Shown piece after piece: positions 1 to 64,000 of a stretch of 64,000 nucleotides of DNA. This stretch comes from a virus. The stretch covers positions 17,459-81,458 of IMG/VR virus record IMGVR_UViG_3300009008_000022; one strand, 5' to 3'. The notes under the pieces are model-generated. The model ran no database searches. It worked only from the letters and a program-made list of their open reading frames with translations, and was not told the origin of the DNA. The position numbers and the translations under genes are program-made. The stretch's first letter is position 1. Each line of letters starts with the position of its first letter.

Positions 1-2
1 GA

Positions 3-1331
3 CGGGACCGGAGCGAGGCGCGGCTAACCTACCGCCTCAACATCGAGCTGGAGATCGTAGGCGCGGCCGAGAAGGCTAAATTCCTGGCTCCAGGGAAAAC
101 CGCGCTGCAAAAAATCAAGGACATGATCGCGGACGGCCGCAAGTACGCCAACATGCTGTCCGCCCAGGTGGACGAGCTAACCGCGGTGGCGGGGGAGCTG
201 AAAGGCGAGATTGCCAAGATCAGCGGCATCATCGACAGCGCGGGTCAACTGGTGAGCGCGTGCAACGATTTTATTACTGGCGTCAAGTCGTTTGTCGATA
301 TTCCGGCCGGCACCGTGAGCAGCCTGACCGATCTCGTTGACGAGGCCGGCGCCCTGGCGGCCAACGTGACAGATTGGGATGCTCAGTATGAGGCGTTTCA
401 ATCCATGGGGGATCAGATCGACGGGCTCAGCGCGACGTTTGAAGGCCACTTTGACGAGGGGCTAGACGCCAAGACGGCCGCGGTGGACAACGTAGCCACC
501 CGCAGCCAGGGGCTTAATCAGTCCTCGTGGAAGAAAGCCAAGGCAGCCAAGGATGCAGCCGCGAGCAGCGGCGGCGCCATGAGCAGCGCGAGCGCCTACG
601 GCAGCGAGTTTAAGCCGTCCGACTATGACAAGCTGAAAGCCGAAACCGGCGCCGGCAGTAGCGCCGGGTACAACGCTTTCGCAGAGCACACCGTGAAGCA
701 GGGCGATACGCTGCAATCAATCGCAGCTCAGCACATGGGCTCGCCGTCGAGCTGGATCGACGTGGCCCTGGCGAACGGGCTCAGACCGCCCTACGTCACG
801 CAGGGCGCCAGGGTGCCCAACGCCGTGCGGCCTGGGGATCCGATTCTAATCCCGATCCATAACCCGGCCGCCGCAGCGGACGTGAGCAGCACCGGCAACC
901 CCGCCCAGGGCGCGAGCCAGATCGAGGATCAGCTCGGCGTTGACTTACTGCTGGTCCGCCTGGACACCGGAAAATACGGGTGGGCCGTGGACAGCCAGCA
1001 CGGATCCGAGAGCATTCGGCGCGTGAGAGGTGCAAAGAATCTCAGTCAAGCTCTGGCGAAGCGGGTGCGTACTGAACAGGGCACAAACGTGTCGTTTCCA
1101 GAGGTGGGGCTACCTCGACTGATCGGTGAGAGCATCTTTGGCGGCGCGGACAGCGGCAGCGCCTACGCCATGGCGAGCTACGAGCTGCACCGGCAAATTG
1201 AGGCAGAGGACCGGATTCAGCGCGTAGCAAACATGACCTTTACAGTGGACAAGGACGCACTCACGGCCGTGATTTATGCTGTGCCCGTGGGGTATGATAC
1301 CTCCAGAGCAATAAACGTCACGCTAACCTAA
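3..1331 (+). CDS. Baseplate/tail protein with LysM domain and C-terminal gp25/GPW-like wedge domain (5'-partial)
   Basis: Frame is open from the window start. LysM motif HTVKQGDTLQSIAAQHMG..WIDVALANGL. C-terminal 'NLSQALAKRVRTEQG...EDRIQRV' resembles gp25-like proteins. Lies directly upstream of baseplate J. Confidence 0.75.
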   Translation, partial: RDRSEARLTYRLNIELEIVGAAEKAKFLAPGKTALQKIKDMIADGRKYANMLSAQVDELTAVAGELKGEIAKISGIIDSAGQLVSACNDFITGVKSFVDIPAGTVSSLTDLVDEAGALAANVTDWDAQYEAFQSMGDQIDGLSATFEGHFDEGLDAKTAAVDNVATRSQGLNQSSWKKAKAAKDAAASSGGAMSSASAYGSEFKPSDYDKLKAETGAGSSAGYNAFAEHTVKQGDTLQSIAAQHMGSPSSWIDVALANGLRPPYVTQGARVPNAVRPGDPILIPIHNPAAAADVSSTGNPAQGASQIEDQLGVDLLLVRLDTGKYGWAVDSQHGSESIRRVRGAKNLSQALAKRVRTEQGTNVSFPEVGLPRLIGESIFGGADSGSAYAMASYELHRQIEAEDRIQRVANMTFTVDKDALTAVIYAVPVGYDTSRAINVTLT

Positions 1332-1341
1332 CGGGTGATTC

Positions 1342-2733
1342 ATGCCGTTTTCAATTCAGCGCATGGCAGAGATTTACGACGGGATGCGCAACCGCGTGGT
1401 GGCGCGCAGCACGTTGACAGACCTAACCCCCACCAGCGACGTGGCGATAATGCTTGCGGCCGTCGCGCGAGGCATCGAGAAGGCTTACCTGGAGATGGTG
1501 CGCCTGCTGGATAGCGTGGATATGTCCAAGGCCCGCGGCCAGGATCTTGACGAGTGGGGCAAGAGAATGAATCCCACGTCAATCAGTCGCCAGAGCCCGC
1601 AGACCGCCACGTCTACCGTTGTGTTTGGGCGCACCGGCACCACCGGCACAGTGACCATTCCCATCGGCACCACGGTGCAAGCTCCGGCGGCCGGTAAGAA
1701 CGGCGAGGATCTTGTTTTCGCCTCCACCGCGGCCGGCAGCATTGCGAACGGCAGCTCCACAAGCGCCGCGGTAGCCGTCAAGGCAGCGGCGGCCGGCGCG
1801 GAATACAATGTCTCGGCTGGCGCGATCAGCACCTTCCAAAACAAACCGTCCGGTGTGGAGACAGTGACCAACGCCAGCGCAGTAACCAACGGCAGCGACG
1901 AGGAGAAAGACGACGCCTACCGGCGGCGAATGCTGGCCCGAATGCTGAGCTTGCCCCGATCCACCATGACGGCAATCAAGGGCGCGCTGTTGGGCGTGAC
2001 CGATGGTGCCACCGCCAAAACGATCCGCCAGGTAACGGCAATCGAGGACAAATACAACCCTGGCAACGTCGAGATTTACATTGACGACGGCAACGGCACC
2101 GCCGAGTCAACGGCCACTGTCACCAGCCAGGGAGTGCTCACCGCGGTAGGTGGAGAGGTTGACTTTCCCCTGCCCCACAAGCCGATCAAGCCTGGCACGA
2201 CGTTCAACCTGTACCGGGATTGGGGCGCCGGCCCCAGCCTCATGGCGACGACGGAATACACGTTGCACTTGCCCAGCGGCAAGGTGCTGCTGGACTCGAC
2301 GCTCTACCCAAGCGGGTTGACCGCAAGCCACGTCATCACCGCGGATTACACCTACTACACCGGCCTGGTGGCGCTGGCTCAAAAGGTGGTGGACGGTGAT
2401 CCGCTTGATCGTGCCAACTATCCCGGCTATCGCGCGGCCGGCATTAGCGCCCAGGTGAAGGTGCCTCAGATTCAATCCCAGACGGTAATGATCCTGCTTA
2501 CCGTCAAGGTCGGGTTTGACCAGGCGACCGCCATAGCCGCGGTGAGCACCGCGGTGCAAGCCTACATTAACGGCCTGGGCATCGGTGACGACGTGATCCA
2601 CTCCGAGATCGTGGAGCGCAGCATGGCGGTGTCGGGCGTGTACGACGCCAAGGTTTTTCTGCCATCGGCAAACGTCGTCATTTCGAGCGAGCAGCTTGCG
2701 CGGGTGGCAGCCAGCCAGGTGACGGTGATCTAG
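1342..2733 (+). CDS. Baseplate J-like (gp47/JayE) wedge protein
   Basis: ARGQDLDEWG, TVTIPIGTTV, VTNASAVTNGSDEEKDDAYRRR and C-terminal YINGLGIGDDV...VSGVYD are typical baseplate J motifs. Confidence 0.9.
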   Translation: MPFSIQRMAEIYDGMRNRVVARSTLTDLTPTSDVAIMLAAVARGIEKAYLEMVRLLDSVDMSKARGQDLDEWGKRMNPTSISRQSPQTATSTVVFGRTGTTGTVTIPIGTTVQAPAAGKNGEDLVFASTAAGSIANGSSTSAAVAVKAAAAGAEYNVSAGAISTFQNKPSGVETVTNASAVTNGSDEEKDDAYRRRMLARMLSLPRSTMTAIKGALLGVTDGATAKTIRQVTAIEDKYNPGNVEIYIDDGNGTAESTATVTSQGVLTAVGGEVDFPLPHKPIKPGTTFNLYRDWGAGPSLMATTEYTLHLPSGKVLLDSTLYPSGLTASHVITADYTYYTGLVALAQKVVDGDPLDRANYPGYRAAGISAQVKVPQIQSQTVMILLTVKVGFDQATAIAAVSTAVQAYINGLGIGDDVIHSEIVERSMAVSGVYDAKVFLPSANVVISSEQLARVAASQVTVI

Positions 2734-3137
2734 TGACCATCACGATCAACTCTGTAACGCCGGACGTTCTGCCCATGCACGGCGGAATGCAGCTTGAGAT
2801 TCAAACGCCGCCCGCCGGCCTGGCGGCTGGCGTGGATTACGCGATCCACATCGGCCCCACCGGCACCACCGCGGACCTGGCTTGCTACTCCGGCGTTCCC
2901 GGCCAGGGCGCGGTGTGTCGCAGCTCGGACGGGGAGACAATCCTTTGCATTGCGCCCCCCATGGCCCGCGGCGCGCTTGTTCTGTCGATCCACGGCAACG
3001 GTGACAGCGGCACCTCCGCGGTGACAGCTCACGAGGAAAGCCACCTTGATACCGTGTGGGATATGCGCCAGCACTATCCGCCCTGGTACGACACCGGGCC
3101 GCGGAGGCTGGACGTTGAGCCCAGGCAGGACGGCTAA
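2733..3137 (+). CDS. Small Ig-like (IPT/TIG-like) virion protein
   Basis: N-terminus ITINSVTPDVLPMHGGMQLEI resembles an IPT/TIG start; translationally coupled to baseplate J. Confidence 0.5.
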   Translation: MTITINSVTPDVLPMHGGMQLEIQTPPAGLAAGVDYAIHIGPTGTTADLACYSGVPGQGAVCRSSDGETILCIAPPMARGALVLSIHGNGDSGTSAVTAHEESHLDTVWDMRQHYPPWYDTGPRRLDVEPRQDG

Positions 3138-3140
3138 CCC

Positions 3141-5114
3141 ATGGTGGCAACACTCCGCAACCCGTTTCGGGCAGCTCTGAAGGCCGTAGGCGAGGCGCTA
3201 GGCGACCTGGCAGGAAAGCCCGTCACCCGATTAAAAGCTCCCCACGCCGTTGGAGCGACGACGCTGGACGTTGAATCGGTGTACCGGTTCAACACGGCCG
3301 GATCTCTGTGGGTTGGGGACGAGCCACGCGCGACGGCTTACACCGGCGTGGTCGCTACGGCCAACGGGCAGCAGTTCACCGGGTGCACGCCGCTGACCAG
3401 GGCGCACCGCGAGGACACTGAGGTGGCGGACGCCAATCGGGCGTTTAGCGCCCTGGATCGGTGCTGGCGGGCTCTGCATGTTGCCTACGCGCTAGGGCGC
3501 GACCTGGATCGGGTGGGCGGCAACCAGGGGATTCATCGGCCGCGCGGCGTGGGGGATACGATCTACCGTGCCATGATCGAGGTTTTGTCTTACCTGCCCA
3601 GGGCGCCGGTGTATTCGCTAGAGGTGTTTCTGGCCGCTGTTTACCCTGGCGGCGGCTGGACGATCTTTGAAGATCTGCAAAACAGCCCGTCCGAAGTGTT
3701 CATTACCGCCCCTGGCTACCTGGGCACCGCCGGACAGGGGCGGTCCTACATGGGGCACCGCGAAGCCGTTACCAGCTCCACCACTACCTCGATCACGCTG
3801 GCCGATGATCCCGCCCTGGTGCGGTCGGTCAAGCTGGTTCCGGTGCAGCACGCGCTGGCAATGGACGATCTGCCCAGCGCCGAAGGCTGGACGTTTGACG
3901 CGGACACCACCGGCCTTGAAGCAACCTATTTCAATATCGCCACCGGCAAGCTCCACCATGCCCAGACGGCCGGTGACGCGCACGGCGGGCGCTACCTCGT
4001 GCAGCCTGCCCCTTCCAGCTCCCCAGGAAAGTTTCGGTTTGAGGTTTACTGGATGGTGGACACCATTTCCACGGCCAACGGCTACCCGTGGAAGTTGATC
4101 TTTGAGGACGGCGAGCGCGAAATGGGGCTTATCTGGAATGCTACGCACGTCGCCCTGGGCCAGAGCAACGACACCGCCCTGGGCACGCCGGTAGCCTGGA
4201 CTCCGGGGTCAACCATCTGGCATCACATGGTGCTAGAGCGCGAAGGAAACGAGGTGCGCGGGTGGGTTGACGGCCAGCTCATAGCGCAGTACGCGCCAGC
4301 CAGCTTTAACGCCAGCTCTAACCGCATGGCTCAGTTTGGCTACTGGAACAACGGCGGCAATCAGAATTGGTCTGTGCTCTGGGATAACCTGACCCTGTAC
4401 GTCACTGAGGACACCGAGTATTGGAACCTGAAAGGCGAGCAGGGGCAGACCAGCTCTGGCTCTGACAACTTCACCGACTCGACTGCCAACCCGTTCGTTG
4501 CCGGTGACGCAAACAAGCTCATCCGGGTGGTGGACGAAAACACCGCCGGCTCGAAAGTCAACGGCCTGTGGAAAATCCTAGCTCACGTCAACCCCAGCAC
4601 CGTGCAGCTCGGCGGGATAACGCGGATCAACGGATACACGTCGGTACTCAACCCCACGAGCTTTTACTCCAGCGACCCCGTGTTTACGCCGTTCGACGTG
4701 ACCAAGATCATCACGGTGGCGACTGGCCCCAACGCTGGCCCGCATACCATCACGGCCTGGGTTAGCGAGCACGAGGTGGTTTGCGCTGGCAGCTCGTTTG
4801 TCACCGACACCGACACGTCATGGTCCTTTGACCCTGCATTCGCCACGCAAGGCGCGCTGAATTGGGAGCTGATAGCGGCCGGTGACGAGGCCGGCGGCGT
4901 GCTTACGCTGCGCGAGGGGCTGCCAGAGGCAAACTCCGCGGTGGTGGTGGATTACGCCGTGGTTAAATCAGCAGAGCTAATGAAGGATGAAAACATCGTC
5001 GCTCACACGGATCAGCGCCCACTGGCCCTGTGGGGTGTGGATCAGTGGATACAGGATCTTGCCGCTGACATTACCGCGGCCGGCGTGATAGCGACCTGGA
5101 AGCGGCGCTACTAG
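3141..5114 (+). CDS. Baseplate wedge/tail protein with internal ConA/LamG-like lectin domain
   Basis: N-terminal 'GRDLDRVGGNQGIHRPRGVGDTIYRAMI' (tail I-like); WHHMVLEREGNEVRGWVDG LamG-like strand motif; C-terminal ITAAGV. Confidence 0.65.
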   Translation: MVATLRNPFRAALKAVGEALGDLAGKPVTRLKAPHAVGATTLDVESVYRFNTAGSLWVGDEPRATAYTGVVATANGQQFTGCTPLTRAHREDTEVADANRAFSALDRCWRALHVAYALGRDLDRVGGNQGIHRPRGVGDTIYRAMIEVLSYLPRAPVYSLEVFLAAVYPGGGWTIFEDLQNSPSEVFITAPGYLGTAGQGRSYMGHREAVTSSTTTSITLADDPALVRSVKLVPVQHALAMDDLPSAEGWTFDADTTGLEATYFNIATGKLHHAQTAGDAHGGRYLVQPAPSSSPGKFRFEVYWMVDTISTANGYPWKLIFEDGEREMGLIWNATHVALGQSNDTALGTPVAWTPGSTIWHHMVLEREGNEVRGWVDGQLIAQYAPASFNASSNRMAQFGYWNNGGNQNWSVLWDNLTLYVTEDTEYWNLKGEQGQTSSGSDNFTDSTANPFVAGDANKLIRVVDENTAGSKVNGLWKILAHVNPSTVQLGGITRINGYTSVLNPTSFYSSDPVFTPFDVTKIITVATGPNAGPHTITAWVSEHEVVCAGSSFVTDTDTSWSFDPAFATQGALNWELIAAGDEAGGVLTLREGLPEANSAVVVDYAVVKSAELMKDENIVAHTDQRPLALWGVDQWIQDLAADITAAGVIATWKRRY

Positions 5115-5123
5115 GAGCAGGCA

Positions 5124-6812
5124 ATGAAGCTGGTTAAATGGACCCCGAACGAGCGCGTTGATCTGCCGGATCAAGAGGCCGGCATGGGCGGCCTGGCGCT
5201 GAAAGATCTGTTGCGCGTTAGCCGGCTGCGCATTCTGCCGGTGGGCCGCAACGGCGGCCAGGCCGGCACCGAAGCGCGGATCTTTGATGGATTCGATCTT
5301 TACGGCGCCGCGGGCGCGCTGGTTTACCTTCGCCGCGGCTCAGGGATCTTCCCGATCACGGTGGAGGGCGCGGTGCAGCTCGGCCTGGTCATGGGCGAGG
5401 TGGGCGACAGCTTCAAGACGATTGACTGCTCCGGCTTCAGCGACGGTGATCATGCCGTGTATGTCCGCGGTCGGTTTGTGGCGAGCACGCGCGAAAATCG
5501 CGTGCTGGTAGACGCCAGCGGTAACGAGTATGTGAGCCACGTTGACACGCGGTCTGAACTGACATGGGAGTACGTTGCGCAGGAGTGGGCCGCAGCTTCG
5601 CCTGGCGCGGAGTACGTCAAGGTTGGAAAGATCACAACCACGTCGGGCGCCGTGACAGCGACAGAGGATTATCGGCACTTCTTTTTCGAGGGCGACGGGG
5701 CAGCCGGAGCTGGACAGTGGGCCGCGGAATGGGGCGGCGGCGCCAATGACCGCAACGCAGACCGCGCCGCCTACGGGATCAAGGACTTGCACAAGTTCGT
5801 GCAGTTCACCCGCACGCAGTTTCAAAGCATCCTGGGCTCCGGCAAGAAGTATTGGGAGATCCCCGACCCCGATCTGACCGACTTAGCCGCAGAGCACAAT
5901 ACCAACGGCACGCACGGCAACGTCAACGCCGATCAGGTGGACATCGGCACGCCTGGCACGCATGAGTACCGGATCATGGCCGGCAGCGACGGCAGCGAGC
6001 GGTGGACGTTCTTTCGCTGCCTGGACGCTGCCAACCAGGGCGACATGGTGCTCACGCATGACAAGAGCGAAGTTTATGCTCGCGTAAGCATTCACCCCAA
6101 AGGGAACGGCAGCTCGCTTTCCAATGGCGATAACGGCGAGTTTTACGTCGGAGAGGACGGAGTAGGCGGCCCGCGCTACGGCTTCCGCGCTACGAAGGTG
6201 GGCGCCACGCAGACAGCTTACGCCCTGGGCAACCTGGCCGGATCTCCGGCCGTGCTGATTAACGAGGGTACCGGCTACGGCGCGTCAGCTCGCGGGATGG
6301 TGCTGCAAGAGGGCAGTTACCATCTGCCCGCGAAAACCAAGATGATCAGCTCGCCCACCATTGACTACTTGCCCAGCACAACCAACTGGACAAAGGGACT
6401 CAGGACACCGGGCGTACCGTCGATTTACATGGGCAGCCATGGCAACGGCACCGAAGTAGCCTATCTCCAGTCAAAGGAATTTCCATCGGATTGCACGTTG
6501 AACTATGTGCTGGTCAACCTGGCAATCAGTGGCGCGACCCCCACCACGCCGCTGACCGTCGCGGTTTACCGCTGTCGCAAGGGCGCCGGTGCGACAATCT
6601 CCCGCACGCTGCTACAGTCAGCTACCTACGCCCTGTCAACCACCGCAGGGGATACTCTCATGATCCTGACCACGGGGAGCAGTATGCTTGCCGAGACAGA
6701 CTGGATCGTGCTGGAGATAACTCCGGCCGATGCGGCATCAAGTGTCACCACGCACGTTGACACCGTGATCGATCTGAATTGCACCTTTAACGAGGCAAGC
6801 AAGTACGCATAA
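5124..6812 (+). CDS. Tail fibre / receptor-binding protein
   Basis: Follows the baseplate genes; 562 aa, Gly/Thr-rich and beta-rich. Confidence 0.6.
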   Translation: MKLVKWTPNERVDLPDQEAGMGGLALKDLLRVSRLRILPVGRNGGQAGTEARIFDGFDLYGAAGALVYLRRGSGIFPITVEGAVQLGLVMGEVGDSFKTIDCSGFSDGDHAVYVRGRFVASTRENRVLVDASGNEYVSHVDTRSELTWEYVAQEWAAASPGAEYVKVGKITTTSGAVTATEDYRHFFFEGDGAAGAGQWAAEWGGGANDRNADRAAYGIKDLHKFVQFTRTQFQSILGSGKKYWEIPDPDLTDLAAEHNTNGTHGNVNADQVDIGTPGTHEYRIMAGSDGSERWTFFRCLDAANQGDMVLTHDKSEVYARVSIHPKGNGSSLSNGDNGEFYVGEDGVGGPRYGFRATKVGATQTAYALGNLAGSPAVLINEGTGYGASARGMVLQEGSYHLPAKTKMISSPTIDYLPSTTNWTKGLRTPGVPSIYMGSHGNGTEVAYLQSKEFPSDCTLNYVLVNLAISGATPTTPLTVAVYRCRKGAGATISRTLLQSATYALSTTAGDTLMILTTGSSMLAETDWIVLEITPADAASSVTTHVDTVIDLNCTFNEASKYA

Positions 6813-6831
6813 CCAACCGAAAGAGGGCGCC

Positions 6832-7107
6832 ATGAGTGAAGAAAACCCAACCAACAAACCCCCACCGCCAGAGCTGCGCCAGGTGACACCTGGGATGCAG
6901 GAGCTTGCCCAGGTCGAGGGCGTGCGGATCATGATGGACAGGTGCGCTCACAGTTTCGCGCTGGGCATTAACTCGCCGGTTGGTCTGGTGACGCAGGAGT
7001 TAGCCGGAGAGGCGCTGTGCCGGCTAGGGGTGGAACTGATACGACAGAGCGGATACGTCCACGACTTTACGCGCCGCGTTGATCCGCCGCCTCCATCAGA
7101 AGGATAA
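6832..7107 (+). CDS. Hypothetical protein
   Basis: ORF with an AGAGGG RBS after the tail-fibre gene. Confidence 0.5.
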   Translation: MSEENPTNKPPPPELRQVTPGMQELAQVEGVRIMMDRCAHSFALGINSPVGLVTQELAGEALCRLGVELIRQSGYVHDFTRRVDPPPPSEG

Positions 7108-7252
7108 CCGCCATGTTGGCTCGGCTCCGGTGCTCTTGATCGGCCAGAGCTTGAATCCGTACTGACAGATCCACCGGAACAGTGATCGTCAACCGCGTGG
7201 TTTGCGGTGCGGGTGGTGGTGCGGTTTTTTTGGGCTTTCTCGCTGGTTTCAT
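7067..7252 (-). CDS. Ribbon-helix-helix (Arc/CopG-like) transcription regulator
   Basis: TRLTITVPVDLSVRIQALADQEHRSRANMAVILL fits the RHH pattern; AAGGA RBS before the ATG at 7252. Confidence 0.75.
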   Translation of the reverse strand: MKPARKPKKTAPPPAPQTTRLTITVPVDLSVRIQALADQEHRSRANMAVILLMEAADQRGA

Positions 7253-7296
7253 AGCGTCGTCCTTTTTCAACAGCTTGCCGTTGCAGCGGGGCGGTG

Positions 7297-8022
7297 TCAA
7301 GTGCTGCTATCGTCGGCAAACAGCGCGCCCTGGTCACGGTGGCGCTTGACCACCACGATCCTGGCGGTGGGGCCGATCTTGTCGGCCAGCCGATGCGCCT
7401 TGTCCGGTATGTTGGCCGCGTCCGCGATTACCAGATCCACGCCGGTCGGCATGAAGGCTTCAAATATCCCGCGGGTGTAAAGCGCCTGGCCGTCTACCAG
7501 GCCGCGGTAAATCTCCCGGTGCGCCAGGTAGACCATGGTTTTTCCCACCTCAAACCCGTTGGGGATCGCGGGCAGTTTGCGCGACACGCCCATTTCGGCC
7601 GCTTCGGCTGAGAACTTCTCCGGCGTGGGGTAGTGCGAGCTGCCGATCCAGATCAGACCGTGCTTGCCCAGGGGCGGGTTGCCCACCGGACAGGTACAGC
7701 ATTCCGGCCGGTGTGCCTCGGGCGCCTCGGTGTCAATGCCGGCCTGGGCGGCGGTTGCCTCGACGCAGCGCGTGGGCGCTCCCTGGAACAGCTTGAACGG
7801 CTCAATCCACGTCCAGCTCCGGGTGGGCTTAATGCCCTGGGAGCAGCACGGGCACACGTCCAGATCCCAGGGCAGGGCGCCGCAGTCCTCCCCGTGCGAC
7901 GGGCCTACCAAGTAGATCCCAACGCCGCTTTTGTCGGGCTTGCGGTAGCCGCAGCCACGGGCCTTTTCAATGCTCGTGACAACCTGGCGAACCACCTCTT
8001 GATCGAGTGTTTCCATTCTCAT
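7297..8022 (-). CDS. Conserved-type phage hypothetical protein (Cys-containing)
   Basis: GGGAGG RBS before the ATG at 8022; RGCGYRK and CPCC motifs; ends with QGALF. Confidence 0.65.
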   Translation of the reverse strand: MRMETLDQEVVRQVVTSIEKARGCGYRKPDKSGVGIYLVGPSHGEDCGALPWDLDVCPCCSQGIKPTRSWTWIEPFKLFQGAPTRCVEATAAQAGIDTEAPEAHRPECCTCPVGNPPLGKHGLIWIGSSHYPTPEKFSAEAAEMGVSRKLPAIPNGFEVGKTMVYLAHREIYRGLVDGQALYTRGIFEAFMPTGVDLVIADAANIPDKAHRLADKIGPTARIVVVKRHRDQGALFADDSST

Positions 8023-8027
8023 CCTCC

Positions 8028-8243
8028 CTAAAATGTGGGCTTTGGGTTGCACTTGCCAGGCGGCAGCGGTACGGGCTTTCTCGCTCGCTCCCACCGCTTT
8101 GGAACGAATCCCCCTTGGCACAGCCAGCGGTCCAGGTGCTCTACCTTTTCGGCTAACTGCTCGGCGTCCGCGTCCGCGTCCGGCTCTGACAGGATCAGGT
8201 TTGCAAGCTCCAGCATTTCTTCCAGCGCGCGATCCGGGTCCAT
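8028..8243 (-). CDS. Small phage hypothetical protein (MDPD...LDRWL..GGF.P..W type)
   Basis: Coupled ORF in the leftward operon; the motif is common in phage early genes. Confidence 0.6.
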   Translation of the reverse strand: MDPDRALEEMLELANLILSEPDADADAEQLAEKVEHLDRWLCQGGFVPKRWERARKPVPLPPGKCNPKPTF

Positions 8244-8458
8244 TAGCGGCACCACTGAGCTGGCGGCGGGTCCGGCCACACCACGCTGTGCTGCATGAAC
8301 ATCACGAAGGCGAGCCTGCCCAGGCAAAAATCCTTGCCCTGGAAACAGTTGGCCGGTCCCCAATGACCCTGCCCAGGGCGAAGCCAGAGAACAGAGATCG
8401 GGCCAATGTCGAACAGGTGGCGCCAGAGGCGGAAGCTGCGAAAGATTGGTTTCAGCAT
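8243..8458 (-). CDS. Hypothetical protein
   Basis: GAGGAG RBS; coupled stop/start. Confidence 0.45.
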   Translation of the reverse strand: MLKPIFRSFRLWRHLFDIGPISVLWLRPGQGHWGPANCFQGKDFCLGRLAFVMFMQHSVVWPDPPPAQWCR

Positions 8459-9222
8459 CGTGTCTCCTCGATTAATTCGGCCAGGCGGCCGGTTGGGCTG
8501 CTTCCAAGCCAGGCGGCCAGAATCCGCCGGCCGGACTGGTAGATCTCCCACTTGGTTCCGGCGCTCATGTCCGGCCTGGCGCCGCTGATCTCCTCGATAG
8601 CGGCGGCGTACAGATCGTGAAAAGCTGGACCGTGAATCTGATCCTTGGGCACTTTGCCGCCGTTGGCTCTGAAGTGCGCCGAGTGCGCCAGCTCATGCAC
8701 GGCCAGGTTGAGGTTTTCGACCGCGCCGTCGTCGGCTGCTGTGATGCGCAGGGCAACCTCCCACCTTCCGCCGAATCCGGTGCCATGGTGCCCGTCCGGG
8801 TCACGCCAGCTTCGCCGTGTATAGCTCATCCGAAAGGCGGGCGGGTCAAACCGTCGCCGGCCGTTGTGGTGTCGGCGCCAGAAGGCGCCCTCCCAGGCGG
8901 CCAGGTGGCACAGGTGACGCGCTACAGCTTCCCACATGACAAGGGGACGCTTGCGTGCCGCGGCGGCCTCTTGCGCGGCCTGGCGCTGCTTGGCTGCGCT
9001 CTTGCGCTTGCCTTTCTGCTGAGCTGCGCGCCGCTCTGCCTTGGCTGCGCGCTGGCGCTCCAGGGCGGGGCAAGTGCGCTCTACCAGTTTTCCGGTTGCC
9101 TCGGAGCACGGCAGGCAGTACCGCCGCACGTCCAGCTTGCGCGGCCGGCTTGGAGCCAGAACGCCCGCGTTACACCGGGGGCATTTCCACCGCTTCAAGG
9201 GCTGCTTTTTTGCCTGTTTCAT
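8452..9222 (-). CDS. SprT-like zinc metalloprotease-domain protein with N-terminal Zn ribbon
   Basis: HELAH (HExxH) plus downstream HGPAF; CPRC...CLPC at the N-terminus. Confidence 0.7.
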   Translation of the reverse strand: MKQAKKQPLKRWKCPRCNAGVLAPSRPRKLDVRRYCLPCSEATGKLVERTCPALERQRAAKAERRAAQQKGKRKSAAKQRQAAQEAAAARKRPLVMWEAVARHLCHLAAWEGAFWRRHHNGRRRFDPPAFRMSYTRRSWRDPDGHHGTGFGGRWEVALRITAADDGAVENLNLAVHELAHSAHFRANGGKVPKDQIHGPAFHDLYAAAIEEISGARPDMSAGTKWEIYQSGRRILAAWLGSSPTGRLAELIEETRC

Positions 9223-9250
9223 CTGTAATTCCCCTTGGTTGTTATAACCC

Positions 9251-9279
9251 ATTATATCACAGATGTTTGCAGCAGTCAA
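9251..9279 (-). promoter_or_regulatory. sigma70-type promoter (TTGACT-17-TATAAT) with operator in spacer
   Basis: Near-consensus -35/-10 on the minus strand upstream of the SprT-like gene. Confidence 0.8.
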
Positions 9280-9299
9280 ATGCACGGTGCAGCGCCTTG

Positions 9300-9590
9300 C
9301 TACGCCCACCACGGATCGGCCGCCCAGGCTTGCCAGGCGGCCAGGCTTGCGTCGTCCATATATTTCAGGCGGTCCAGGTTCCAGCCGTGATAGGCATTCC
9401 AAACGTACAAGATGAAACGGGCCACCGCTTCGCTGCCGTGTGTTGGCTCCGGCCCGTCGAGCCACTTGAGCAGTAGCTCCACGTTCCACGGGTCCGCCCA
9501 GGGCTTGTCTCGCGCGCAGGGGAACGTCTTACACAGCTCAGTCATGCGCAGCTCTAGCGGAAAGATTGCTTTCAGTTCTGCCGGTGTCAT
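9300..9590 (-). CDS. Hypothetical protein (Trp-rich)
   Basis: GGAGG RBS; part of the leftward operon. Confidence 0.6.
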   Translation of the reverse strand: MTPAELKAIFPLELRMTELCKTFPCARDKPWADPWNVELLLKWLDGPEPTHGSEAVARFILYVWNAYHGWNLDRLKYMDDASLAAWQAWAADPWWA

Positions 9591-9599
9591 GGTGCCTCC

Positions 9600-9908
9600 C
9601 TATCCGGTGAAGTAGATCGAAGCGCAGGCCAGGGCTTCGGCGTGGCCGCCCTTCATTGCGGTGTCGCGACCATCCCACCCGTCGCGGTATTTCCAGGCGC
9701 CGTCTGGGTAGCGCAACATGGAGGGGCCGAAACCCTCGAAGTTGCAGCTCACGAACCAGATCTCTTGCCCGTCCTCGGTTTCCATGCGCGTGTAAACCGC
9801 CTCGTTAGCAAAGCTCGGATCTTCTGACCAATGCTCCGCGGCGTTCTTGAGCAGCGCCAGATGCACCTCCCGCACGTCCGCGGGCATGTTTTCAGTTGGG
9901 GCGCTCAT
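9600..9908 (-). CDS. Hypothetical protein
   Basis: GGAG RBS; coupled ORF. Confidence 0.55.
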   Translation of the reverse strand: MSAPTENMPADVREVHLALLKNAAEHWSEDPSFANEAVYTRMETEDGQEIWFVSCNFEGFGPSMLRYPDGAWKYRDGWDGRDTAMKGGHAEALACASIYFTG

Positions 9909-10213
9909 TCGTTGTCTCCAGTGGTGCCTTCCGGCACGATGATCAGTTCATCCAGCGCCCCGCACGTACACCGGCCAGCCACCTCGTTAATTCTCAGATT
10001 GCGCTTCAGGTATCGGCGGTCACTGTCAGCCCACCGCTTCTTCAGCGCCTCCCGCTCTGCTACCGCATAGTGCGCCTGTCGGATGAAGTACCAGACCGCC
10101 TCGCGAATGGTCTTGAACGGGATCAGCGCCTCTGGAGACATGACGGCCAGGACTATTTCCTCTAGTTCGGCCAGCGCCGCCTCAGCCTCAACCTGGACGG
10201 ATTCAACGCTCAT
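9905..10213 (-). CDS. Hypothetical protein
   Basis: AAGGAG RBS; coupled ORF. Confidence 0.55.
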   Translation of the reverse strand: MSVESVQVEAEAALAELEEIVLAVMSPEALIPFKTIREAVWYFIRQAHYAVAEREALKKRWADSDRRYLKRNLRINEVAGRCTCGALDELIIVPEGTTGDNE

Positions 10214-10535
10214 CGCCTGTGTCTCCTTGGGTGCTATTCAGCAACAGGATCCAACCAAACTGCTCGCACGCCACGCAGCAGACCACCCCAACGGGACGGC
10301 CGCCCATCCGATAGTCGAGCGTTAGCAGCTCGCCGCATTGCTCAGCTCGGCACACCGGGCACGGGTCCGCCCAGGGCGAACGGCCGGTGACGCTAACCTT
10401 GGCGCCGCCCAGCTCCGGCGGCAGAGTGACCCAATCCGGCCGATCTGCAATGACCATGGAGGGCGCTCCGATCTCCTCGGTGGCATCCATCACGATCTGG
10501 TTTGGCAGTCTCCCGCCCGTGTAAGTTTTTTTCAT
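10203..10535 (-). CDS. Hypothetical Zn-finger protein
   Basis: CPVC...CCVAC; GAGGAG RBS. Confidence 0.55.
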   Translation of the reverse strand: MKKTYTGGRLPNQIVMDATEEIGAPSMVIADRPDWVTLPPELGGAKVSVTGRSPWADPCPVCRAEQCGELLTLDYRMGGRPVGVVCCVACEQFGWILLLNSTQGDTGDER

Positions 10536-10891
10536 GCTGACAACTCCTCTTTTTGGGCTTTCACCATGCGGTCAATTTCCTCGTCCAGCCCCGCGCGCAC
10601 CACGCGGCTGGCGTGATAGGTTTTGCGCAGGTAGATGCTCACCGCGAGCTGCACCGACAGCTTGTCCTCCGGCCGCCAGGGCACCATGATCACCCAATGC
10701 AGGTTGCGGGCGCGGTAGACGATCCGTGGCCGGCTGGTTTCGGACAGGCCCGTCACCAGCAGTCCGTCACCCTCAGCCAGCTCCATGCTGGTTTCGGCGC
10801 TCCAATCCTCCACAAGATCGGCCAGCCGATCCTGATTGCCGGTGACGCAGCGCAAATCAGCGGTGATCCAGTCCACCAGGCGGGGCTTCAT
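10532..10891 (-). CDS. Hypothetical protein
   Basis: AAGGAG RBS; overlaps the SNF2 stop (ATGA). Confidence 0.55.
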   Translation of the reverse strand: MKPRLVDWITADLRCVTGNQDRLADLVEDWSAETSMELAEGDGLLVTGLSETSRPRIVYRARNLHWVIMVPWRPEDKLSVQLAVSIYLRKTYHASRVVRAGLDEEIDRMVKAQKEELSA

Positions 10892-12948
10892 GCTGTTTTC
10901 TCCTTGGGGTCCAGGCTTAGCGCCTCCCAGATATGCGGCCCAAGCTGGCGCCGGTAGGTGCGCGCCAGGCGCGTGCACAGCCAAACCTGCCCATCGGTGA
11001 GCTTGCCGGCCGCGGCAACAGAGGCCAATTCGTGCCCGATCCGGGTGTCGATCTTGTTAAATCCGGCGCCGTCCTCGGTCTGGGCGCCGTCGCACCGGCC
11101 GGCCAGGGTCATAACAGCCTCACCGGCGGCCTGACGCTGCGCCTCAGAGGCTTTCGGGTATTGCCGGGGGCGTTGGGGCCGCTTGCGGCCAGAGGGCGAC
11201 ACAGGCTCGGTGATGAGGGGCGCGGCGGTGTCGTTGTCCAGGGCCTTGTCCGCCCATGCCTGTTTTTGCACCAGCGCCTTAGCCATTTTGGAGTCCAGGC
11301 TGCCGTCGAACACGAGGTGTTGCACCAGCACGGCGTTTTCCTGCCCGATGCGGTGGGCGCGGTCCTCTGCCTGGCTCATGTCGCCAGGGGTCCAGGCCAA
11401 CTCGACAAACAGCACCGTGCTCGCCGCGGTGAGCGTGATCCCCACCCCGGCGGCCTTGATCTGGCCCACGAACACCCGCACGTCCGGGTCATTCTGGAAC
11501 CGGTCGATTGATACCTGGCGCGCGTCCATGCCCATCCGGCCGTCCAGCTTCACGGCCTGGGCGCCGAAGTGCTCCATGAGCGCGTCGATTACGTCATGGT
11601 GGTGGGCAAAAACGATGAGCTTGTCCTCTGTCGCTTCCAGCGCGTCGTCAATGTGCCCGGTGGCCGCCTCGACCTTTGCCAGCGCCAGTTTGTGCCGCGC
11701 CTGGGAGATCTCGGTAAACGCGAGCTGCATACCGTCCTTCAAGCGCGCCACCGCGGCCTGATAGGCGTCCTCGTTACCCGCCGCCGCGGCCAGTTCCAAA
11801 TCATCCCTGATTGCGTCGAGCTTATCCTCGTGGGCGGCCCATGCGCGCTGCTCCTGCTCCACCAGGCCGGAGCTGCCATTGGGCGGCAGTTCGATAACCT
11901 GGCGGCGCTTGGGCGGCAGCTCGGTTAAAACGTCGGCTTTCAGCCGGCGCACCATGACCGTGGCGCGGAGCTTTTCTTGCAGCTCGGGCAGGTTGCTGGC
12001 GCCGTCCATGTCCCAGCCCCACCGGGTTTGCTGGGCGTTGCAGTACCGCTTGGCGAAGGTGAAGAAGTTGCGCCAGGTGTCCGGGTCCAGGGCGTTGATC
12101 AGCGGAAACATCTCTTTCGGCCGGTTGAGCATCGGCGTTCCGGTGAGCAGCACCACGCGGCCGGCGCGGTGCACCAGGCCGTCTTTCGCTGCGATCTTCT
12201 TTCGTGGCTTGGCGGTGCGGCCGAAGCAGGCGACGGTGCGCTTGGCTTCGGGATTCTTGCAGTAGTGCGCCTCGTCCATGACCAGCAAATCCCACTCGCG
12301 AGCCATGAGCGAGTCAAACACCTCGGACTTGAGCAGCCGCTCGTAGTTGACGATAACCAGGGTGGCCGCGGCCGGAACCGGCGCGGTTTCCTCCACGACG
12401 TAAGGCGCCCAATGATCATCGGTGAGCCAGCGACCCGCCTCGCGGAACCAGTTGATGCGCAGGCTGGCCGGCACCACGATCAGGGCGGTGCGCGCGTCGG
12501 GGTCCGCGTTGAGGATCCCAAGCGCCTGGATCGTCTTTCCCAGGCCCATTTCATCACCGATCAAGGTGGCGCGGCGGCCCATGGCGTAGGCGATACCAGC
12601 GCGCTGATACGGCAGGTAGTCGTAGCCCTCCGGCGCGGGAATGTCCAAGTCGGTGGCGTCGGTGGCACGGGACGCCTCCACCGCGGCGGTGTGCTCGCCC
12701 AGGGCGGCGCGGGCACCATCGTCGGCATACTCGCTCAGGCGCGCGGCCTTGGCCGTGTCGGGGGTCCACCAGTGACCACCGGGCACGCCAGCCTCGCACG
12801 CCTTGCAGGGGTACTTTTTGCCGCGCCACTCCCGCTCGCCCGCGCAGCCCTTGGGGTGCCACCAGAAGCCGGCGTTTTTAACGGTTGCCTTTTCTTCAAA
12901 GTCGGACTCGGCGTAGAAGGCGCCGCCCTTGTGTAGTAGCAGCATCAT
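10888..12948 (-). CDS. SNF2-family (SMARCAL1/HARP-like) helicase
   Basis: LIGDEMGLGKT, DEAH, LTGTP, VRRLKADV, GVGITLTAA, QAEDRAHRIGQ. Confidence 0.95.
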   Translation of the reverse strand: MMLLLHKGGAFYAESDFEEKATVKNAGFWWHPKGCAGEREWRGKKYPCKACEAGVPGGHWWTPDTAKAARLSEYADDGARAALGEHTAAVEASRATDATDLDIPAPEGYDYLPYQRAGIAYAMGRRATLIGDEMGLGKTIQALGILNADPDARTALIVVPASLRINWFREAGRWLTDDHWAPYVVEETAPVPAAATLVIVNYERLLKSEVFDSLMAREWDLLVMDEAHYCKNPEAKRTVACFGRTAKPRKKIAAKDGLVHRAGRVVLLTGTPMLNRPKEMFPLINALDPDTWRNFFTFAKRYCNAQQTRWGWDMDGASNLPELQEKLRATVMVRRLKADVLTELPPKRRQVIELPPNGSSGLVEQEQRAWAAHEDKLDAIRDDLELAAAAGNEDAYQAAVARLKDGMQLAFTEISQARHKLALAKVEAATGHIDDALEATEDKLIVFAHHHDVIDALMEHFGAQAVKLDGRMGMDARQVSIDRFQNDPDVRVFVGQIKAAGVGITLTAASTVLFVELAWTPGDMSQAEDRAHRIGQENAVLVQHLVFDGSLDSKMAKALVQKQAWADKALDNDTAAPLITEPVSPSGRKRPQRPRQYPKASEAQRQAAGEAVMTLAGRCDGAQTEDGAGFNKIDTRIGHELASVAAAGKLTDGQVWLCTRLARTYRRQLGPHIWEALSLDPKEKTA

Positions 12949-13133
12949 TCCACCTCGGTCGGGTCCAGCTCGGACAGCTCGGTAACGTAGGTGTTCATGT
13001 TGCCCTGGCTCAGCTCATGGGCGAGCGCGCTTGCGTCGTCGGTGCCCATCTCCTCTAGGTGGTCCGCCAGATCCAACATGGCCGTGAGCAGCTTGTGGGC
13101 CGCGGATTGAACATCTCCGAACAGATCTTCCAT
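12945..13133 (-). CDS. Small acidic hypothetical protein
   Basis: AGGAG RBS; coupled to SNF2. Confidence 0.5.
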   Translation of the reverse strand: MEDLFGDVQSAAHKLLTAMLDLADHLEEMGTDDASALAHELSQGNMNTYVTELSELDPTEVE

Positions 13134-13145
13134 GGTTCGTGTCTC

Positions 13146-13532
13146 CTAGACGTTGGGGAAGGAAAGTTGCTGTGCTCCGGCCGTGCTGCGCTTGGGGCGC
13201 TTACGCACCGCCTGGCCGCCCTTGATGGTGTGGCAGTCGCCACAGAGCCAGTCGTCGCCCACCTTGCGCCAGTCCTCTGCATAAGCGGCATGGTCCGCCT
13301 GGCCGCAGTCGGGGCAAACGGCGTCAACCGGCGGGTAGTAGGCGGCAACTCGCCCTGGCGCGGGGTAGTAGCCGACAGAGTAAATCGACTCATCCTTGAT
13401 CTCGGTGTCGCGCTGGCCGTTGGGGTGCTCCCAGATAATCGCCTGGTAGACGCGGCCGTGCACGGCGGCCTTGCCGCGGTAGACGATCTCCCGCGGTGGC
13501 CCTGGCGCTACTTCGCTGATTCGCCGGCCCAT
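13146..13532 (-). CDS. Hypothetical Zn-finger protein ending in a clamp-binding-like motif (QQLSF)
   Basis: CPDC...CGDC; C-terminal QQLSFPNV. Confidence 0.55.
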   Translation of the reverse strand: MGRRISEVAPGPPREIVYRGKAAVHGRVYQAIIWEHPNGQRDTEIKDESIYSVGYYPAPGRVAAYYPPVDAVCPDCGQADHAAYAEDWRKVGDDWLCGDCHTIKGGQAVRKRPKRSTAGAQQLSFPNV

Positions 13533-13843
13533 TAGCGCACCACCTTTTGAGCCCAGGCTGACAGGGGCGCGGCCGGAGCTTCGCCGCGGCGGTTGGCCTG
13601 GTAGTAGGCGCGCAGCTCAGCCTCGCGGCGCCAAACCGTGTTGCGGACGTGATCGTAGCTCTCGCCGGCCGGCTGATCTTCGGCGCCCTCGGTCCAGGCC
13701 GCGTCCCGCTTCGCGTGGCTCAGTCGGATGGTGGCGCCGTCGCCGTAGTTGGCGACCAAGCAAGCGGCGTCCTCGACGTGCTTACAGGCGGCAACATAGC
13801 GGCCTTCAGGGTTGAACACCTTGTATCTCGGAGCTGCTGCCAT
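13532..13843 (-). CDS. Phage hypothetical protein
   Basis: GGGAGG RBS; first gene after the leftward promoter. Confidence 0.6.
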   Translation of the reverse strand: MAAAPRYKVFNPEGRYVAACKHVEDAACLVANYGDGATIRLSHAKRDAAWTEGAEDQPAGESYDHVRNTVWRREAELRAYYQANRRGEAPAAPLSAWAQKVVR

Positions 13844-13876
13844 TTTGAGCCTCCCTTGCTCTGTCCTTTCACCCAC

Positions 13877-13947
13877 AATCTAATTGCTGCATTGTGCTGT
13901 GTCAAGGTGCAATGTGATGTTGACAGCAGCTCTGGCGTGGCTACATT
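13877..13947. promoter_or_regulatory. Divergent sigma70 promoter pair (minus: TTGACA-17-TAGATT at 13877-13905; plus: TTGACA-16-TACATT at 13920-13947)
   Basis: AT-rich switch region between the leftward and rightward operons. Confidence 0.75.
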
Positions 13948-13977
13948 GTGGTTGAGGGGAAAGCCAAGGAGGCGAGG

Positions 13978-14298
13978 ATGAAAACCAAAACGGTCGGAGC
14001 AACGGATTACTACAACGCGCTGCCCAACTGGAAGCCCTGGAAAGACGGCGACGGCAACCCGGCGGCCTGGGCTGAGCTGGCCTGGAGCGGCGACGGCGAG
14101 CCCCCCGCCCTGGGCGAGCGGGTGAACATCAACTTCAACGGCCTGGGCGACGGCGAGGTGGAGGGCTACTTCGGGGAGCACGGCTTCCTCGGGGTGCTGG
14201 TCAAGCTGGACCGGCCGCCGGCCTGGTACACCCGGCAGAACGGCGCGGACGCGCCCGCTTACGCCTTCGGCGCCGAGTGCGCGCCGCCCACCAACTAG
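13978..14298 (+). CDS. Hypothetical protein
   Basis: AGGAGG RBS; strong GC3 codon bias. Confidence 0.6.
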   Translation: MKTKTVGATDYYNALPNWKPWKDGDGNPAAWAELAWSGDGEPPALGERVNINFNGLGDGEVEGYFGEHGFLGVLVKLDRPPAWYTRQNGADAPAYAFGAECAPPTN

Positions 14299-14310
14299 GG
14301 AGGTGACAAA

Positions 14311-14853
14311 GTGACCGCTTACAAGCTCGACAAGGTGCCGGAGGCCGCTTCGGTGCTCTGGATTCTCGGTGACGATCAGGACGCGGAGATCGGCGTGTGC
14401 AAGCTGGCGGCGTTCCTGGCGGACAACGAATCCATGGAGCCGGCCGAACTTTGGGCGCTGGCTTCCCTGGAGCCGGGGCAGCTCCACACCGGCGGCGGCG
14501 GCGCGGCGCCCATCTGGCGCGTGCTCCGGCTGACGGATGAGTCAGAGTGCATGGGAGTGACCACCTGGCCCACGGTGGCCCTGGTGGACGACAGCGCCGA
14601 AACGCGGTGGGTTTACCGCGGGTGGGATAGCGGCGGCGACGACATGGAGTTTTACCAGGGCTACGGCGACCGGCTGTCTTACCCTGACTGGTCAGACGAC
14701 GCGGCGGTCAAGACCTGGGCGCGCACGCTGGCCGCCCAGCTCGCCGGAGCCGGAGAGGCTATCTGGCTCGCCAAGATTAGAACCTGCCCCACTTGCGGGA
14801 TGCACTACACGCCGGCCACCGGAACCTGCCCCCACGGCCAGCGCAGCAAGTAG
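14311..14853 (+). CDS. Hypothetical protein
   Basis: GGAGGT RBS; C-terminal CPTC...CPH. Confidence 0.55.
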   Translation: MTAYKLDKVPEAASVLWILGDDQDAEIGVCKLAAFLADNESMEPAELWALASLEPGQLHTGGGGAAPIWRVLRLTDESECMGVTTWPTVALVDDSAETRWVYRGWDSGGDDMEFYQGYGDRLSYPDWSDDAAVKTWARTLAAQLAGAGEAIWLAKIRTCPTCGMHYTPATGTCPHGQRSK

Positions 14854-14857
14854 CCGC

Positions 14858-14886
14858 TTGACACTCCAGATTGCATCACCTATAAA
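14858..14886 (+). promoter_or_regulatory. sigma70 promoter TTGACA-17-TATAAA
   Basis: Near-perfect consensus in the intergenic gap. Confidence 0.8.
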
Positions 14887-14975
14887 TTGAATCCAGGCGC
14901 GCTGGCGCGGCTACCCATTGCCCCCCCCTCGATGGACCCGCCGCCCTAGCGCGCCATTTTCATAAGGGGCACGCC

Positions 14976-15443
14976 ATGACTCACATCCGAAACACAGAGC
15001 ATTTGATCGCCTGGCTTGAAGCCAGCGGATACCGCAATATCGTGCTGGCGGTGGGCGACCTGTTGAACGTGCTGCCGGACTGGCAACGGATCGTCGCGGC
15101 AGAGGCCATGGGCGCGCACGCAGGCCGCTTGCCGGACGGCCCGCGGCCGGACGTTGACAGCCTGGACGGTGCCGCCCTGGGCGAGCTGCTGCGCAACCTG
15201 GCGGTGGACGGCTATCTGTGCCTGCCCGTGGATTACCTGGCCGGCCTGGACATGGATCGGCTGGCCGCGCTGCAAGAGGCGGTGTTTGCGTATCGCGAGT
15301 ATCGGCAGGCCATGTTTAAGCCGACTGTTTGGGAGGTTTGCGGCTGCGACGATCCTACTCGCTGCCCCATGTGCGACGGCCGCGGAGAGGTGGAGGTTTG
15401 CGTGGAGCTGAGCGAAGCTGAGCAAGAGCTGGCCCGCGGATAA
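14976..15443 (+). CDS. Hypothetical protein with C-terminal Zn-binding motif
   Basis: CGC...CPMCDGRG; AAGGGG RBS. Confidence 0.55.
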   Translation: MTHIRNTEHLIAWLEASGYRNIVLAVGDLLNVLPDWQRIVAAEAMGAHAGRLPDGPRPDVDSLDGAALGELLRNLAVDGYLCLPVDYLAGLDMDRLAALQEAVFAYREYRQAMFKPTVWEVCGCDDPTRCPMCDGRGEVEVCVELSEAEQELARG

Positions 15444-15554
15444 CTGTCCACAAGGCCGCGCATTCTAGCACTTCCCCGTCGAGAAAGCCTGTTGACAACC
15501 TGTTGACTTAAAAAAACTTGCCAACGGTTGCCAGCCTTTGCTAGTTTGGCCGGC

Positions 15555-15737
15555 ATGGCAATTTCAATCTCGTTATCCATTCCCGAAGATCTCAAAAAGA
15601 AGCTCGACGCAGCCCACGCCGCGGCGGTGAAAGACTTGCCGGACGGCGCCACACTTTCATGGTCCGCGTTCGTGTGCTCCCACTTGCGTGACTCTCTGGG
15701 CAACGGTCACAAGGCCAAAAAACGCACCGCAAAATAG
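15555..15737 (+). CDS. Small RHH-like regulator
   Basis: ISISLSIPEDLKKKLD...SWSAFV (beta-alpha-alpha) directly upstream of the initiator. Confidence 0.5.
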   Translation: MAISISLSIPEDLKKKLDAAHAAAVKDLPDGATLSWSAFVCSHLRDSLGNGHKAKKRTAK

Positions 15738-15746
15738 GGGGGAGTC

Positions 15747-16598
15747 ATGGCAAAGAAACGTCCGGCGTTTCAGTTCTACCCTGGCGACTGGCGGCGCGAT
15801 CTGAGCTTGCAAAGCTGCTCGCTCATGGCTCGTGGGCTTTGGTTTGAGATCATGTGCCTGGCCCATGACGGCAAGCCGTATGGGCACCTGAAAGTCAACG
15901 GCCACGCGATCAAGGTGGAACAGCTCGCGCGCATGGTGGGCGAAGGGCTGGACAACGTGCGCGCCGGCCTGGCCGAGCTGGAGAATGCCGGGGTGTTTTC
16001 GCGCGCCGATGATGGAACGATCTACAGCCGGCGCATGGTGCGGGATGAGAAAACCAGGGAGGCGCGACGGCTGGCCGGCTTGAAGGGCGGCAACCCTGCT
16101 TTGCTTAACCAAGGGGATAACCCGCGGGATAAGCAATCCGTAGCAGATGCAGATGCAAATGCAGAAAGCAAGGGAGGGGGTGCAGGGGGAGGGAAGCCGA
16201 AACCCTGGGAGGATGAAGCCTGGCCCGGTCACGCGCTGGTCAAGCTCTGGTTTGAGGGACACCCGTATTTTGCCGGCAATGGGGGGCGGGTGACAGAGCC
16301 CGTGCGAAAGCGCGTGGTCAAGGCGGTGGACGGGCTGCTCCGGCTAGATGAGCGCGACCCGGAGCAAGTGTTCCTGATGTTTCGCTGGATATTCAGGGAT
16401 GCGCCGCGCGGAGACTGGCAAGGGTGGGCGGCCGTCATGCGCAACCCGCAGAAGCTCCGCGAGCTGAGCAAGGACGGGATCAGTCGATATTGGGACGTGA
16501 TTAAAGACCAGATGGATAACCCGCGGAAGCCGAGCGGGGGCGGCCGGCGCCACGAGCCGACCATGGAGGAACTGCGCCGTTCCTGGGAGGGTGAATGA
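15747..16598 (+). CDS. Replication initiator (DUF1376/YdaU-like N-terminus), with internal iteron/origin segment
   Basis: PAFQFYPGDW...ARGLWFEIMC..H...IYSRRMVRD; followed by a DnaC-like loader (lambdoid O-P arrangement). Confidence 0.8.
   Translation: MAKKRPAFQFYPGDWRRDLSLQSCSLMARGLWFEIMCLAHDGKPYGHLKVNGHAIKVEQLARMVGEGLDNVRAGLAELENAGVFSRADDGTIYSRRMVRDEKTREARRLAGLKGGNPALLNQGDNPRDKQSVADADANAESKGGGAGGGKPKPWEDEAWPGHALVKLWFEGHPYFAGNGGRVTEPVRKRVVKAVDGLLRLDERDPEQVFLMFRWIFRDAPRGDWQGWAAVMRNPQKLRELSKDGISRYWDVIKDQMDNPRKPSGGGRRHEPTMEELRRSWEGE
16085..16200 (+). repeat. Putative replication origin iterons inside the initiator gene (12-bp period GCTTAACC/GGATAACC/GGATAAGC, then GCAGAT repeats and a G-rich tract)
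   Basis: Direct repeats in the linker region of the initiator, as in lambdoid origins. Confidence 0.55.
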
Positions 16599-17368
16599 GC
16601 GACGATAAGCGCATAACGGCAGAGGAAGCGCAGCGCCAGTTAGACCAAGCCAGGGAGAACGCTGGAGTGTCTAGCGAGCCCGCGCCAATCTCCGAGCTGG
16701 TAACGCCGGACAAGGTAGGCCGCGGCCGGCCGCCGGCATTCGGGGAAGTGGTGCCGGTTTACCGCACGCGCGTTCCCTGGGAAGAAAGCGAGATCAAGCG
16801 CGCGGAGCAGAGCGGGGACGGTGACAAGATCCGCGCGGCCAAACTGCGCACCATGATCCGCGCGAAGGGCATACCGCCGCGGCTGGCCCGCGCCCTGGTG
16901 GACGGCAAGAATGAGCACGGCGAGCCGTTAGACAAGCGCGAACAGGACAAGCGCGTGTGGGCAGCTCTGAAAGGCGGGCGCAGTCCGATTGCCCTGTATG
17001 GTCCGCCTGGCACCGGCAAGAGCTTAACCGCGGCGCGCGTGGTGGCTAAGAATCGACGCGCGGTCTGGATTCGTGGCTACGACGTTAGCCGAGCCAAGCG
17101 GGAGGAGATCGACGCCTGGCGCGCGGCCGATATGCTGGTGATCGATGAGATCGGCCGCGGCGCGGAGTGGGCCGGCCGGGAATCAGAGGAGCTTGTGCAC
17201 CACCGCTGCGATTACATGCTGCTCACGATCCTGATAACCAATTTCGAGCAACCAAGCGGGTGGATCATGCGACGGGCCAGGGCGTATGGGGAGCTGATCG
17301 GGTGCGATCACTTCTACTGCCCTGGAGTGACCCCAGCCGACAGAGGTAAGGGCGAGAGTAAGAAATGA
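16595..17368 (+). CDS. DnaC/IstB-like AAA+ helicase loader
   Basis: Walker A GPPGTGKS, Walker B LVIDEIG, TILITN. Confidence 0.85.
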   Translation: MSDDKRITAEEAQRQLDQARENAGVSSEPAPISELVTPDKVGRGRPPAFGEVVPVYRTRVPWEESEIKRAEQSGDGDKIRAAKLRTMIRAKGIPPRLARALVDGKNEHGEPLDKREQDKRVWAALKGGRSPIALYGPPGTGKSLTAARVVAKNRRAVWIRGYDVSRAKREEIDAWRAADMLVIDEIGRGAEWAGRESEELVHHRCDYMLLTILITNFEQPSGWIMRRARAYGELIGCDHFYCPGVTPADRGKGESKK

Positions 17369-17727
17369 GCATTTACACCTACAAGGCGCAGTCAACCAGG
17401 GTGGTAGACGGCGATACGATTGATTTTAGGGTGGATCTCGGCTTTGGGGTTTACATGGCGTTGCGCGTCCGCCTCCGCGGCGTTGACACGCCAGAGCTGC
17501 GCAGCCGCAACGCCGCGGAGCGCGCCCACGCGCAAGAGGCCGCCGCCCTGGTGCGCGCCGAGCTGGACAGCCGGCCGGACGTGACGCTGAAAACCTACAA
17601 GGACCGCACCGGCAAATACGGCCGCTATCTGGCGGACGTGATCTTCAGCAACGGTGACAGCCTGGTAGAGATGCTGATCGCAGAGGGCATGGAAAAACGC
17701 GACGTTTACCCGGAGCCCGCGGAGTGA
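17365..17727 (+). CDS. Thermonuclease (SNase-like)
   Basis: RVVDGDT, RLRGVDTPE, GKYGRYLA. Confidence 0.9.
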   Translation: MSIYTYKAQSTRVVDGDTIDFRVDLGFGVYMALRVRLRGVDTPELRSRNAAERAHAQEAAALVRAELDSRPDVTLKTYKDRTGKYGRYLADVIFSNGDSLVEMLIAEGMEKRDVYPEPAE

Positions 17728-17729
17728 GT

Positions 17730-18530
17730 TTACTTGAGGTTGAGCCCCACGGCGGAAAGCCAGGTGCCGGCATGGGTCTGGACCTGGCCGCTGGCCTGAT
17801 CGGGACACCGGAAGTTGATCTCCAGCGTGTCACCGTTCGATACATAAATCGCCCGCTGCATCATGTAGGTTTCCGCCGAGCCGGCCAGCCTCATGCGCGA
17901 GAACAGATCCGGCGCAGCTCCGTTGTGAGAGATACCCATCTGGTAGTTATTTACCTGGCTGGACCCGCCGAAAAAGTGGACCGTGATCAGCGCCCAGCAC
18001 GGATCTGTGCCCTGGTAGGTCAGCGTTGCGTTTTTGGTTCCGCCATGCGTGAACAGATCGCTATCCACCGCGGTGCAAACCAGGCTGCCGGAGTCGTCAA
18101 GGGCGTACCAAGTGTTTTGGGTGGTCAGGGTCAGCGACCCGTCCGTTGTGACCTGGAACGCGCCGGAGACAACCTCTTGAGCCTTGTCAATGCGCAGGAA
18201 CAGATCGGTGGCGTTGAAAGCAATCCCCACCCGTTGCTGGTTTGCTGGCGCGGTGGTAGTCAGCGCGCCGGACGTGCCCAGGAAATAGTTGTCGTCAAAG
18301 GTCATGCCCGTGGAGAAACCCTCAAACAGCCCACGGGTCTGGACCCTGCACGTTGTGGAGTCGATCACCTCGCAGACCAGGCCAAAAACCCGGTGTCCGC
18401 TGCCGGCGCTGGCCGGCGCCACCTTGCCCGCCGCCACGAGGTAAACGGCGTCCTTAACCGCAACGGCGTCGGTGTCGTTCGTGCATTGATCGATGCAAAA
18501 GCTGTTGAGCTGCTTTCTCGTGATAGCCAT
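17730..18530 (-). CDS. Virion decoration/fibre-like protein (capsid-cement-like N-domain plus jelly-roll/C1q-like C-domain), inverted
   Basis: DAVYL..AGKV.PA....G.V...T.G.....YFL...GALTTTAP...QRVGIA pattern; beta-rich C-terminus. Confidence 0.55.
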   Translation of the reverse strand: MAITRKQLNSFCIDQCTNDTDAVAVKDAVYLVAAGKVAPASAGSGHRVFGLVCEVIDSTTCRVQTRGLFEGFSTGMTFDDNYFLGTSGALTTTAPANQQRVGIAFNATDLFLRIDKAQEVVSGAFQVTTDGSLTLTTQNTWYALDDSGSLVCTAVDSDLFTHGGTKNATLTYQGTDPCWALITVHFFGGSSQVNNYQMGISHNGAAPDLFSRMRLAGSAETYMMQRAIYVSNGDTLEINFRCPDQASGQVQTHAGTWLSAVGLNLK

Positions 18531-18547
18531 GGGCGGAATTGTACCAG

Positions 18548-18883
18548 ATGAGGCGAGCTGCAAAAGTGGACGGGAACCAGTCGCAGATCGTGGCCGATCT
18601 CCGGCGGTGCTACCTGTCGGTGTGGCCCACGCACCAGTTAGGGAAGGGGTTTCCTGATATTGCGGTGGGCTACCAGGGCCGCAACTACCTGTTTGAGATC
18701 AAAGACCCTGCCCAGGAGCCAGCTCGACGCCGGCTTACCGAGGATGAGGCCGATTGGCACCTTGCATGGAGAGGCCAGGTGCACGTCATTGAAACGTCGC
18801 GGGACGCCATGATTATCCTGGGCATGGTGAAGGGTACGCCGGACGATTTAGCCCGGATCAAATCGCAGCAAATTAAATCTTGA
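18548..18883 (+). CDS. VRR-NUC-type endonuclease / Holliday junction resolvase
   Basis: RAAKVDGNQ, GFPDIAVG, FEIKD, LTEDE..W...WRG. Confidence 0.8.
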   Translation: MRRAAKVDGNQSQIVADLRRCYLSVWPTHQLGKGFPDIAVGYQGRNYLFEIKDPAQEPARRRLTEDEADWHLAWRGQVHVIETSRDAMIILGMVKGTPDDLARIKSQQIKS

Positions 18884-18909
18884 CGCTGCAATATGCTGTG
18901 AACTATAAC
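18880..18909 (+). promoter_or_regulatory. sigma70 promoter TTGACG-18-TATAAC with operator
   Basis: Upstream of recT; contains GCTGCAATATGCTGTG. Confidence 0.7.
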
Positions 18910-18937
18910 CAACGGTATGTCAAAGCCATGGGAGGGC

Positions 18938-19834
18938 ATGATGCCACCGAGGAAAAGCGCGAAGAAGGCTGTAAGCCAGGAGCTTGCGCCGCGAGAGAAT
19001 CAGCAGCTTTCACAAGAACAGCGCGGTGGTTCTGCCGCGTTTATGTCCATTCTTTCCAAGCACAAGGGGAAGATCGCAGAGGCCGCCGGCAAGTCCATGG
19101 ACACCGACCGGTTGATCAAGATCGCCATGATGGCGAGCAGCCGTAACCCGCAGCTCTTGCAATGCACGCCGCTGTCCATGCTGGCCGCGGTGATCGACGC
19201 GGCGTTTCTCCAGCTTGAGCCGGTCGGCGCCCTGGCCCACGCCTACCTCGTGCCGTACCGCAATCGCAAGGCGGGAGGCTGGGAGGTACAGCTCCAGATC
19301 GGCTACAAGGGCATGATGGCCCTGGCGGTGCGGGCCGGCATTCGTACCGTGATCGCGGAGGTGATCCGTGAGGGCGAAGTGCTGGAGTACCAGATCGGCA
19401 GCGGCGCCGATGATCACTTCAAGCACGTTCCCGGCATGTACGACAGCAACCCGCCGCCCATCATCGGCGCCTGGGCAAAGGCAATCTGGCCGGACGGAAC
19501 CACTTTGCTGCGCGTGATCGACCTGGCCGAGATCAACAAGGCCAAGCAGAACAGCCAGAGCGGGCGCAAGGGTTTTGGCCCGTGGAAAGACCACTACGAG
19601 GCCATGGTGCGCAAGACCGCGGTGCGCCGCCTGTGCACGTTCCTTCCGCAAACCACCCTGGCAGCCCAGGCCGCTTCAATCGAGGAGTCCCAGGAGCAGT
19701 ACGGCCGTGACCACGCCTCTTTCTCCGACCTGATCGGTGACGGCAGCAGCGTGATGGACATGGAGCCGGAGCCGGAGCCTGGCACCGATGGCGGTGAGCC
19801 GCCGCGGGAGCGCGAGCCTGGGGAGGATGGTTAG
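18938..19834 (+). CDS. recT: RecT-family single-strand annealing recombinase
   Basis: NPQLLQCTPLS, AYLVPY, QLQIGYKGM, GPWKDHYEAMVRKTAVRRL. Confidence 0.92.
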   Translation: MMPPRKSAKKAVSQELAPRENQQLSQEQRGGSAAFMSILSKHKGKIAEAAGKSMDTDRLIKIAMMASSRNPQLLQCTPLSMLAAVIDAAFLQLEPVGALAHAYLVPYRNRKAGGWEVQLQIGYKGMMALAVRAGIRTVIAEVIREGEVLEYQIGSGADDHFKHVPGMYDSNPPPIIGAWAKAIWPDGTTLLRVIDLAEINKAKQNSQSGRKGFGPWKDHYEAMVRKTAVRRLCTFLPQTTLAAQAASIEESQEQYGRDHASFSDLIGDGSSVMDMEPEPEPGTDGGEPPREREPGEDG

Positions 19835-19836
19835 CC

Positions 19837-20094
19837 ATGGCAACGCTGATACAGGTGGACGGCGTGCGGGTTGACGTGCTGGGGGAGGGCGAAAACGGCG
19901 CGCTAACCAATGAGCAAATCCAGGGGTTGATCGGCGGCTACTACGCCCACACCTACTTGGACGCGAATCGGCTGGCGCTCTATGACGAGGAAGGCAACTT
20001 GAAAAAGCTGCCGGTCAACATGGCTGCATCGGAGATCGTTGGGTATCAGGTGGTTGGCCCGGTGCTGCTCGTTTCAATCAAGGAGATGCGCTGA
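19837..20094 (+). CDS. DUF3846-like protein
   Basis: QGLIGGY...DEEGNLKKLPVN..AS...VVGPVLL. Confidence 0.7.
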   Translation: MATLIQVDGVRVDVLGEGENGALTNEQIQGLIGGYYAHTYLDANRLALYDEEGNLKKLPVNMAASEIVGYQVVGPVLLVSIKEMR

Positions 20095-20766
20095 ATGCCT
20101 GCCATTGTCTACATGAACGAGGCAGGGGAGCGCGTGCCGAGCGTTACCACGGTGCTGTCGGGCAACCTGGCTTGGAACAAGCGCCAGCTCATGATCTGGG
20201 CAAACAAGCTGGGCTTGAGCGGTCAAGACCTGTGGAGCGACGACAAGACCGAGGCCACGGTGGGCACCGTCGCGCACGCCTACGTTACCGATGATGCGGC
20301 CGGTGATCCGCTGGACGTGGATCACATCACGCAAGGCAACTGGCCGGCGCTGAGCGAGGAACAGCTCGCCAAGGTGCGGTACTGCTGCAAGGCGTGGTTG
20401 CTCTGGAAGGAAATGCACGGGTTTGAAACCGTGGCCGATGAGTGCTCGCTGGTCAGCGAAACACACCAGTTTGGCGGCACGCTGGACCTTGCCATGGTGC
20501 AGGGGCGCCGGATGATCTGCGACCTGAAAACCGGCAAGGGCGTCTACCGGGACATGCTGCTCCAAATCGCAGCTTACGGAATGCTGTGGAACGAAACCCA
20601 CCCCAATGAGCCCGTCGAGGGGTACGCGCTGCTGCTGCTGGGCAAGTACGACGGCGCGTTTCACTACCACGTTTGGCCGGAGCTGGAGCTGGAAAAGCTC
20701 GCGTTCATTCATTGCCTGGAGCTTCACAAGATCCATCAAACGATCAAGCAACAGAGGGGAATCTAA
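20095..20766 (+). CDS. PD-(D/E)XK exonuclease (Cas4/RecB-like), probable RecT partner
   Basis: PSVTTVL, GTVAH, FGGTLDL, DLKTGK, QIAAY. Confidence 0.85.
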   Translation: MPAIVYMNEAGERVPSVTTVLSGNLAWNKRQLMIWANKLGLSGQDLWSDDKTEATVGTVAHAYVTDDAAGDPLDVDHITQGNWPALSEEQLAKVRYCCKAWLLWKEMHGFETVADECSLVSETHQFGGTLDLAMVQGRRMICDLKTGKGVYRDMLLQIAAYGMLWNETHPNEPVEGYALLLLGKYDGAFHYHVWPELELEKLAFIHCLELHKIHQTIKQQRGI

Positions 20767-21422
20767 TGTCAGACCGCGAGTGCTTTTGCTTGAAACACCC
20801 GCCGATGCCTGGCCTGGCGAAGAATCACGACTTTTACCGCACGCCGCAGGAAACCACGACGCTGTTGATCGACGGTAGCCCACCGGACCCTGCCAGCCTG
20901 CTAATCGAGCCGAGCGCGGGAGAGGGCCATATTTGCCGCGCGCTGGAGTGGCACGGCTACGTCGTCAGCCTGGCGGTGGAGCTGCGAGCGGAGGAGCGGG
21001 AACGGCTGGAGCAAGACGCGGTGACGGTGATCATTGGCGACTGGCTCAACCTCGTGCGCCAGGATTCGTTTCGCGACGATCTTCAAGTGCAAATGACGGA
21101 CGCCGGGATCTCTATCGTGGGCAACCCGCCGTGGTCCTTGGCTTGCCAGTTTATCCAGGCGTGCCTGTCGCTTAACCCGGATTATTTAGCCCTGCTGTTG
21201 CCCTGGCAGCTCCCCGCCAGGCCGCCGAGCAAAAAGACCCGCGCCGCGGAGCGTGACGCCTGGGAGGTGGTGTTCTCAGGGCACCAGCCCACCGGGCTGC
21301 ATCCGGTGCCCAGGCCGAGCTTCACCATGGACGGCAAGTCGGGCGTGAGTGAGTGCGGGTGGTTCGTTTGGCAGAAGGGCCAGAGCCGGGTCAACCTGCA
21401 ACCTTGGATGGAGGGCAAGTAG
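20766..21422 (+). CDS. DNA adenine methyltransferase
   Basis: DFYRTP, EPSAGEG (motif I), IVGNPPW (motif IV). Confidence 0.85.
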   Translation: MSDRECFCLKHPPMPGLAKNHDFYRTPQETTTLLIDGSPPDPASLLIEPSAGEGHICRALEWHGYVVSLAVELRAEERERLEQDAVTVIIGDWLNLVRQDSFRDDLQVQMTDAGISIVGNPPWSLACQFIQACLSLNPDYLALLLPWQLPARPPSKKTRAAERDAWEVVFSGHQPTGLHPVPRPSFTMDGKSGVSECGWFVWQKGQSRVNLQPWMEGK

Positions 21423-21424
21423 CC

Positions 21425-21973
21425 ATGCCGGAGCAGATGAGCTTTTTTGACCAGCCGCCGGCCCGTGACACGCTGCAAGAGGCGCGGGACAAGGTGCGCG
21501 ACGGGCTAGAGGACGGTGTTGAATGCCCGTGCTGTAAGCAGCTCTGCAAGCTGTACGCGCGGAACATGAACAGCGCAAGGGCCAGGGCGCTGATCTGGCT
21601 GGTAAACAAGCATGAGCTGGCCCTGTTGAGGCGATCTCCGCATTCAATCGCCCATGGTCAGACGTGTTGGACGCATATCAGGACCGAGGCGCCGAAATGG
21701 CTAATCGCCCTGGGCGGCGAGTTTGCGAAGCTGCGCTATTGGGGATTCATCACCGAACGGCCCAACGACGACAAGCGCAAGCGCACGTCCGGCTACTGGA
21801 AGCCAACGCAGGCCGGCCGGGACTTTGCGCACGGCCGCGCCATGGCAATCAAAACCTTCTACGTTTTCGACGGGGAGGTACAGCGCGCCTCGACTGAGCT
21901 AATCAGCGTGCGCGCCGCCCTGGGCGAGCAGTTTGACTACCAGGAGCTAATGAATGGCAAAGACAGCGTATAG
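21425..21973 (+). CDS. Phage hypothetical protein (CPCC, wHTH-like), N-terminal EQMSFF
   Basis: GGAGGG RBS; coupled ORF. Confidence 0.55.
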   Translation: MPEQMSFFDQPPARDTLQEARDKVRDGLEDGVECPCCKQLCKLYARNMNSARARALIWLVNKHELALLRRSPHSIAHGQTCWTHIRTEAPKWLIALGGEFAKLRYWGFITERPNDDKRKRTSGYWKPTQAGRDFAHGRAMAIKTFYVFDGEVQRASTELISVRAALGEQFDYQELMNGKDSV

Positions 21974-22169
21974 CGGCGACCTGGACGCGCTTGCTTGCGC
22001 GTGCGGACAACCGGACTGCCCAGAACAGGTGTACTTTCACAGCCGGTGCCACCCCAAGGCGCCAACGTGGGCGCGGTACGACAAAAAGACGCGGACCATC
22101 ACCATCGAATGCAGCGTGTGCAAGCAGGAGTTGATCGTCGCGTCGGTGGCGGTCAGCCGTGAGAACTAG
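21954..22169 (+). CDS. Small Cys/His-rich protein
   Basis: CACGQPDC...HSRCH...CSVC. Confidence 0.5.
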   Translation: MAKTAYSGDLDALACACGQPDCPEQVYFHSRCHPKAPTWARYDKKTRTITIECSVCKQELIVASVAVSREN

Positions 22170-22184
22170 GGCCACACGGCCAAC

Positions 22185-23690
22185 ATGGAGGGCGCCATGG
22201 GAAACGATCCACTGACTATCAAGTCGTTAGAAATTTCAAACATCAAAGCGGTGCGCCACTTTCGGCTGGTAGGCCGGCCGGGAGTGACCGAGATTGCAGG
22301 CGACAACGGTGTGGGCAAGACCACGATCTTGAGCGTGCCGCGCTGGCTCATGGAGGGCAAAAAAGCCCTGGGCAAAATGCCGATCACGCAGGGCAAGCAG
22401 CACGGCGCCGCGCGCATGGACCTGGGCGAGTATGTGATCACTCTCCAGCTCACCGAGGGCAAGCCGCCGCGGTGGGAGATCCGCAGCGCGGACGGTGGCA
22501 AGTACCCGCTGAAAACTACCAAGGGGTTTTTGTCCGCCTGGACCTTTGACCCCCTGGCGTTTGCCAACATGCCCGCCAAGGATCAGGAGCGGACCTTTCG
22601 CGAGTTTGCCGGCGAGGAGTGGTGCGCGGAGCTGGACCGCTTGCAGGATGAAATGGAGGCCGCGGTTGCCAAGCGTACCGGCGCGTTCCACGACAAAAAA
22701 GCCCTGGGCAACCCGGAAGTGCCGGTCGAGGAAGTTGAGCCGGTGGACACCGCCGCCCTGGCCGACGAACTGCGCCAGATCGAGGACTGGAACGATTCTC
22801 AGGATCAGGTTGATGCGCAGCGCGTGGAGTTGTTTGCCGCCGCTGAGCAGGCAGAGCGGGAGGCAGAGCGCAAGGTCGAGACTGCCACGCGAGAGGCAGA
22901 GCTGAGCGAAGCCCAGGCCGAGGAGTTGGCCGAGACAGCACGCCTGGAAGTGGGCGACCTGGAGCGGAAGATCCAGAACCTACAAGCCAAGCTCAAGGGC
23001 GCTGAGCGCCGGCATGAACAGTCGGTTGACAACCTGGCCGCGGTGCGTATGCGGTTGCAGGGCGAGGTGCACGCCGCACGCGAGGCCGCCACGGAGGAAC
23101 TGAGGGAGGCGCGAGATGCCGCCGCCGCCGCGCCGCGCGGAGCCGAGCGCCGGGATCCCGCGCCGGTGTTGGAGCAGCTTGACCAGGCCGGAGAGGCGCA
23201 GCTCCGCTATGTGGAGTATGAGCAGGCGTTGCAGGCGGTGGAGCGGGCGAACCTGGCCGCACAGCGCCACAAGGCAGCCGACAGCAAGGTCAAGTCGCTC
23301 AAGGGCCAGGTGGAAAAGCACTACCAGGGCGCCGATCTGCCCGTCGAGGGGATTGAACTGCGCGCCGATGGCATTTGGGTTGACGGACTGCCGTTTACCG
23401 AGCTGGCGCGAAGCCGGCAGATCCAGGTGAGCCTTGAGGTGGGCATGGCGCTTAACCCGCGGTTGCGGTGTGTGTTTGTGGACGACGCCGAAGCCCTGGG
23501 AGATACCCTGTACCGGGAGATCGAGGCCACCGCGGTGGAGCGCGGGTATCAGGTGCTCATGGCGACGGTGGGCAAGGGCCACACCGACGACGCGATCATG
23601 ATCGAGGTGCAAGAGCCCGACGACGACGACGATGAGCTGAGCCCGGTTGACGTGGCCGGTGATCATGGCGTGATTGAGGTGCCGGAGTGA
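22185..23690 (+). CDS. SMC/Rad50-like ABC ATPase with coiled coil
   Basis: Walker A GDNGVGKT, long coiled coil, Walker B VFVDDAE. Confidence 0.8.
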   Translation: MEGAMGNDPLTIKSLEISNIKAVRHFRLVGRPGVTEIAGDNGVGKTTILSVPRWLMEGKKALGKMPITQGKQHGAARMDLGEYVITLQLTEGKPPRWEIRSADGGKYPLKTTKGFLSAWTFDPLAFANMPAKDQERTFREFAGEEWCAELDRLQDEMEAAVAKRTGAFHDKKALGNPEVPVEEVEPVDTAALADELRQIEDWNDSQDQVDAQRVELFAAAEQAEREAERKVETATREAELSEAQAEELAETARLEVGDLERKIQNLQAKLKGAERRHEQSVDNLAAVRMRLQGEVHAAREAATEELREARDAAAAAPRGAERRDPAPVLEQLDQAGEAQLRYVEYEQALQAVERANLAAQRHKAADSKVKSLKGQVEKHYQGADLPVEGIELRADGIWVDGLPFTELARSRQIQVSLEVGMALNPRLRCVFVDDAEALGDTLYREIEATAVERGYQVLMATVGKGHTDDAIMIEVQEPDDDDDELSPVDVAGDHGVIEVPE

Positions 23691-23923
23691 GCAACCCCAC
23701 GGTGCTGGAGATGGTGAAAGCGGCGTTGATAGGCGGCGGTTATGACGGCCTGGTAGCATCGGCTGGCGAGTGCGCCTGCATCGTTACCGACCTGGCGCCG
23801 TGCGGTGAGATACAGGATAGCTGCATTGCGGGCTACCTGGCGCCCTGCCCCGATGATTGCCGGGATCATGACTTTCATATCGTGGTTAAAAAACCGATCT
23901 ATGTGGAAAAGTCGAAGCTGTAG
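23687..23923 (+). CDS. Small Cys-rich phage protein
   Basis: GYDGL...ECAC...LAPC...C..GY. Confidence 0.55.
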   Translation: MSNPTVLEMVKAALIGGGYDGLVASAGECACIVTDLAPCGEIQDSCIAGYLAPCPDDCRDHDFHIVVKKPIYVEKSKL

Positions 23924-23925
23924 CC

Positions 23926-24519
23926 ATGCCCCACCGATCCGACAAAAAATGGTCCGCCTTGCTGGCAGAGGCGCGTGAGCTGGGGTTGCATTATCTCGGC
24001 AACGACATAGCCGAGCTGCGCAACATCGTGGACCAGGAGCGCGCGGTGCGCGAGGGCAAGCCTGACTGCTACAGCCAGAGCTACAGCCGGACAGACCCGC
24101 GGTGCGGACGGTGCGAGGCTTCGCAGGACTGCTCAGGGCTCATGCTCCGGCCGCAAATCGGCCTGTTTGACGTGCCGGAAATGATCGGGTGCGACTGGTG
24201 CGACGGCGACCTGATCATGGAGCTGACAGACGACACCGGAGCGGTGATAGACCGCGCTTGCAGCTCGCCGGATTGCCATAACACGGCCCGTAACCAGCGC
24301 CGCCGCCGGACGGTGACAAAGTTTCTCAAGAGCAAGCCCACCGGCGCAGACCTGGCGGCGTTGCGCGAAGATCTCTGGGTAACGCTAGACAACCTGGCCG
24401 CGGTGCTGCAAGTGGACCGCGCCAGGCTTAAATCAGCCATTGCCAGGCCGGATGATCGGCTGAGCAAGGAAACGCGGGAGGCGTTTATAAAGTGGGTCAA
24501 GCGGACGACGATCTTATAA
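23926..24519 (+). CDS. Zn-finger plus C-terminal HTH protein
   Basis: Several CxxC pairs; LAALREDLWVTLDNLAAVLQVD is HTH-like. Confidence 0.5.
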   Translation: MPHRSDKKWSALLAEARELGLHYLGNDIAELRNIVDQERAVREGKPDCYSQSYSRTDPRCGRCEASQDCSGLMLRPQIGLFDVPEMIGCDWCDGDLIMELTDDTGAVIDRACSSPDCHNTARNQRRRRTVTKFLKSKPTGADLAALREDLWVTLDNLAAVLQVDRARLKSAIARPDDRLSKETREAFIKWVKRTTIL

Positions 24520-24530
24520 TCACCCCAGGA

Positions 24531-24809
24531 ATGGGGGAGGCAGACGTGCTGAATTGGCTGGACGCTAAGCTGGCAGAGTTTGACGAGCTGGTAGACCGGC
24601 GGCCGGCCGATAACATGCCGATCAACGTCAACGCCGCGCGCTTGTGGCGCCACAAGATGATCCTGCTTTACGGTCGGATGGTGGGCGCGATTGAATCCCT
24701 GGCGACCTTTGGACACTTGGCGCCCAGGGCGGCCGAGATGATGAACCACCGGATCAAGGGCGCGACGTACCGACACATAGCCCGACACCTAACAGGAGCG
24801 GATCAGTGA
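24531..24809 (+). CDS. Hypothetical protein
   Basis: ORF in the operon; start uncertain. Confidence 0.5.
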   Translation: MGEADVLNWLDAKLAEFDELVDRRPADNMPINVNAARLWRHKMILLYGRMVGAIESLATFGHLAPRAAEMMNHRIKGATYRHIARHLTGADQ

Positions 24810-25168
24810 GCAAGAAAAAGAGCGTGAGAAAGGCCAAGTGGCACCGCCTGACTGAAATGGTCATGGTGGACGGCGAGATCGTGAGCGTGGGAGAGGATCA
24901 GGATCCCGTGCTGGTCAGCGAAAAGCTCTACACCGCGGACGGTGAGCCGGTGCTGCTCGTGGCGCGTGTGCCCATGGGCGCGGTGGCGCCGGGGCACCTG
25001 GAGATGCTGCGCCAGTTGATCAACGCCTCAATCAATGCCGACGACGGGGTAGAAACCCTGATCACTGACTCCGCGGTGGAGATGATGAAGCTGGCGCCGA
25101 TGAGCGACATTGACGCCAGGCGACTGATTGACCAGCTCCGGCGGCGCGAGCAAGAACAGGGCGCGTGA
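24806..25168 (+). CDS. Hypothetical protein
   Basis: AGGAG RBS; coupled. Confidence 0.55.
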   Translation: MSKKKSVRKAKWHRLTEMVMVDGEIVSVGEDQDPVLVSEKLYTADGEPVLLVARVPMGAVAPGHLEMLRQLINASINADDGVETLITDSAVEMMKLAPMSDIDARRLIDQLRRREQEQGA

Positions 25169-25181
25169 TAGGATCGAACCA

Positions 25182-25664
25182 ATGACCGACGACAAAGACA
25201 ACGTGCCTGTGCCGCCAGATCTTGAGCTGGACCCGAAAGAGGAAGCGGCAATCAAGGAAGCCCACCGGCTGTTTGAGCTGTGGCAGGAGCGCCGTGCGAA
25301 GCGTGAAAAGTCCGGCGTAAGGCTGCCACCTGGCGGTGCGGTGACGTGTCACCCGGTCGAGCTGGCCTATTGGGCGCTCAGGGTGGAACTACACGAGGAG
25401 CTGTGCTCTAAGCTCAACCTGCCAGGCCATGCGGTAAGCGTGGTGCTTGAGGCGAGCGGTAACGGCGTGGTTCCGCGGGTGGATTACCAGATCCCAAAGA
25501 GCTGGATCGCGCCGGCCGCGGCTGGAGATACCGAGGGTAAAAACCGGGCGTATATCCAGCAGCAGACCGTCCTTCTCAGTGACCAGGCCAGCCGGATCTA
25601 CAACCATCGGTTGCAGGAGCTTGGAAAGTGGCAGACGACAACGGCGACGGCGACAAACGAGTAA
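25182..25664 (+). CDS. Hypothetical protein
   Basis: AGGA RBS. Confidence 0.55.
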   Translation: MTDDKDNVPVPPDLELDPKEEAAIKEAHRLFELWQERRAKREKSGVRLPPGGAVTCHPVELAYWALRVELHEELCSKLNLPGHAVSVVLEASGNGVVPRVDYQIPKSWIAPAAAGDTEGKNRAYIQQQTVLLSDQASRIYNHRLQELGKWQTTTATATNE

Positions 25665-26335
25665 CTGTCACCCTGCCCGCGGCGCCGGAGAAAGAAACCG
25701 CCCTGGTGGACCGCGTAGCAGACCAGATCGAGGCGGTGGAGCCTGGCGACACCGAGGTGCACCTCGACGTGATGGTGCTCAGGGCGCAGATCGCTTACAT
25801 GACGGATTCAGAGCGCCGGCCGCCGGACGCTTTCTACCCCGTGGTAGCGCGCCACATGACGATTACGGCCTACTACCACCGGGTAAGGGATGGTCGCTGG
25901 AGAGAGGCCAGGGAACAGCTCTGGGCCAGGGCGCAGCGCCGGTTGGTAGAGCGCCTGTCCGGCCAAGTGGTAGAGCAGCGCGTGCGGGAGATGGAACAGC
26001 TTACCAGCTTGCGGGAGCACTACCTGGACCTGATCACGCCGGACGAGGTTGAAGTGGTAAACGAGGACACCGGCCTGGTGGAGCGCCACCGGCGATTCAA
26101 GGTCGAGCCCAAGTCGCTGGGGGAGGCGGTGCGGAGCTTCAAGGATCTGACCCTTCTGTTGGAAATGACCCGACGAAACGTGTTTGGCGAGCTGGATAAC
26201 CACGTTCCCGCGGTGGAGATGCAAAACGCGGAGGAAGCCGGCGGTGCCGGGGACTACTTCTCCCAGGATGAGCTGGCAGAGTTGGCGCATGGGCTGCTCA
26301 AGCGCCGAAGTGGGCTGGACGATGGCAACAACTAA
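25628..26335 (+). CDS. Helical protein, possible terminase small subunit-like
   Basis: W..AR...coiled-coil architecture resembles TerS-like proteins, but it is not adjacent to TerL, so the call is tentative. Confidence 0.35.
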   Translation: MADDNGDGDKRVTVTLPAAPEKETALVDRVADQIEAVEPGDTEVHLDVMVLRAQIAYMTDSERRPPDAFYPVVARHMTITAYYHRVRDGRWREAREQLWARAQRRLVERLSGQVVEQRVREMEQLTSLREHYLDLITPDEVEVVNEDTGLVERHRRFKVEPKSLGEAVRSFKDLTLLLEMTRRNVFGELDNHVPAVEMQNAEEAGGAGDYFSQDELAELAHGLLKRRSGLDDGNN

Positions 26336-26540
26336 CCAGGCCGGAGACATGGTGAGCTGTCAGCGGTGCGGCGTAGGTGGGCGCCTGTGGAGCGGGCCGT
26401 TCCTTCGCGGTGCGGCGGTGCGCGTTGAAACCGGAAATGACGCGCTGGTCATTCACCTGTGCTCAGGGTGCCGGGAGCGACTTTTCAACTGGCTTAACGG
26501 TGAGCAGAACGGCTACGGGATGGTGCACTAATGGGGAGCC

Positions 26541-26867
26541 ATGCCGGTTGATAGGCCAGGGATAAACGAGCTGCTACCTGTCCGCCCCTGTACGGTGACG
26601 CGCAACCGCTGGCGGCGCCTGCTAACCACCATGGGGCCAAACTGGACGCCGCTTAAAAAGCGCCTGCATCACCGCACGGTCTGGGCGCTGAAACGGCACG
26701 GATTGATAGAGTACAAGTCCGGCTACCACTTGGTAATGGTACGCCTAACCCCGCGCGGGGTAGCAGTACGGGACCGCTGGCTAGAACTTGATGCCTGGCG
26801 GTTAGACAAGCGCATGAAACGAAAGTATCCAGGCCGGGAGAACAGAAGGCCGAAGATTCAAATCTGA
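26541..26867 (+). CDS. Basic wHTH-like hypothetical protein
   Basis: TVWALKRHGLIE....VRLTPRG. Confidence 0.5.
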   Translation: MPVDRPGINELLPVRPCTVTRNRWRRLLTTMGPNWTPLKKRLHHRTVWALKRHGLIEYKSGYHLVMVRLTPRGVAVRDRWLELDAWRLDKRMKRKYPGRENRRPKIQI

Positions 26868-26868
26868 A

Positions 26869-27978
26869 GTGATAAAACTGGAGGGCGCCAAAATGACTGT
26901 ACTTTCCGATGCCGTGAAACTCGCGGCTACGTTTTCTGACACGAAAAGCCCACACGAGGGATACCGCGGCGTGCAGCTCCGGCCGGATGGCCTGTCGGCT
27001 ATTTGCAACGGCCGCGCGGTGACGGTGCGGCTGGACTTGGGAGAGGTGGAGGGCGTAGCCAACGCGACCGATCTCAAGCGCGCGGTGTCCGCCCTGGGCG
27101 ACGACGTAGAGCTAGAGGTTGACGGCAACATGCTGTCGGTCATTCGCGACGGTGGGCGCGGTGTGCTGTCTCTGCCCCTGCTGTCTCTGGCTCATGCGGT
27201 CAAGGTGCCGGAGCCGCCGGAGGATGCGACCTGGCACGAGGTGGAAGGGTGGGAGGCGGTCAAGCGCGCCTCGTGGTGCACAGGGTCCGACGTTAGCCGC
27301 CCCTGGCTTTGCGCGGTGCACCTTAGCCCGCTGGGCTGGGTTGAGGCGACAGACGGCCACGCGGGCGTGCGGGTGCGACTCGGTGACGTGCTGGAGGACA
27401 GCGGCGAAGTGGTGGCGGACCTGTCCAGCGTGTTTGGCTCTGGGATCTTGGTCCGGCCGGACGTGCTAGGCGGTGGGGAGTCGAGCAAGGCGCAGATCAC
27501 GAGGGAGAAAGATTGGCTATTCGTGCGCGGCCTGGGCGACGGCGGTGTGAGGGGAATCAAGGTGGTGGACAGCAAGTTCCCGGCGGTCCAGCGCGTGTTT
27601 GAGGATCCGCGCGACTATCCCACCGTGAGCGTTGATCCCGCGGAGCTGCTAGACGTGGCGCGGGAGGCCGCGGTGGTGGGCGGCCCGGTGTCGCTGGGGT
27701 TGGAGGCGGGCATGGACATTTTGCACGTCGAATGCGAGGGGCCAGGGACCGAGGCGGGGCATTACAAGGGCGAGGTTGGCGTGGTGGGCATGGCCGGAGA
27801 TCACGAATTGGGGTGGGTTGCCCTGGAATCGCGCCTGCTGATCTCGGCTATCCAGGCGGCCGGAGAGGAAGTGATCAGGGTGGGCTTTAAGCTGGTGCCC
27901 AACGGATCACTTGAGCCGGTTTATCTGTCAGACGACAGCGGCGAATATGAGGCCGTGATCATGCCGATGAGAATGTAA
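26869..27978 (+). CDS. dnaN: Phage-encoded DNA polymerase III beta sliding clamp
   Basis: About 369 aa; SRPWLCAVHL, EATDGH, KFPAVQRV and C-terminal YEAVIMPMRM match DnaN hallmarks. Confidence 0.88.
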   Translation: MIKLEGAKMTVLSDAVKLAATFSDTKSPHEGYRGVQLRPDGLSAICNGRAVTVRLDLGEVEGVANATDLKRAVSALGDDVELEVDGNMLSVIRDGGRGVLSLPLLSLAHAVKVPEPPEDATWHEVEGWEAVKRASWCTGSDVSRPWLCAVHLSPLGWVEATDGHAGVRVRLGDVLEDSGEVVADLSSVFGSGILVRPDVLGGGESSKAQITREKDWLFVRGLGDGGVRGIKVVDSKFPAVQRVFEDPRDYPTVSVDPAELLDVAREAAVVGGPVSLGLEAGMDILHVECEGPGTEAGHYKGEVGVVGMAGDHELGWVALESRLLISAIQAAGEEVIRVGFKLVPNGSLEPVYLSDDSGEYEAVIMPMRM

Positions 27979-27980
27979 CC

Positions 27981-28544
27981 ATGGGCGCTCAATACCAGTG
28001 GAACAAAGAGGTGCGGGGGATGCTCGTTAATTGGGACACGATAGCGGCGCCCGCGTTGGGGAAGTTGCCCGCGGTGGTGGTGAAAGCGGGGGAGTTTGAA
28101 AGGATGCGTCCGGCCGTGTGGATGCACCACGACGGCCGGAGGCCAGAGTACGAAATAAGCCCACCGATGGCTGACACGGCGTGGGCTTTGGCGAAGTGCC
28201 AAGGATCGCAGGTTTTGCTGTCAATCGTTATGGGCTACGCCTACGGCAGAAGGCACAGCCACAGCCGTTCTCCCGTGTGGCGCAAACTCCAGATTGGCGC
28301 GTCCGCGGCCTGGGAGCGGGACCAGCGGCAATCTCCCGCGGGGCATGTGGCCTGGTACTGGAACGGTAACGCGCGTCATGTTCTGCCCCCTGTCCCTGGT
28401 TTGCGGTCGGAGTCTTACAAGCTGGAGACTGATCCCATGGTTGCCTATGCCGATGCCGTGGCCGCCGCGGTGCGCTATTGGGAGGGCGTGCTCAGCGAAT
28501 ACAGGATCGAGCTGGGGCCGAGCGCAGCAAAGGAACTGGTGTAA
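27981..28544 (+). CDS. Hypothetical protein
   Basis: ORF in the operon. Confidence 0.55.
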   Translation: MGAQYQWNKEVRGMLVNWDTIAAPALGKLPAVVVKAGEFERMRPAVWMHHDGRRPEYEISPPMADTAWALAKCQGSQVLLSIVMGYAYGRRHSHSRSPVWRKLQIGASAAWERDQRQSPAGHVAWYWNGNARHVLPPVPGLRSESYKLETDPMVAYADAVAAAVRYWEGVLSEYRIELGPSAAKELV

Positions 28545-28546
28545 CC

Positions 28547-29092
28547 ATGGGCTTTCCAATAGTCGAAGGGCCGGAGGTGGAGCTGGTGCCCATGGAGCTG
28601 TTCCAGGCCGCCATGGTGGGCGTTTACCGCCGCCTGGACGCCATGCGCAAGAATCGAAAGGACAAGGAACGGGACGCCGGCAAGTGTGACCATCTGTCGT
28701 TCTGGCAAAACGAGATCGAAGGGGCCGCGGGCGAGGCCGTGGTATCCAAGTACCTGGGCCTGTATTGGAGCGGTTCCCCTGGCGAGCTGTTCAAGCCGGA
28801 CGCTGGCGGTTGCGAGGTTAAAACCACGCCGTATGAGTACGGCCGCCTGCTGATCAGGGACCGTGAAGCGAAGGAACGGCCGGACAAGATCCAAAAGCCG
28901 TGGATTCTGGTGACTGGCGGCTATGGCAGGTATGTAATCCGCGGCTGGCTCTGGCCCGAGCCGTATGTATCGGAGGGCAAGAGCAGCCCGTACTGGTGCG
29001 CGCCGGACGGCGTACAGTATTGCTGGGCGCTACCTCAAGACAAACTCAGCCCGATCTCCGAGCTGCCGAAAGACGAAACCCTGGTGCTGTGA
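28547..29092 (+). CDS. PD-(D/E)XK nuclease-like phage protein
   Basis: GAAGEAVV....PD.GGCEVKT pattern. Confidence 0.55.
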   Translation: MGFPIVEGPEVELVPMELFQAAMVGVYRRLDAMRKNRKDKERDAGKCDHLSFWQNEIEGAAGEAVVSKYLGLYWSGSPGELFKPDAGGCEVKTTPYEYGRLLIRDREAKERPDKIQKPWILVTGGYGRYVIRGWLWPEPYVSEGKSSPYWCAPDGVQYCWALPQDKLSPISELPKDETLVL

Positions 29093-29331
29093 TGCCTCGT
29101 TACCTCGTGTCAATTCAACCCGAATACAGCTTGGATCCAGAGGACGCCTTACACGTCACGATCAAGACGGTGGACCTGGGCAACAAGTGGACCGCTTACC
29201 ATGTAAGCCCCGAGGGGGAGGTGGGCTGGCGTGCGTTTGGAAAGACAGAGGCAGAGGCGGTGCTGGATCTGCTCCGGCGGGATGAGATACCCGACGTTCC
29301 CGAGCTGCCCACCGGTGAGTGGCCGGGATGA
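29092..29331 (+). CDS. Hypothetical protein
   Basis: Coupled TGATG start. Confidence 0.45.
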   Translation: MPRYLVSIQPEYSLDPEDALHVTIKTVDLGNKWTAYHVSPEGEVGWRAFGKTEAEAVLDLLRRDEIPDVPELPTGEWPG

Positions 29332-29822
29332 GCACGCTACAGCTCGTGCTGATTCTGGCGCTGGCCCTGGCCCAACCTGCCAGGCCGGTGGACACCGGAA
29401 TAGCGAGCTTGTATCGCCCCTGGCGCAAGGGTCCGCTTGTTCCCTACGCGAGCTATCCAGGCCGGCCGAAAGTGGCGCCGAAGCCAAGCGATCTAGTCTG
29501 TGCTGCTCGCTACCGCTACGGCCGCCACCGGATCAGGTTTGGCACGGTGCTGCGCCTCGTGAGCGTGACCAGGGCGGGCAAGGTGCGCGGGATAGGGCTT
29601 TGCATGGTGCTGGATCGCGGCCCCTACGGCACTTGTGAGCCGTCGCCAGGCCACAAGGGGCGAAGGTGCCCAGAGGGGTATAAATGGGGCGTGAACGTCA
29701 AAGCGGCGCCGCCTGGTGGGTGGTATCGCGGCGTGGTGGACGCAACGCCGGACGTGCACAAAATGATGCGCAGCTCCGGCTGGACGCGCGTTAGAATGGA
29801 AATTCTCAAGGCGGGAAAATGA
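29328..29822 (+). CDS. Secreted RlpA-like (DPBB) lytic transglycosylase-fold protein
   Basis: Signal peptide; TGIASLY, CAAR...FGTVLR, VLDRGPY, VVDAT. Confidence 0.7.
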   Translation: MSTLQLVLILALALAQPARPVDTGIASLYRPWRKGPLVPYASYPGRPKVAPKPSDLVCAARYRYGRHRIRFGTVLRLVSVTRAGKVRGIGLCMVLDRGPYGTCEPSPGHKGRRCPEGYKWGVNVKAAPPGGWYRGVVDATPDVHKMMRSSGWTRVRMEILKAGK

Positions 29823-30080
29823 ACGGCGTTACCTGGCATTGGTCAAACGTAAATCAGGCGTGGTTGATCCTGTGGAACGAAACCCTGTTGGCGGTCAAGA
29901 ACACGGCAGCGGAGCGCGACGATTACTTGCGCGAGCTGGGGATCGAGTCCCGGTGAGCTGGCGACTGTCAATCAGTGGGCCTTACCGGCGGCAAGGTTGC
30001 AGTCCGGCCGCGGCAAGCAGGGCCGCCGCGGTGTGTCTCGCCCTGGCCGCCATGATCGCGCTGTACTGGTGCGGGGGAGG

Positions 30081-30629
30081 ATGAAAATGGTTCTGTACTT
30101 CATTGGCAACGCAGCTCAGTTTGACCTGTTAGACGCCATGGCAAAGGGGCTGTTCAAGCCAGGAGAAAAGCAAGTCTGGGGCGCGCGGTGCCTTGAGGTG
30201 GAGCCGAGCCATAAGAAGGCAATGATCGGCTACGGGATGCTCCTGGGCTTCACCGTGACGGATGAGGCCGGAGATCTGCTGACCGACGCCGGCCACCCCA
30301 TGTGGCGCAGCAAGCTCGACGAGAGCCCGTCCGAGGGCAAGTGCAAGTGCTCCGGGTGCTCCCAATTTGAGGCGCCCGCTATCGGGTACGGCGAAGGCGA
30401 GCCGCCCGATGAGGTGGTGGAGGTGTCTTATGCGGTTATGGATCTATTGCGGAGCATGGACACTCCCTACGACGTTGGAATCAGCGCGCTGCTTTCGATT
30501 GTCGTTACCGCGCTTGCCAGGCCAGGACACACCCCCGAGCTGGTTCAACAGCTCCACGATGCGATTGATCGGGCGTTTGATGAGGCCGCCCCATGCCACC
30601 CCGCGCGGCCTGCCGGTGAAGCGAACTAG
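30081..30629 (+). CDS. Hypothetical protein
   Basis: GGAGG RBS. Confidence 0.5.
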   Translation: MKMVLYFIGNAAQFDLLDAMAKGLFKPGEKQVWGARCLEVEPSHKKAMIGYGMLLGFTVTDEAGDLLTDAGHPMWRSKLDESPSEGKCKCSGCSQFEAPAIGYGEGEPPDEVVEVSYAVMDLLRSMDTPYDVGISALLSIVVTALARPGHTPELVQQLHDAIDRAFDEAAPCHPARPAGEAN

Positions 30630-30928
30630 GTTTAGCGGTACGCCGGCCGGGTCCATGGTGGACTCGCACCAGCCAAAGCTAGACCTGGACCCGTTCATGC
30701 GACGGGTACGCCGGTTGATCGGGTGGGCTATCCTGAAAGGCGCCACGCCGCATAGCTGCATTCTCGCCCTGGACGGAGTGCGCGCCGAGCTGGAGAAAAT
30801 GAACTGGCATTACAAGAGCAGATCCGCCGCGGTGGCGGACCTGCAATCCCACGACTGGCGCCGTCGCGCTTGACAGCAAATCACAGCCGATCAAATGTAG
30901 TCGCTGTAAATAACAGCGGAGATAGACC

Positions 30929-31162
30929 ATGGCAATGCTCAGCCTCACCCCGACACAGCTCGCACTTCTGGAAACCCTGGACGGCCGCCGGCTGACCCAC
31001 TACAAGGATGCTGCTATCGCCATCGGCAAGGACAACGGCCCGGTTATGCGGTCGCTGCGCAGCCTGGAGGACAAGGGGCTGGCCGTCGCCAACGCCGCGG
31101 GTGACAGCTTCAAGCGCACGTCCGCCGGAAGCTCCGAGATCAAGGTGCGGCTGCATAACTAG
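30929..31162 (+). CDS. Small winged-HTH (MarR-like) protein
   Basis: LTPTQLALLE...VMRSLRSLEDKGL; GGAG RBS; TTGACA at 30870. Confidence 0.65.
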   Translation: MAMLSLTPTQLALLETLDGRRLTHYKDAAIAIGKDNGPVMRSLRSLEDKGLAVANAAGDSFKRTSAGSSEIKVRLHN

Positions 31163-31163
31163 C

Positions 31164-31901
31164 ATGGGCGCAGCTCAAGACATACGGCTGCGCAGCTCCG
31201 AGGATCTAGCCGCCCTGGCAAACCCGAGCTGTAGGCGGTGCTACGGCCGCGGCTACACCGGCCGCAACGTGATCAACGGGGCGCTGCTCTGGTGTCGATG
31301 CGTGGTCAAGGCGGTGGAGGAAGGCAGGCAACCCACCGAAGAAGCGCGCCAGGCCGCCGCAGGCAAGCTCAAGCCGAGCGAGATAAACAAGGCCCGAGCC
31401 GAGCGCCTGTCCACCCTGGTGGAAGGGCTGGAAGCCAAGGCTGCGCAGTATGAGCGCGAAGTGGACGAGGAAACAGCCGACCTGGCCGCGGAGGTGGAGG
31501 ATCTAGCCATGGCCGCGGAGTGGATCGAGGCCGAAGCCAGCGCCATACATGCGGCCGGATCGTTGCTCGAAACCAAGGCGGCCGAGCTGCTGTTTGACGT
31601 GGTAGCAGCTCAGCAGCGAATCGAGGATGAGCGGCGGCTAATCCGGCAGCTTAAAGCGCAGGCGGTGGAGTGCGATACCGAGGGGGAGCGCAAGCGGCGT
31701 GAAGCCCAGGCTATGATCGATGAGTCCCGATACAATGGGGCGCACGCGCAGCTCGCGAGAGGCCAGCGCGACATGAGCCGGCAGAGCCGTAAGAAGCTAC
31801 GCAAGGCAACCGAAGCCCGACGACGGGCGGACAAACTGCGCAAGCGGCTGCATGGCCTGCAAGCGCGCATAGATGGAGGGCAAGAGAATGGATCGGATTA
31901 A
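31164..31901 (+). CDS. Zn-finger plus coiled-coil protein
   Basis: CRRCYGRG...CRCV followed by a long heptad-rich region. Confidence 0.55.
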   Translation: MGAAQDIRLRSSEDLAALANPSCRRCYGRGYTGRNVINGALLWCRCVVKAVEEGRQPTEEARQAAAGKLKPSEINKARAERLSTLVEGLEAKAAQYEREVDEETADLAAEVEDLAMAAEWIEAEASAIHAAGSLLETKAAELLFDVVAAQQRIEDERRLIRQLKAQAVECDTEGERKRREAQAMIDESRYNGAHAQLARGQRDMSRQSRKKLRKATEARRRADKLRKRLHGLQARIDGGQENGSD

Positions 31902-32124
31902 CAACATTCTGAAAGGCGACAGCGCCGCGGGCAAGACCATCACCTCGACGCTGCCGAAGCCGGACGTTGACAAGCTGGACGCGCTGTGCCGGCAGCTTAG
32001 CGTGCGGCGGTCGGAGTTTATCAAGGCGGCCGTGATGGACTCGGCGGACAAGATCGCGACCGAGCGCGGCGGGTGGGATGCGGTTGTCGCCGCGGACATG
32101 CCCGAGCCAGGCGACGACGAGTGA
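31888..32124 (+). CDS. CopG/RHH regulator
   Basis: TITSTLPKPDVDKLDALCRQLSVRRSEFIKAAV. Confidence 0.7.
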   Translation: MDRINNILKGDSAAGKTITSTLPKPDVDKLDALCRQLSVRRSEFIKAAVMDSADKIATERGGWDAVVAADMPEPGDDE

Positions 32125-33164
32125 GCAAGCTACCGCAGAGCCAGGCCGCGGCGCGTGACTTGCTGGAGGTGATGCGAGCCGCCAGCAAACCGATCCTTGC
32201 CGCCAACGGCATACGGGAGTCGCCAGGCCGGCGCGTGACAACCTGGGAGGACGGCCGTGGGCCGGCTGGCATGGCGTACCACTGGACCGGCGGCTGGAGC
32301 TGGAAAGGGGCGGCCAACTGGCTTAACTTCCCCTGGACAATCATCAAGGGCGGCGAGACAGAGCCAGGCAACCGTGGCAGCTCTGCTCAAGTACTGATCA
32401 TGGACCGGGATTGCATCGGGGACGCCTGGCCCGCCGAGCTGCGCAGCCTGTTTCCTGTGCCCACCCTGATCCTGTCACCCTGGACCGCTTCAACGTGGTG
32501 CACGAATTGGGTAAACAAGCTATGCGTCGGGGTGGAGCTGCGCAACAGTGGCCCCTGGCGCAAGGGCGAAACCCACCTGGGCAAAGCGCCCATGATGGCT
32601 TACGGGCAGCAATTCGAGCCGTACACGCAAGAGCAGATGATCAGCGCGATCAACCTTGGGCGCCTCGTGCGACAGTGGCGCGGTGACAAGCTGGATCCCA
32701 AGTGGATCGTCGGGCATTCCATGATCTCGATCAACAAAGCCGACCCTGGCCCGCTGTGCCCCATGCACCGCATGAGGTGGGCAATCTGGGATACCAAAGA
32801 TCCGGCCGAATACTGGTGGGTCCAGCGGCTACCCGAGGCGCCCTCAAACGAGGGCGTAGATGAGCCTGTCGCCCTGGGCGACGATGATCGCAACGGGCCG
32901 GACCTGTCGGAAATGATCCTGGTACATGACAAGTTTGTCGGCCTGGACGATCCAGGGTTTGCCACCGAGGCGCTATGGTGGCTGGGCTGGCAGGTTGGGC
33001 CGGAGCAGTTGCCACCGGCCGCGCTGAAAGAGTTTGTCTCCTACTACCAGCGCCACACCCGGTGCACTAAGAACAAAACGCTCCACCTGAAGGTTGACGG
33101 CGTACCAGGGCCGAAAACGTGCGCCAGCATGGACGCCAGGCTACGGCGCCTTGGGTTGCGGTAG
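32121..33164 (+). CDS. Endolysin: N-acetylmuramoyl-L-alanine amidase (Amidase_2) with C-terminal PG-binding domain
   Basis: YHWTG, N..CVGVEL, YTQEQ, IVGHS...KADPG, LKVDGVPGPKT. Confidence 0.88.
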   Translation: MSKLPQSQAAARDLLEVMRAASKPILAANGIRESPGRRVTTWEDGRGPAGMAYHWTGGWSWKGAANWLNFPWTIIKGGETEPGNRGSSAQVLIMDRDCIGDAWPAELRSLFPVPTLILSPWTASTWCTNWVNKLCVGVELRNSGPWRKGETHLGKAPMMAYGQQFEPYTQEQMISAINLGRLVRQWRGDKLDPKWIVGHSMISINKADPGPLCPMHRMRWAIWDTKDPAEYWWVQRLPEAPSNEGVDEPVALGDDDRNGPDLSEMILVHDKFVGLDDPGFATEALWWLGWQVGPEQLPPAALKEFVSYYQRHTRCTKNKTLHLKVDGVPGPKTCASMDARLRRLGLR

Positions 33165-33194
33165 CCCGTCGAGAACAGGTATCGTCGTGGGGCT

Positions 33195-33584
33195 ATGACA
33201 AATGACATTCCGAGCAGACTAGCGAAGCTAGAGCAGAGACAGGAGCACGTCGAAAAACAGACCGCAGAGCATGATGCTACAATGAATCAGCTCGCGCATT
33301 GGAGGGCGTCAACGGAGGGGCAATGCGCAGAGCACGGGGCGCGGATAACGGAGATTCTAGGGCGGGTGGGCGAAGTGGAGGCGCTAGTGGAGCGGTTCAA
33401 GGGCGCACGGATTATGCTGGTGCTGATCTTCACAGCTCTGATGAGCATGATCGGGATGATGTTTTCCGCATACCAAATCTACCGCGAGAAGCCCAAGTCA
33501 CCGGCTGCGCCGGCTGTTCAGCGTGTACCTTCACCCCGCGTATCACAGACAGCTCCACCTCAACCCAAAGTGAGGCGAAAATGA
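33195..33584 (+). CDS. Coiled-coil plus single-TM protein (holin/antiholin-like)
   Basis: N-terminal coiled coil, one TM helix; follows the endolysin. Confidence 0.55.
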   Translation: MTNDIPSRLAKLEQRQEHVEKQTAEHDATMNQLAHWRASTEGQCAEHGARITEILGRVGEVEALVERFKGARIMLVLIFTALMSMIGMMFSAYQIYREKPKSPAAPAVQRVPSPRVSQTAPPQPKVRRK

Positions 33585-33829
33585 CAGAGAAGAAAAGCAG
33601 CCCCGGCTACAAAACAACGGAGTTTTGGCTCAGCCTGATCGTGGTGGTTCTGGGCGCGTTCATGGCGTCGGGCATGGTTCCCGGCGACCACGTTGCGATC
33701 AAGGTCGGCGGCATGGTGATGGCGGTGCTTTCCGGCATGGGTTACACGGCTGGCCGGAGCAAGATCAAGGCCGCGGCCGAGGTGAGCAACGGCAAGCATC
33801 CCCCCGTGGCAAAGGATGGTGAAAAATGA
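33581..33829 (+). CDS. Holin (2 TM)
   Basis: PGYKTTEFWL followed by two TM helices and GYTAGRSKIK. Confidence 0.7.
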   Translation: MTEKKSSPGYKTTEFWLSLIVVVLGAFMASGMVPGDHVAIKVGGMVMAVLSGMGYTAGRSKIKAAAEVSNGKHPPVAKDGEK

Positions 33830-34299
33830 GGCGGCCCCTGCAAGCAGCCGGCGCCCTGGTGCTGGCCCTGATTCTCTCCATGACCGTTGCCTGTGGCACG
33901 TCAACGCTCAAGAAGATCCACATGGCGAATGAAGGCGTGGCAGCTCTAACCAGGGCGGTTATCCCCGCCTGGGATCAAGCCTGCCAGGACAAGGCGAGCG
34001 AGTGCAACACGACGGCCAAGGCCGAGCTGGGCAAGTGCAAGGCCGGAGCTGCCGATGAGGCGGCCACCGCGGCGTGCGTCGAGGCGGCCAAGTCCGGCGC
34101 CCTGGCGTGCATCAAGCCGTGCAAGGAAGCCCGAGCGGCCTACTACAAGGCGGCCAACGGCGCCCACGTTGCGTGCGCGTCCGCGGCCGTGCTGGCGACC
34201 CTGGAAAAAGAGGACGCCGCGATTGCCAAGCTATCCACCGCCCTGGGCGCGCTCAAGACAGCTCAGGAGCTTGCTACCAAGGCCGGACTGATCAAGTAG
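33826..34299 (+). CDS. Cys-rich lipoprotein (spanin-like candidate)
   Basis: Lipobox LSMTVAC after a hydrophobic leader; helical Ala/Cys-rich body; in the lysis cassette. Confidence 0.55.
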   Translation: MRRPLQAAGALVLALILSMTVACGTSTLKKIHMANEGVAALTRAVIPAWDQACQDKASECNTTAKAELGKCKAGAADEAATAACVEAAKSGALACIKPCKEARAAYYKAANGAHVACASAAVLATLEKEDAAIAKLSTALGALKTAQELATKAGLIK

Positions 34300-34432
34300 C
34301 TGGCCTAACCAAATGACGTGGATCCCCTGCCATTGCGGTGAGTACTGGTGCACGGTGCACAAGTGCCACACTTTTGAGTGCTCGTGTCCGCCGATAGAAG
34401 AATGGGAAACAGACCCTTACCGGGAGGTTGAA

Positions 34433-34633
34433 ATGGATTGGTCAAGCATCATCGGAACAGGTATCGGCGCGCTGGCTCAGGCCGCGGTCGGTTTCGCCAA
34501 GTCGGCGTTTGGCGTGGACGTAAAAGCGGACGACGTGATCAAGGCGGCCAACGGTTACATTGCAGCCAATACCAGCGCCCAGGCCGAAGCTGACAAGGCA
34601 GACGACGCAACCGCCACCGAAGGTCTGGAGTAG
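34433..34633 (+). CDS. Small hydrophobic hypothetical protein (the ORF may start at 34313)
   Basis: GGGAGG RBS before the ATG at 34433. Confidence 0.45.
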   Translation: MDWSSIIGTGIGALAQAAVGFAKSAFGVDVKADDVIKAANGYIAANTSAQAEADKADDATATEGLE

Positions 34634-34642
34634 CCCGCCGCA

Positions 34643-34957
34643 ATGCCGATCCGTGAGTACAAATGCCGGCGGTGCGGCCTGGTGAGTGAGCACCTCATCC
34701 TGTCCAGCTCAGACCGGCCGGAGGAGTGCCCCGGCTGCCCTGGGCTACCGGACGCGCTAGAGCTGGTGACGATAAGCCGGAGCAGCTTTGTCATGGGGCG
34801 GCCCAACGTGGGCAAGGTCTACACGTCCGACGCGCAGATGGAAGCGGAGCACGGCGCGGACTGGCGCGAAACACCCGGCAGTCGAGCCATGACGGACGGC
34901 AACCCCATACCAGAGCGGCAGCATTTTGACCAAAAGGCGAAAGCTAGGGCAGAATGA
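34643..34957 (+). CDS. FmdB-family zinc-ribbon protein
   Basis: MPIREYKCRRCG...ECPGC. Confidence 0.8.
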   Translation: MPIREYKCRRCGLVSEHLILSSSDRPEECPGCPGLPDALELVTISRSSFVMGRPNVGKVYTSDAQMEAEHGADWRETPGSRAMTDGNPIPERQHFDQKAKARAE

Positions 34958-34961
34958 TCGT

Positions 34962-35486
34962 ATGCCCGACGACGACGCCCCAAAGCCCCTGCCCCCGTCC
35001 GCCCGTTGGATTAACTACGCCAAGGCCGCGGCCATCTTGATCCCCGTCATTTACGCCGTCTACCAGGGCCACACCGGCAAGGAATCGGCGGACAAAAACA
35101 CCGCGAAGGTGGGAGAGGCATGGGGACTGCTCCAGCCCACCGTCAACACGCAGACCGACGCGCTACATGATCTGTTTGAAAGGGTCCGGCGCCTGGAGAG
35201 CGCAGCCATGGCCGGTATGGGCATGGGAGGCATGGACTTGCCGCGGCCGGCGCGTGTGGTGGTGGAGGAATACAAGCCGAAGCCCAAAAAACCCAGGGTT
35301 AAAAAGCCAAAGCGGCGCCCAAGGCCAGGGGAGCCGGTAGCAGCCAGCCCCATGAGCCGGACGCCGCCCCCACCGAAGCCGGCGCCCAGGCCGGACGCCG
35401 GAGCACCGCCAACTCGCAAGTTCAAGCTGCGCAAGTTGCCAACCAACCTCACGGCCCAACAGCGTGCGCCAGCAGCCAGTTTATAG
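34962..35486 (+). CDS. Membrane-anchored protein with Pro/Lys-rich tail
   Basis: One TM helix, coiled coil, PKPK-rich C-terminus. Confidence 0.55.
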   Translation: MPDDDAPKPLPPSARWINYAKAAAILIPVIYAVYQGHTGKESADKNTAKVGEAWGLLQPTVNTQTDALHDLFERVRRLESAAMAGMGMGGMDLPRPARVVVEEYKPKPKKPRVKKPKRRPRPGEPVAASPMSRTPPPPKPAPRPDAGAPPTRKFKLRKLPTNLTAQQRAPAASL

Positions 35487-35626
35487 ACCGCCACCGGTTG
35501 CCCCTGCCACGCCTGGCGAGCCCACCTGGCACAAGTGCACAGCCTGTGGGGGGCTGACCCTGGACCCGCGGCCTGGCACCTACTCCTGCCCCCGATGCGA
35601 CGGTACAATGGCAGAGGTGCCCGAGG

Positions 35627-37393
35627 ATGAGATCAACCCGCAAGCTGCCGAATAACTGCCTACGCAGGCACGATCCACCGGTACGCACGCCCGTTGTGGG
35701 CGGCCAAGTCCAGCGGTCGCTCAAGGACGTAATCAGCGAGATCAAGGATCAGGGCGAGCTGCAATCTTCGCTCACGTCCGCCACAACTCAGGCCGCGCTG
35801 CATGAGCACATGCTCGTGGCGAGCTGCGCTTACTTCGCAGAGGCGACGATCAGCGGTCCTAACGAGGAGCCTTACAACGGCCGGTTTCTAATCGCAAAGC
35901 ACCACCTGGCATGGGATGAGGCGCTGCTCAGCAACAAGAAGCTCTGCATTCAGGCAGCTCGTGACCACGGCAAGAGCCACTTTTGGGCGGTCGCTTTCCC
36001 AATCTGGCTTGGCGGGTGGCGAATGCCTGGCGGCCTGGGCTATATGTTCAGCGCGAGCCAGGAGCTTGCCGAGGAAAAGCTGGAGCTGGTCAAGCGCGAG
36101 ATCAAACAGAACGAGGCGCTGCATTGGCTGATACCCGAGAGCGGTGAGCGGTACTGGTCAAAGCGGGAGATCCGGCTGAGCACCGGAACCATCATCCGAG
36201 CCCGCGGTTGGGGCGTCCGCGTCCGAGGCGGCCACCCTCAGTGGATCATTGCAGACGACGTGTTAGACGACGACTGCTTGTATTCGGAAACCATCCGGCG
36301 CCGGTCGGTTGAGTACTTCTTCAGCGTGCCCGTCAACATGGTGGTGCCGAACGGCTGGCTCGTCGTGGTCGGTACGCCGTTTCACTTCGCGGACCTGTAC
36401 CACAAGATCGCGGAAACCGGGAAATACGCCTGCTTAACTTTTGCCGCCCTGGACGGCGAAGATCCGCTATTCCCGCAGCGGTACAACGCAGCTCGCTTGC
36501 AGGACAAACGAGAGGAGATCGGAGAGATCCGGTTTGCTCGCGAGTTTCTGTGCCGGCCGCTATCCGATGAGGCGTCCCTGTTTCCGTCGCACCTGTTTGA
36601 AGGTGACGAGGTGCGCGTGCCGTACCGCCTGGGCATGGGCGCGGACCATTGGGAGGAGCGAAACATGCTCCGGTACACCGGCGTTGACCTGGCCTTTTCC
36701 GCCGAGACTGGCGCGGACTACACCGTGATCATCACGATTGCAGTAGACCCGCACGGCAACCGGTGGCTGGCAAACATGCGCAGGGGCCGCGGTTGGGGCT
36801 ATTCCAGGCAGATCCAGGAGATGAAAGAGGAGTACGCGCTCATGCGGCCTGATATGTTCCACATCGAGGCCAATCAGGCTCAGCGCATCCTGGGCGATTC
36901 AATCGCAGCTCAGTCCATTTTGCCCGTCCGGCTTTTCTTCACGGCCGGCGCTCAGCCCAAAAAGCCCTGGACCCGCGGCATGACCAGCATTACCGCAGGC
37001 AAGCACAGCCTGGACCGCGGCGTACCGAGCTTGAGGCTGGCATTCGAGCGCAAGAAGTGGCGGATCCCGCGCGGTGACGCGCACGCCATTGACATGACCG
37101 ACACCTGGATCGCGGAGTTTAATTGCATTGCCTACGAAAACGGCAAGGTTGAGTCCGTGGGCGAGCATGACGATTGCGTGATGGCTACTTGGATGGCGGA
37201 CACCGCAGCTCGCATGGGCGAAGGTGTTACGATGGTATTCGGAGGAGAGGAAGCAGAGCCGGAAAATGTTGATCCAGACGCGCCCGAAGCGGAGGATCTA
37301 GACTACTTCGGGCTAGGTGAGTACGATGCTGGGGAGGAACAACCCCCGCAGTACAACCTGGGAAGCCTGATCGGAGACAGAACAGGAGAGTGA
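35627..37393 (+). CDS. terL: Terminase large subunit
   Basis: AARDHGKS (Walker A), VRGGHP..IIADD (Walker B), VVGTP, FAREFLC, GVDLA, HDDCVMA nuclease motifs. Confidence 0.95.
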   Translation: MRSTRKLPNNCLRRHDPPVRTPVVGGQVQRSLKDVISEIKDQGELQSSLTSATTQAALHEHMLVASCAYFAEATISGPNEEPYNGRFLIAKHHLAWDEALLSNKKLCIQAARDHGKSHFWAVAFPIWLGGWRMPGGLGYMFSASQELAEEKLELVKREIKQNEALHWLIPESGERYWSKREIRLSTGTIIRARGWGVRVRGGHPQWIIADDVLDDDCLYSETIRRRSVEYFFSVPVNMVVPNGWLVVVGTPFHFADLYHKIAETGKYACLTFAALDGEDPLFPQRYNAARLQDKREEIGEIRFAREFLCRPLSDEASLFPSHLFEGDEVRVPYRLGMGADHWEERNMLRYTGVDLAFSAETGADYTVIITIAVDPHGNRWLANMRRGRGWGYSRQIQEMKEEYALMRPDMFHIEANQAQRILGDSIAAQSILPVRLFFTAGAQPKKPWTRGMTSITAGKHSLDRGVPSLRLAFERKKWRIPRGDAHAIDMTDTWIAEFNCIAYENGKVESVGEHDDCVMATWMADTAARMGEGVTMVFGGEEAEPENVDPDAPEAEDLDYFGLGEYDAGEEQPPQYNLGSLIGDRTGE

Positions 37394-37397
37394 CACC

Positions 37398-37976
37398 ATG
37401 AGTAATCGCAGCGTATCGACCCCCGACCGCGCCGGCAAAACGCCGTCCGAGATCGCCAATCGCAACAGCAAGCTCTGCCAGGATCTTGAGGCGCTGCGCA
37501 CCTTCATGCGCAACCATATCCAGGGCGGCTACCTCAAGGCGCCGACTACCAGCAGCGCGCAGCTCACCGGCAGCGGCAACACCACGTTCAATGTGAACTA
37601 CGAGTCCGGCCTGGCCGTGGTCGATGGCGTGGCCGCCAGCGTGCCCCTGAAGGCGGACCTGTCGATCCATGCCGGCAGCAACATCGGTTGGGCAGCTCTG
37701 ACAACCAAGTCGTGCGTGGCGGCCGTGGTTGCCAAGTCCGTTTCCGGCGTGATCACCCTGGTGGCGGTCAAGGGGACCGTGGACCTGGACGCCGACGCCG
37801 TTGGCCCGACCGACGCCGTGATCCAGGCGGCCGTGGGCGCTGGCAACCCGTGGGTCAAGGTGGGGGAAACCACCCTGGAGCGCACCGCGGACACCACCGT
37901 GGTCCAGACCTACGACAATACCAAGCGGCCGATCCTGTGCGTCAACGAGGACAGCCAGCTTGGGGACTGGAGCTAG
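37398..37976 (+). CDS. Probable virion structural protein
   Basis: AGGAG RBS; strongly biased codons; Val/Ala/Thr-rich beta protein after TerL. Confidence 0.55.
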   Translation: MSNRSVSTPDRAGKTPSEIANRNSKLCQDLEALRTFMRNHIQGGYLKAPTTSSAQLTGSGNTTFNVNYESGLAVVDGVAASVPLKADLSIHAGSNIGWAALTTKSCVAAVVAKSVSGVITLVAVKGTVDLDADAVGPTDAVIQAAVGAGNPWVKVGETTLERTADTTVVQTYDNTKRPILCVNEDSQLGDWS

Positions 37977-37988
37977 AGCCCCGATACA

Positions 37989-38067
37989 GGGCACCGGCCG
38001 GCGCTAAACCGGCCGCGAATGGCGCCCTCCAAGCGCGGCCCAATGGCCCGGCCGGCGCCCTGCTTTT
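37989..38067 (+). terminator. GC-rich stem-loop followed by TGCTTTT (possible terminator)
   Basis: GGGCACCGGCCGG ... CCGGCCGGCGCCC inverted arms after the stop at 37976. Confidence 0.4.
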
Positions 38068-38110
38068 GGAGCTGGATCGCGCATGGGCTACCCTGTTTCG
38101 CGTAGGTGGT

Positions 38111-38366
38111 TTTGCTTAACCACCACCTTAACTAGCAGCTTAACTAGGTGCTGTCCCTGCCACCTGGACGCGAGCCGTCCGCCCCCGTCATTTTTGTCCG
38201 TCCGAAGCGGTGGAATTGTCCACCGATACGGTAAAGGTGCGAGATGATTGGGGGCGGCCTGTCGTTTTGCTTAACCTATGGCTTAACTAGCAACTTATCC
38301 AATTCGTAGCAGATGCAGATGCAGATGAAGATCTGTTTTTAAGGGGGGGTGCAGGGGGGGAAACCG
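38111..38366 (+). repeat. Non-coding iteron cluster homologous to the origin segment of the initiator gene
   Basis: Two triplets of 12-bp-period (G/C/A)CTTA(A/T)C repeats, then GTAGCAGATGCAGATGCA and GGGGGTGCAGGGGG, colinear with 16101-16196. Confidence 0.75.
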
Positions 38367-38381
38367 GGAGAAGGATCCGCC

Positions 38382-41300
38382 ATGCCTATTTGGCTAAAAC
38401 AACCGCCGCAGCCCGCGCCGATAATCCAGGCGAACAGCGCCTTGCTCACCATGCGCCAGGCAGAGCGCACGCCACCGGCCAGCCGCGGTGAGTTTGGGAA
38501 CATGAAGCAGGCCAACAGTGTGCGTGACGTGCTGGACGGGCTAGGTCTGGGGATGGATCTTGAGCGCGCCCTGGGCGAGCGCGTTGAGCAATGGCTGGCC
38601 TGTCGTACCCAGGTTGAGATCATGGAGCGCGCACGGCACGATCTGGCCGGAGCTGTGGCGGATCCCTACGTCCGGCGCGAGATCATGGGCCGCGCCATGA
38701 ACCTGTGGCTGCGCACCGTGCAACCGGCCGAGCGGGCGCCGAACCATGGGACCATGATCATCAAGGCCCAGGCTGCGCAGTTCGCACCGGACAACCGGCG
38801 GCGGTGGGGAGGTGGGAAGCCCTACGGCGGGCAACGTCCGCCCTTGAGCCGGACGGTGACAGGACAGCCGAGCGGTGGAGGGTGGGAGGAAGTAAAGAAC
38901 AGCGCCCATGGAGGTTGGCGCAGGCCGGACGGCCGCGGTGGTTACGAATATTGGTATCCAGGGCAGGGCGGCCCCGGTGGCGGCCCTGGGGGAGCTGGGG
39001 GCGAAGCCAAGCCTCACCCGAATGAGGGCCAGGGCAAGGGCGATCCAAAGCCACCTGGCGTAAGGTGGGCACCTGTGCCGCACCATGCGCCGGGAACATT
39101 CCGCCGGCCAGCCGAAGATCATTCCGCGGGCGGGCCAGCTCACGCTTCACGCATGGAGGCGCAAGGGATTGCCTCAGAGCCGCACCGCGGGGCAGCGGAG
39201 GGGGAGAGTCAAGGCAACGAAACCCAGGGCGACAAGCCCGCAGAATCAGGAAAGGACTCCGGCATCCCGCCAGAGCTGCAAGCGCAGCTCGCCCAGGCCA
39301 TTGAAGCCTACGGTATGGACGCGGTGAAAAAGGGGCTGGGGAGCGTGACAGAGGCCGCGGCGAAGGCGGCCGATGAGCAGTACCAGGCCAAGGCCGCGGA
39401 GCTGGGGAAACATGAGACAGTCCAGGCCGCGGTAAAAGAGCACTTCGGCGGCAAGCTGCGCAGCAAGCCGAGCGAGCAAGAGGTTAAACAGCTCGCAAAA
39501 AAGCTGGGCAACGATCCCGAGATCCGCAAGCTGGCTGAAACGGCCATGCAGGGCGCCGATGGTGCGGTGGTGGACGCGATAGCCCAGGCCGCGGTGGACG
39601 CAGCCCCCAAGGCCGATCCTGGCCTGGCTAAAAAGCTCCTGGTAGGCGCCAAGGTCGCAGCCAAGGCAGCTCTGCCGAGCGCGGCGTTTGGTTTCGTGGA
39701 CAACTTCATGCTGTACCTGGCAGGGGCGAGCATTGACACCATGATCGCAGCCATGGGTTTCGGCGCCGCGGTGGTGGCCGGCCTGGGCAACGCAATCAGT
39801 GATTCAGTGGGCGAAGCCGTGGCTGACAAGATGGAGCGTTTCCTCGACAAACTGCCAGGGCTGAAAGAGGACGAGAAGGATGTTCTGACCCCGGAGCAGC
39901 GTCAGAAGATCGAGAGCAAGGCTAAGGTCGCGGGCGTGTTTGTTGGCGCGATCATCGGCATGTGCCCGTTGCTGGTAGGGATCGGGTTTGGGGGAGCGCC
40001 AGCCGCCAAGTCAGAACGGCTGGTATTTGCCGGCGGCCGGTTGCTGCTCAAGAGCGAGCCGGACCCGTTGCCCGCCCTGGACGGAGCGCCCGAGCTGGTG
40101 TTTGTCATGGTGGACACCGAGCCGCGCGACGGCCTGTTTCTGGTCAAGGGAGCGGGGCACAAGTACCTCAGACGGATCCGCAACCCGAGCCCACCGCCCA
40201 ACTGGCGCTATCTGTACAAGTACCCAACCAGGAAGGGTTTGGTACACGACGATCACCTCGTTGAAGGGGCGAAATTCAAGGGCAAACACGGCGACCTGGA
40301 GGGCCACTTTGAAGTAACCGGAGTGGTCAAAAAGAAGGGCAAGCACGTTATCGCGCTGAAGCACGACGAGTCCGGCAAAACGATCTACGTTCACCGCAAG
40401 GACATTCAGGGAATGCTCACCCGCTATCACAAGGATGCGGGCACGCATAAGGAGCCGCGCAAGCGCAAGCCCAGGGCGCCCAGGGCGCCGGCTAAGAGCT
40501 TTCCCGAGCCGGACAAGAGCAAGGCAACCGAGGGCACCTACAGCGGCGAGCTGCCGAAGATCGGGCTCAGGGACACTCACGCATGGGAGGAGATGAAAGG
40601 CTTTGCTGACGATGAGCAAGCCGCGCGGGAATTGCTGGCGAGCTGGGACACGCACGGCCAGGAGTACGGCCTGATACCGCAGCCCAACGGGGTGATGATT
40701 ATGCGCCGGACAGCTCGCACCGGCAGCAAGGCGGTGAAAGAGGGCGCGTCTACCGTGGTGGCGTTCAAGGGCGACGGCAAGATAGAGCGCCAGCAAGGCG
40801 AGTACATGGTCATGGAAATGAGCGAGCTGATCCCGAGCCACAAGCCAGGGAGCTTTGCGCCGGACCCGCGCTACCCCGATGGTGTTCAGGAGCGCGTTTA
40901 CCACGACGATCCAAACGAGCGCGCGAAGGTGGAGGAGATCGCCCGCGGCCTGGATCCTTTTTTCGTGATCAACACCAATAACGACGGCGTTGGAGGGCCG
41001 CCCGTGATCACTCCAGACGGGATCGTGCTAGGCGGCAACGGTCGCACCATGGGGATCATGACGGCATACACGCACTACCCGGAGAGCGGGCAGAAGTACA
41101 AGGATCACCTGGCAAGCCAGGCCAGCGACTTTGGTTTCAGCTCGCATGACATTCAGGGCATGAGCCAGCCGGTGCTAGTGCGGCGCGTGGCGGTGGACGC
41201 GAATAACACGCAGAAGGCTCGCATGTGGGCGCGCGTGCTGAATGAGCCGTTGACGCAGGGCATGGACCCGCGCACCGAGGAAGTTGCGGTCGCGAAGAAC

Positions 41301-42332
41301 CACATGAACGAGCGCGTGATCGCCGCCCTGGTGGCCGGCATGAAAGAGGGCGAGACAATCCACGCCTTTTTGAGCGGGGCACATAGCCGTGAGTTTGTGG
41401 ACGGGTTGAAGCTGGCCGGCATCATCGACCGGTACAACGAAAGCAAGTATCGCCACGTTGACGCCACGGCCGGAGCTGACAAGCAAGGGCTGCTTAACGA
41501 GGAAGGGATCATGAGGATCCAGCGCGTGCTAATCGCCTCGCTTATCCCTGATTCTCGGCTGCTCAAGCGTATGCCGAAAAACATGATCACAGCTCTGGCC
41601 GGCAGCGTGCCGCACCTGTACCGCGCCCAGGCCGCCGGTTGGGATCTGTCCGGCGCGCTGGCCGCGGCGGCGGACGCCTGGCTTGACGCGAAACACCGGG
41701 AGTACAAGACAGCCGCCGCCTACCTCAAGGCCACCGAAATGGACTACGGCGACGGCGATAACAAGATGGCGCCGTTGATGAAAGATCAGGCCGCGGAGTT
41801 TATGTTTCGGATCCTGTTCAAACCGCAGGCCACCGCGACGGCCACAAAGATGCGCGAGCTGGCAAACCGCGCGGGAATGGCGAAGCAAGCCCGAGAGGAG
41901 CAGGACAGCGGCGGCATGTTTGCCATGCTGGGCGAAACCGCGGACGCGCCAGAGCCGGAGAAGTTGACCGACGCGCTTGATACGATCTGGGGTATCACGG
42001 CAGAGGGGCGCGGCCGGCGCCAGGCGGAAAAGGACGCGGCCAGGGCGGAACAGCTCAAGGCGTACCAGGCGCGAGCCGATGAAATGGGAATGCACGTCGA
42101 GCAGTACGAGGCTTACCAGGATTGGGCCGCGGAGGACAAGAAGTGGCAGGACCGGCAGAACAAGCGCAAGCGCAAGGCGCGCAAGCCGGACCCGAGGCCG
42201 GAGAAGCCGCCGATCATCCAAGGGCTGAGAGTGGGACACCGGGAGCACAACATGGGGCTATTCCGCGAGCACGATGCGAAGCGACGGCGCGAGCAGATGA
42301 AAGACGACAGCCGGGAGCGGGAGGCAAGTTAA
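38382..42332 (+). CDS. Giant modular protein A: GW/EYWYP module, TMEM65-like membrane domain, HKY..WRY module, DdrB-like ParB domain
   Basis: FGFVDN...AGLGNAISD..G...LTPEQ...GAIIGMCPL (39669-39980); PSH...Q.R.Y...GPPVI..DGIVLGGNGRT (about 40800-41700). Confidence 0.8.
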   Translation: MPIWLKQPPQPAPIIQANSALLTMRQAERTPPASRGEFGNMKQANSVRDVLDGLGLGMDLERALGERVEQWLACRTQVEIMERARHDLAGAVADPYVRREIMGRAMNLWLRTVQPAERAPNHGTMIIKAQAAQFAPDNRRRWGGGKPYGGQRPPLSRTVTGQPSGGGWEEVKNSAHGGWRRPDGRGGYEYWYPGQGGPGGGPGGAGGEAKPHPNEGQGKGDPKPPGVRWAPVPHHAPGTFRRPAEDHSAGGPAHASRMEAQGIASEPHRGAAEGESQGNETQGDKPAESGKDSGIPPELQAQLAQAIEAYGMDAVKKGLGSVTEAAAKAADEQYQAKAAELGKHETVQAAVKEHFGGKLRSKPSEQEVKQLAKKLGNDPEIRKLAETAMQGADGAVVDAIAQAAVDAAPKADPGLAKKLLVGAKVAAKAALPSAAFGFVDNFMLYLAGASIDTMIAAMGFGAAVVAGLGNAISDSVGEAVADKMERFLDKLPGLKEDEKDVLTPEQRQKIESKAKVAGVFVGAIIGMCPLLVGIGFGGAPAAKSERLVFAGGRLLLKSEPDPLPALDGAPELVFVMVDTEPRDGLFLVKGAGHKYLRRIRNPSPPPNWRYLYKYPTRKGLVHDDHLVEGAKFKGKHGDLEGHFEVTGVVKKKGKHVIALKHDESGKTIYVHRKDIQGMLTRYHKDAGTHKEPRKRKPRAPRAPAKSFPEPDKSKATEGTYSGELPKIGLRDTHAWEEMKGFADDEQAARELLASWDTHGQEYGLIPQPNGVMIMRRTARTGSKAVKEGASTVVAFKGDGKIERQQGEYMVMEMSELIPSHKPGSFAPDPRYPDGVQERVYHDDPNERAKVEEIARGLDPFFVINTNNDGVGGPPVITPDGIVLGGNGRTMGIMTAYTHYPESGQKYKDHLASQASDFGFSSHDIQGMSQPVLVRRVAVDANNTQKARMWARVLNEPLTQGMDPRTEEVAVAKNHMNERVIAALVAGMKEGETIHAFLSGAHSREFVDGLKLAGIIDRYNESKYRHVDATAGADKQGLLNEEGIMRIQRVLIASLIPDSRLLKRMPKNMITALAGSVPHLYRAQAAGWDLSGALAAAADAWLDAKHREYKTAAAYLKATEMDYGDGDNKMAPLMKDQAAEFMFRILFKPQATATATKMRELANRAGMAKQAREEQDSGGMFAMLGETADAPEPEKLTDALDTIWGITAEGRGRRQAEKDAARAEQLKAYQARADEMGMHVEQYEAYQDWAAEDKKWQDRQNKRKRKARKPDPRPEKPPIIQGLRVGHREHNMGLFREHDAKRRREQMKDDSREREAS

Positions 42333-44725
42333 TGGCGAAGGCAGAGAAGAAGGGCGCCGCCGCGGCCGGAGTCCGGTACGTCATGGACTGCCTGCTGGTG
42401 GAGGCCAAATTCGAGGTACAAGGGGCGGTGCACCTGTCCATGATTAAGGACCGGAGCGTGAGCGTTAAAACCTCAGAGATCGTCGCGCGCCTCAAGAAGT
42501 TCGCCCAGGCCAAGCTGGAGCTGGACCCGCGGTTTCGCGCCGGTTGGGGCAGCTCGCCAGTGACCGATGAGCAGCTACACGCAATCGTCGGGCCGTTGGT
42601 TGAAATGCGGGCCGGAAAGATCGTCAAGGGCGGTGAGCGGATCTGGTGCCAGGGAGGGCCAGCTCCGCGCCCTTTCGTTAAGGGCGAGCGGCCGTCCGGC
42701 GCAGGCTGGCAGGCCGTACCAAATACCAAATTTGGCGGGTACAGGCGCCGCGGCAAGGGCGGCAAGTGGGAGTATTGGTATCCCGAAAAGCACGCCAAGT
42801 TGGGCCATGGGTTTGAAGCTGAGCATGTGGAGCTGCGCGAAAAGCGCGACCGCGTTGCGGCCGACATAGAGCGCCGCGGCCTGGGGGTGGAGTACGAAAC
42901 GAGCCCAGGCCGGTATCTGGTTGTCATGCCGGACCCGTCGCACGCGGGCAAGGTCCGCACGCAGAGCTACGATGAGCACGGATTCTCTGGGCACCGCACC
43001 TATGACGATCTGCCAGCTCTGGCCGCGGACGTTGCCAAGTGGGAGTACAACGGGATCAAGCCAGCTCAGGCCGGCACGCTAGACAAGCTCGCCCAGGGCG
43101 AGCCATGGCGCCAGGCCGCCCTTCACCAGCAAGCGTTAAGGGAGATCGAAAGCCTGGAGAGGCAGGGGCAGGACGTGAGCGAGCTACACGCGGTCCTAGC
43201 TCGCAAAGGGTCAGAGGCGCTACTGGCGCACCTGGGCAAGTCGGAGGCGCCGCGGTTGCTCGCCCTGGGCGACCGGTTGGTCAAGGCTGGCGTTGGAGCG
43301 GAGCGGCAACAGATCATGTTTGCAGCTCGCCAGCGCAAGCAGTACCCGCCAGGTTACAAGCCGGAGCACAAGGTCAAGGGAAAGACGGTCAAGGTCCACA
43401 CTAACGGCTGGCAGGCTATCCCCAAGGGGCACAAGGGAGGCTATCGGCGCCGGACCCGCGGCGGGTGGGAGTACTGGTATCCAGACCATCACGCGCGGCC
43501 TGGGCTACACGCACCGAGCGTGGAGCCGCACGGCGGCACGTTGGCCGAAGCGGTGGAGCTGCGCGAAAAGCACGGCGTGCCGATCCATGTAAGCTGTGGC
43601 GCTGGGGTGGACAGTACCGGTTTGCTGGTAGGCATGTATCAGCAGGGGATCCGGCCGGATGCGGTTGTGTTTGCGGACGTGGGGAACGAAAACCCGCGCA
43701 CTTATATGTTCCTTCCCCACCTGGACGCATGGCTGAGATCGGTTGGCTTCCCGCCCCTAACCGTGGTGCGAAACAAGCCGACCGTTAGCGCCTCAGAAAT
43801 GGTGAGAGAGGCGCGCGGAAAGACTTACGCCACGTTGGAACAGAACGTGGTGCTGCATGAAACCCTGCCGTCAATCTCACTGGCCGGTGGCCGCGGTTGC
43901 AGCCAGAAGTGGAAACACCAGCCTCAAGAAGCCTGGGCAAACCAGCGCGAGGATTGCCAGTCGGCATGGGAGCAGGGCTTCAAGGTCACGAAGCTAATCG
44001 GCTACAGCTCTGACCCGGCGGACAAGCGCCGGCCGGATATGCCGGACGATGAGAAGTATCACTATCAGTACCCGTTGCGTGAATGGGGGTGGGATCGGGA
44101 GCGGTGCAAGAAAGAGATCGCCGCGGCCGGTATGCCCGTACCAGTCAAGAGCGCGTGCTGGTTTTGCACAGCGACCAAGCCGCACGAGCTGCGCCGCATA
44201 GTGAGCGAGTACCCCGACATCGGCCGCCGGATAATCCAGATGGAGGCCGCCGCGGAGGACAACCTACGCAAGATCCGCGGCCTGTGGGGCACACCGGTGA
44301 AGGGGGCCAGGGGCGCGCTAAAGAAGCCGGGAACAATGGCAGAGTGGATCATCGGGGAGGAGTTGCTGCCGGAGTTTAAGGGCCAGGATATTGTTGACCC
44401 GTGGTGGCGCCAATCAGGCCAGGTGACGCCCGGTAACGAGCACTTCAAGGTGGCGGACGTGATGCACCTTGTAGACGCGCCACCGCCGCCGGTGAGCCCG
44501 CTTGAGGATCTAAGCGGCCTGGCTCCGGTGGACACCGACGAGCTGCGCGAGCAGAGCAAGGCGCGAAAGCGAGGTGGTGCGGTTCAGACCAGCTTGTTTA
44601 AGAGCGCGCCCAGGGCGACGATGAGGGACGGAGATCAAAAGTTCTGGGCAGCCATGGCATTGATCCAGGCGTTTGATCAATTCGACAGCATGGGCAAGGA
44701 CGGCAAGCGGCATGGATCTGAATGA
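42332..44725 (+). CDS. Modular protein B: two GW/EYWYP modules plus a PAPS-reductase-like PP-loop domain
   Basis: SCGAGVDS, FADVG.E, CSQKWK, IGY, YPLREWGW.R..C, PVKSACWFC. Start coupled by TAATG at 42332. Confidence 0.8.
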   Translation: MAKAEKKGAAAAGVRYVMDCLLVEAKFEVQGAVHLSMIKDRSVSVKTSEIVARLKKFAQAKLELDPRFRAGWGSSPVTDEQLHAIVGPLVEMRAGKIVKGGERIWCQGGPAPRPFVKGERPSGAGWQAVPNTKFGGYRRRGKGGKWEYWYPEKHAKLGHGFEAEHVELREKRDRVAADIERRGLGVEYETSPGRYLVVMPDPSHAGKVRTQSYDEHGFSGHRTYDDLPALAADVAKWEYNGIKPAQAGTLDKLAQGEPWRQAALHQQALREIESLERQGQDVSELHAVLARKGSEALLAHLGKSEAPRLLALGDRLVKAGVGAERQQIMFAARQRKQYPPGYKPEHKVKGKTVKVHTNGWQAIPKGHKGGYRRRTRGGWEYWYPDHHARPGLHAPSVEPHGGTLAEAVELREKHGVPIHVSCGAGVDSTGLLVGMYQQGIRPDAVVFADVGNENPRTYMFLPHLDAWLRSVGFPPLTVVRNKPTVSASEMVREARGKTYATLEQNVVLHETLPSISLAGGRGCSQKWKHQPQEAWANQREDCQSAWEQGFKVTKLIGYSSDPADKRRPDMPDDEKYHYQYPLREWGWDRERCKKEIAAAGMPVPVKSACWFCTATKPHELRRIVSEYPDIGRRIIQMEAAAEDNLRKIRGLWGTPVKGARGALKKPGTMAEWIIGEELLPEFKGQDIVDPWWRQSGQVTPGNEHFKVADVMHLVDAPPPPVSPLEDLSGLAPVDTDELREQSKARKRGGAVQTSLFKSAPRATMRDGDQKFWAAMALIQAFDQFDSMGKDGKRHGSE

Positions 44726-47700
44726 CCTGTTACAGCGAGGGTTGAGAAAGGCGGAACAGCTCGATCTGTTTGGGCCGGAGCAACTAACCTCAGACAGAGG
44801 GCCACGAGACACCGTGAAGCCGGCCACGCCGCGCCGAGTTGGTAAGCCAGGCCGCGGCAAGCGCCGCAAGAGCAAGCGCGTTATACCGCCGCACCAGGGC
44901 CACATGACGCCACCTGGCAAGGGTTGGCAGGCTATCCCGCGGGGCAAGAAGGGCGGTTTCAGACGCAAGGGCAGCAACGGCAAGTGGGAGTACTGGTATC
45001 CCAACAGGGGAATCACTCCCAGCCCGCACCATAAAGACATTCCCGACAGGCCCGATCCGGCGAAGGATCCGAAGGGCGCGCTGGCATGGTGGGGGATGCG
45101 CCTTTATGAAGGCACCGTCAACGACGAGGGGTTTTGGCAGGACCACCGGAGGACAACCGGAGCCAGGCCGCGGGTTTACAGCTTGAGTTGGGATTATGGC
45201 CGAATGAGCCTGGCCCTGTTTGATGCAGTCGAGGGCATACCTCAACAGCAAAGGGCCGCCATTTTGGAGCCGACGCGGGAGCGAGCGCACTTCCCCCGCG
45301 ATCAGTTCACCGACATGGCCGAAAGCTATCGCCGGTTGGAGGAATACCAAGTCGCGGTGCGATTGAATGCCGAGCGCCGGCCGGCCGCCCCCGTCGAGGA
45401 CGTTGACGCCGCGGTGGACAGCCTGCAAGGGGTGGAGCCGGAGTCCGCCCAGGGCGCCGACGTGCCGCACCTGGAAGTTGAGGAGTACGACGGCCGCGAG
45501 GGCGATCCAAACCACCTTACGCGCAAGGAAACCGGCCGCGTAACGCCGCAAAGCCTGGCTCACTTAAAGGGGGCCAGGAAAGAGCACGGCTACATGCGCT
45601 GGCACGACGGCAGCGCCATTGGAGCGAAGGATCCAGGGGAATACTTCGGCAGATATACCAGGGAAAAGTGGGAGGCGTTTGTTGCCGACATTAAAGCGCG
45701 CGGCGTTCAGGATCCGGTTTTCATCGTTAGGAACCCAGAGCCAGGCACGCGGCACGATCCGGCTGGAACGTGGGTGTATGAGGGCAATCACCGCATAGCC
45801 GCGGCATTGGAGGCGGGGGTTAAAACGATCCCGGTAGAGATCCGCTACTTCGGCCACACTGAGCGCGACGGCCAGGCTGCGCCAGGGTGGGATCGTATGC
45901 CCGAGAGTGAGCCCGCCCAGGGCGAGCCACACGAGCCGGGGCCGGATACGTTTCACGGCAAACTTACGGCGCTACGGGCCGAGGCTGAAAGGCTGGACTT
46001 GCCCACGGCCGCCAGGCTGCTTAACCCGGAAGGCTGGCCCACGGACGATGAGAAGTTGGGCAGCGTGCTAATGGACGCCACCGCGGAGCTGGGCGGGTTG
46101 CTAGTAGGGGAGGATACGCCGGACAACCGCCGCCGCCGTGAGCTGCTAATCGAGGGGATCAAGGTCTGGACCAAGGATGGCGAGTACGAGCCGATCACGT
46201 CCCTGCATACCAGCCGCGAGGATCTTCAACGGCTGGGGTTTAGGACCATTGCCAAGTTCACTGATCTGAAAAAGCTGGGCTACCGTATCGTTCAGTGGGC
46301 GCGCGTGGTGGGCGAGGTGTACGGCGACAACAAGGACATGGCCGGTTGGGAGATCGTTCACGAGTATGACCCGATGCACCCCGACGCGGGCAGCGGCGCA
46401 GGGCTGGCCGGCAAGCGTGATCACAAGACGGGTGACGGGTTGGGCTATTGGGAGGCTCCAGCGCCCGGTGATGCGCCAGGGATGAGCCCCGAGGCGGTGC
46501 GCTACACGGCGCCGGCCGGACCCGCGACAAGCAAGGTCCATGAGCTGTTGACGGGGGAAGCTACGCGCTTGACGTTGCCAGGCGTAGACATGAAGGGCAC
46601 CAGCGTGCGCAAGCGCGGTGTTAATCCGGCCGATGCAATGGACCGCGGAAGGGCAGAGCGGGACAAGGCCAGGCGGGCGCAGACCAGCCTGGGGTTTGAC
46701 TACTCCGGCGACAGCCCGCACCACCAGGCAGAGCGCGCCAGGGAGCTTAGTATGGGGGCGGCCTGGGCGATCCTTAACCCGGATTTTGAACATACCTCGA
46801 CCGACGTTAAGCGCGTCCGGCAGCAGCTCGCAGATGATGCGGTTGAGCTGGCGAAGCTACAGGCCAGCGAGCCGGATAGCGAGGCAACGCGCGAGCTGGC
46901 TGAAATGCAGAAGCTCCGGCGGGCCGCGTTGCGCACGGTGAAGCCCAAAGGCAAGCGAGCCGCGGCGCTGACAGCTCGTGGGGAGAGTAAAAAAAAAGAT
47001 CCGGCCGCCGGGATTTATGAGCGGGTAGCCCAGGCATCGGGAAGTTCCGCAGCTTGGATGGTGCAAAGCAAGGCCCGCGAGGTTGCTCATATGCAGCCTG
47101 GCGACCACTTTATGAAGCCAGGCGGGATTTACGCGACCGCGGCCAAGATCACGTCAACCCATGTGATCGATACCCTGGGCAAAAAGCACACGCTGGCGTC
47201 CCTGTTTGGGCTGAAGCTGAAGGATAAGGATCTGGTAACGCTGGCCCTGGCGGAAGGCGCCAAAGAGCCGCCGCCCAAGCGCGGACCAAACCCGGATTGG
47301 GTAGCCGGCTGGGAGCGCATGAAGCCAGGCGACAGCTTCACCTTGCCAGCCGATCCGCGAGGGCTGAGCTACCACGGGCCAGTGTTGGCCGGAGCGCGCG
47401 AGTACAAGGTTACAAGGCGGGTGGGAGATCGGACCTTTGAGGTGGAATTTCAGCACCCGGAAGGGCCAATAACCGAGGCCGAAGCCAGGGCGGCGCATGT
47501 AGACCACAAGGGGCGCCCGCGCGGGAACAGCGGCCTGGCCTACCATGGGCAGAAGTTCCGAGCTGAGATCAGCCGTTACCATGATGGATCGTGGGGCGTT
47601 GATCTCCTCGACCCTAACCCCACGTCTTACATTTCAGCTCACCCGGACGGCGGTGGAGCGGCGCCCACTGAGCAGAACAATGGAGGGCACGAGGGGATCG

Positions 47701-49601
47701 AAGTGGACCCGGTGATTCATCATCGGTCGGCGCCGATGCTGCGCGCCATGGCCGGACAGAAGGCCAAAATGCCGGAGCCGGGAAGCATCACCGTCAACCT
47801 GGCAGAGCTGGCGAAGAAAACCGGAGCAGACTACCACGACAACCTAACCCTGGCGGCCAGCGTTGCTCAGGCTTTCTTGACGGGTAGCGACAACCTGCCC
47901 GTGATCCTGCCGATGCTGATTAAGCATGTGAAAAAGGATCAGGCCGCGATTGATGAAGGCCGGGAGAAGTGGGACAGCCTGCCCGCGGCGCTCAAATACG
48001 ACTACGCCAAGATGGCAGAGTTGCACGAGCGGCGCCGATCCGTACTGGATCAGGTTGAACCAGGGTGGGACCGTATGCCGGACAGCGAGGGCGGCGAAAG
48101 CCCTGGCGACAAGATGATGCGCATGACGCGCGAGGGTCCGAAGCTCACCGCGGAGGGGCTGTCTCCCGGCGGGCCGGAGCCAGCGCCGGCCGAGGTGGAG
48201 GCGAAACGCAAGGCGCTGCTAGACCGCGCGAAGGATCTGGAGCGGCGCTCTGACAGAGAGTTTGAGCAGGCGCGCGGCATAATCCAGCACCATACCGGGC
48301 AGCCTATCCAGGCGAGCGGGCACCATTCCAGGGGCCGGCACATGCGCGAGCTGGAGCGGCACGACGAGAAAGCCGCCCGAGCAATTCGGACGCAGAAGCA
48401 GGCCGAAGCTCTACGCGCCCGCGCTGAGCGGGTGGAGGATGAGCTGCGCGGTGCGCGCAAGGCGTCCGCCGGCAAGCCGGAGGCCAGCGGCGACAGATGG
48501 ATCCGCCTGGGCGAAGGGACCACGCGCCGGCAAGCCATGCGGGCAGCTCGCAAGGGCGACTTTGGACCGCCGGTGGGCAGGCAGGTTCAAAACGCGATCT
48601 GCATTGCCCTGGACGTAAACGGCCGGTGGTGGGTTGGGGAGCGCGGCACCTTGGAGGGCGGCAGCTCCGGCGGACACCCGCTTAGGCTTATCGCCTATAC
48701 AACGCCGAAGAAGGGCGCGAAGTGGGAGCCCACGGTGGGCAAGTATTCCGCCCGATCAATGGACGAGGCAGAGGAAACCGCCCGCAGTTATTTTGCCAGC
48801 CTGGCAGACGGCACCCGAGAGGTGACGATACCGGACAGCGACAAGATCAATCAGCCGCCGATAGACCTGGAGCACGACGGGTGGACCGCGGAGTCATGGC
48901 AGGCGTTCCGCCAGGGCGAGCTGGACGGCCAAGCCGAAGCGAAGCGGAAAGCAGAGGCAGAGCGCCAGGCCAGGGTTGAGGCGCAGGAGCGGCGAGAGGC
49001 CGAGGCAAGAGCCAAGCGCGAAGCGGAGGTTAAAAAGCGACAGCAGGAACAGGAGCGCAAGCGCCAGAAGCGGGTTGAGTCCGGCAAGCCAGCGCGGGCA
49101 TTGTGGGAGGGATTGCAGCCTGGCGATAAGTTCCAGTTTCCCCCCATGGGCGCCTATGGGGACTATGACCCGCACGTTTACGTTGTGAAAGCGGTGGGCC
49201 GAAGTGAGATAAGCGGGGAGCCGGAGATCGTTATCCGGCGGCACCGCGCCCGTAAAACCATGACGGCCACGATGGATGAGTTTGGGCATGTTTCCGCCAT
49301 TCCCGAGGGAAAGCAGAGCTGGCTGAGCCGAAGCCTGGGCAGGCCGGAGCCGTTTGAAAAGCCGAAGCCCGAGCCGGCCGGCACCATGGGGCCAGGCGCG
49401 CACCCTTACACCGCGGAGCTGCAAGCCAAACTGAAAGAGCTGGAGGCAATCTATCAAAAGCACAAGATCAAGGGGCCGAAGGCCGACCGCGTTATGGCGG
49501 CGTTTCGCGAGGTGGTGGTGGAGGTGTCTAACCTTCCGGCCGACGCGGACGTGGGCACGGCCAACAGCTTTTCCACACGAGCCCCGCGGTCCAGGGCGTA
49601 A
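44712..49601 (+). CDS. Giant modular protein C: GW/EYWYP module, ParB/Srx domain, DUF3560-like domain (continues in frame into D)
   Basis: DIKARGVQDPV...EGNHRIAAALEAG.KTIPV (45650-45860); GQPIQASGHHSRGRHMR (48200-48450). Confidence 0.75.
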   Translation: MDLNDLLQRGLRKAEQLDLFGPEQLTSDRGPRDTVKPATPRRVGKPGRGKRRKSKRVIPPHQGHMTPPGKGWQAIPRGKKGGFRRKGSNGKWEYWYPNRGITPSPHHKDIPDRPDPAKDPKGALAWWGMRLYEGTVNDEGFWQDHRRTTGARPRVYSLSWDYGRMSLALFDAVEGIPQQQRAAILEPTRERAHFPRDQFTDMAESYRRLEEYQVAVRLNAERRPAAPVEDVDAAVDSLQGVEPESAQGADVPHLEVEEYDGREGDPNHLTRKETGRVTPQSLAHLKGARKEHGYMRWHDGSAIGAKDPGEYFGRYTREKWEAFVADIKARGVQDPVFIVRNPEPGTRHDPAGTWVYEGNHRIAAALEAGVKTIPVEIRYFGHTERDGQAAPGWDRMPESEPAQGEPHEPGPDTFHGKLTALRAEAERLDLPTAARLLNPEGWPTDDEKLGSVLMDATAELGGLLVGEDTPDNRRRRELLIEGIKVWTKDGEYEPITSLHTSREDLQRLGFRTIAKFTDLKKLGYRIVQWARVVGEVYGDNKDMAGWEIVHEYDPMHPDAGSGAGLAGKRDHKTGDGLGYWEAPAPGDAPGMSPEAVRYTAPAGPATSKVHELLTGEATRLTLPGVDMKGTSVRKRGVNPADAMDRGRAERDKARRAQTSLGFDYSGDSPHHQAERARELSMGAAWAILNPDFEHTSTDVKRVRQQLADDAVELAKLQASEPDSEATRELAEMQKLRRAALRTVKPKGKRAAALTARGESKKKDPAAGIYERVAQASGSSAAWMVQSKAREVAHMQPGDHFMKPGGIYATAAKITSTHVIDTLGKKHTLASLFGLKLKDKDLVTLALAEGAKEPPPKRGPNPDWVAGWERMKPGDSFTLPADPRGLSYHGPVLAGAREYKVTRRVGDRTFEVEFQHPEGPITEAEARAAHVDHKGRPRGNSGLAYHGQKFRAEISRYHDGSWGVDLLDPNPTSYISAHPDGGGAAPTEQNNGGHEGIEVDPVIHHRSAPMLRAMAGQKAKMPEPGSITVNLAELAKKTGADYHDNLTLAASVAQAFLTGSDNLPVILPMLIKHVKKDQAAIDEGREKWDSLPAALKYDYAKMAELHERRRSVLDQVEPGWDRMPDSEGGESPGDKMMRMTREGPKLTAEGLSPGGPEPAPAEVEAKRKALLDRAKDLERRSDREFEQARGIIQHHTGQPIQASGHHSRGRHMRELERHDEKAARAIRTQKQAEALRARAERVEDELRGARKASAGKPEASGDRWIRLGEGTTRRQAMRAARKGDFGPPVGRQVQNAICIALDVNGRWWVGERGTLEGGSSGGHPLRLIAYTTPKKGAKWEPTVGKYSARSMDEAEETARSYFASLADGTREVTIPDSDKINQPPIDLEHDGWTAESWQAFRQGELDGQAEAKRKAEAERQARVEAQERREAEARAKREAEVKKRQQEQERKRQKRVESGKPARALWEGLQPGDKFQFPPMGAYGDYDPHVYVVKAVGRSEISGEPEIVIRRHRARKTMTATMDEFGHVSAIPEGKQSWLSRSLGRPEPFEKPKPEPAGTMGPGAHPYTAELQAKLKELEAIYQKHKIKGPKADRVMAAFREVVVEVSNLPADADVGTANSFSTRAPRSRA

Positions 49602-49628
49602 ACGGCCGCATGGAAGATCAACGAATAC

Positions 49629-52205
49629 ATGCGCGAGCTGGCGCAGCGGCGCACGGCCGCCAAGCGCAAGGCGGCGAAGAAAGCGGCGGCGCAACGGGAG
49701 GTAGAAGGCAAGGCCACCGAGGGCACCGCGCCCGCGGAGCTGGAGAGCACCGAGCCGTCCGAGTTGATGCGCAAGCCTGCTTACAAGGCGGCGCTGGACC
49801 TTCACGAGCATGTTAGCGAGCGGCGTATCCTCGACAGCTACACGATAGAGGACTATCCGATCTCCCGGCACCACCGCGGCGCGGTCAAGGTGTGGGTACA
49901 GCACCGGCCAGGCTACGGATGGCGCCTCATGCGGCAAACCTCGAAACCCTACGGAGGGTGGGCCAAGCCGAAAAATTGGGGCACCTACTCCCACAGCCCG
50001 ATTTACATCGTGGAGCCCAAGCCAGGATCCGATGAGCGCGGGATCGTGCTGCGCATACACGAGGAGTGGCACGCTGGCGCTACGCTGAGCACCATCACGG
50101 GCACACAGGTTATGGGCTGGTCAAACGACGACAGGGGAGGCAGCAACGACAATTCGCCCGACGTGAAGCTCGCCCACGAGATCAACGCCCTGGCGCGGTC
50201 CAGGCGCGTGGCCGAAGCGGCAGAGGTGGCGCCGGAGCAGGTAGCAGCTCAACAGGCAGAGAACCAGGAGCGCGCTATCGAGGCCGTAACCAGCAAGTTT
50301 GAGCGCGGCCTGGCGGAAGCGCGTCACCGGTTGGATCAGGTGCGCGGCACGGCAGACCCGAACCGGTTGGGCAGCCAGAAACGCCGGAGCTACGAAACGG
50401 CGTTGAGGATCCTGTCAGACTACGGCGTTGACTCCAGCACGGGCGAGATCAGCTCATGGGGCAAGTTGGGCAAGTGGGCCGCCAAGCTCGCCAGGTGGAC
50501 ACCGGACGCGCCCGCGCTGCCGGATAACGTCAACGCGCCCGCCCAGGGCGACCGGCCGAAAACCGGACCCGAGCGCATGGCAGAGCTGAAACGGATGCAG
50601 GATAACAAGCCCACGCCGCGGTTGACGCCGCACCAGCGGGCCATGGGCCAGTTCAATACGCCGCACCCGATTGCCTATCGCATGGCAGAGCTGGCCGGCG
50701 TGAAGGGAAAGACGGTGCTGGACCCGACCGCGGGAGAGGGCCGGCTGTTGCAGTACGCGCGTGAGCAAGGCGCGGACAAGGCGCACGGGTTTGAGATCGA
50801 CAGCAGCTTGACCGACTACGCCAGCCAGCACGGCGTATTGCACGCCGATTTTATGAGCGTGCCAGCGGCCAAAAACCAGGCGGACGTGGTGCTGCTAAAC
50901 CCGCCGTTTACGACTCGCGGCGGGCCGGATACCGCGGGGATCATGCGCAAGGCGCTGCATGATTGCTGGACCGGCGAAGGCCGCGCGGTGGTACTTCTGC
51001 CGGCTGGCCCGAGCGGGGAGAAGTTGATCGCGCCGTACCGCGATATGGTGGTAGATGAACATGATCTAGCTGACGATGCGTTCAGGCGCGAGGGAACTAG
51101 CGTGCGGTCCAGGCTGTATGTGCTGGAGAAGGAATCAACCGCCAAGTCCGAGCGGCTGATCTTGGAGGGCGAGCCGATGGAAAAATGGGATGGCTACCTA
51201 CTTCACAAGGGGCAGCGCCGGCCACCTGGCGCCGGCTGGCAGCCTGCACCCCACAGCAAAAAGGGCTACTGGCGAAAGCGTGGCCCTGGCAACCGTTGGG
51301 TGTACTGGAATCCAGCTCACGGCGTGCACCAGGAAGGCGGCGACCTGTTTAACCGCGGTGGTACAGAGGAAGTGGGCCGGCTGAAGCCAGAGGATAGCCA
51401 GCGCGAGGCAGAGCACCACGAGGCCATGACCGAGGTTATCCAGGCGCGCGAGCTGGCGAAGCGGACCAAGGCCAGGTTTGGCAACGGCAGCCACAGTGAG
51501 CGGGTAGCCGCGGCCCTGTCGCGTGGGGATCACGAGGCGGTGACGCGCACGCATAGCGCGGAGGCGGCGCACGCTACCACCACGGCAGAGCTGGACAAGA
51601 TTAAGGGCCAGATCGCGCGGAGCCGGGACATACACCGGATCCACGAGCTGCAAGACAAAGCACGGCGGATAGCCGCGGCCGGAACGGCGCTCATGCACCA
51701 CTACGAAACCCGCCAGGCCAGCCTGTTTGACGAGGACACTTCGATCCCCGAGGTGAAGCGGCTGAGCCGCGCGGAGCTGCATGATCATTCCGAGTCGTTG
51801 ATGGAGATTGAGCGGGCTGCGCAGCGCCACCACCGCAAGGGCAACGAGGACCAGGCCACCGCGGAGATCCGGCGTTTGGCCGATGCAAAAGACAAGCTCA
51901 AGGCAGAACTGCCGAAAGGTGAGTTTCAGAAGGTTCTGGATCGGTTTCAGGAAACCGTAGCGCGCGAGCAGCGCGAGCGGTGGAAGCGGCAACGCGAAGC
52001 CGGCAAGGGCAAGCGCAAGAAGGCGCCGCCGGTGGCGGACATGAGCCAGTCGAGCCTGGCCCTGGGCGGCAAGGGAGACAAGGGCGGCCAGCGCGAGGCG
52101 AAGTTGGAGCACGGCGGAAAGAAGCCGAAGCAAGCCAGGGCAACCCAGGGCAGCCTGTTCACCGATGGCGACCTGGGCGGCACCGGCCGGTTGCCGGGGT
52201 TTTAA
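49629..52205 (+). CDS. Modular protein D: N6-adenine methyltransferase plus GW module (probably the C-terminal part of protein C)
   Basis: QFNTP, VLDPTAGEG, FEID, VLLNPPF (50640-51135). Same frame as C after a single TAA; no evident RBS. Confidence 0.8.
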   Translation: MRELAQRRTAAKRKAAKKAAAQREVEGKATEGTAPAELESTEPSELMRKPAYKAALDLHEHVSERRILDSYTIEDYPISRHHRGAVKVWVQHRPGYGWRLMRQTSKPYGGWAKPKNWGTYSHSPIYIVEPKPGSDERGIVLRIHEEWHAGATLSTITGTQVMGWSNDDRGGSNDNSPDVKLAHEINALARSRRVAEAAEVAPEQVAAQQAENQERAIEAVTSKFERGLAEARHRLDQVRGTADPNRLGSQKRRSYETALRILSDYGVDSSTGEISSWGKLGKWAAKLARWTPDAPALPDNVNAPAQGDRPKTGPERMAELKRMQDNKPTPRLTPHQRAMGQFNTPHPIAYRMAELAGVKGKTVLDPTAGEGRLLQYAREQGADKAHGFEIDSSLTDYASQHGVLHADFMSVPAAKNQADVVLLNPPFTTRGGPDTAGIMRKALHDCWTGEGRAVVLLPAGPSGEKLIAPYRDMVVDEHDLADDAFRREGTSVRSRLYVLEKESTAKSERLILEGEPMEKWDGYLLHKGQRRPPGAGWQPAPHSKKGYWRKRGPGNRWVYWNPAHGVHQEGGDLFNRGGTEEVGRLKPEDSQREAEHHEAMTEVIQARELAKRTKARFGNGSHSERVAAALSRGDHEAVTRTHSAEAAHATTTAELDKIKGQIARSRDIHRIHELQDKARRIAAAGTALMHHYETRQASLFDEDTSIPEVKRLSRAELHDHSESLMEIERAAQRHHRKGNEDQATAEIRRLADAKDKLKAELPKGEFQKVLDRFQETVAREQRERWKRQREAGKGKRKKAPPVADMSQSSLALGGKGDKGGQREAKLEHGGKKPKQARATQGSLFTDGDLGGTGRLPGF

Positions 52206-55200
52206 GTGGGCCAGCAACAGCAACTTGGATTTGACTTTGGCGGCGAAAAAAAGCGCGTCAAGGTACTGAGCGCAGGCGGCGGCCTTGACTCCTGGGCAAT
52301 GTGGCTCAGGGCCAAGGCGCGCGGGGAGCTGCCGGATCTGGTTATTTTTGCGGACGTGGGAGATCCCGAGGGCAAGCACCCCGCGGAGTGGCCGAGCACC
52401 TACCAGCACTTGAGGGAGGTATTCCGGCCGGATGTTGAGGCGCAAGGCGTTGAGTTTAAGTGGCTGACCGCCGAGGACATACCCGTTCGATCCCACCGAA
52501 AGAGCTGCAAGAGTTGCGGGGAGCAGCACCCGGAGGGGTTTGACAGCCTGTATGCCTATCTCCGGCACATGCGAAACCTGCCAACTGGCTCGTCAAAAAT
52601 GTGCACCAGCGCGGGCAAGGTGGAGCGGATCGGCCAGTGGGTTGAGGACCGATACCCCGACGTAGACGAGATCGAAATGTGGATCGGGTACGGCGCAGAG
52701 GAAACCGGCCGCCTGAAGAAAAACAGGTACGCCCAGGGCCAGGGGCGGCGCGTCAACCGATACCCGTTGATTGAAGAAAAGCTCTGTCGGGAAAAAGAGC
52801 TGGTGATTGCCATGGCGAGCGGGCACCCCGTGCCGCGCAAGAGCGCGTGCGTTTACTGCCCGATGAGCAGCCGCGGTGACTTTCTCACGCTGCTTAAAGA
52901 GCAGCCCAAGATGTTCCAAATGACGCTGGACATGGAGGAAAACTCAAAGCTAACCGAAGCCCGACGCAAGCGATTGCGCTACTCCGGCACCGGCGAGCAT
53001 ATGCCGAACTTGCTTGAGTGGGTCACGAACACCGGCCGGTACGAATTTACGCCAACCGGACGCCGGACCAAGCCGTATATCTCCAGCCGAGACAAAGAGG
53101 ATTGCCCCTGTTGCGGGAACAAGAAAGCCAGCAAGGCGACAGGCTCAGACTACGCGCACGCTGGCACCGGCCGCGAGATCCCGGTTGACGTTACAGAGCT
53201 GGACGCGCCAGGGCACGTCATTGCGATCCATGTGGACAAAAAGACAGGCGAGCCATACGTCGATCACAAGCTCAATATCCCTTACATGGAGGAAGCCCAC
53301 GGCCCGATCACGCCGGAAACGCCGATCATAAACTACGGAACCAAGCCGATAGTGGGCCTGGAAACCACGTTTACGCCCCACATCCTGTACGTTGGCCCAC
53401 GGGGCGGCCGGTGGGCAGACCCGAAACACCGGATACATTGGGATCCGAAGGTGCACGGAACGGTGACAAGTCAAACCAGGCGGATAAAGAAAGCCGAGGT
53501 GATGCTCAAGGGCGGCAAGTTTCCAATCGGGACAATCCGCACCTGGCGGGACGGCAAGCGGTATAGAAAGGTCAGAGAGGGCCAGTGGCAAGAGGTAGCG
53601 CCAGCTCGCCAGGCACAGCAGCTCGATCTGTTTGCGGCCATGGATTCGCGCGTTACCGAAAAGGACCGCGAGCCGATTTGCAGCCGGCCGCCGCCGGTCA
53701 GTGTGCCACCGGAGATCAAAGACGCCCTGGACCGCGGCGGATACCTGATTATCAACAGCTCCGGCGGCAAGGACTCGCACGCGCTGACCTACGCCCTGGC
53801 GACCTGTCCCGAGCTGGCGGCCTACAAGGACCGCATGATCGTCTATCACGCGGACCTGGGCAGGGCCGAGTGGCCGGGAGCTGGTGCCAAGGCAGAGGAG
53901 ATCGCCAAGCAGTTCGGGTTGCCGTTCGTGAAGGTCAAGCGGGACGCGAGTATCAACCGGGAGACAGGCAAGCGGGAGGTGTGGGAAGGCGACATGCTAA
54001 CCCACATGGAGGAGCGGGCAGCCTGGCCTAGCATGACAACGCGAATTTGCACGTCCGCCTTAAAGACAGGCCCGATCTGGAAAGCCCTACGGCGCCGGTT
54101 TTCCAAGGAAGGCGTGCCGATTGTTTCCGCCCTGGGCGTGAGAAGGCAAGAGGGCGAAGGCGACAAGGTAAACGCGGGCAGCCGGTGGTTTGCAGAGGAG
54201 TGGCACCAGGGCGGCGACTTTGGAACAAAATCAGTCAAGGAGCCGGTGCGCCTTGAGGTGCGCGAGGTATCTCACGAGCTGGCGCCCTGGCCTAGCCCGA
54301 GCAAAAAGGATCTCCGCGCGGTGAAGCGGGGGACAGTAAACCGGTCTGTCAAGCGGGAAGCCTACGAATGGAATCCCCTTGTGGATTGGGATCTGTCGCA
54401 CGTTTGGGGGGCCACGCGCGAGTCCGGCGTGGATCGGCATTACGCCTACGATCTGGGGTCCAGCCGGTTGAGCTGCTTGTGGTGTCCGTTGTCCAGCCAG
54501 GCGGACAAGGTAGCCGCAGCCAAGGCCCACCCGGAGATATTGCGCCAGTGGCTTGACGCTGAGAACAAAATGCGCGCCACGCATGAGCAGCGCCGAGGAT
54601 TTTGGGCAGAGCACATAGACCGCGGCCAGGTTGAGGGCGGCATGGAAGTAACAGAGCCGAAAGACGGCGGTGTGCCCCTGTATGCGTTCGACGCGGCCAG
54701 AATGAGCCAGGCCGAGATCGTGGATATGAAGCGCAACGGGGGGAAGTACAGCAAGAAGCGCGGGACCGTCGAGATCCCCAAGCGATACCTCAAGCCGTTT
54801 CTGGAGTACGGCACGAAGGGCAACCAGGGCGAGAGCTTGCTTGCCTTAATGGCCCGGTTAGGCGTCACGCTGGAGAAGGCAGCCAGCGATCCGGCATTCG
54901 TGCGAGAGTTGGTCAAGCGAGCACGCGAGCACGGCCGCCAGATGGACCGCTACCAGCTCGCAGTCGAGCGGGTGATAGAGGTTAAGGACCGCGTTGCAAG
55001 GGCCAACGGCGCCACCAGAGAGCGCCTGTTGCGGCTGTATCAGCGGGAGATGGATCAGCTTGCCGGCATTGGCGCGCAGCTCAAGGGCTCGCACCCGTTC
55101 CCCTCGTCCGGCGAGGGCATAGCCAGGGAGCAGGCCGCGCGTAAGTCGCTGCTGGACCGCGGCCAGGCCGTAGCAGCTCGCATGGAGGAACGGATGGAGA

Positions 55201-57104
55201 AGGCGCGCAAGGCGCCAGAGAATCAGCTTGGGTTTGACTTTAGCAGCCATGAGCCGAAGCCGGCAGCCAAGGCAGCCAGAGCGGCCAAGCCGACCGGCGG
55301 CGAGTCGCACGCGCAGCTCTTAGGCATGGGCTGGCGCCCGATTGAGCACCCGCGGGGAGGCAAGCACGGCTACTTTAAGATCGTGGGCGGCAAGAGGCGG
55401 TATTACTACCCTGACTTTGTGCCACACGGGCACCACGGGCACCGGCCGCCGCCAACCGCCACAGACGGAGAGGAGTTGTTTAGGACCAAAGCCGCGCGCT
55501 GGTATGAGGATAAAAACGGCGTGCTGTTGGTAGTAGATCGCGATCCTTTCTATGATCCACCGCGCGGTTACGGCGTTTATCGGGCGAAGCCGATACCCCA
55601 CAAGGACACGCACCAGCTCAGACGACACCGGGGATTCTCTTTTCACCCCACGGCCGGAGAGGCGCAACACGCCCTGTCAATAAAAGCCGAGCGCGAGGGG
55701 TGGCGACACGTTCCCATGGACGAAATAAAAGAGGCGGCGGAAGCCAGGGCAAGGCCAGCGCCGAAGCCGAAGCCGAAGCCGGCGCCAGAGCCAGAGCCCC
55801 GGCAGGCCAGCCTTGCTTTTTCTCCAGGCGAAACGGTGGAGGTTGCACAGGCGACCTTTACGCCCAAGCGGGTGGGCAACACCATAGCCGCGGTGCGCGG
55901 TGAGGTGTTTCACGCCCTGGGCACGTCCGGCAATCAGTGGGAGGCGTTGATCCCGGTGGACTACGCCGATGATGGCAAGGGCGGTGCGTTCCCGGTTTAC
56001 AAGATGCCGAGCGGGTATCAGCTCGTTGACACGCACCTGAGATCGGCACACGCGGCGGGGGTGGACGGCACGAGCTGTCAGATATGCGGGACGCGGATCA
56101 AGAATGTTTGCCATATCGTGCACCACGACAAACGGATCCGGTTGGAGGTGGGCAGCGAGTGTGTTCAGAAGTTTTCCAACGCGGAAATGCCACAGCAGGC
56201 CCAGGCCGCGATCAAACTGCTCAAGATCAAGATCAAGCCGGAGGAGTTGCCCCACATTAACGAGCTGGCAGAGCGCGGCGTACCGATGGACGTGGCCGTT
56301 GTTCGCGCCAGGGCGCGCAGCGCGGCCGGCCGAGCTTGGGACAAGAAGCACAGCCCGCCCACCGCGGAGCAGGAACAGTGGTGGAGCACCATCGGCCAGG
56401 GCCAGCTAGAGGAAGCGCGCCGCGGCAAGCGTGGGGGCGGCTATGTGGCGGATCACCTGTATGAGCGGCTAATGCACCCGGCGCACGACGCACCAGGCAG
56501 CGGGCACAACGGCCTGGGCTGGCACAATTCCAGTTGGTCACGCACCAACCGCGGCGGCCGGTGGGAGTTGCACGAGGGGCTAACGCTGGCGGAAAACTAC
56601 GATGAGGCCCGCGCCGCGGCCATGGAAGCCAGAGAGGAGAAGGCCGCGATCAAGGCTTATCCCGAGCTGATCAAGTGGGCCACGATCCTGAAAGAAACCC
56701 GCGGTCACAAGCTCACCGATGCGCAGCGCGCGGAGATCCGCCAGGCGCACGACGCCGCTACAAAGTCCGGCGAAACCAGAGTGCCAGCCCAGACGGACCA
56801 TGATCGGCTAGTGGGCCTAAACGCCGTGGCAAAGCGCCGCGCCCAAGTGGCCTGGGATGATGAGCACGAATACCCGCGCCGTACCAATGAGGCCAAGGCC
56901 GCGCGAAACGCCTTGGAGGACTACTTTGAAGCGCAGGATAAGCTCCGGTCCTACACCGACTATGGCTATAGCCCGCCGGACGCCTTGAAGTATCGAGCCA
57001 GCGGCGAGTCAATCACGCGGTTTAGATACCTCGACGCGCTAGGGCCGAATGAGCGAGAATACTACCGGCAACGCTTGAAAGAGGCTGGTTTGGAGCTGAA
57101 ATGA
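52206..57104 (+). CDS. Giant modular protein E: two PAPS-reductase-like PP-loop domains, small W-rich modules, Zn-finger
   Basis: SAGGGLDS...KSACVYCP (52254-53030); SSGGKDS..HADLG..CTSALK..GVRRQE..RLSCLWCP (53740-54580); CQICG...VGSECV. Confidence 0.82.
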   Translation: MGQQQQLGFDFGGEKKRVKVLSAGGGLDSWAMWLRAKARGELPDLVIFADVGDPEGKHPAEWPSTYQHLREVFRPDVEAQGVEFKWLTAEDIPVRSHRKSCKSCGEQHPEGFDSLYAYLRHMRNLPTGSSKMCTSAGKVERIGQWVEDRYPDVDEIEMWIGYGAEETGRLKKNRYAQGQGRRVNRYPLIEEKLCREKELVIAMASGHPVPRKSACVYCPMSSRGDFLTLLKEQPKMFQMTLDMEENSKLTEARRKRLRYSGTGEHMPNLLEWVTNTGRYEFTPTGRRTKPYISSRDKEDCPCCGNKKASKATGSDYAHAGTGREIPVDVTELDAPGHVIAIHVDKKTGEPYVDHKLNIPYMEEAHGPITPETPIINYGTKPIVGLETTFTPHILYVGPRGGRWADPKHRIHWDPKVHGTVTSQTRRIKKAEVMLKGGKFPIGTIRTWRDGKRYRKVREGQWQEVAPARQAQQLDLFAAMDSRVTEKDREPICSRPPPVSVPPEIKDALDRGGYLIINSSGGKDSHALTYALATCPELAAYKDRMIVYHADLGRAEWPGAGAKAEEIAKQFGLPFVKVKRDASINRETGKREVWEGDMLTHMEERAAWPSMTTRICTSALKTGPIWKALRRRFSKEGVPIVSALGVRRQEGEGDKVNAGSRWFAEEWHQGGDFGTKSVKEPVRLEVREVSHELAPWPSPSKKDLRAVKRGTVNRSVKREAYEWNPLVDWDLSHVWGATRESGVDRHYAYDLGSSRLSCLWCPLSSQADKVAAAKAHPEILRQWLDAENKMRATHEQRRGFWAEHIDRGQVEGGMEVTEPKDGGVPLYAFDAARMSQAEIVDMKRNGGKYSKKRGTVEIPKRYLKPFLEYGTKGNQGESLLALMARLGVTLEKAASDPAFVRELVKRAREHGRQMDRYQLAVERVIEVKDRVARANGATRERLLRLYQREMDQLAGIGAQLKGSHPFPSSGEGIAREQAARKSLLDRGQAVAARMEERMEKARKAPENQLGFDFSSHEPKPAAKAARAAKPTGGESHAQLLGMGWRPIEHPRGGKHGYFKIVGGKRRYYYPDFVPHGHHGHRPPPTATDGEELFRTKAARWYEDKNGVLLVVDRDPFYDPPRGYGVYRAKPIPHKDTHQLRRHRGFSFHPTAGEAQHALSIKAEREGWRHVPMDEIKEAAEARARPAPKPKPKPAPEPEPRQASLAFSPGETVEVAQATFTPKRVGNTIAAVRGEVFHALGTSGNQWEALIPVDYADDGKGGAFPVYKMPSGYQLVDTHLRSAHAAGVDGTSCQICGTRIKNVCHIVHHDKRIRLEVGSECVQKFSNAEMPQQAQAAIKLLKIKIKPEELPHINELAERGVPMDVAVVRARARSAAGRAWDKKHSPPTAEQEQWWSTIGQGQLEEARRGKRGGGYVADHLYERLMHPAHDAPGSGHNGLGWHNSSWSRTNRGGRWELHEGLTLAENYDEARAAAMEAREEKAAIKAYPELIKWATILKETRGHKLTDAQRAEIRQAHDAATKSGETRVPAQTDHDRLVGLNAVAKRRAQVAWDDEHEYPRRTNEAKAARNALEDYFEAQDKLRSYTDYGYSPPDALKYRASGESITRFRYLDALGPNEREYYRQRLKEAGLELK

Positions 57105-60100
57105 GCAAGATAGACGATCTGGTAGCACGCGGGGAGGAACGGCTGAGCAAGATGATGCAGCTTGGCTTGTTTGACAACCTGGGCGGATCGTCGGGAGCTG
57201 GGGAGCATTTGCCCGACTCCCATACCAGCAAGCCGAAGCGCGAAGCGCGCCACCAGGGCGAAACCAAGCCGGACAAGCCGAAGCGCCCGCCAGGGCCGGA
57301 CCTGAGCACGATTCACGAGGTTGACGCCCACCGCGACAGCGCGCAGCAACACCGCGCGCACGCGCACCGCGCCAAGCTATCCGGTGACGCGGAGCTGTCA
57401 GACCTTCACCGCGCCGCGGCATTTCGGGCGGATCTCGTGGCAACGTACCTGGACGCTGGCAAGCCGGCCGCGGAGGTTGAAACCGCCAAGCAATCCGTTG
57501 CGGAGGCGGTAGACACCATCGGCCGGTTAGAGGCGAGCCGTAAAGCCGAGGCCGAGCATGAGCGCCAGCGCCAGCACCGCGAGAAGCAGATCAGCGGCGC
57601 CAGGGGGCACGCTTCTGCTCTGGTCAGCGCCGGCAAGGCCACGCCGGAGGGGCTGCGCGTGCTGGCCCGTGGAATGGAGGATAGGGGCTGGAAACACGCC
57701 GCGAAGGAATACCACCGCGCCGCAGACCAGTTGCAAGGCGCGCAGGCTACGGTGAGCCAGGCGCAGCTCGCAACAATGCTGGACGAGGTTACTGAGCGCC
57801 GGCCTGGCGGGCGGGTGGTTAAGCCAGGGACAACGCCGGAGCAAGCGGCGAAAGCTGCCGATGCCCTGGAGTCAATGCTGGACGCTAACCCGGTAGAGAA
57901 GCGCACAAGGGCGGACGGCAGCAAAAACTGGCAAGAGACAAACCAGCACGCCGTACTGCGAGTTATCGTTGAAAAGCTCAGGGAGCACGCAAGCCCAGGG
58001 CCAGAGGTCGCAGAGGCAGCCAAGCCGGCCGCGGCGCCAGCTCCGGCCAGCAAGCACCACGCTGGCGAGCCGCCCCCCGGTGGAGGTTGGCGCCGGACCA
58101 CGAAAGGGTGGGCCAGAGGCCGCGGCCAGCGTTACGAATGGAAGCCGGTGGAGTGGTGGAAAGAGGGAGAGGGGAAAGCCAAGCCAGCGGCCAAAAAGAA
58201 GCCCAAGCCACAGAGGGAGAGGCCCGATGTTCGACCCGAAGAAAATGATCAGCCCCGAGCCGCCCGAGCTGCCGGAGCACCTGAAGCTAAACCCGAGCCC
58301 GAGTCTGAGGTATCAGGTAGACGGCCTGGACGATCTGCCGGAGGACGAGCAACAGCAGATCCTAGCCATGATGCGGACGCCGGAGAAGCCGAGCACACCG
58401 CGCCCGACCTAGCCGCCCTGGAGGCCGGCGCCCAGGCGCAGCAAGGCAAGCGCCAGCCGACCGGCAAGAAAAGCGGCCCGTCTATCCAGCTTGAGGCGGA
58501 CCTGTTGCCGCCGATCCCAGATGAGGCGCGGATCAGGCCGGACATTGCACCGTTCCCTGTGCCGCAGGGGCCGATCAAGGATCTGTACCCGCACCAGCGA
58601 GAGGCCGCGGAGCGGATCCTGGCGAGCTGGCGCGAGCGGGACGGCTGCCTGATTGCCGATGAGGCCGGCCTGGGCAAGACGCTATCCGGCGTTGCCGCCA
58701 TGATGCAGCGCGGAGGGCGCCGGAACCTGATCGTGGTGCCTACCAAGGGCAAACGCGGCCTAATGCGCCAGTGGCAGGATGAAGGGCTGGCCCTGTACGG
58801 AGTCCGCGGCAAAGGGAAGGATGAGCTGGACCCGGAGATCGATGGAACATGGCTCATTGGCTACAATGATCTGTATGAATCCGTGGCCGCCGAGGATGAG
58901 TTTGACGACTGGCACGTCGTTGACACCGACGCGGTTGAGGAGATCCTGAATCGCTACACGCACCGCCGTGCGCAATGGTGGAGCGCCGGCCTGGCCGACA
59001 GGGCAGCCGAAGCGATCAAGGATGAGATCGAGTGGCAGGAATGGGGCACCCGCAAGAACAAAGAGGAGATCGCAGAGCTGCGCCGGAATTGGGCCGATGC
59101 GGTTGAGATCGCGAAGCGGATCGAAAAGCGTTACCAGGGGGATTACCCGGACGGTCTGCCACAGCGAGTCATGTTCCAGGGAATGTCAGAGCTGGCGACA
59201 GAGGTGCAAGAGGACCGTCGCGCAGCTCAGCGGGAGAAGCTGAAAGGAAAGCGGACGCGGCGGTTGCGCAAGGCTCTGTTTGACGGCCAATTTGACACGA
59301 TCTTGTTTGATGAGTGTCACGGCATGGTCAACCAGAAAACCACCACCGCCAAGGCGGGCAAGCTGCTACAGGACCAGGCCGGCAAGGTGCTTTACATGAG
59401 CGCCACGCCTTACACCTACATTCGGGACATGAGCTACCTCAAGCGCCTGGGGTTGTTTGAGCCGGAATTTAACGAGGACAAGAACAGGCTGGAAACCTCA
59501 GACGAGGCGTTTATCCGGTGGGTTGTTTCTCTGGGCGGCGAGCCGTCCGAGGGGTGGGTTGCAGACCCGAAAACGCCCAAGGCCAAGGTCGCGGTGGCGG
59601 CCAAGATGCACACCGAAGGGTCCAGAATCAAGCGCGTGACCAGCCTTGAAGGCACGCGATCCATGTTCCACATGATGCCGCAAGAATCTCTGTCGGAGGA
59701 CGCGCAGAAAACGCTGGAGATCGGCGGCAAGGTGTTTGGGATCATGGAGCGGTATTGGAGGAGCCTGGCCGGCGCGCACTACAAGAACTGGAGCCGGCAG
59801 TACTTGGAGACACAGAAGGTAGACGCCGCGGTTGCCATTGCGCGGCGCGAGCTGGAGAAAAACCCCAACGCTCAGATCGCGTTCTTCACCTCGTTCAAGG
59901 AATCGGACCACGGCCATATCCGCAACGCGCCGGACGGGATCCGGCGCCTGGCGGAACGGGCCGCAGAGGATCCCGAAAAGTACTTTTGGTTCGACCCCGC
60001 CCAGGCCGCGGAGGACATAGCCGAGATAGAGGCGCTGATACCGCAGCTCCCGCCCGTGCTGCGCGGGCCGGACGGTGAAAACGAGGCGATAGTTGACCGC

Positions 60101-63100
60101 CTGACCCGAGAGTTTGGAGGGCCGAAGAAGGTCGCTCAGATCCACGGCCGGACCAGCAAAAAGCCGGAGGTTGAACAGGCCCGTTACCAGAGCGGAGAGG
60201 CCAAGGTCGCGGTCTGCACCATGAGCAAGGGCGGCACCGGGATCAGCCTGCACGACAAGGTTGGCAATGCGCCGCGGATCCAGATCAACCTGTCCCTGCC
60301 CTGGACGGGCAATGAGTTTGATCAGGTTAAGGGCCGGTCGCACCGCCTGGGCAGCAAGAGCAACACAGACATTCACTGGATGGTGGGCGACCACCCGACC
60401 GAGCAGCACAACGCCGCGATTTGTGGCAAGCGCCTACAGGCCGCGGGCAGCCTCACGATTGGCAACCAGGATCTTGCCCAGGACAGCGCGCACCTGGCGG
60501 ACTTTGACGAGGGGGACGGCGCCGGCGCGGATCTGACCGACGATCCCGCCGAAGCCTATCGGATCTCGCACGGCACAGACCGAATGATCCGAGAGGGAGA
60601 GGGCACCGACGAAGGCAAGGAGCAGCGGTGGCACTTTCGGAAAGTGGCCGAGCGACACCGGGCAGGCGGCGACGTTGTTGGGGAGGTGACAGAGCACTTG
60701 GAAGCGCAGCGCAAGCGCAAGACAGAGCTGGAAGCGCGCCGAGCATCCGAGCAGCTAAAGCAGGCCGCCGGCATTAACACGCATTGGGATCCGACCGCGC
60801 ATGTTTGGGTATTGGATCGTAACTCGCTGAATTGGAGCCAGAGCGAAGCCCTGGATCGGTTTATCGCGCGCAAGACAACCAACGCGCGGAGCTTGTTTTA
60901 CCTGCATGAAACCCACATTGACGCCCACAGTATGCCCGCCCTGGCGAAGATCATGGAGGCGGACAAGCATCCGGTGGATATGCGGGACGTGGTGCAAAAA
61001 GCGGTGAAGGCAGAGCGCGCGATCATTGACACGATGCGCGGAGCCACCCGCAGGCGTGACATACGAATGGAGCCGGTAATTAACGGCGACGGGGATCTGG
61101 AGTTTCACCTGTCCGGCAACAGCTTTGCGTATCAGCACGGCATGGAGGCGGCCGGCGCCAGCCTGGTAGACATGGGCGACGGCGACGTGCGGCGCTGGAC
61201 GTGGGTTGTACCGGAGCAGGCCGCGGCCAACGTGATGGAAAATTTCGAGCGGGTTGACCAGGAGCGCGACTACCCGCACCGCTTGAACACCTACGGCCGC
61301 GCCAGGATCGATGAATACAGGGAGATGCACGGCATGGATAAGTCAGAACGGCTAGAGGCTCTGTTTGCGAGGGGCAACGCCTTGCGCAAGGGCGAGAGTC
61401 CTCCGAGTGGATTCACGCAGATCACGGGCAGCGCCAAGGGCGGCTGGCACAAGAAAGAGGGGAACCATTACGTCTACTGGTATCCCGGCCAGGGCGTTGT
61501 CAGTTCGCGCCACAGCAGCGACGTGCACGCGGATCACTCCAAATTGCCGGAGGGGTTTAACAAGATGCCCCTGGAGGACCGCGCGGAAATGACCGCGCAT
61601 TGGGATCACGTCCGGCAAAACCTGGCAGAGTACAAGCCGCGCACCTACCACGGCGATACGCAGGCGGCCGTGGTGGAACATCTGGAGGACATGCGCCGAG
61701 CTGGCAACCTCGTGCCGTCGAATGCTGCCCTGGCAAAGAAGATGATGCTCACGCAGCTCAAGCACGGCCGCGCCGCGGGGATCCCTGAGCCCGCCCTGGC
61801 GAAGCTCATGGAAGAAAACGTCCGCAAGCTCTGTATGCAAGAGGTGGAGAGCGTTGGGCGCACCCTGGGAGATCACGGCGTGCGCCACCTGGCGAAAAAC
61901 GCCGAGCAGACCGACCGGATCTTTGACGCGGTAGTCGCGGGAGGCGGCCAGATCACGCCCATGGAGCGGTTCATGGCCCATCAGGTGCACATCGATCACG
62001 ACATGGGCTACACCATCGGCGCGATTGCCAAGGGCGGGTTTGCCGTTGCGGACAAGTACCACCCGCAGGCCAGCGCCGTGCTGGTGAGGCAGCAGGCGGA
62101 CAAGTACAAGGCGCTGTTTGGCGACAAGTACCAGGCGTTTCACCAGGCCGTGCTAACCCACAGCCGCAGCGGCGTGGACTGGAAAAACGATCCGTTTACC
62201 AGCGCGATCCGGCTGGCCGATAACACTCACCTGTTTGCGGACAAACTGCCCGAGGTGTTGATGGACTCCCGCCTGGGCTCCGAGGTGATGGTAAAGATCA
62301 AGCTGGCCGCCGAGCTGATCCCGCCCACCGTGGAGGTGCGAAAAACCGACCCGAAAACCGGAAAGGTCAAGGTGAAAATGAAGCGCACCGAGCAAGATAA
62401 GGCGCGCTTTAATGCCCTGATTGGGAGCATTCGAGGCCAGATGCACGCCGCGGTGGACGGCAATTCGGAGCTGCCAAAGTCGATCAAGGCTGCGCTGAAA
62501 AAGGCCATCGGTGAGATCGGGGAGCTTACGCCCAAGTTTCTGGTGTCGCGCCTGGCGGGACGTGATCCACAGTTCCGGTTTGAGGGCGGCGACATGCACG
62601 TCACGATCCAGCAGAGCGCAGCTCGTGAAACCATCGGGCAAGTGTTTGGCGACGATCAGCCCGACAAGCAGTTCCGCAAACTGCTGGAGGACTACGACAC
62701 GAGCCCCGAATCGGCGTTTGACGCCAAGCCGCCGCCGCCGCATGTCCAGGTGGGCAAGGACGGCAACGGGCTGTTTTTCCAGTGGCAGAGCGGGGAGTCC
62801 GAAAACCAATCCCACCCCGTTGAACAGCGCCACCGGGAAGTGATGGAGCGCGTTAAGGGGGAGTTTGAAAGGGTCAAGGCCATGCCGGCGGGCAAGGCAA
62901 AGCAGGCCGCCCTGGACAAGTTCTTTGCGACGGACGTTGCCAAGGCGCTGCGCCAAATCTGGACGCTGATCAAGGCGGACAAGGCGCGCGAGGATGAGCA
63001 AGAGCAGGAGCCGCCCAAGGGCAAGGGCGAGGCCCCACCGGACAAGCCGGAGGGCGAGGAGCCGCCGCCAGAGGGCGAGGATGAACAGGATCCGCTGGCG

Positions 63101-63727
63101 TCAGAGGACGGCGAGCCTGACCAGGGCGAAGGGGAGGACGGCGGCGAAGGGGAGGCGGAAGGTACGCTTCACACCACGCCGGCCGATGCAGCGAAGCTCA
63201 TAGAGCGCCAGTTTCCACAGGTGAGCGTGCACGAAACAGCGGACGGTGAAGGGTTGCACCTGTACGGCCAGGGCGCCGATCAAGCGGTCCATATGATGCT
63301 GAAAGAGGGGTGGGCGGTGAGCCAGGGCAGCGACGGGTCCATGACCATCCGGCCGCCTGGCGCCACCATTCCAGAGCACGAGCGGTGGGATAACACGCAC
63401 CACCCGCACGCCCAGGACCAGGGGCCGGAGATGGAGGATGAACAGGAGCAAGGGCCGCCGAATGGACAGCCGCGGCCAGCGCCAGGTAGTATGGGCAAAA
63501 GCTACGCTACGGCGGATTGGCACCAGTCCAGAGCCGATTATCTGTCCAGGTTAGGCGGCGAGATGATGTTTAAGAGCGAATATCACGGGTTTGTGAGCCA
63601 GCTCGATCATCTTATTGGCGCCCACCGCAACGCCGCGGAACAGCTCGCCAACGGAAATAGCCGAGAGGCGCGGTACTCCAGTTTCCATGCGCTAACCCTG
63701 GACCGCAAAACCATTCGGAGCAAATGA
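57101..63727 (+). CDS. Giant modular protein F: Strawberry-notch-like SF2 helicase plus HD phosphohydrolase domain plus GW modules
   Basis: ADEAGLGKT, FDECH, MSATP, GGTGISLHD, QVKGRSHRLG (58580-60470); DHGVRH...HDMGY...H...H...LADN (61860-62240). Confidence 0.85.
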   Translation: MSKIDDLVARGEERLSKMMQLGLFDNLGGSSGAGEHLPDSHTSKPKREARHQGETKPDKPKRPPGPDLSTIHEVDAHRDSAQQHRAHAHRAKLSGDAELSDLHRAAAFRADLVATYLDAGKPAAEVETAKQSVAEAVDTIGRLEASRKAEAEHERQRQHREKQISGARGHASALVSAGKATPEGLRVLARGMEDRGWKHAAKEYHRAADQLQGAQATVSQAQLATMLDEVTERRPGGRVVKPGTTPEQAAKAADALESMLDANPVEKRTRADGSKNWQETNQHAVLRVIVEKLREHASPGPEVAEAAKPAAAPAPASKHHAGEPPPGGGWRRTTKGWARGRGQRYEWKPVEWWKEGEGKAKPAAKKKPKPQRERPDVRPEENDQPRAARAAGAPEAKPEPESEVSGRRPGRSAGGRATADPSHDADAGEAEHTAPDLAALEAGAQAQQGKRQPTGKKSGPSIQLEADLLPPIPDEARIRPDIAPFPVPQGPIKDLYPHQREAAERILASWRERDGCLIADEAGLGKTLSGVAAMMQRGGRRNLIVVPTKGKRGLMRQWQDEGLALYGVRGKGKDELDPEIDGTWLIGYNDLYESVAAEDEFDDWHVVDTDAVEEILNRYTHRRAQWWSAGLADRAAEAIKDEIEWQEWGTRKNKEEIAELRRNWADAVEIAKRIEKRYQGDYPDGLPQRVMFQGMSELATEVQEDRRAAQREKLKGKRTRRLRKALFDGQFDTILFDECHGMVNQKTTTAKAGKLLQDQAGKVLYMSATPYTYIRDMSYLKRLGLFEPEFNEDKNRLETSDEAFIRWVVSLGGEPSEGWVADPKTPKAKVAVAAKMHTEGSRIKRVTSLEGTRSMFHMMPQESLSEDAQKTLEIGGKVFGIMERYWRSLAGAHYKNWSRQYLETQKVDAAVAIARRELEKNPNAQIAFFTSFKESDHGHIRNAPDGIRRLAERAAEDPEKYFWFDPAQAAEDIAEIEALIPQLPPVLRGPDGENEAIVDRLTREFGGPKKVAQIHGRTSKKPEVEQARYQSGEAKVAVCTMSKGGTGISLHDKVGNAPRIQINLSLPWTGNEFDQVKGRSHRLGSKSNTDIHWMVGDHPTEQHNAAICGKRLQAAGSLTIGNQDLAQDSAHLADFDEGDGAGADLTDDPAEAYRISHGTDRMIREGEGTDEGKEQRWHFRKVAERHRAGGDVVGEVTEHLEAQRKRKTELEARRASEQLKQAAGINTHWDPTAHVWVLDRNSLNWSQSEALDRFIARKTTNARSLFYLHETHIDAHSMPALAKIMEADKHPVDMRDVVQKAVKAERAIIDTMRGATRRRDIRMEPVINGDGDLEFHLSGNSFAYQHGMEAAGASLVDMGDGDVRRWTWVVPEQAAANVMENFERVDQERDYPHRLNTYGRARIDEYREMHGMDKSERLEALFARGNALRKGESPPSGFTQITGSAKGGWHKKEGNHYVYWYPGQGVVSSRHSSDVHADHSKLPEGFNKMPLEDRAEMTAHWDHVRQNLAEYKPRTYHGDTQAAVVEHLEDMRRAGNLVPSNAALAKKMMLTQLKHGRAAGIPEPALAKLMEENVRKLCMQEVESVGRTLGDHGVRHLAKNAEQTDRIFDAVVAGGGQITPMERFMAHQVHIDHDMGYTIGAIAKGGFAVADKYHPQASAVLVRQQADKYKALFGDKYQAFHQAVLTHSRSGVDWKNDPFTSAIRLADNTHLFADKLPEVLMDSRLGSEVMVKIKLAAELIPPTVEVRKTDPKTGKVKVKMKRTEQDKARFNALIGSIRGQMHAAVDGNSELPKSIKAALKKAIGEIGELTPKFLVSRLAGRDPQFRFEGGDMHVTIQQSAARETIGQVFGDDQPDKQFRKLLEDYDTSPESAFDAKPPPPHVQVGKDGNGLFFQWQSGESENQSHPVEQRHREVMERVKGEFERVKAMPAGKAKQAALDKFFATDVAKALRQIWTLIKADKAREDEQEQEPPKGKGEAPPDKPEGEEPPPEGEDEQDPLASEDGEPDQGEGEDGGEGEAEGTLHTTPADAAKLIERQFPQVSVHETADGEGLHLYGQGADQAVHMMLKEGWAVSQGSDGSMTIRPPGATIPEHERWDNTHHPHAQDQGPEMEDEQEQGPPNGQPRPAPGSMGKSYATADWHQSRADYLSRLGGEMMFKSEYHGFVSQLDHLIGAHRNAAEQLANGNSREARYSSFHALTLDRKTIRSK

Positions 63728-64000
63728 TGAGCCACGAGCGACGGCGCGAGGAGCTGCTAGAGAAGGCGCGGCAAAACCGATCTGACAAGCAGCTCAGCCT
63801 GTTTGGGGTGGCCGCGGTAAACGAGGGGGAGACAGGCGACCTGTTTAGCCAGGGCGCCGGCCGCGGCCTGAGCGCGCCGAAGCCCAAAGCCAAGCCCAAG
63901 CCCAAGCCCAAAGCCGAGCCCAAGCCCAAAGCCGGAAAAATGACCGTCACCCTGGCGGCAGCTCCAAACCACGACTTTGGCGCCGGATCTCCAGAGGCCA
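63724..64000 (+). CDS. Next modular protein G (3'-partial)
   Basis: Coupled ATGATG start; LLEKA, KQLSLF, PKPKAK linker; open to the window end. Confidence 0.65.
   Translation, partial: MMSHERRREELLEKARQNRSDKQLSLFGVAAVNEGETGDLFSQGAGRGLSAPKPKAKPKPKPKAEPKPKAGKMTVTLAAAPNHDFGAGSPEA

Follow-up and report, generated by a model that had tools for sequence, protein, structure and literature searches.

The giant proteins of this virus carry short peptides resembling those through which bacterial proteins bind the beta sliding clamp, at a frequency far above chance, and the virus also encodes a clamp of its own. Judged from sequence, these peptides probably act as clamp-docking tags that tether DNA-modification modules to a beta clamp. 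The window analyzed is a stretch of 64,000 nucleotides, positions 17,459 to 81,458 of IMG/VR virus record IMGVR_UViG_3300009008_000022.

The giants (here lettered A to F; B 867 aa, C 1642 aa, D 858 aa, E 1632 aa, F 2208 aa) are encoded directly after the large terminase (35627-37393), in a late-gene position. Several unrelated conflict-related or DNA-acting domains are found per giant polypeptide, as in polyvalent proteins. The domains include ddrB-ParB, TMEM65-like, ParB_N-like, DUF3560, N6 methyltransferase, three PAPS-reductase-like (PP-loop) and Strawberry-notch (Sno)/SNF2 helicase domains. A ParB-like domain and DUF3560 occur together in C, D has the DNA methyltransferase module (N6-type), the second PP-loop domain of E corresponds to Pfam PAPS_reduct (aa 515-761), and F contains the Strawberry-notch/SNF2-type helicase.

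The bacterial clamp-binding consensus is QL[SD]LF, with QLxLxL as its hexapeptide form (Dalrymple-type). The first-pass annotation had singled out 11 such peptides in the giants and the ORF behind them, and all 11 translate in frame within large plus-strand ORFs. They are listed here with one further peptide, QSSLAL:

44585..44599, plus strand: QTSLF, giant B (42122-44725), aa 822 of 867, after basic SKARKRGGAV and beyond B's PAPS-reductase-like domain
44757..44771, plus strand: QLDLF (exact QL[SD]LF), giant C, 16 aa past the likely ATG at 44712
46680..46697, plus strand: QTSLGF, giant C, aa 670, internal linker, after RDKARRA
51714..51728, plus strand: QASLF, giant D, aa 696, downstream of the DNA methyltransferase module
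52047..52064, plus strand: QSSLAL (QxxLxL hexapeptide type), giant D, aa 807, absent from the first-pass list
52146..52160, plus strand: QGSLF, giant D, beginning 19 aa from the C-terminus
52221..52238, plus strand: QLGFDF, giant E, aa 6-11, in a coil tail; strand beta-1 (aa 17-22) of the first PP-loop domain follows some 5 aa later
53619..53633, plus strand: QLDLF (exact consensus), giant E, aa 472, with the second PP-loop domain starting about 40 aa further on
55224..55241, plus strand: QLGFDF, giant E, aa 1007, after MEKARKAPEN, in a region that scores as disordered
55803..55820, plus strand: QASLAF, giant E, aa 1200, immediately after a PKPKPKP linker
57158..57172, plus strand: QLGLF, giant F, aa 20
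63790..63804, plus strand: QLSLF (exact consensus), aa 23 of an ORF beginning at 63724 and cut off by the contig end, with a PK-rich linker next

We scanned the giants (8,733 aa) with the pattern Q..LF or Q..[LF].F, in which position 3 is left open. It matched 12 times (the 11 peptides of the first-pass annotation plus QFGLPF at E569, inside a PP-loop domain), compared with 1.2-1.35 matches expected from whole-protein and 40-aa-window shuffles, an approximately 10-fold excess; 0 of 2000 shuffles reached 12 matches. For strict QL[SD]LF the count is three against ~0.005 expected; there is one QLGLF, and the remainder are Q[TAGS]SLF or Q..[LF].F. The reversed pattern has no match in the giants, and variants with N, E, H, R or K in first place have only 0-3 matches each. 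Position 3 is S, D or G in all 12 matches (12/12; background 0.199). The excess is confined to the giants, as the other 59 called proteins (14,870 aa) show no enrichment (three matches versus 2.5 expected). Amino acid composition, which the first-pass annotation had named as a possible explanation of the motif frequency, fails as one: enrichment, directionality and position-3 bias go far beyond it. A single protein has up to four motifs and the gene array as a whole about 12, spread over six adjacent proteins; giant A has none. We checked the consensus feature by feature: it asks for an initial Q, then an aliphatic residue, commonly L, then one that is small or acidic; position 4 takes L/M/F, and F/L follows at 5 or 6. 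The giant peptides appear to fit it at every position, including the one that the search had left free, and this match is supported; 7 of the 11 motifs are off consensus at position 2 or are hexapeptide variants. A search for DNA repeats registered a GW..YWYP tag and PK linkers; the families found cover none of the motifs, so that an origin in DNA repeats was rejected and the motifs seem to be kept at the peptide level. An idea of rare codons or a DNA signal was also dropped: 13 of 14 motif Phe codons are TTT (p = 0.02), and the background of the giants is already 66% TTT.

Most of the motifs lie near termini or in apparent linkers. Four consecutive ORFs (C, E, F and the last ORF) open with a short charged helix followed by a motif 6-23 aa from the N-terminus, and three motifs come within 52 residues of the C-terminus of B or D. 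The distance to the nearest terminus is about 30 residues or less (at most 52) for seven motifs. In the AlphaFold2 model of E, residues 1-10 are coil (pLDDT about 51) ahead of a confident domain. The remaining motifs are mostly in K/P/E-rich linkers, several of them abutting PK-rich or high-disorder stretches on a crude disorder scale; E472 and D696 are ambiguous as to flexible linker versus fold, and QFGLPF at E569 sits within a domain. A stretch of the form [ED]KAR[KRQ] stands upstream of several copies. Two peptides, QLDLF and QLGFDF, each occur as an identical pair, and the two QLDLF copies share their codons exactly; the flanks are otherwise unrelated. The first-pass annotation had placed many of the motifs at termini or beside K-[SA] sites. 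Termini and linkers hold up, but the adjacency does not: K-[SAG] dipeptides lie within 8 residues of motifs (<=8) in seven cases versus about 4.4 expected, which is not significant.

Further evidence comes from homologues. Among 116 stand-alone homologues of E's first PP-loop domain, 16-20 have QLxLxL/F or QLxLF in the N-terminal tail, versus 0.7-1.5 expected; the tails contain 16 motifs in 1,611 aa, as against 6 in the other 36,903 aa. Three other PP-loop homologues have the motif at the C-terminus (..GQLSLFE, ..RQRSLFQIVGAS and ..VQLALAL, each running to the stop). The motif-bearing stand-alone enzymes are ~290-380 aa long, with a single motif at either terminus; most stand-alone homologues have no tag. 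Among cells, the closest relatives of the PP-loop domain belong to Polyangiales, "delta proteobacterium" and Methylocystis MAGs. A comparable case is the family of the small gene at 21425, where the QMSFF of this phage is matched by QLSLL in the corresponding tail of a homologue with 44% identity (L067). In both families homologues retain the peptide while the flanks, and even the terminus, change. These comparisons support the view that at least two of the giant and early-gene motifs recur in homologues as what appear to be mobile terminal peptides. Recurrence could be tested for these two only, because for most motifs the module behind them has no homologue that could be detected. The giants have no match in the GenBank phage collection by megablast or tblastn, and a scan of IMG/VR with giant F found no close relative. 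The homologue search with giant E returned a single distant giant (P0002, 1530 aa) that has no such motif, and that with the N-terminal module of giant C returned nothing usable. A homologue of the methyltransferase, gp40 of Erythrobacter phage R6L, has no terminal motif.

No clamp gene lies in the 12-20-kb loci around viral PP-loop homologues, and searches of the whole records found a clamp in two of five. Two related viruses have both a PP-loop homologue and a clamp of the same family, and their proteomes are not enriched in the motif (6 matches versus 4.9 expected, and 1 versus 2.5). Hence, the motif cannot be called general among phages that encode a clamp of this family. The possibility that clamp and tags simply travel together was rejected, as the clamp-bearing records (2/5) have no motif enrichment.

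Three small proteins located in or beside the phage replication region have similar peptides, which the first-pass annotation had noted in "small early genes" and which are real and terminal:

21425..21973, plus strand: small Cys-rich protein, N-terminus MPEQMSFFDQ with the clamp-motif-like QMSFF
7297..8121, minus strand: 274-aa protein without a family match, C-terminal motif-like peptide ..DQGALFADDSST / ..KRHRDQGALFADDSST, each running to the stop
13146..13532, minus strand: 128-aa protein, C-terminus ..AGAQQLSFPNV running to the stop, a weaker motif-like peptide

The gene at 7297-8121 has no relatives in IMG/VR. These small proteins bear on the alternative that the motif serves some other partner, either as a signal that targets the giants to capsid, portal or scaffold and so loads them into the head, or as a recognition element for a maturation protease. 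The late-gene position directly behind the terminase would suit such a signal, as would the resemblance of the charged helix plus motif at the start of four consecutive ORFs to an N-terminal targeting peptide, and the giants have domains typical of head-packaged polyvalent proteins (ddrB-ParB; Iyer 2017, PMC5512222). Small proteins encoded within or next to the replication region, however, are not where one would expect a head signal; the same peptide is found at either terminus of ~290-380-aa stand-alone PP-loop enzymes; the peptides follow the clamp-ligand consensus down to S/D/G at position 3; and K-[SAG] sites are not enriched beside motifs. We regard another partner as unlikely.

The candidate clamp was annotated as DnaN at 26869-27978 in the first pass, and fold and PHROG match both confirm a real beta-clamp homologue:

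26893..27978, plus strand: phage beta sliding clamp, DnaN-like, 361 aa from ATG 26893, with motifs EATDGH and FPAVQRV and C-terminus VIMPMRM running to the stop

Its AlphaFold2 model (pLDDT 94.5, pTM 0.90) has the three-domain beta-clamp fold, its top Foldseek matches in the PDB are DnaN structures (E 1e-22, TM 0.75-0.82), and it matches PHROG 947, "DNA polymerase processivity factor", over its full length (E 1e-24). PF00712 has no match in the record, the clamp itself has no Pfam match of any kind, and phmmer against the DnaN chains of the PDB found none. The clamp family is very divergent in sequence. For the pocket we used a MAFFT alignment to E. coli DnaN (from NC_000913.3) covering 24 pocket or adjacent residues, among them T172-L177, P242, R246, V247 and V360-L366, which we take to form the E. 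coli pocket. Fifteen of the 24 are identical (including TDGH, FP..RV and VxMPMR) and four are conservative; the differences include R176A, L177G, N320E, Y323L, S346P and Y153P. The phage clamp thus largely keeps the hydrophobic pocket, the conservation of which the first-pass annotation had proposed as a check.

No polymerase gene was found in the phage record, which may be incomplete, so the phage clamp must probably still accept host Pol III motifs. A phage clamp fully separate from the host system is unlikely. This weighs against a second alternative, in which the motifs bind clamp mainly for host takeover: host beta would be sequestered and host replication or repair blocked, while the divergent clamp serves the phage. 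In its favor, at least 12 motifs are spread over six adjacent proteins, overexpressed MuC kills E. coli via its clamp-binding motifs (PMC12867686), and pocket positions 176, 177, 320 and 323 differ from E. coli beta, so that partner choice could differ. A single motif on stand-alone enzymes of the same family nevertheless fits enzyme recruitment better than sequestration, and takeover as the main purpose seems decidedly improbable. Weaker still, and very improbable, is the idea that the motifs are leftovers of fused modules or of a duplicated linker cassette with no present function, since the shared upstream [ED]KAR[KRQ], the two identical peptide pairs and the identical QLDLF codons that would favor it are set against otherwise unrelated flanks, no DNA repeat family over the motifs though the GW..YWYP tag and PK linkers were detected, enrichment, directionality and position-3 bias far exceeding composition, and homologues that keep the peptide despite changed flanks or terminus.

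We return, then, to docking tags. On this reading the QxxLF and QxxLxF peptides are beta-clamp-binding short linear motifs, and a flexible tail or linker carries each of them beside a DNA-acting module (ParB-like, three PP-loop, N6-type methyltransferase, Sno/SNF2 helicase); the three small proteins have similar peptides at their termini. Most likely, the motifs would dock these modules into the hydrophobic pocket of the ring-shaped beta clamp left by replication, whether the host's, the phage's own, or both, and docking would thereby concentrate the enzymes on DNA that has just been replicated. Clamp binding, the choice of clamp and the purpose (replication-coupled DNA modification or protection) are all what we infer. 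The clamp-motif interpretation offered in the first-pass annotation is thus borne out in part, by consensus, placement, ~10-fold excess, recurrence, and clamp fold and pocket, and not in its link to K-[SA] sites. A bolder version is possible but tentative: the phage's own divergent clamp could be a dedicated platform coupling DNA modification to replication, on which giant multi-enzyme proteins (PP-loop/ParB, methyltransferase, helicase) hang by a dozen peptides, a counterpart of DNMT1-PCNA in a prokaryotic virus, and PAPS-reductase-like enzymes of mobile elements might generally be clamp clients. PAPS-reductase-like proteins of phages (PHROG 424) are widespread, as are giant polyvalent proteins. 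A clamp-docking tag, if true, would place such proteins on replicating or freshly replicated DNA, and may explain why a phage with no polymerase gene in its record has its own clamp.

Cellular beta-clamp clients with QL[SD]LF or QLxLxL include Pol II, Pol IV, UmuC, Hda and MutS/MutL. They share with the proteins described here the penta- or hexapeptide consensus, a terminal or linker-borne position in flexible segments, and DNA-acting carriers; they differ in their carriers, which here are candidate clamp clients of two other sorts, multidomain phage giants and PP-loop enzymes of the PAPS-reductase-like type. In the literature searched, neither PAPS reductases nor polyvalent proteins are linked to the sliding clamp or described as clamp clients. 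The T4 gp45 clamp with its tailed partners gp43, gp33 and gp55, and eukaryotic DNMT1-PCNA, resemble the present proposal in that a clamp on replicated DNA is a platform for non-polymerase factors via short terminal peptides, so that replication is connected with a further DNA transaction. The T4 and PCNA clamps are trimeric, in contrast to the dimeric beta-type clamp here, and have another motif consensus.

The polyvalent proteins of phages and conjugative elements are giants in which ddrB-ParB, methyltransferase, SNF2-type helicase and further conflict domains are strung together (PMC5512222). The giants described here share the concatenated domains and the location of the genes among late genes next to packaging genes, but the description of polyvalent proteins by Iyer et al. 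2017 (PMC5512222) never uses the words clamp, DnaN or PAPS, and includes neither clamp-type peptides at module borders nor three PP-loop domains. The closest phage parallel is MuC of phage Mu, a 16.5-kDa transcription activator that, like Mor, binds the host clamp; near-consensus N- and C-terminal motifs (QHDLF, QPDLF) are involved, the motif is conserved across the family, and clamp titration has been raised as a possible effect (PMC12867686). MuC is likewise a phage protein with near-consensus terminal motifs that are off at position 2. It uses the host clamp, whereas here the carriers are DNA-modification and helicase proteins and the phage has a clamp of its own, and our finding would add to the recent MuC evidence that phages use the beta clamp beyond replication.

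Peptides resembling the beta-clamp-binding motif (consensus QL[SD]LF) recur, giant A excepted, in an array of large proteins, giants A to F and the last ORF, near the end of an IMG/VR record of 81,458 bp and 63% GC whose final 64 kb form the window:

35627-37393, large terminase (PHROG 38), preceding the giant array
38349-42332, plus strand, giant A: ddrB-ParB and TMEM65-like domains
42122-44725, plus strand, giant B: PAPS-reductase-like domain
44673-49601, plus strand, giant C: ParB-like domain and DUF3560
49629-52205, plus strand, giant D: N6-type DNA methyltransferase
52206-57104, plus strand, giant E: two PP-loop (PAPS-reductase-like) domains
57101-63727, plus strand, giant F: Strawberry-notch/SNF2 helicase
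from 63724 and off the contig end, plus strand, last ORF, 3' of giant F

The 11 peptides listed by the first-pass annotation in this region are all in frame on translation, at the positions it gave. A search for Q..LF or Q..[LF].F, which leaves positions 2 and 3 unconstrained, returns 12 matches across the giants (8,733 aa in total): these 11 and QFGLPF, which sits within the second PP-loop domain of giant E. Whole-protein shuffles predict 1.2 matches and 40-aa-window shuffles 1.35, and none of 2,000 shuffles reached 12; the strict form QL[SD]LF occurs three times versus an expected ~0.005. The comparison with the background proteome that the annotation had proposed places the excess in the giants, as the other 59 called proteins hold three matches versus 2.5 expected. 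The reversed pattern has no match in the giants, and variants beginning with N, E, H, R or K have 0-3 each, though Q is only half as frequent as E or R. Position 3 is S, D or G in 12/12 matches (background 0.199; ~4e-9 assuming independent matches), a known preference of clamp ligands and one not imposed by the search pattern. An additional hexapeptide-type copy, QSSLAL, lies at 52047.

The motif lies 6-23 residues from the start in giants C, E and F (taking 44712 as the probable ATG of C) and in the last ORF, following a short charged stretch in all of these except E, and within the final 52 residues in giants B and D. Three internal motifs (C670, E1007 and E1200) adjoin basic or PK-rich stretches and score in the highest quartile on a crude disorder scale; the placement of E472 and D696 is ambiguous. 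In an AlphaFold2 model built from the family alignment, the PP-loop domain of E is confidently predicted (pLDDT 89), residues 1-10 are modelled as coil (pLDDT about 51) and the first strand begins at residue 17. In a scan for direct DNA repeats that readily detects PK linkers and a GW..YWYP tag, none of the motifs is covered by a repeat, so they are maintained as peptides rather than copied as a cassette. The proposed association of the motifs with K-[SA] cleavage sites is not supported, since the excess of K-[SAG] dipeptides beside motifs (seven versus 4.4 expected) is not significant.

Recurrence was assessed with giant E residues 1-470, which have more than 120 homologues, mostly stand-alone, typically ~300 aa and 32%-65% identical. 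The PP-loop served as an anchor for 116 of them, among which 56 possess N-terminal tails of eight residues or more. QLxLxL/F or QLxLF is found in the tails of 16-20 of the 116 (tail shuffles give 0.7-1.5), as in MSQLSLDL, MTQLSLTL, MTQLALDL, ..AGQLGLF, ..AQLGLAF and ..DQLPLDL, and the tails contain 16 motifs in 1,611 aa versus six in 36,903 aa for the remainder of the proteins. The motif is at the extreme C-terminus instead in homologue P0027 (ending ..AGQLSLFE), a Polyangiales MAG (ending ..PRQRSLFQIVGAS) and locus L011 (ending ..GVQLALAL). A peptide of constant consensus that shifts between termini behaves like a short linear motif. Homologue P0003 (543 aa, 65% identical to the first PP-loop domain of E) has QTALTL at its N-terminus and a second hexapeptide, QLALEL, right after the PP-loop domain and before a further domain; P0002, the one distant giant relative, is without the motif. 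In more distant viral PAPS-reductase-like proteins of ~270 aa, from IMG/VR viral contigs (loci L014-L057), the C-terminus reads Q-x-x-[LM]-(x)-F-x(2-4)-ECEGMCGV, with DQLDMF, GQLEMF, DQIVMDF, RQPNLF or GQPDLF ~10 residues before the terminal ECEGMCGV. The segment could be a conserved peptide of the clamp type or, because its position is fixed, a structural element beside the C-terminal Cys motif. The small protein at 21425-21973 belongs to a second family that shows this behaviour: it begins MPEQMSFFDQ, its 44% identical homologue at locus L067 begins MPLKHPALQQLSLLPY, and a third member is without the motif.

The phage clamp ORF (26869-27978, called from ATG 26893; 361 aa) has no match in Pfam or among PDB sequences. 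It matches PHROG 947 over its full length (E 1e-24), and its AlphaFold2 model (pLDDT 94.5) matches DnaN structures of Mycobacterium, Pseudomonas, Bacillus and E. coli (E about 1e-22, TM about 0.8). We aligned it with E. coli DnaN from NC_000913.3 at 24 residues that we take to form or adjoin the E. coli pocket. The pocket, whose conservation the annotation had proposed to check, is largely kept: 15/24 are identical (R152, L155, T172, D173, G174, H175, F241, P242, R246, V247, V360, M362, P363, M364 and R365) and four changes are conservative; the differing residues are R176A, L177G, N320E, S346P and Y153P. The record yielded no gene for Pol III alpha or Pol A (CheckV completeness estimate 61%). 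Provided that it covers enough of the genome, the phage clamp would have to work with the host polymerase, which would explain the conserved pocket.

Two related high-GC viral records, each with a PP-loop homologue, encode a clamp of the same divergent family: G004, the record of locus L010 (184,943 bp, direct terminal repeats, complete; 181147-182217, E 6e-70), and G003 (16242-17321, E 7e-40). Neither has a proteome-wide motif enrichment (six versus 4.9 expected in G004, one versus 2.5 in G003). These counts are a useful negative control for the enrichment statistic and show that the pairing of tags with clamp is not obligatory.

The array has other distinctive features. A ~28-aa tag, GW..IP.GK.GG.RR...G.WEYWYP, is repeated across giants B to F (42734-42784, 43433-43483 and 44952-45002; also 43403-43440 and 44919-44956; D and F contain additional copies at the peptide level) and is detected in DNA as repeat families D2 and D16. 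It is present too in P0002, from another metagenome (..WEPIPHGKRGGVRKKKAGGGYDYKYP), which makes it a conserved feature of giant proteins of this kind. Giant C has an internal duplication (45873-45911 and 48051-48089; PGWDRMP(E/D)SE at about aa 405 and 1131, 82% DNA identity), and two copies of an AT-richer 37-nt element, GT.GTTTTGCTTAACC...CTTAACTAGCA.CTTA, lie just 5' of the first giant ORF (38106-38142 and 38261-38297). Outside the array are a second, small DNA methyltransferase (PHROG 799; 20673-21422) and a 686-aa SNF2-type helicase (PHROG 62; 10888-12948, minus strand), so the phage duplicates functions present as giant modules. The last ORF (63724-64000) reads on in frame at record base 3 (genome bases 1-323) for a total product of 199 aa. 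The record showed no terminal repeat. It could represent a closed circle or a permuted genome despite its label of linear and 61% complete, or the join could be coincidence.

The clamp-binding interpretation of the first-pass annotation thus stands in part, upheld by enrichment, position 3, recurrence, and clamp fold and pocket, without its cleavage-site component. Predicted clamp-docking tags are the best-supported reading of the motifs, which probably bind a clamp in some way. Through them, the modules for DNA modification and helicase action, along with a few small proteins, would be attached to a beta clamp, of the host or the phage, on replicated DNA, and we lean towards recruitment as their main role rather than titration of the clamp.

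The array fits the description of polyvalent proteins (Iyer et al. 2017, PMC5512222), a paper in which the words clamp, DnaN and PAPS are absent; the literature searched yielded no link between PAPS reductases or polyvalent proteins and the clamp. Phage clamp-docking peptides have a published precedent in MuC of phage Mu, which binds the E. coli clamp via terminal near-consensus motifs (QHDLF and QPDLF) that are kept across its family, and whose over-expression is lethal (PMC12867686). The docking motif itself is known; what is new is its carriers, which are unusually multivalent.
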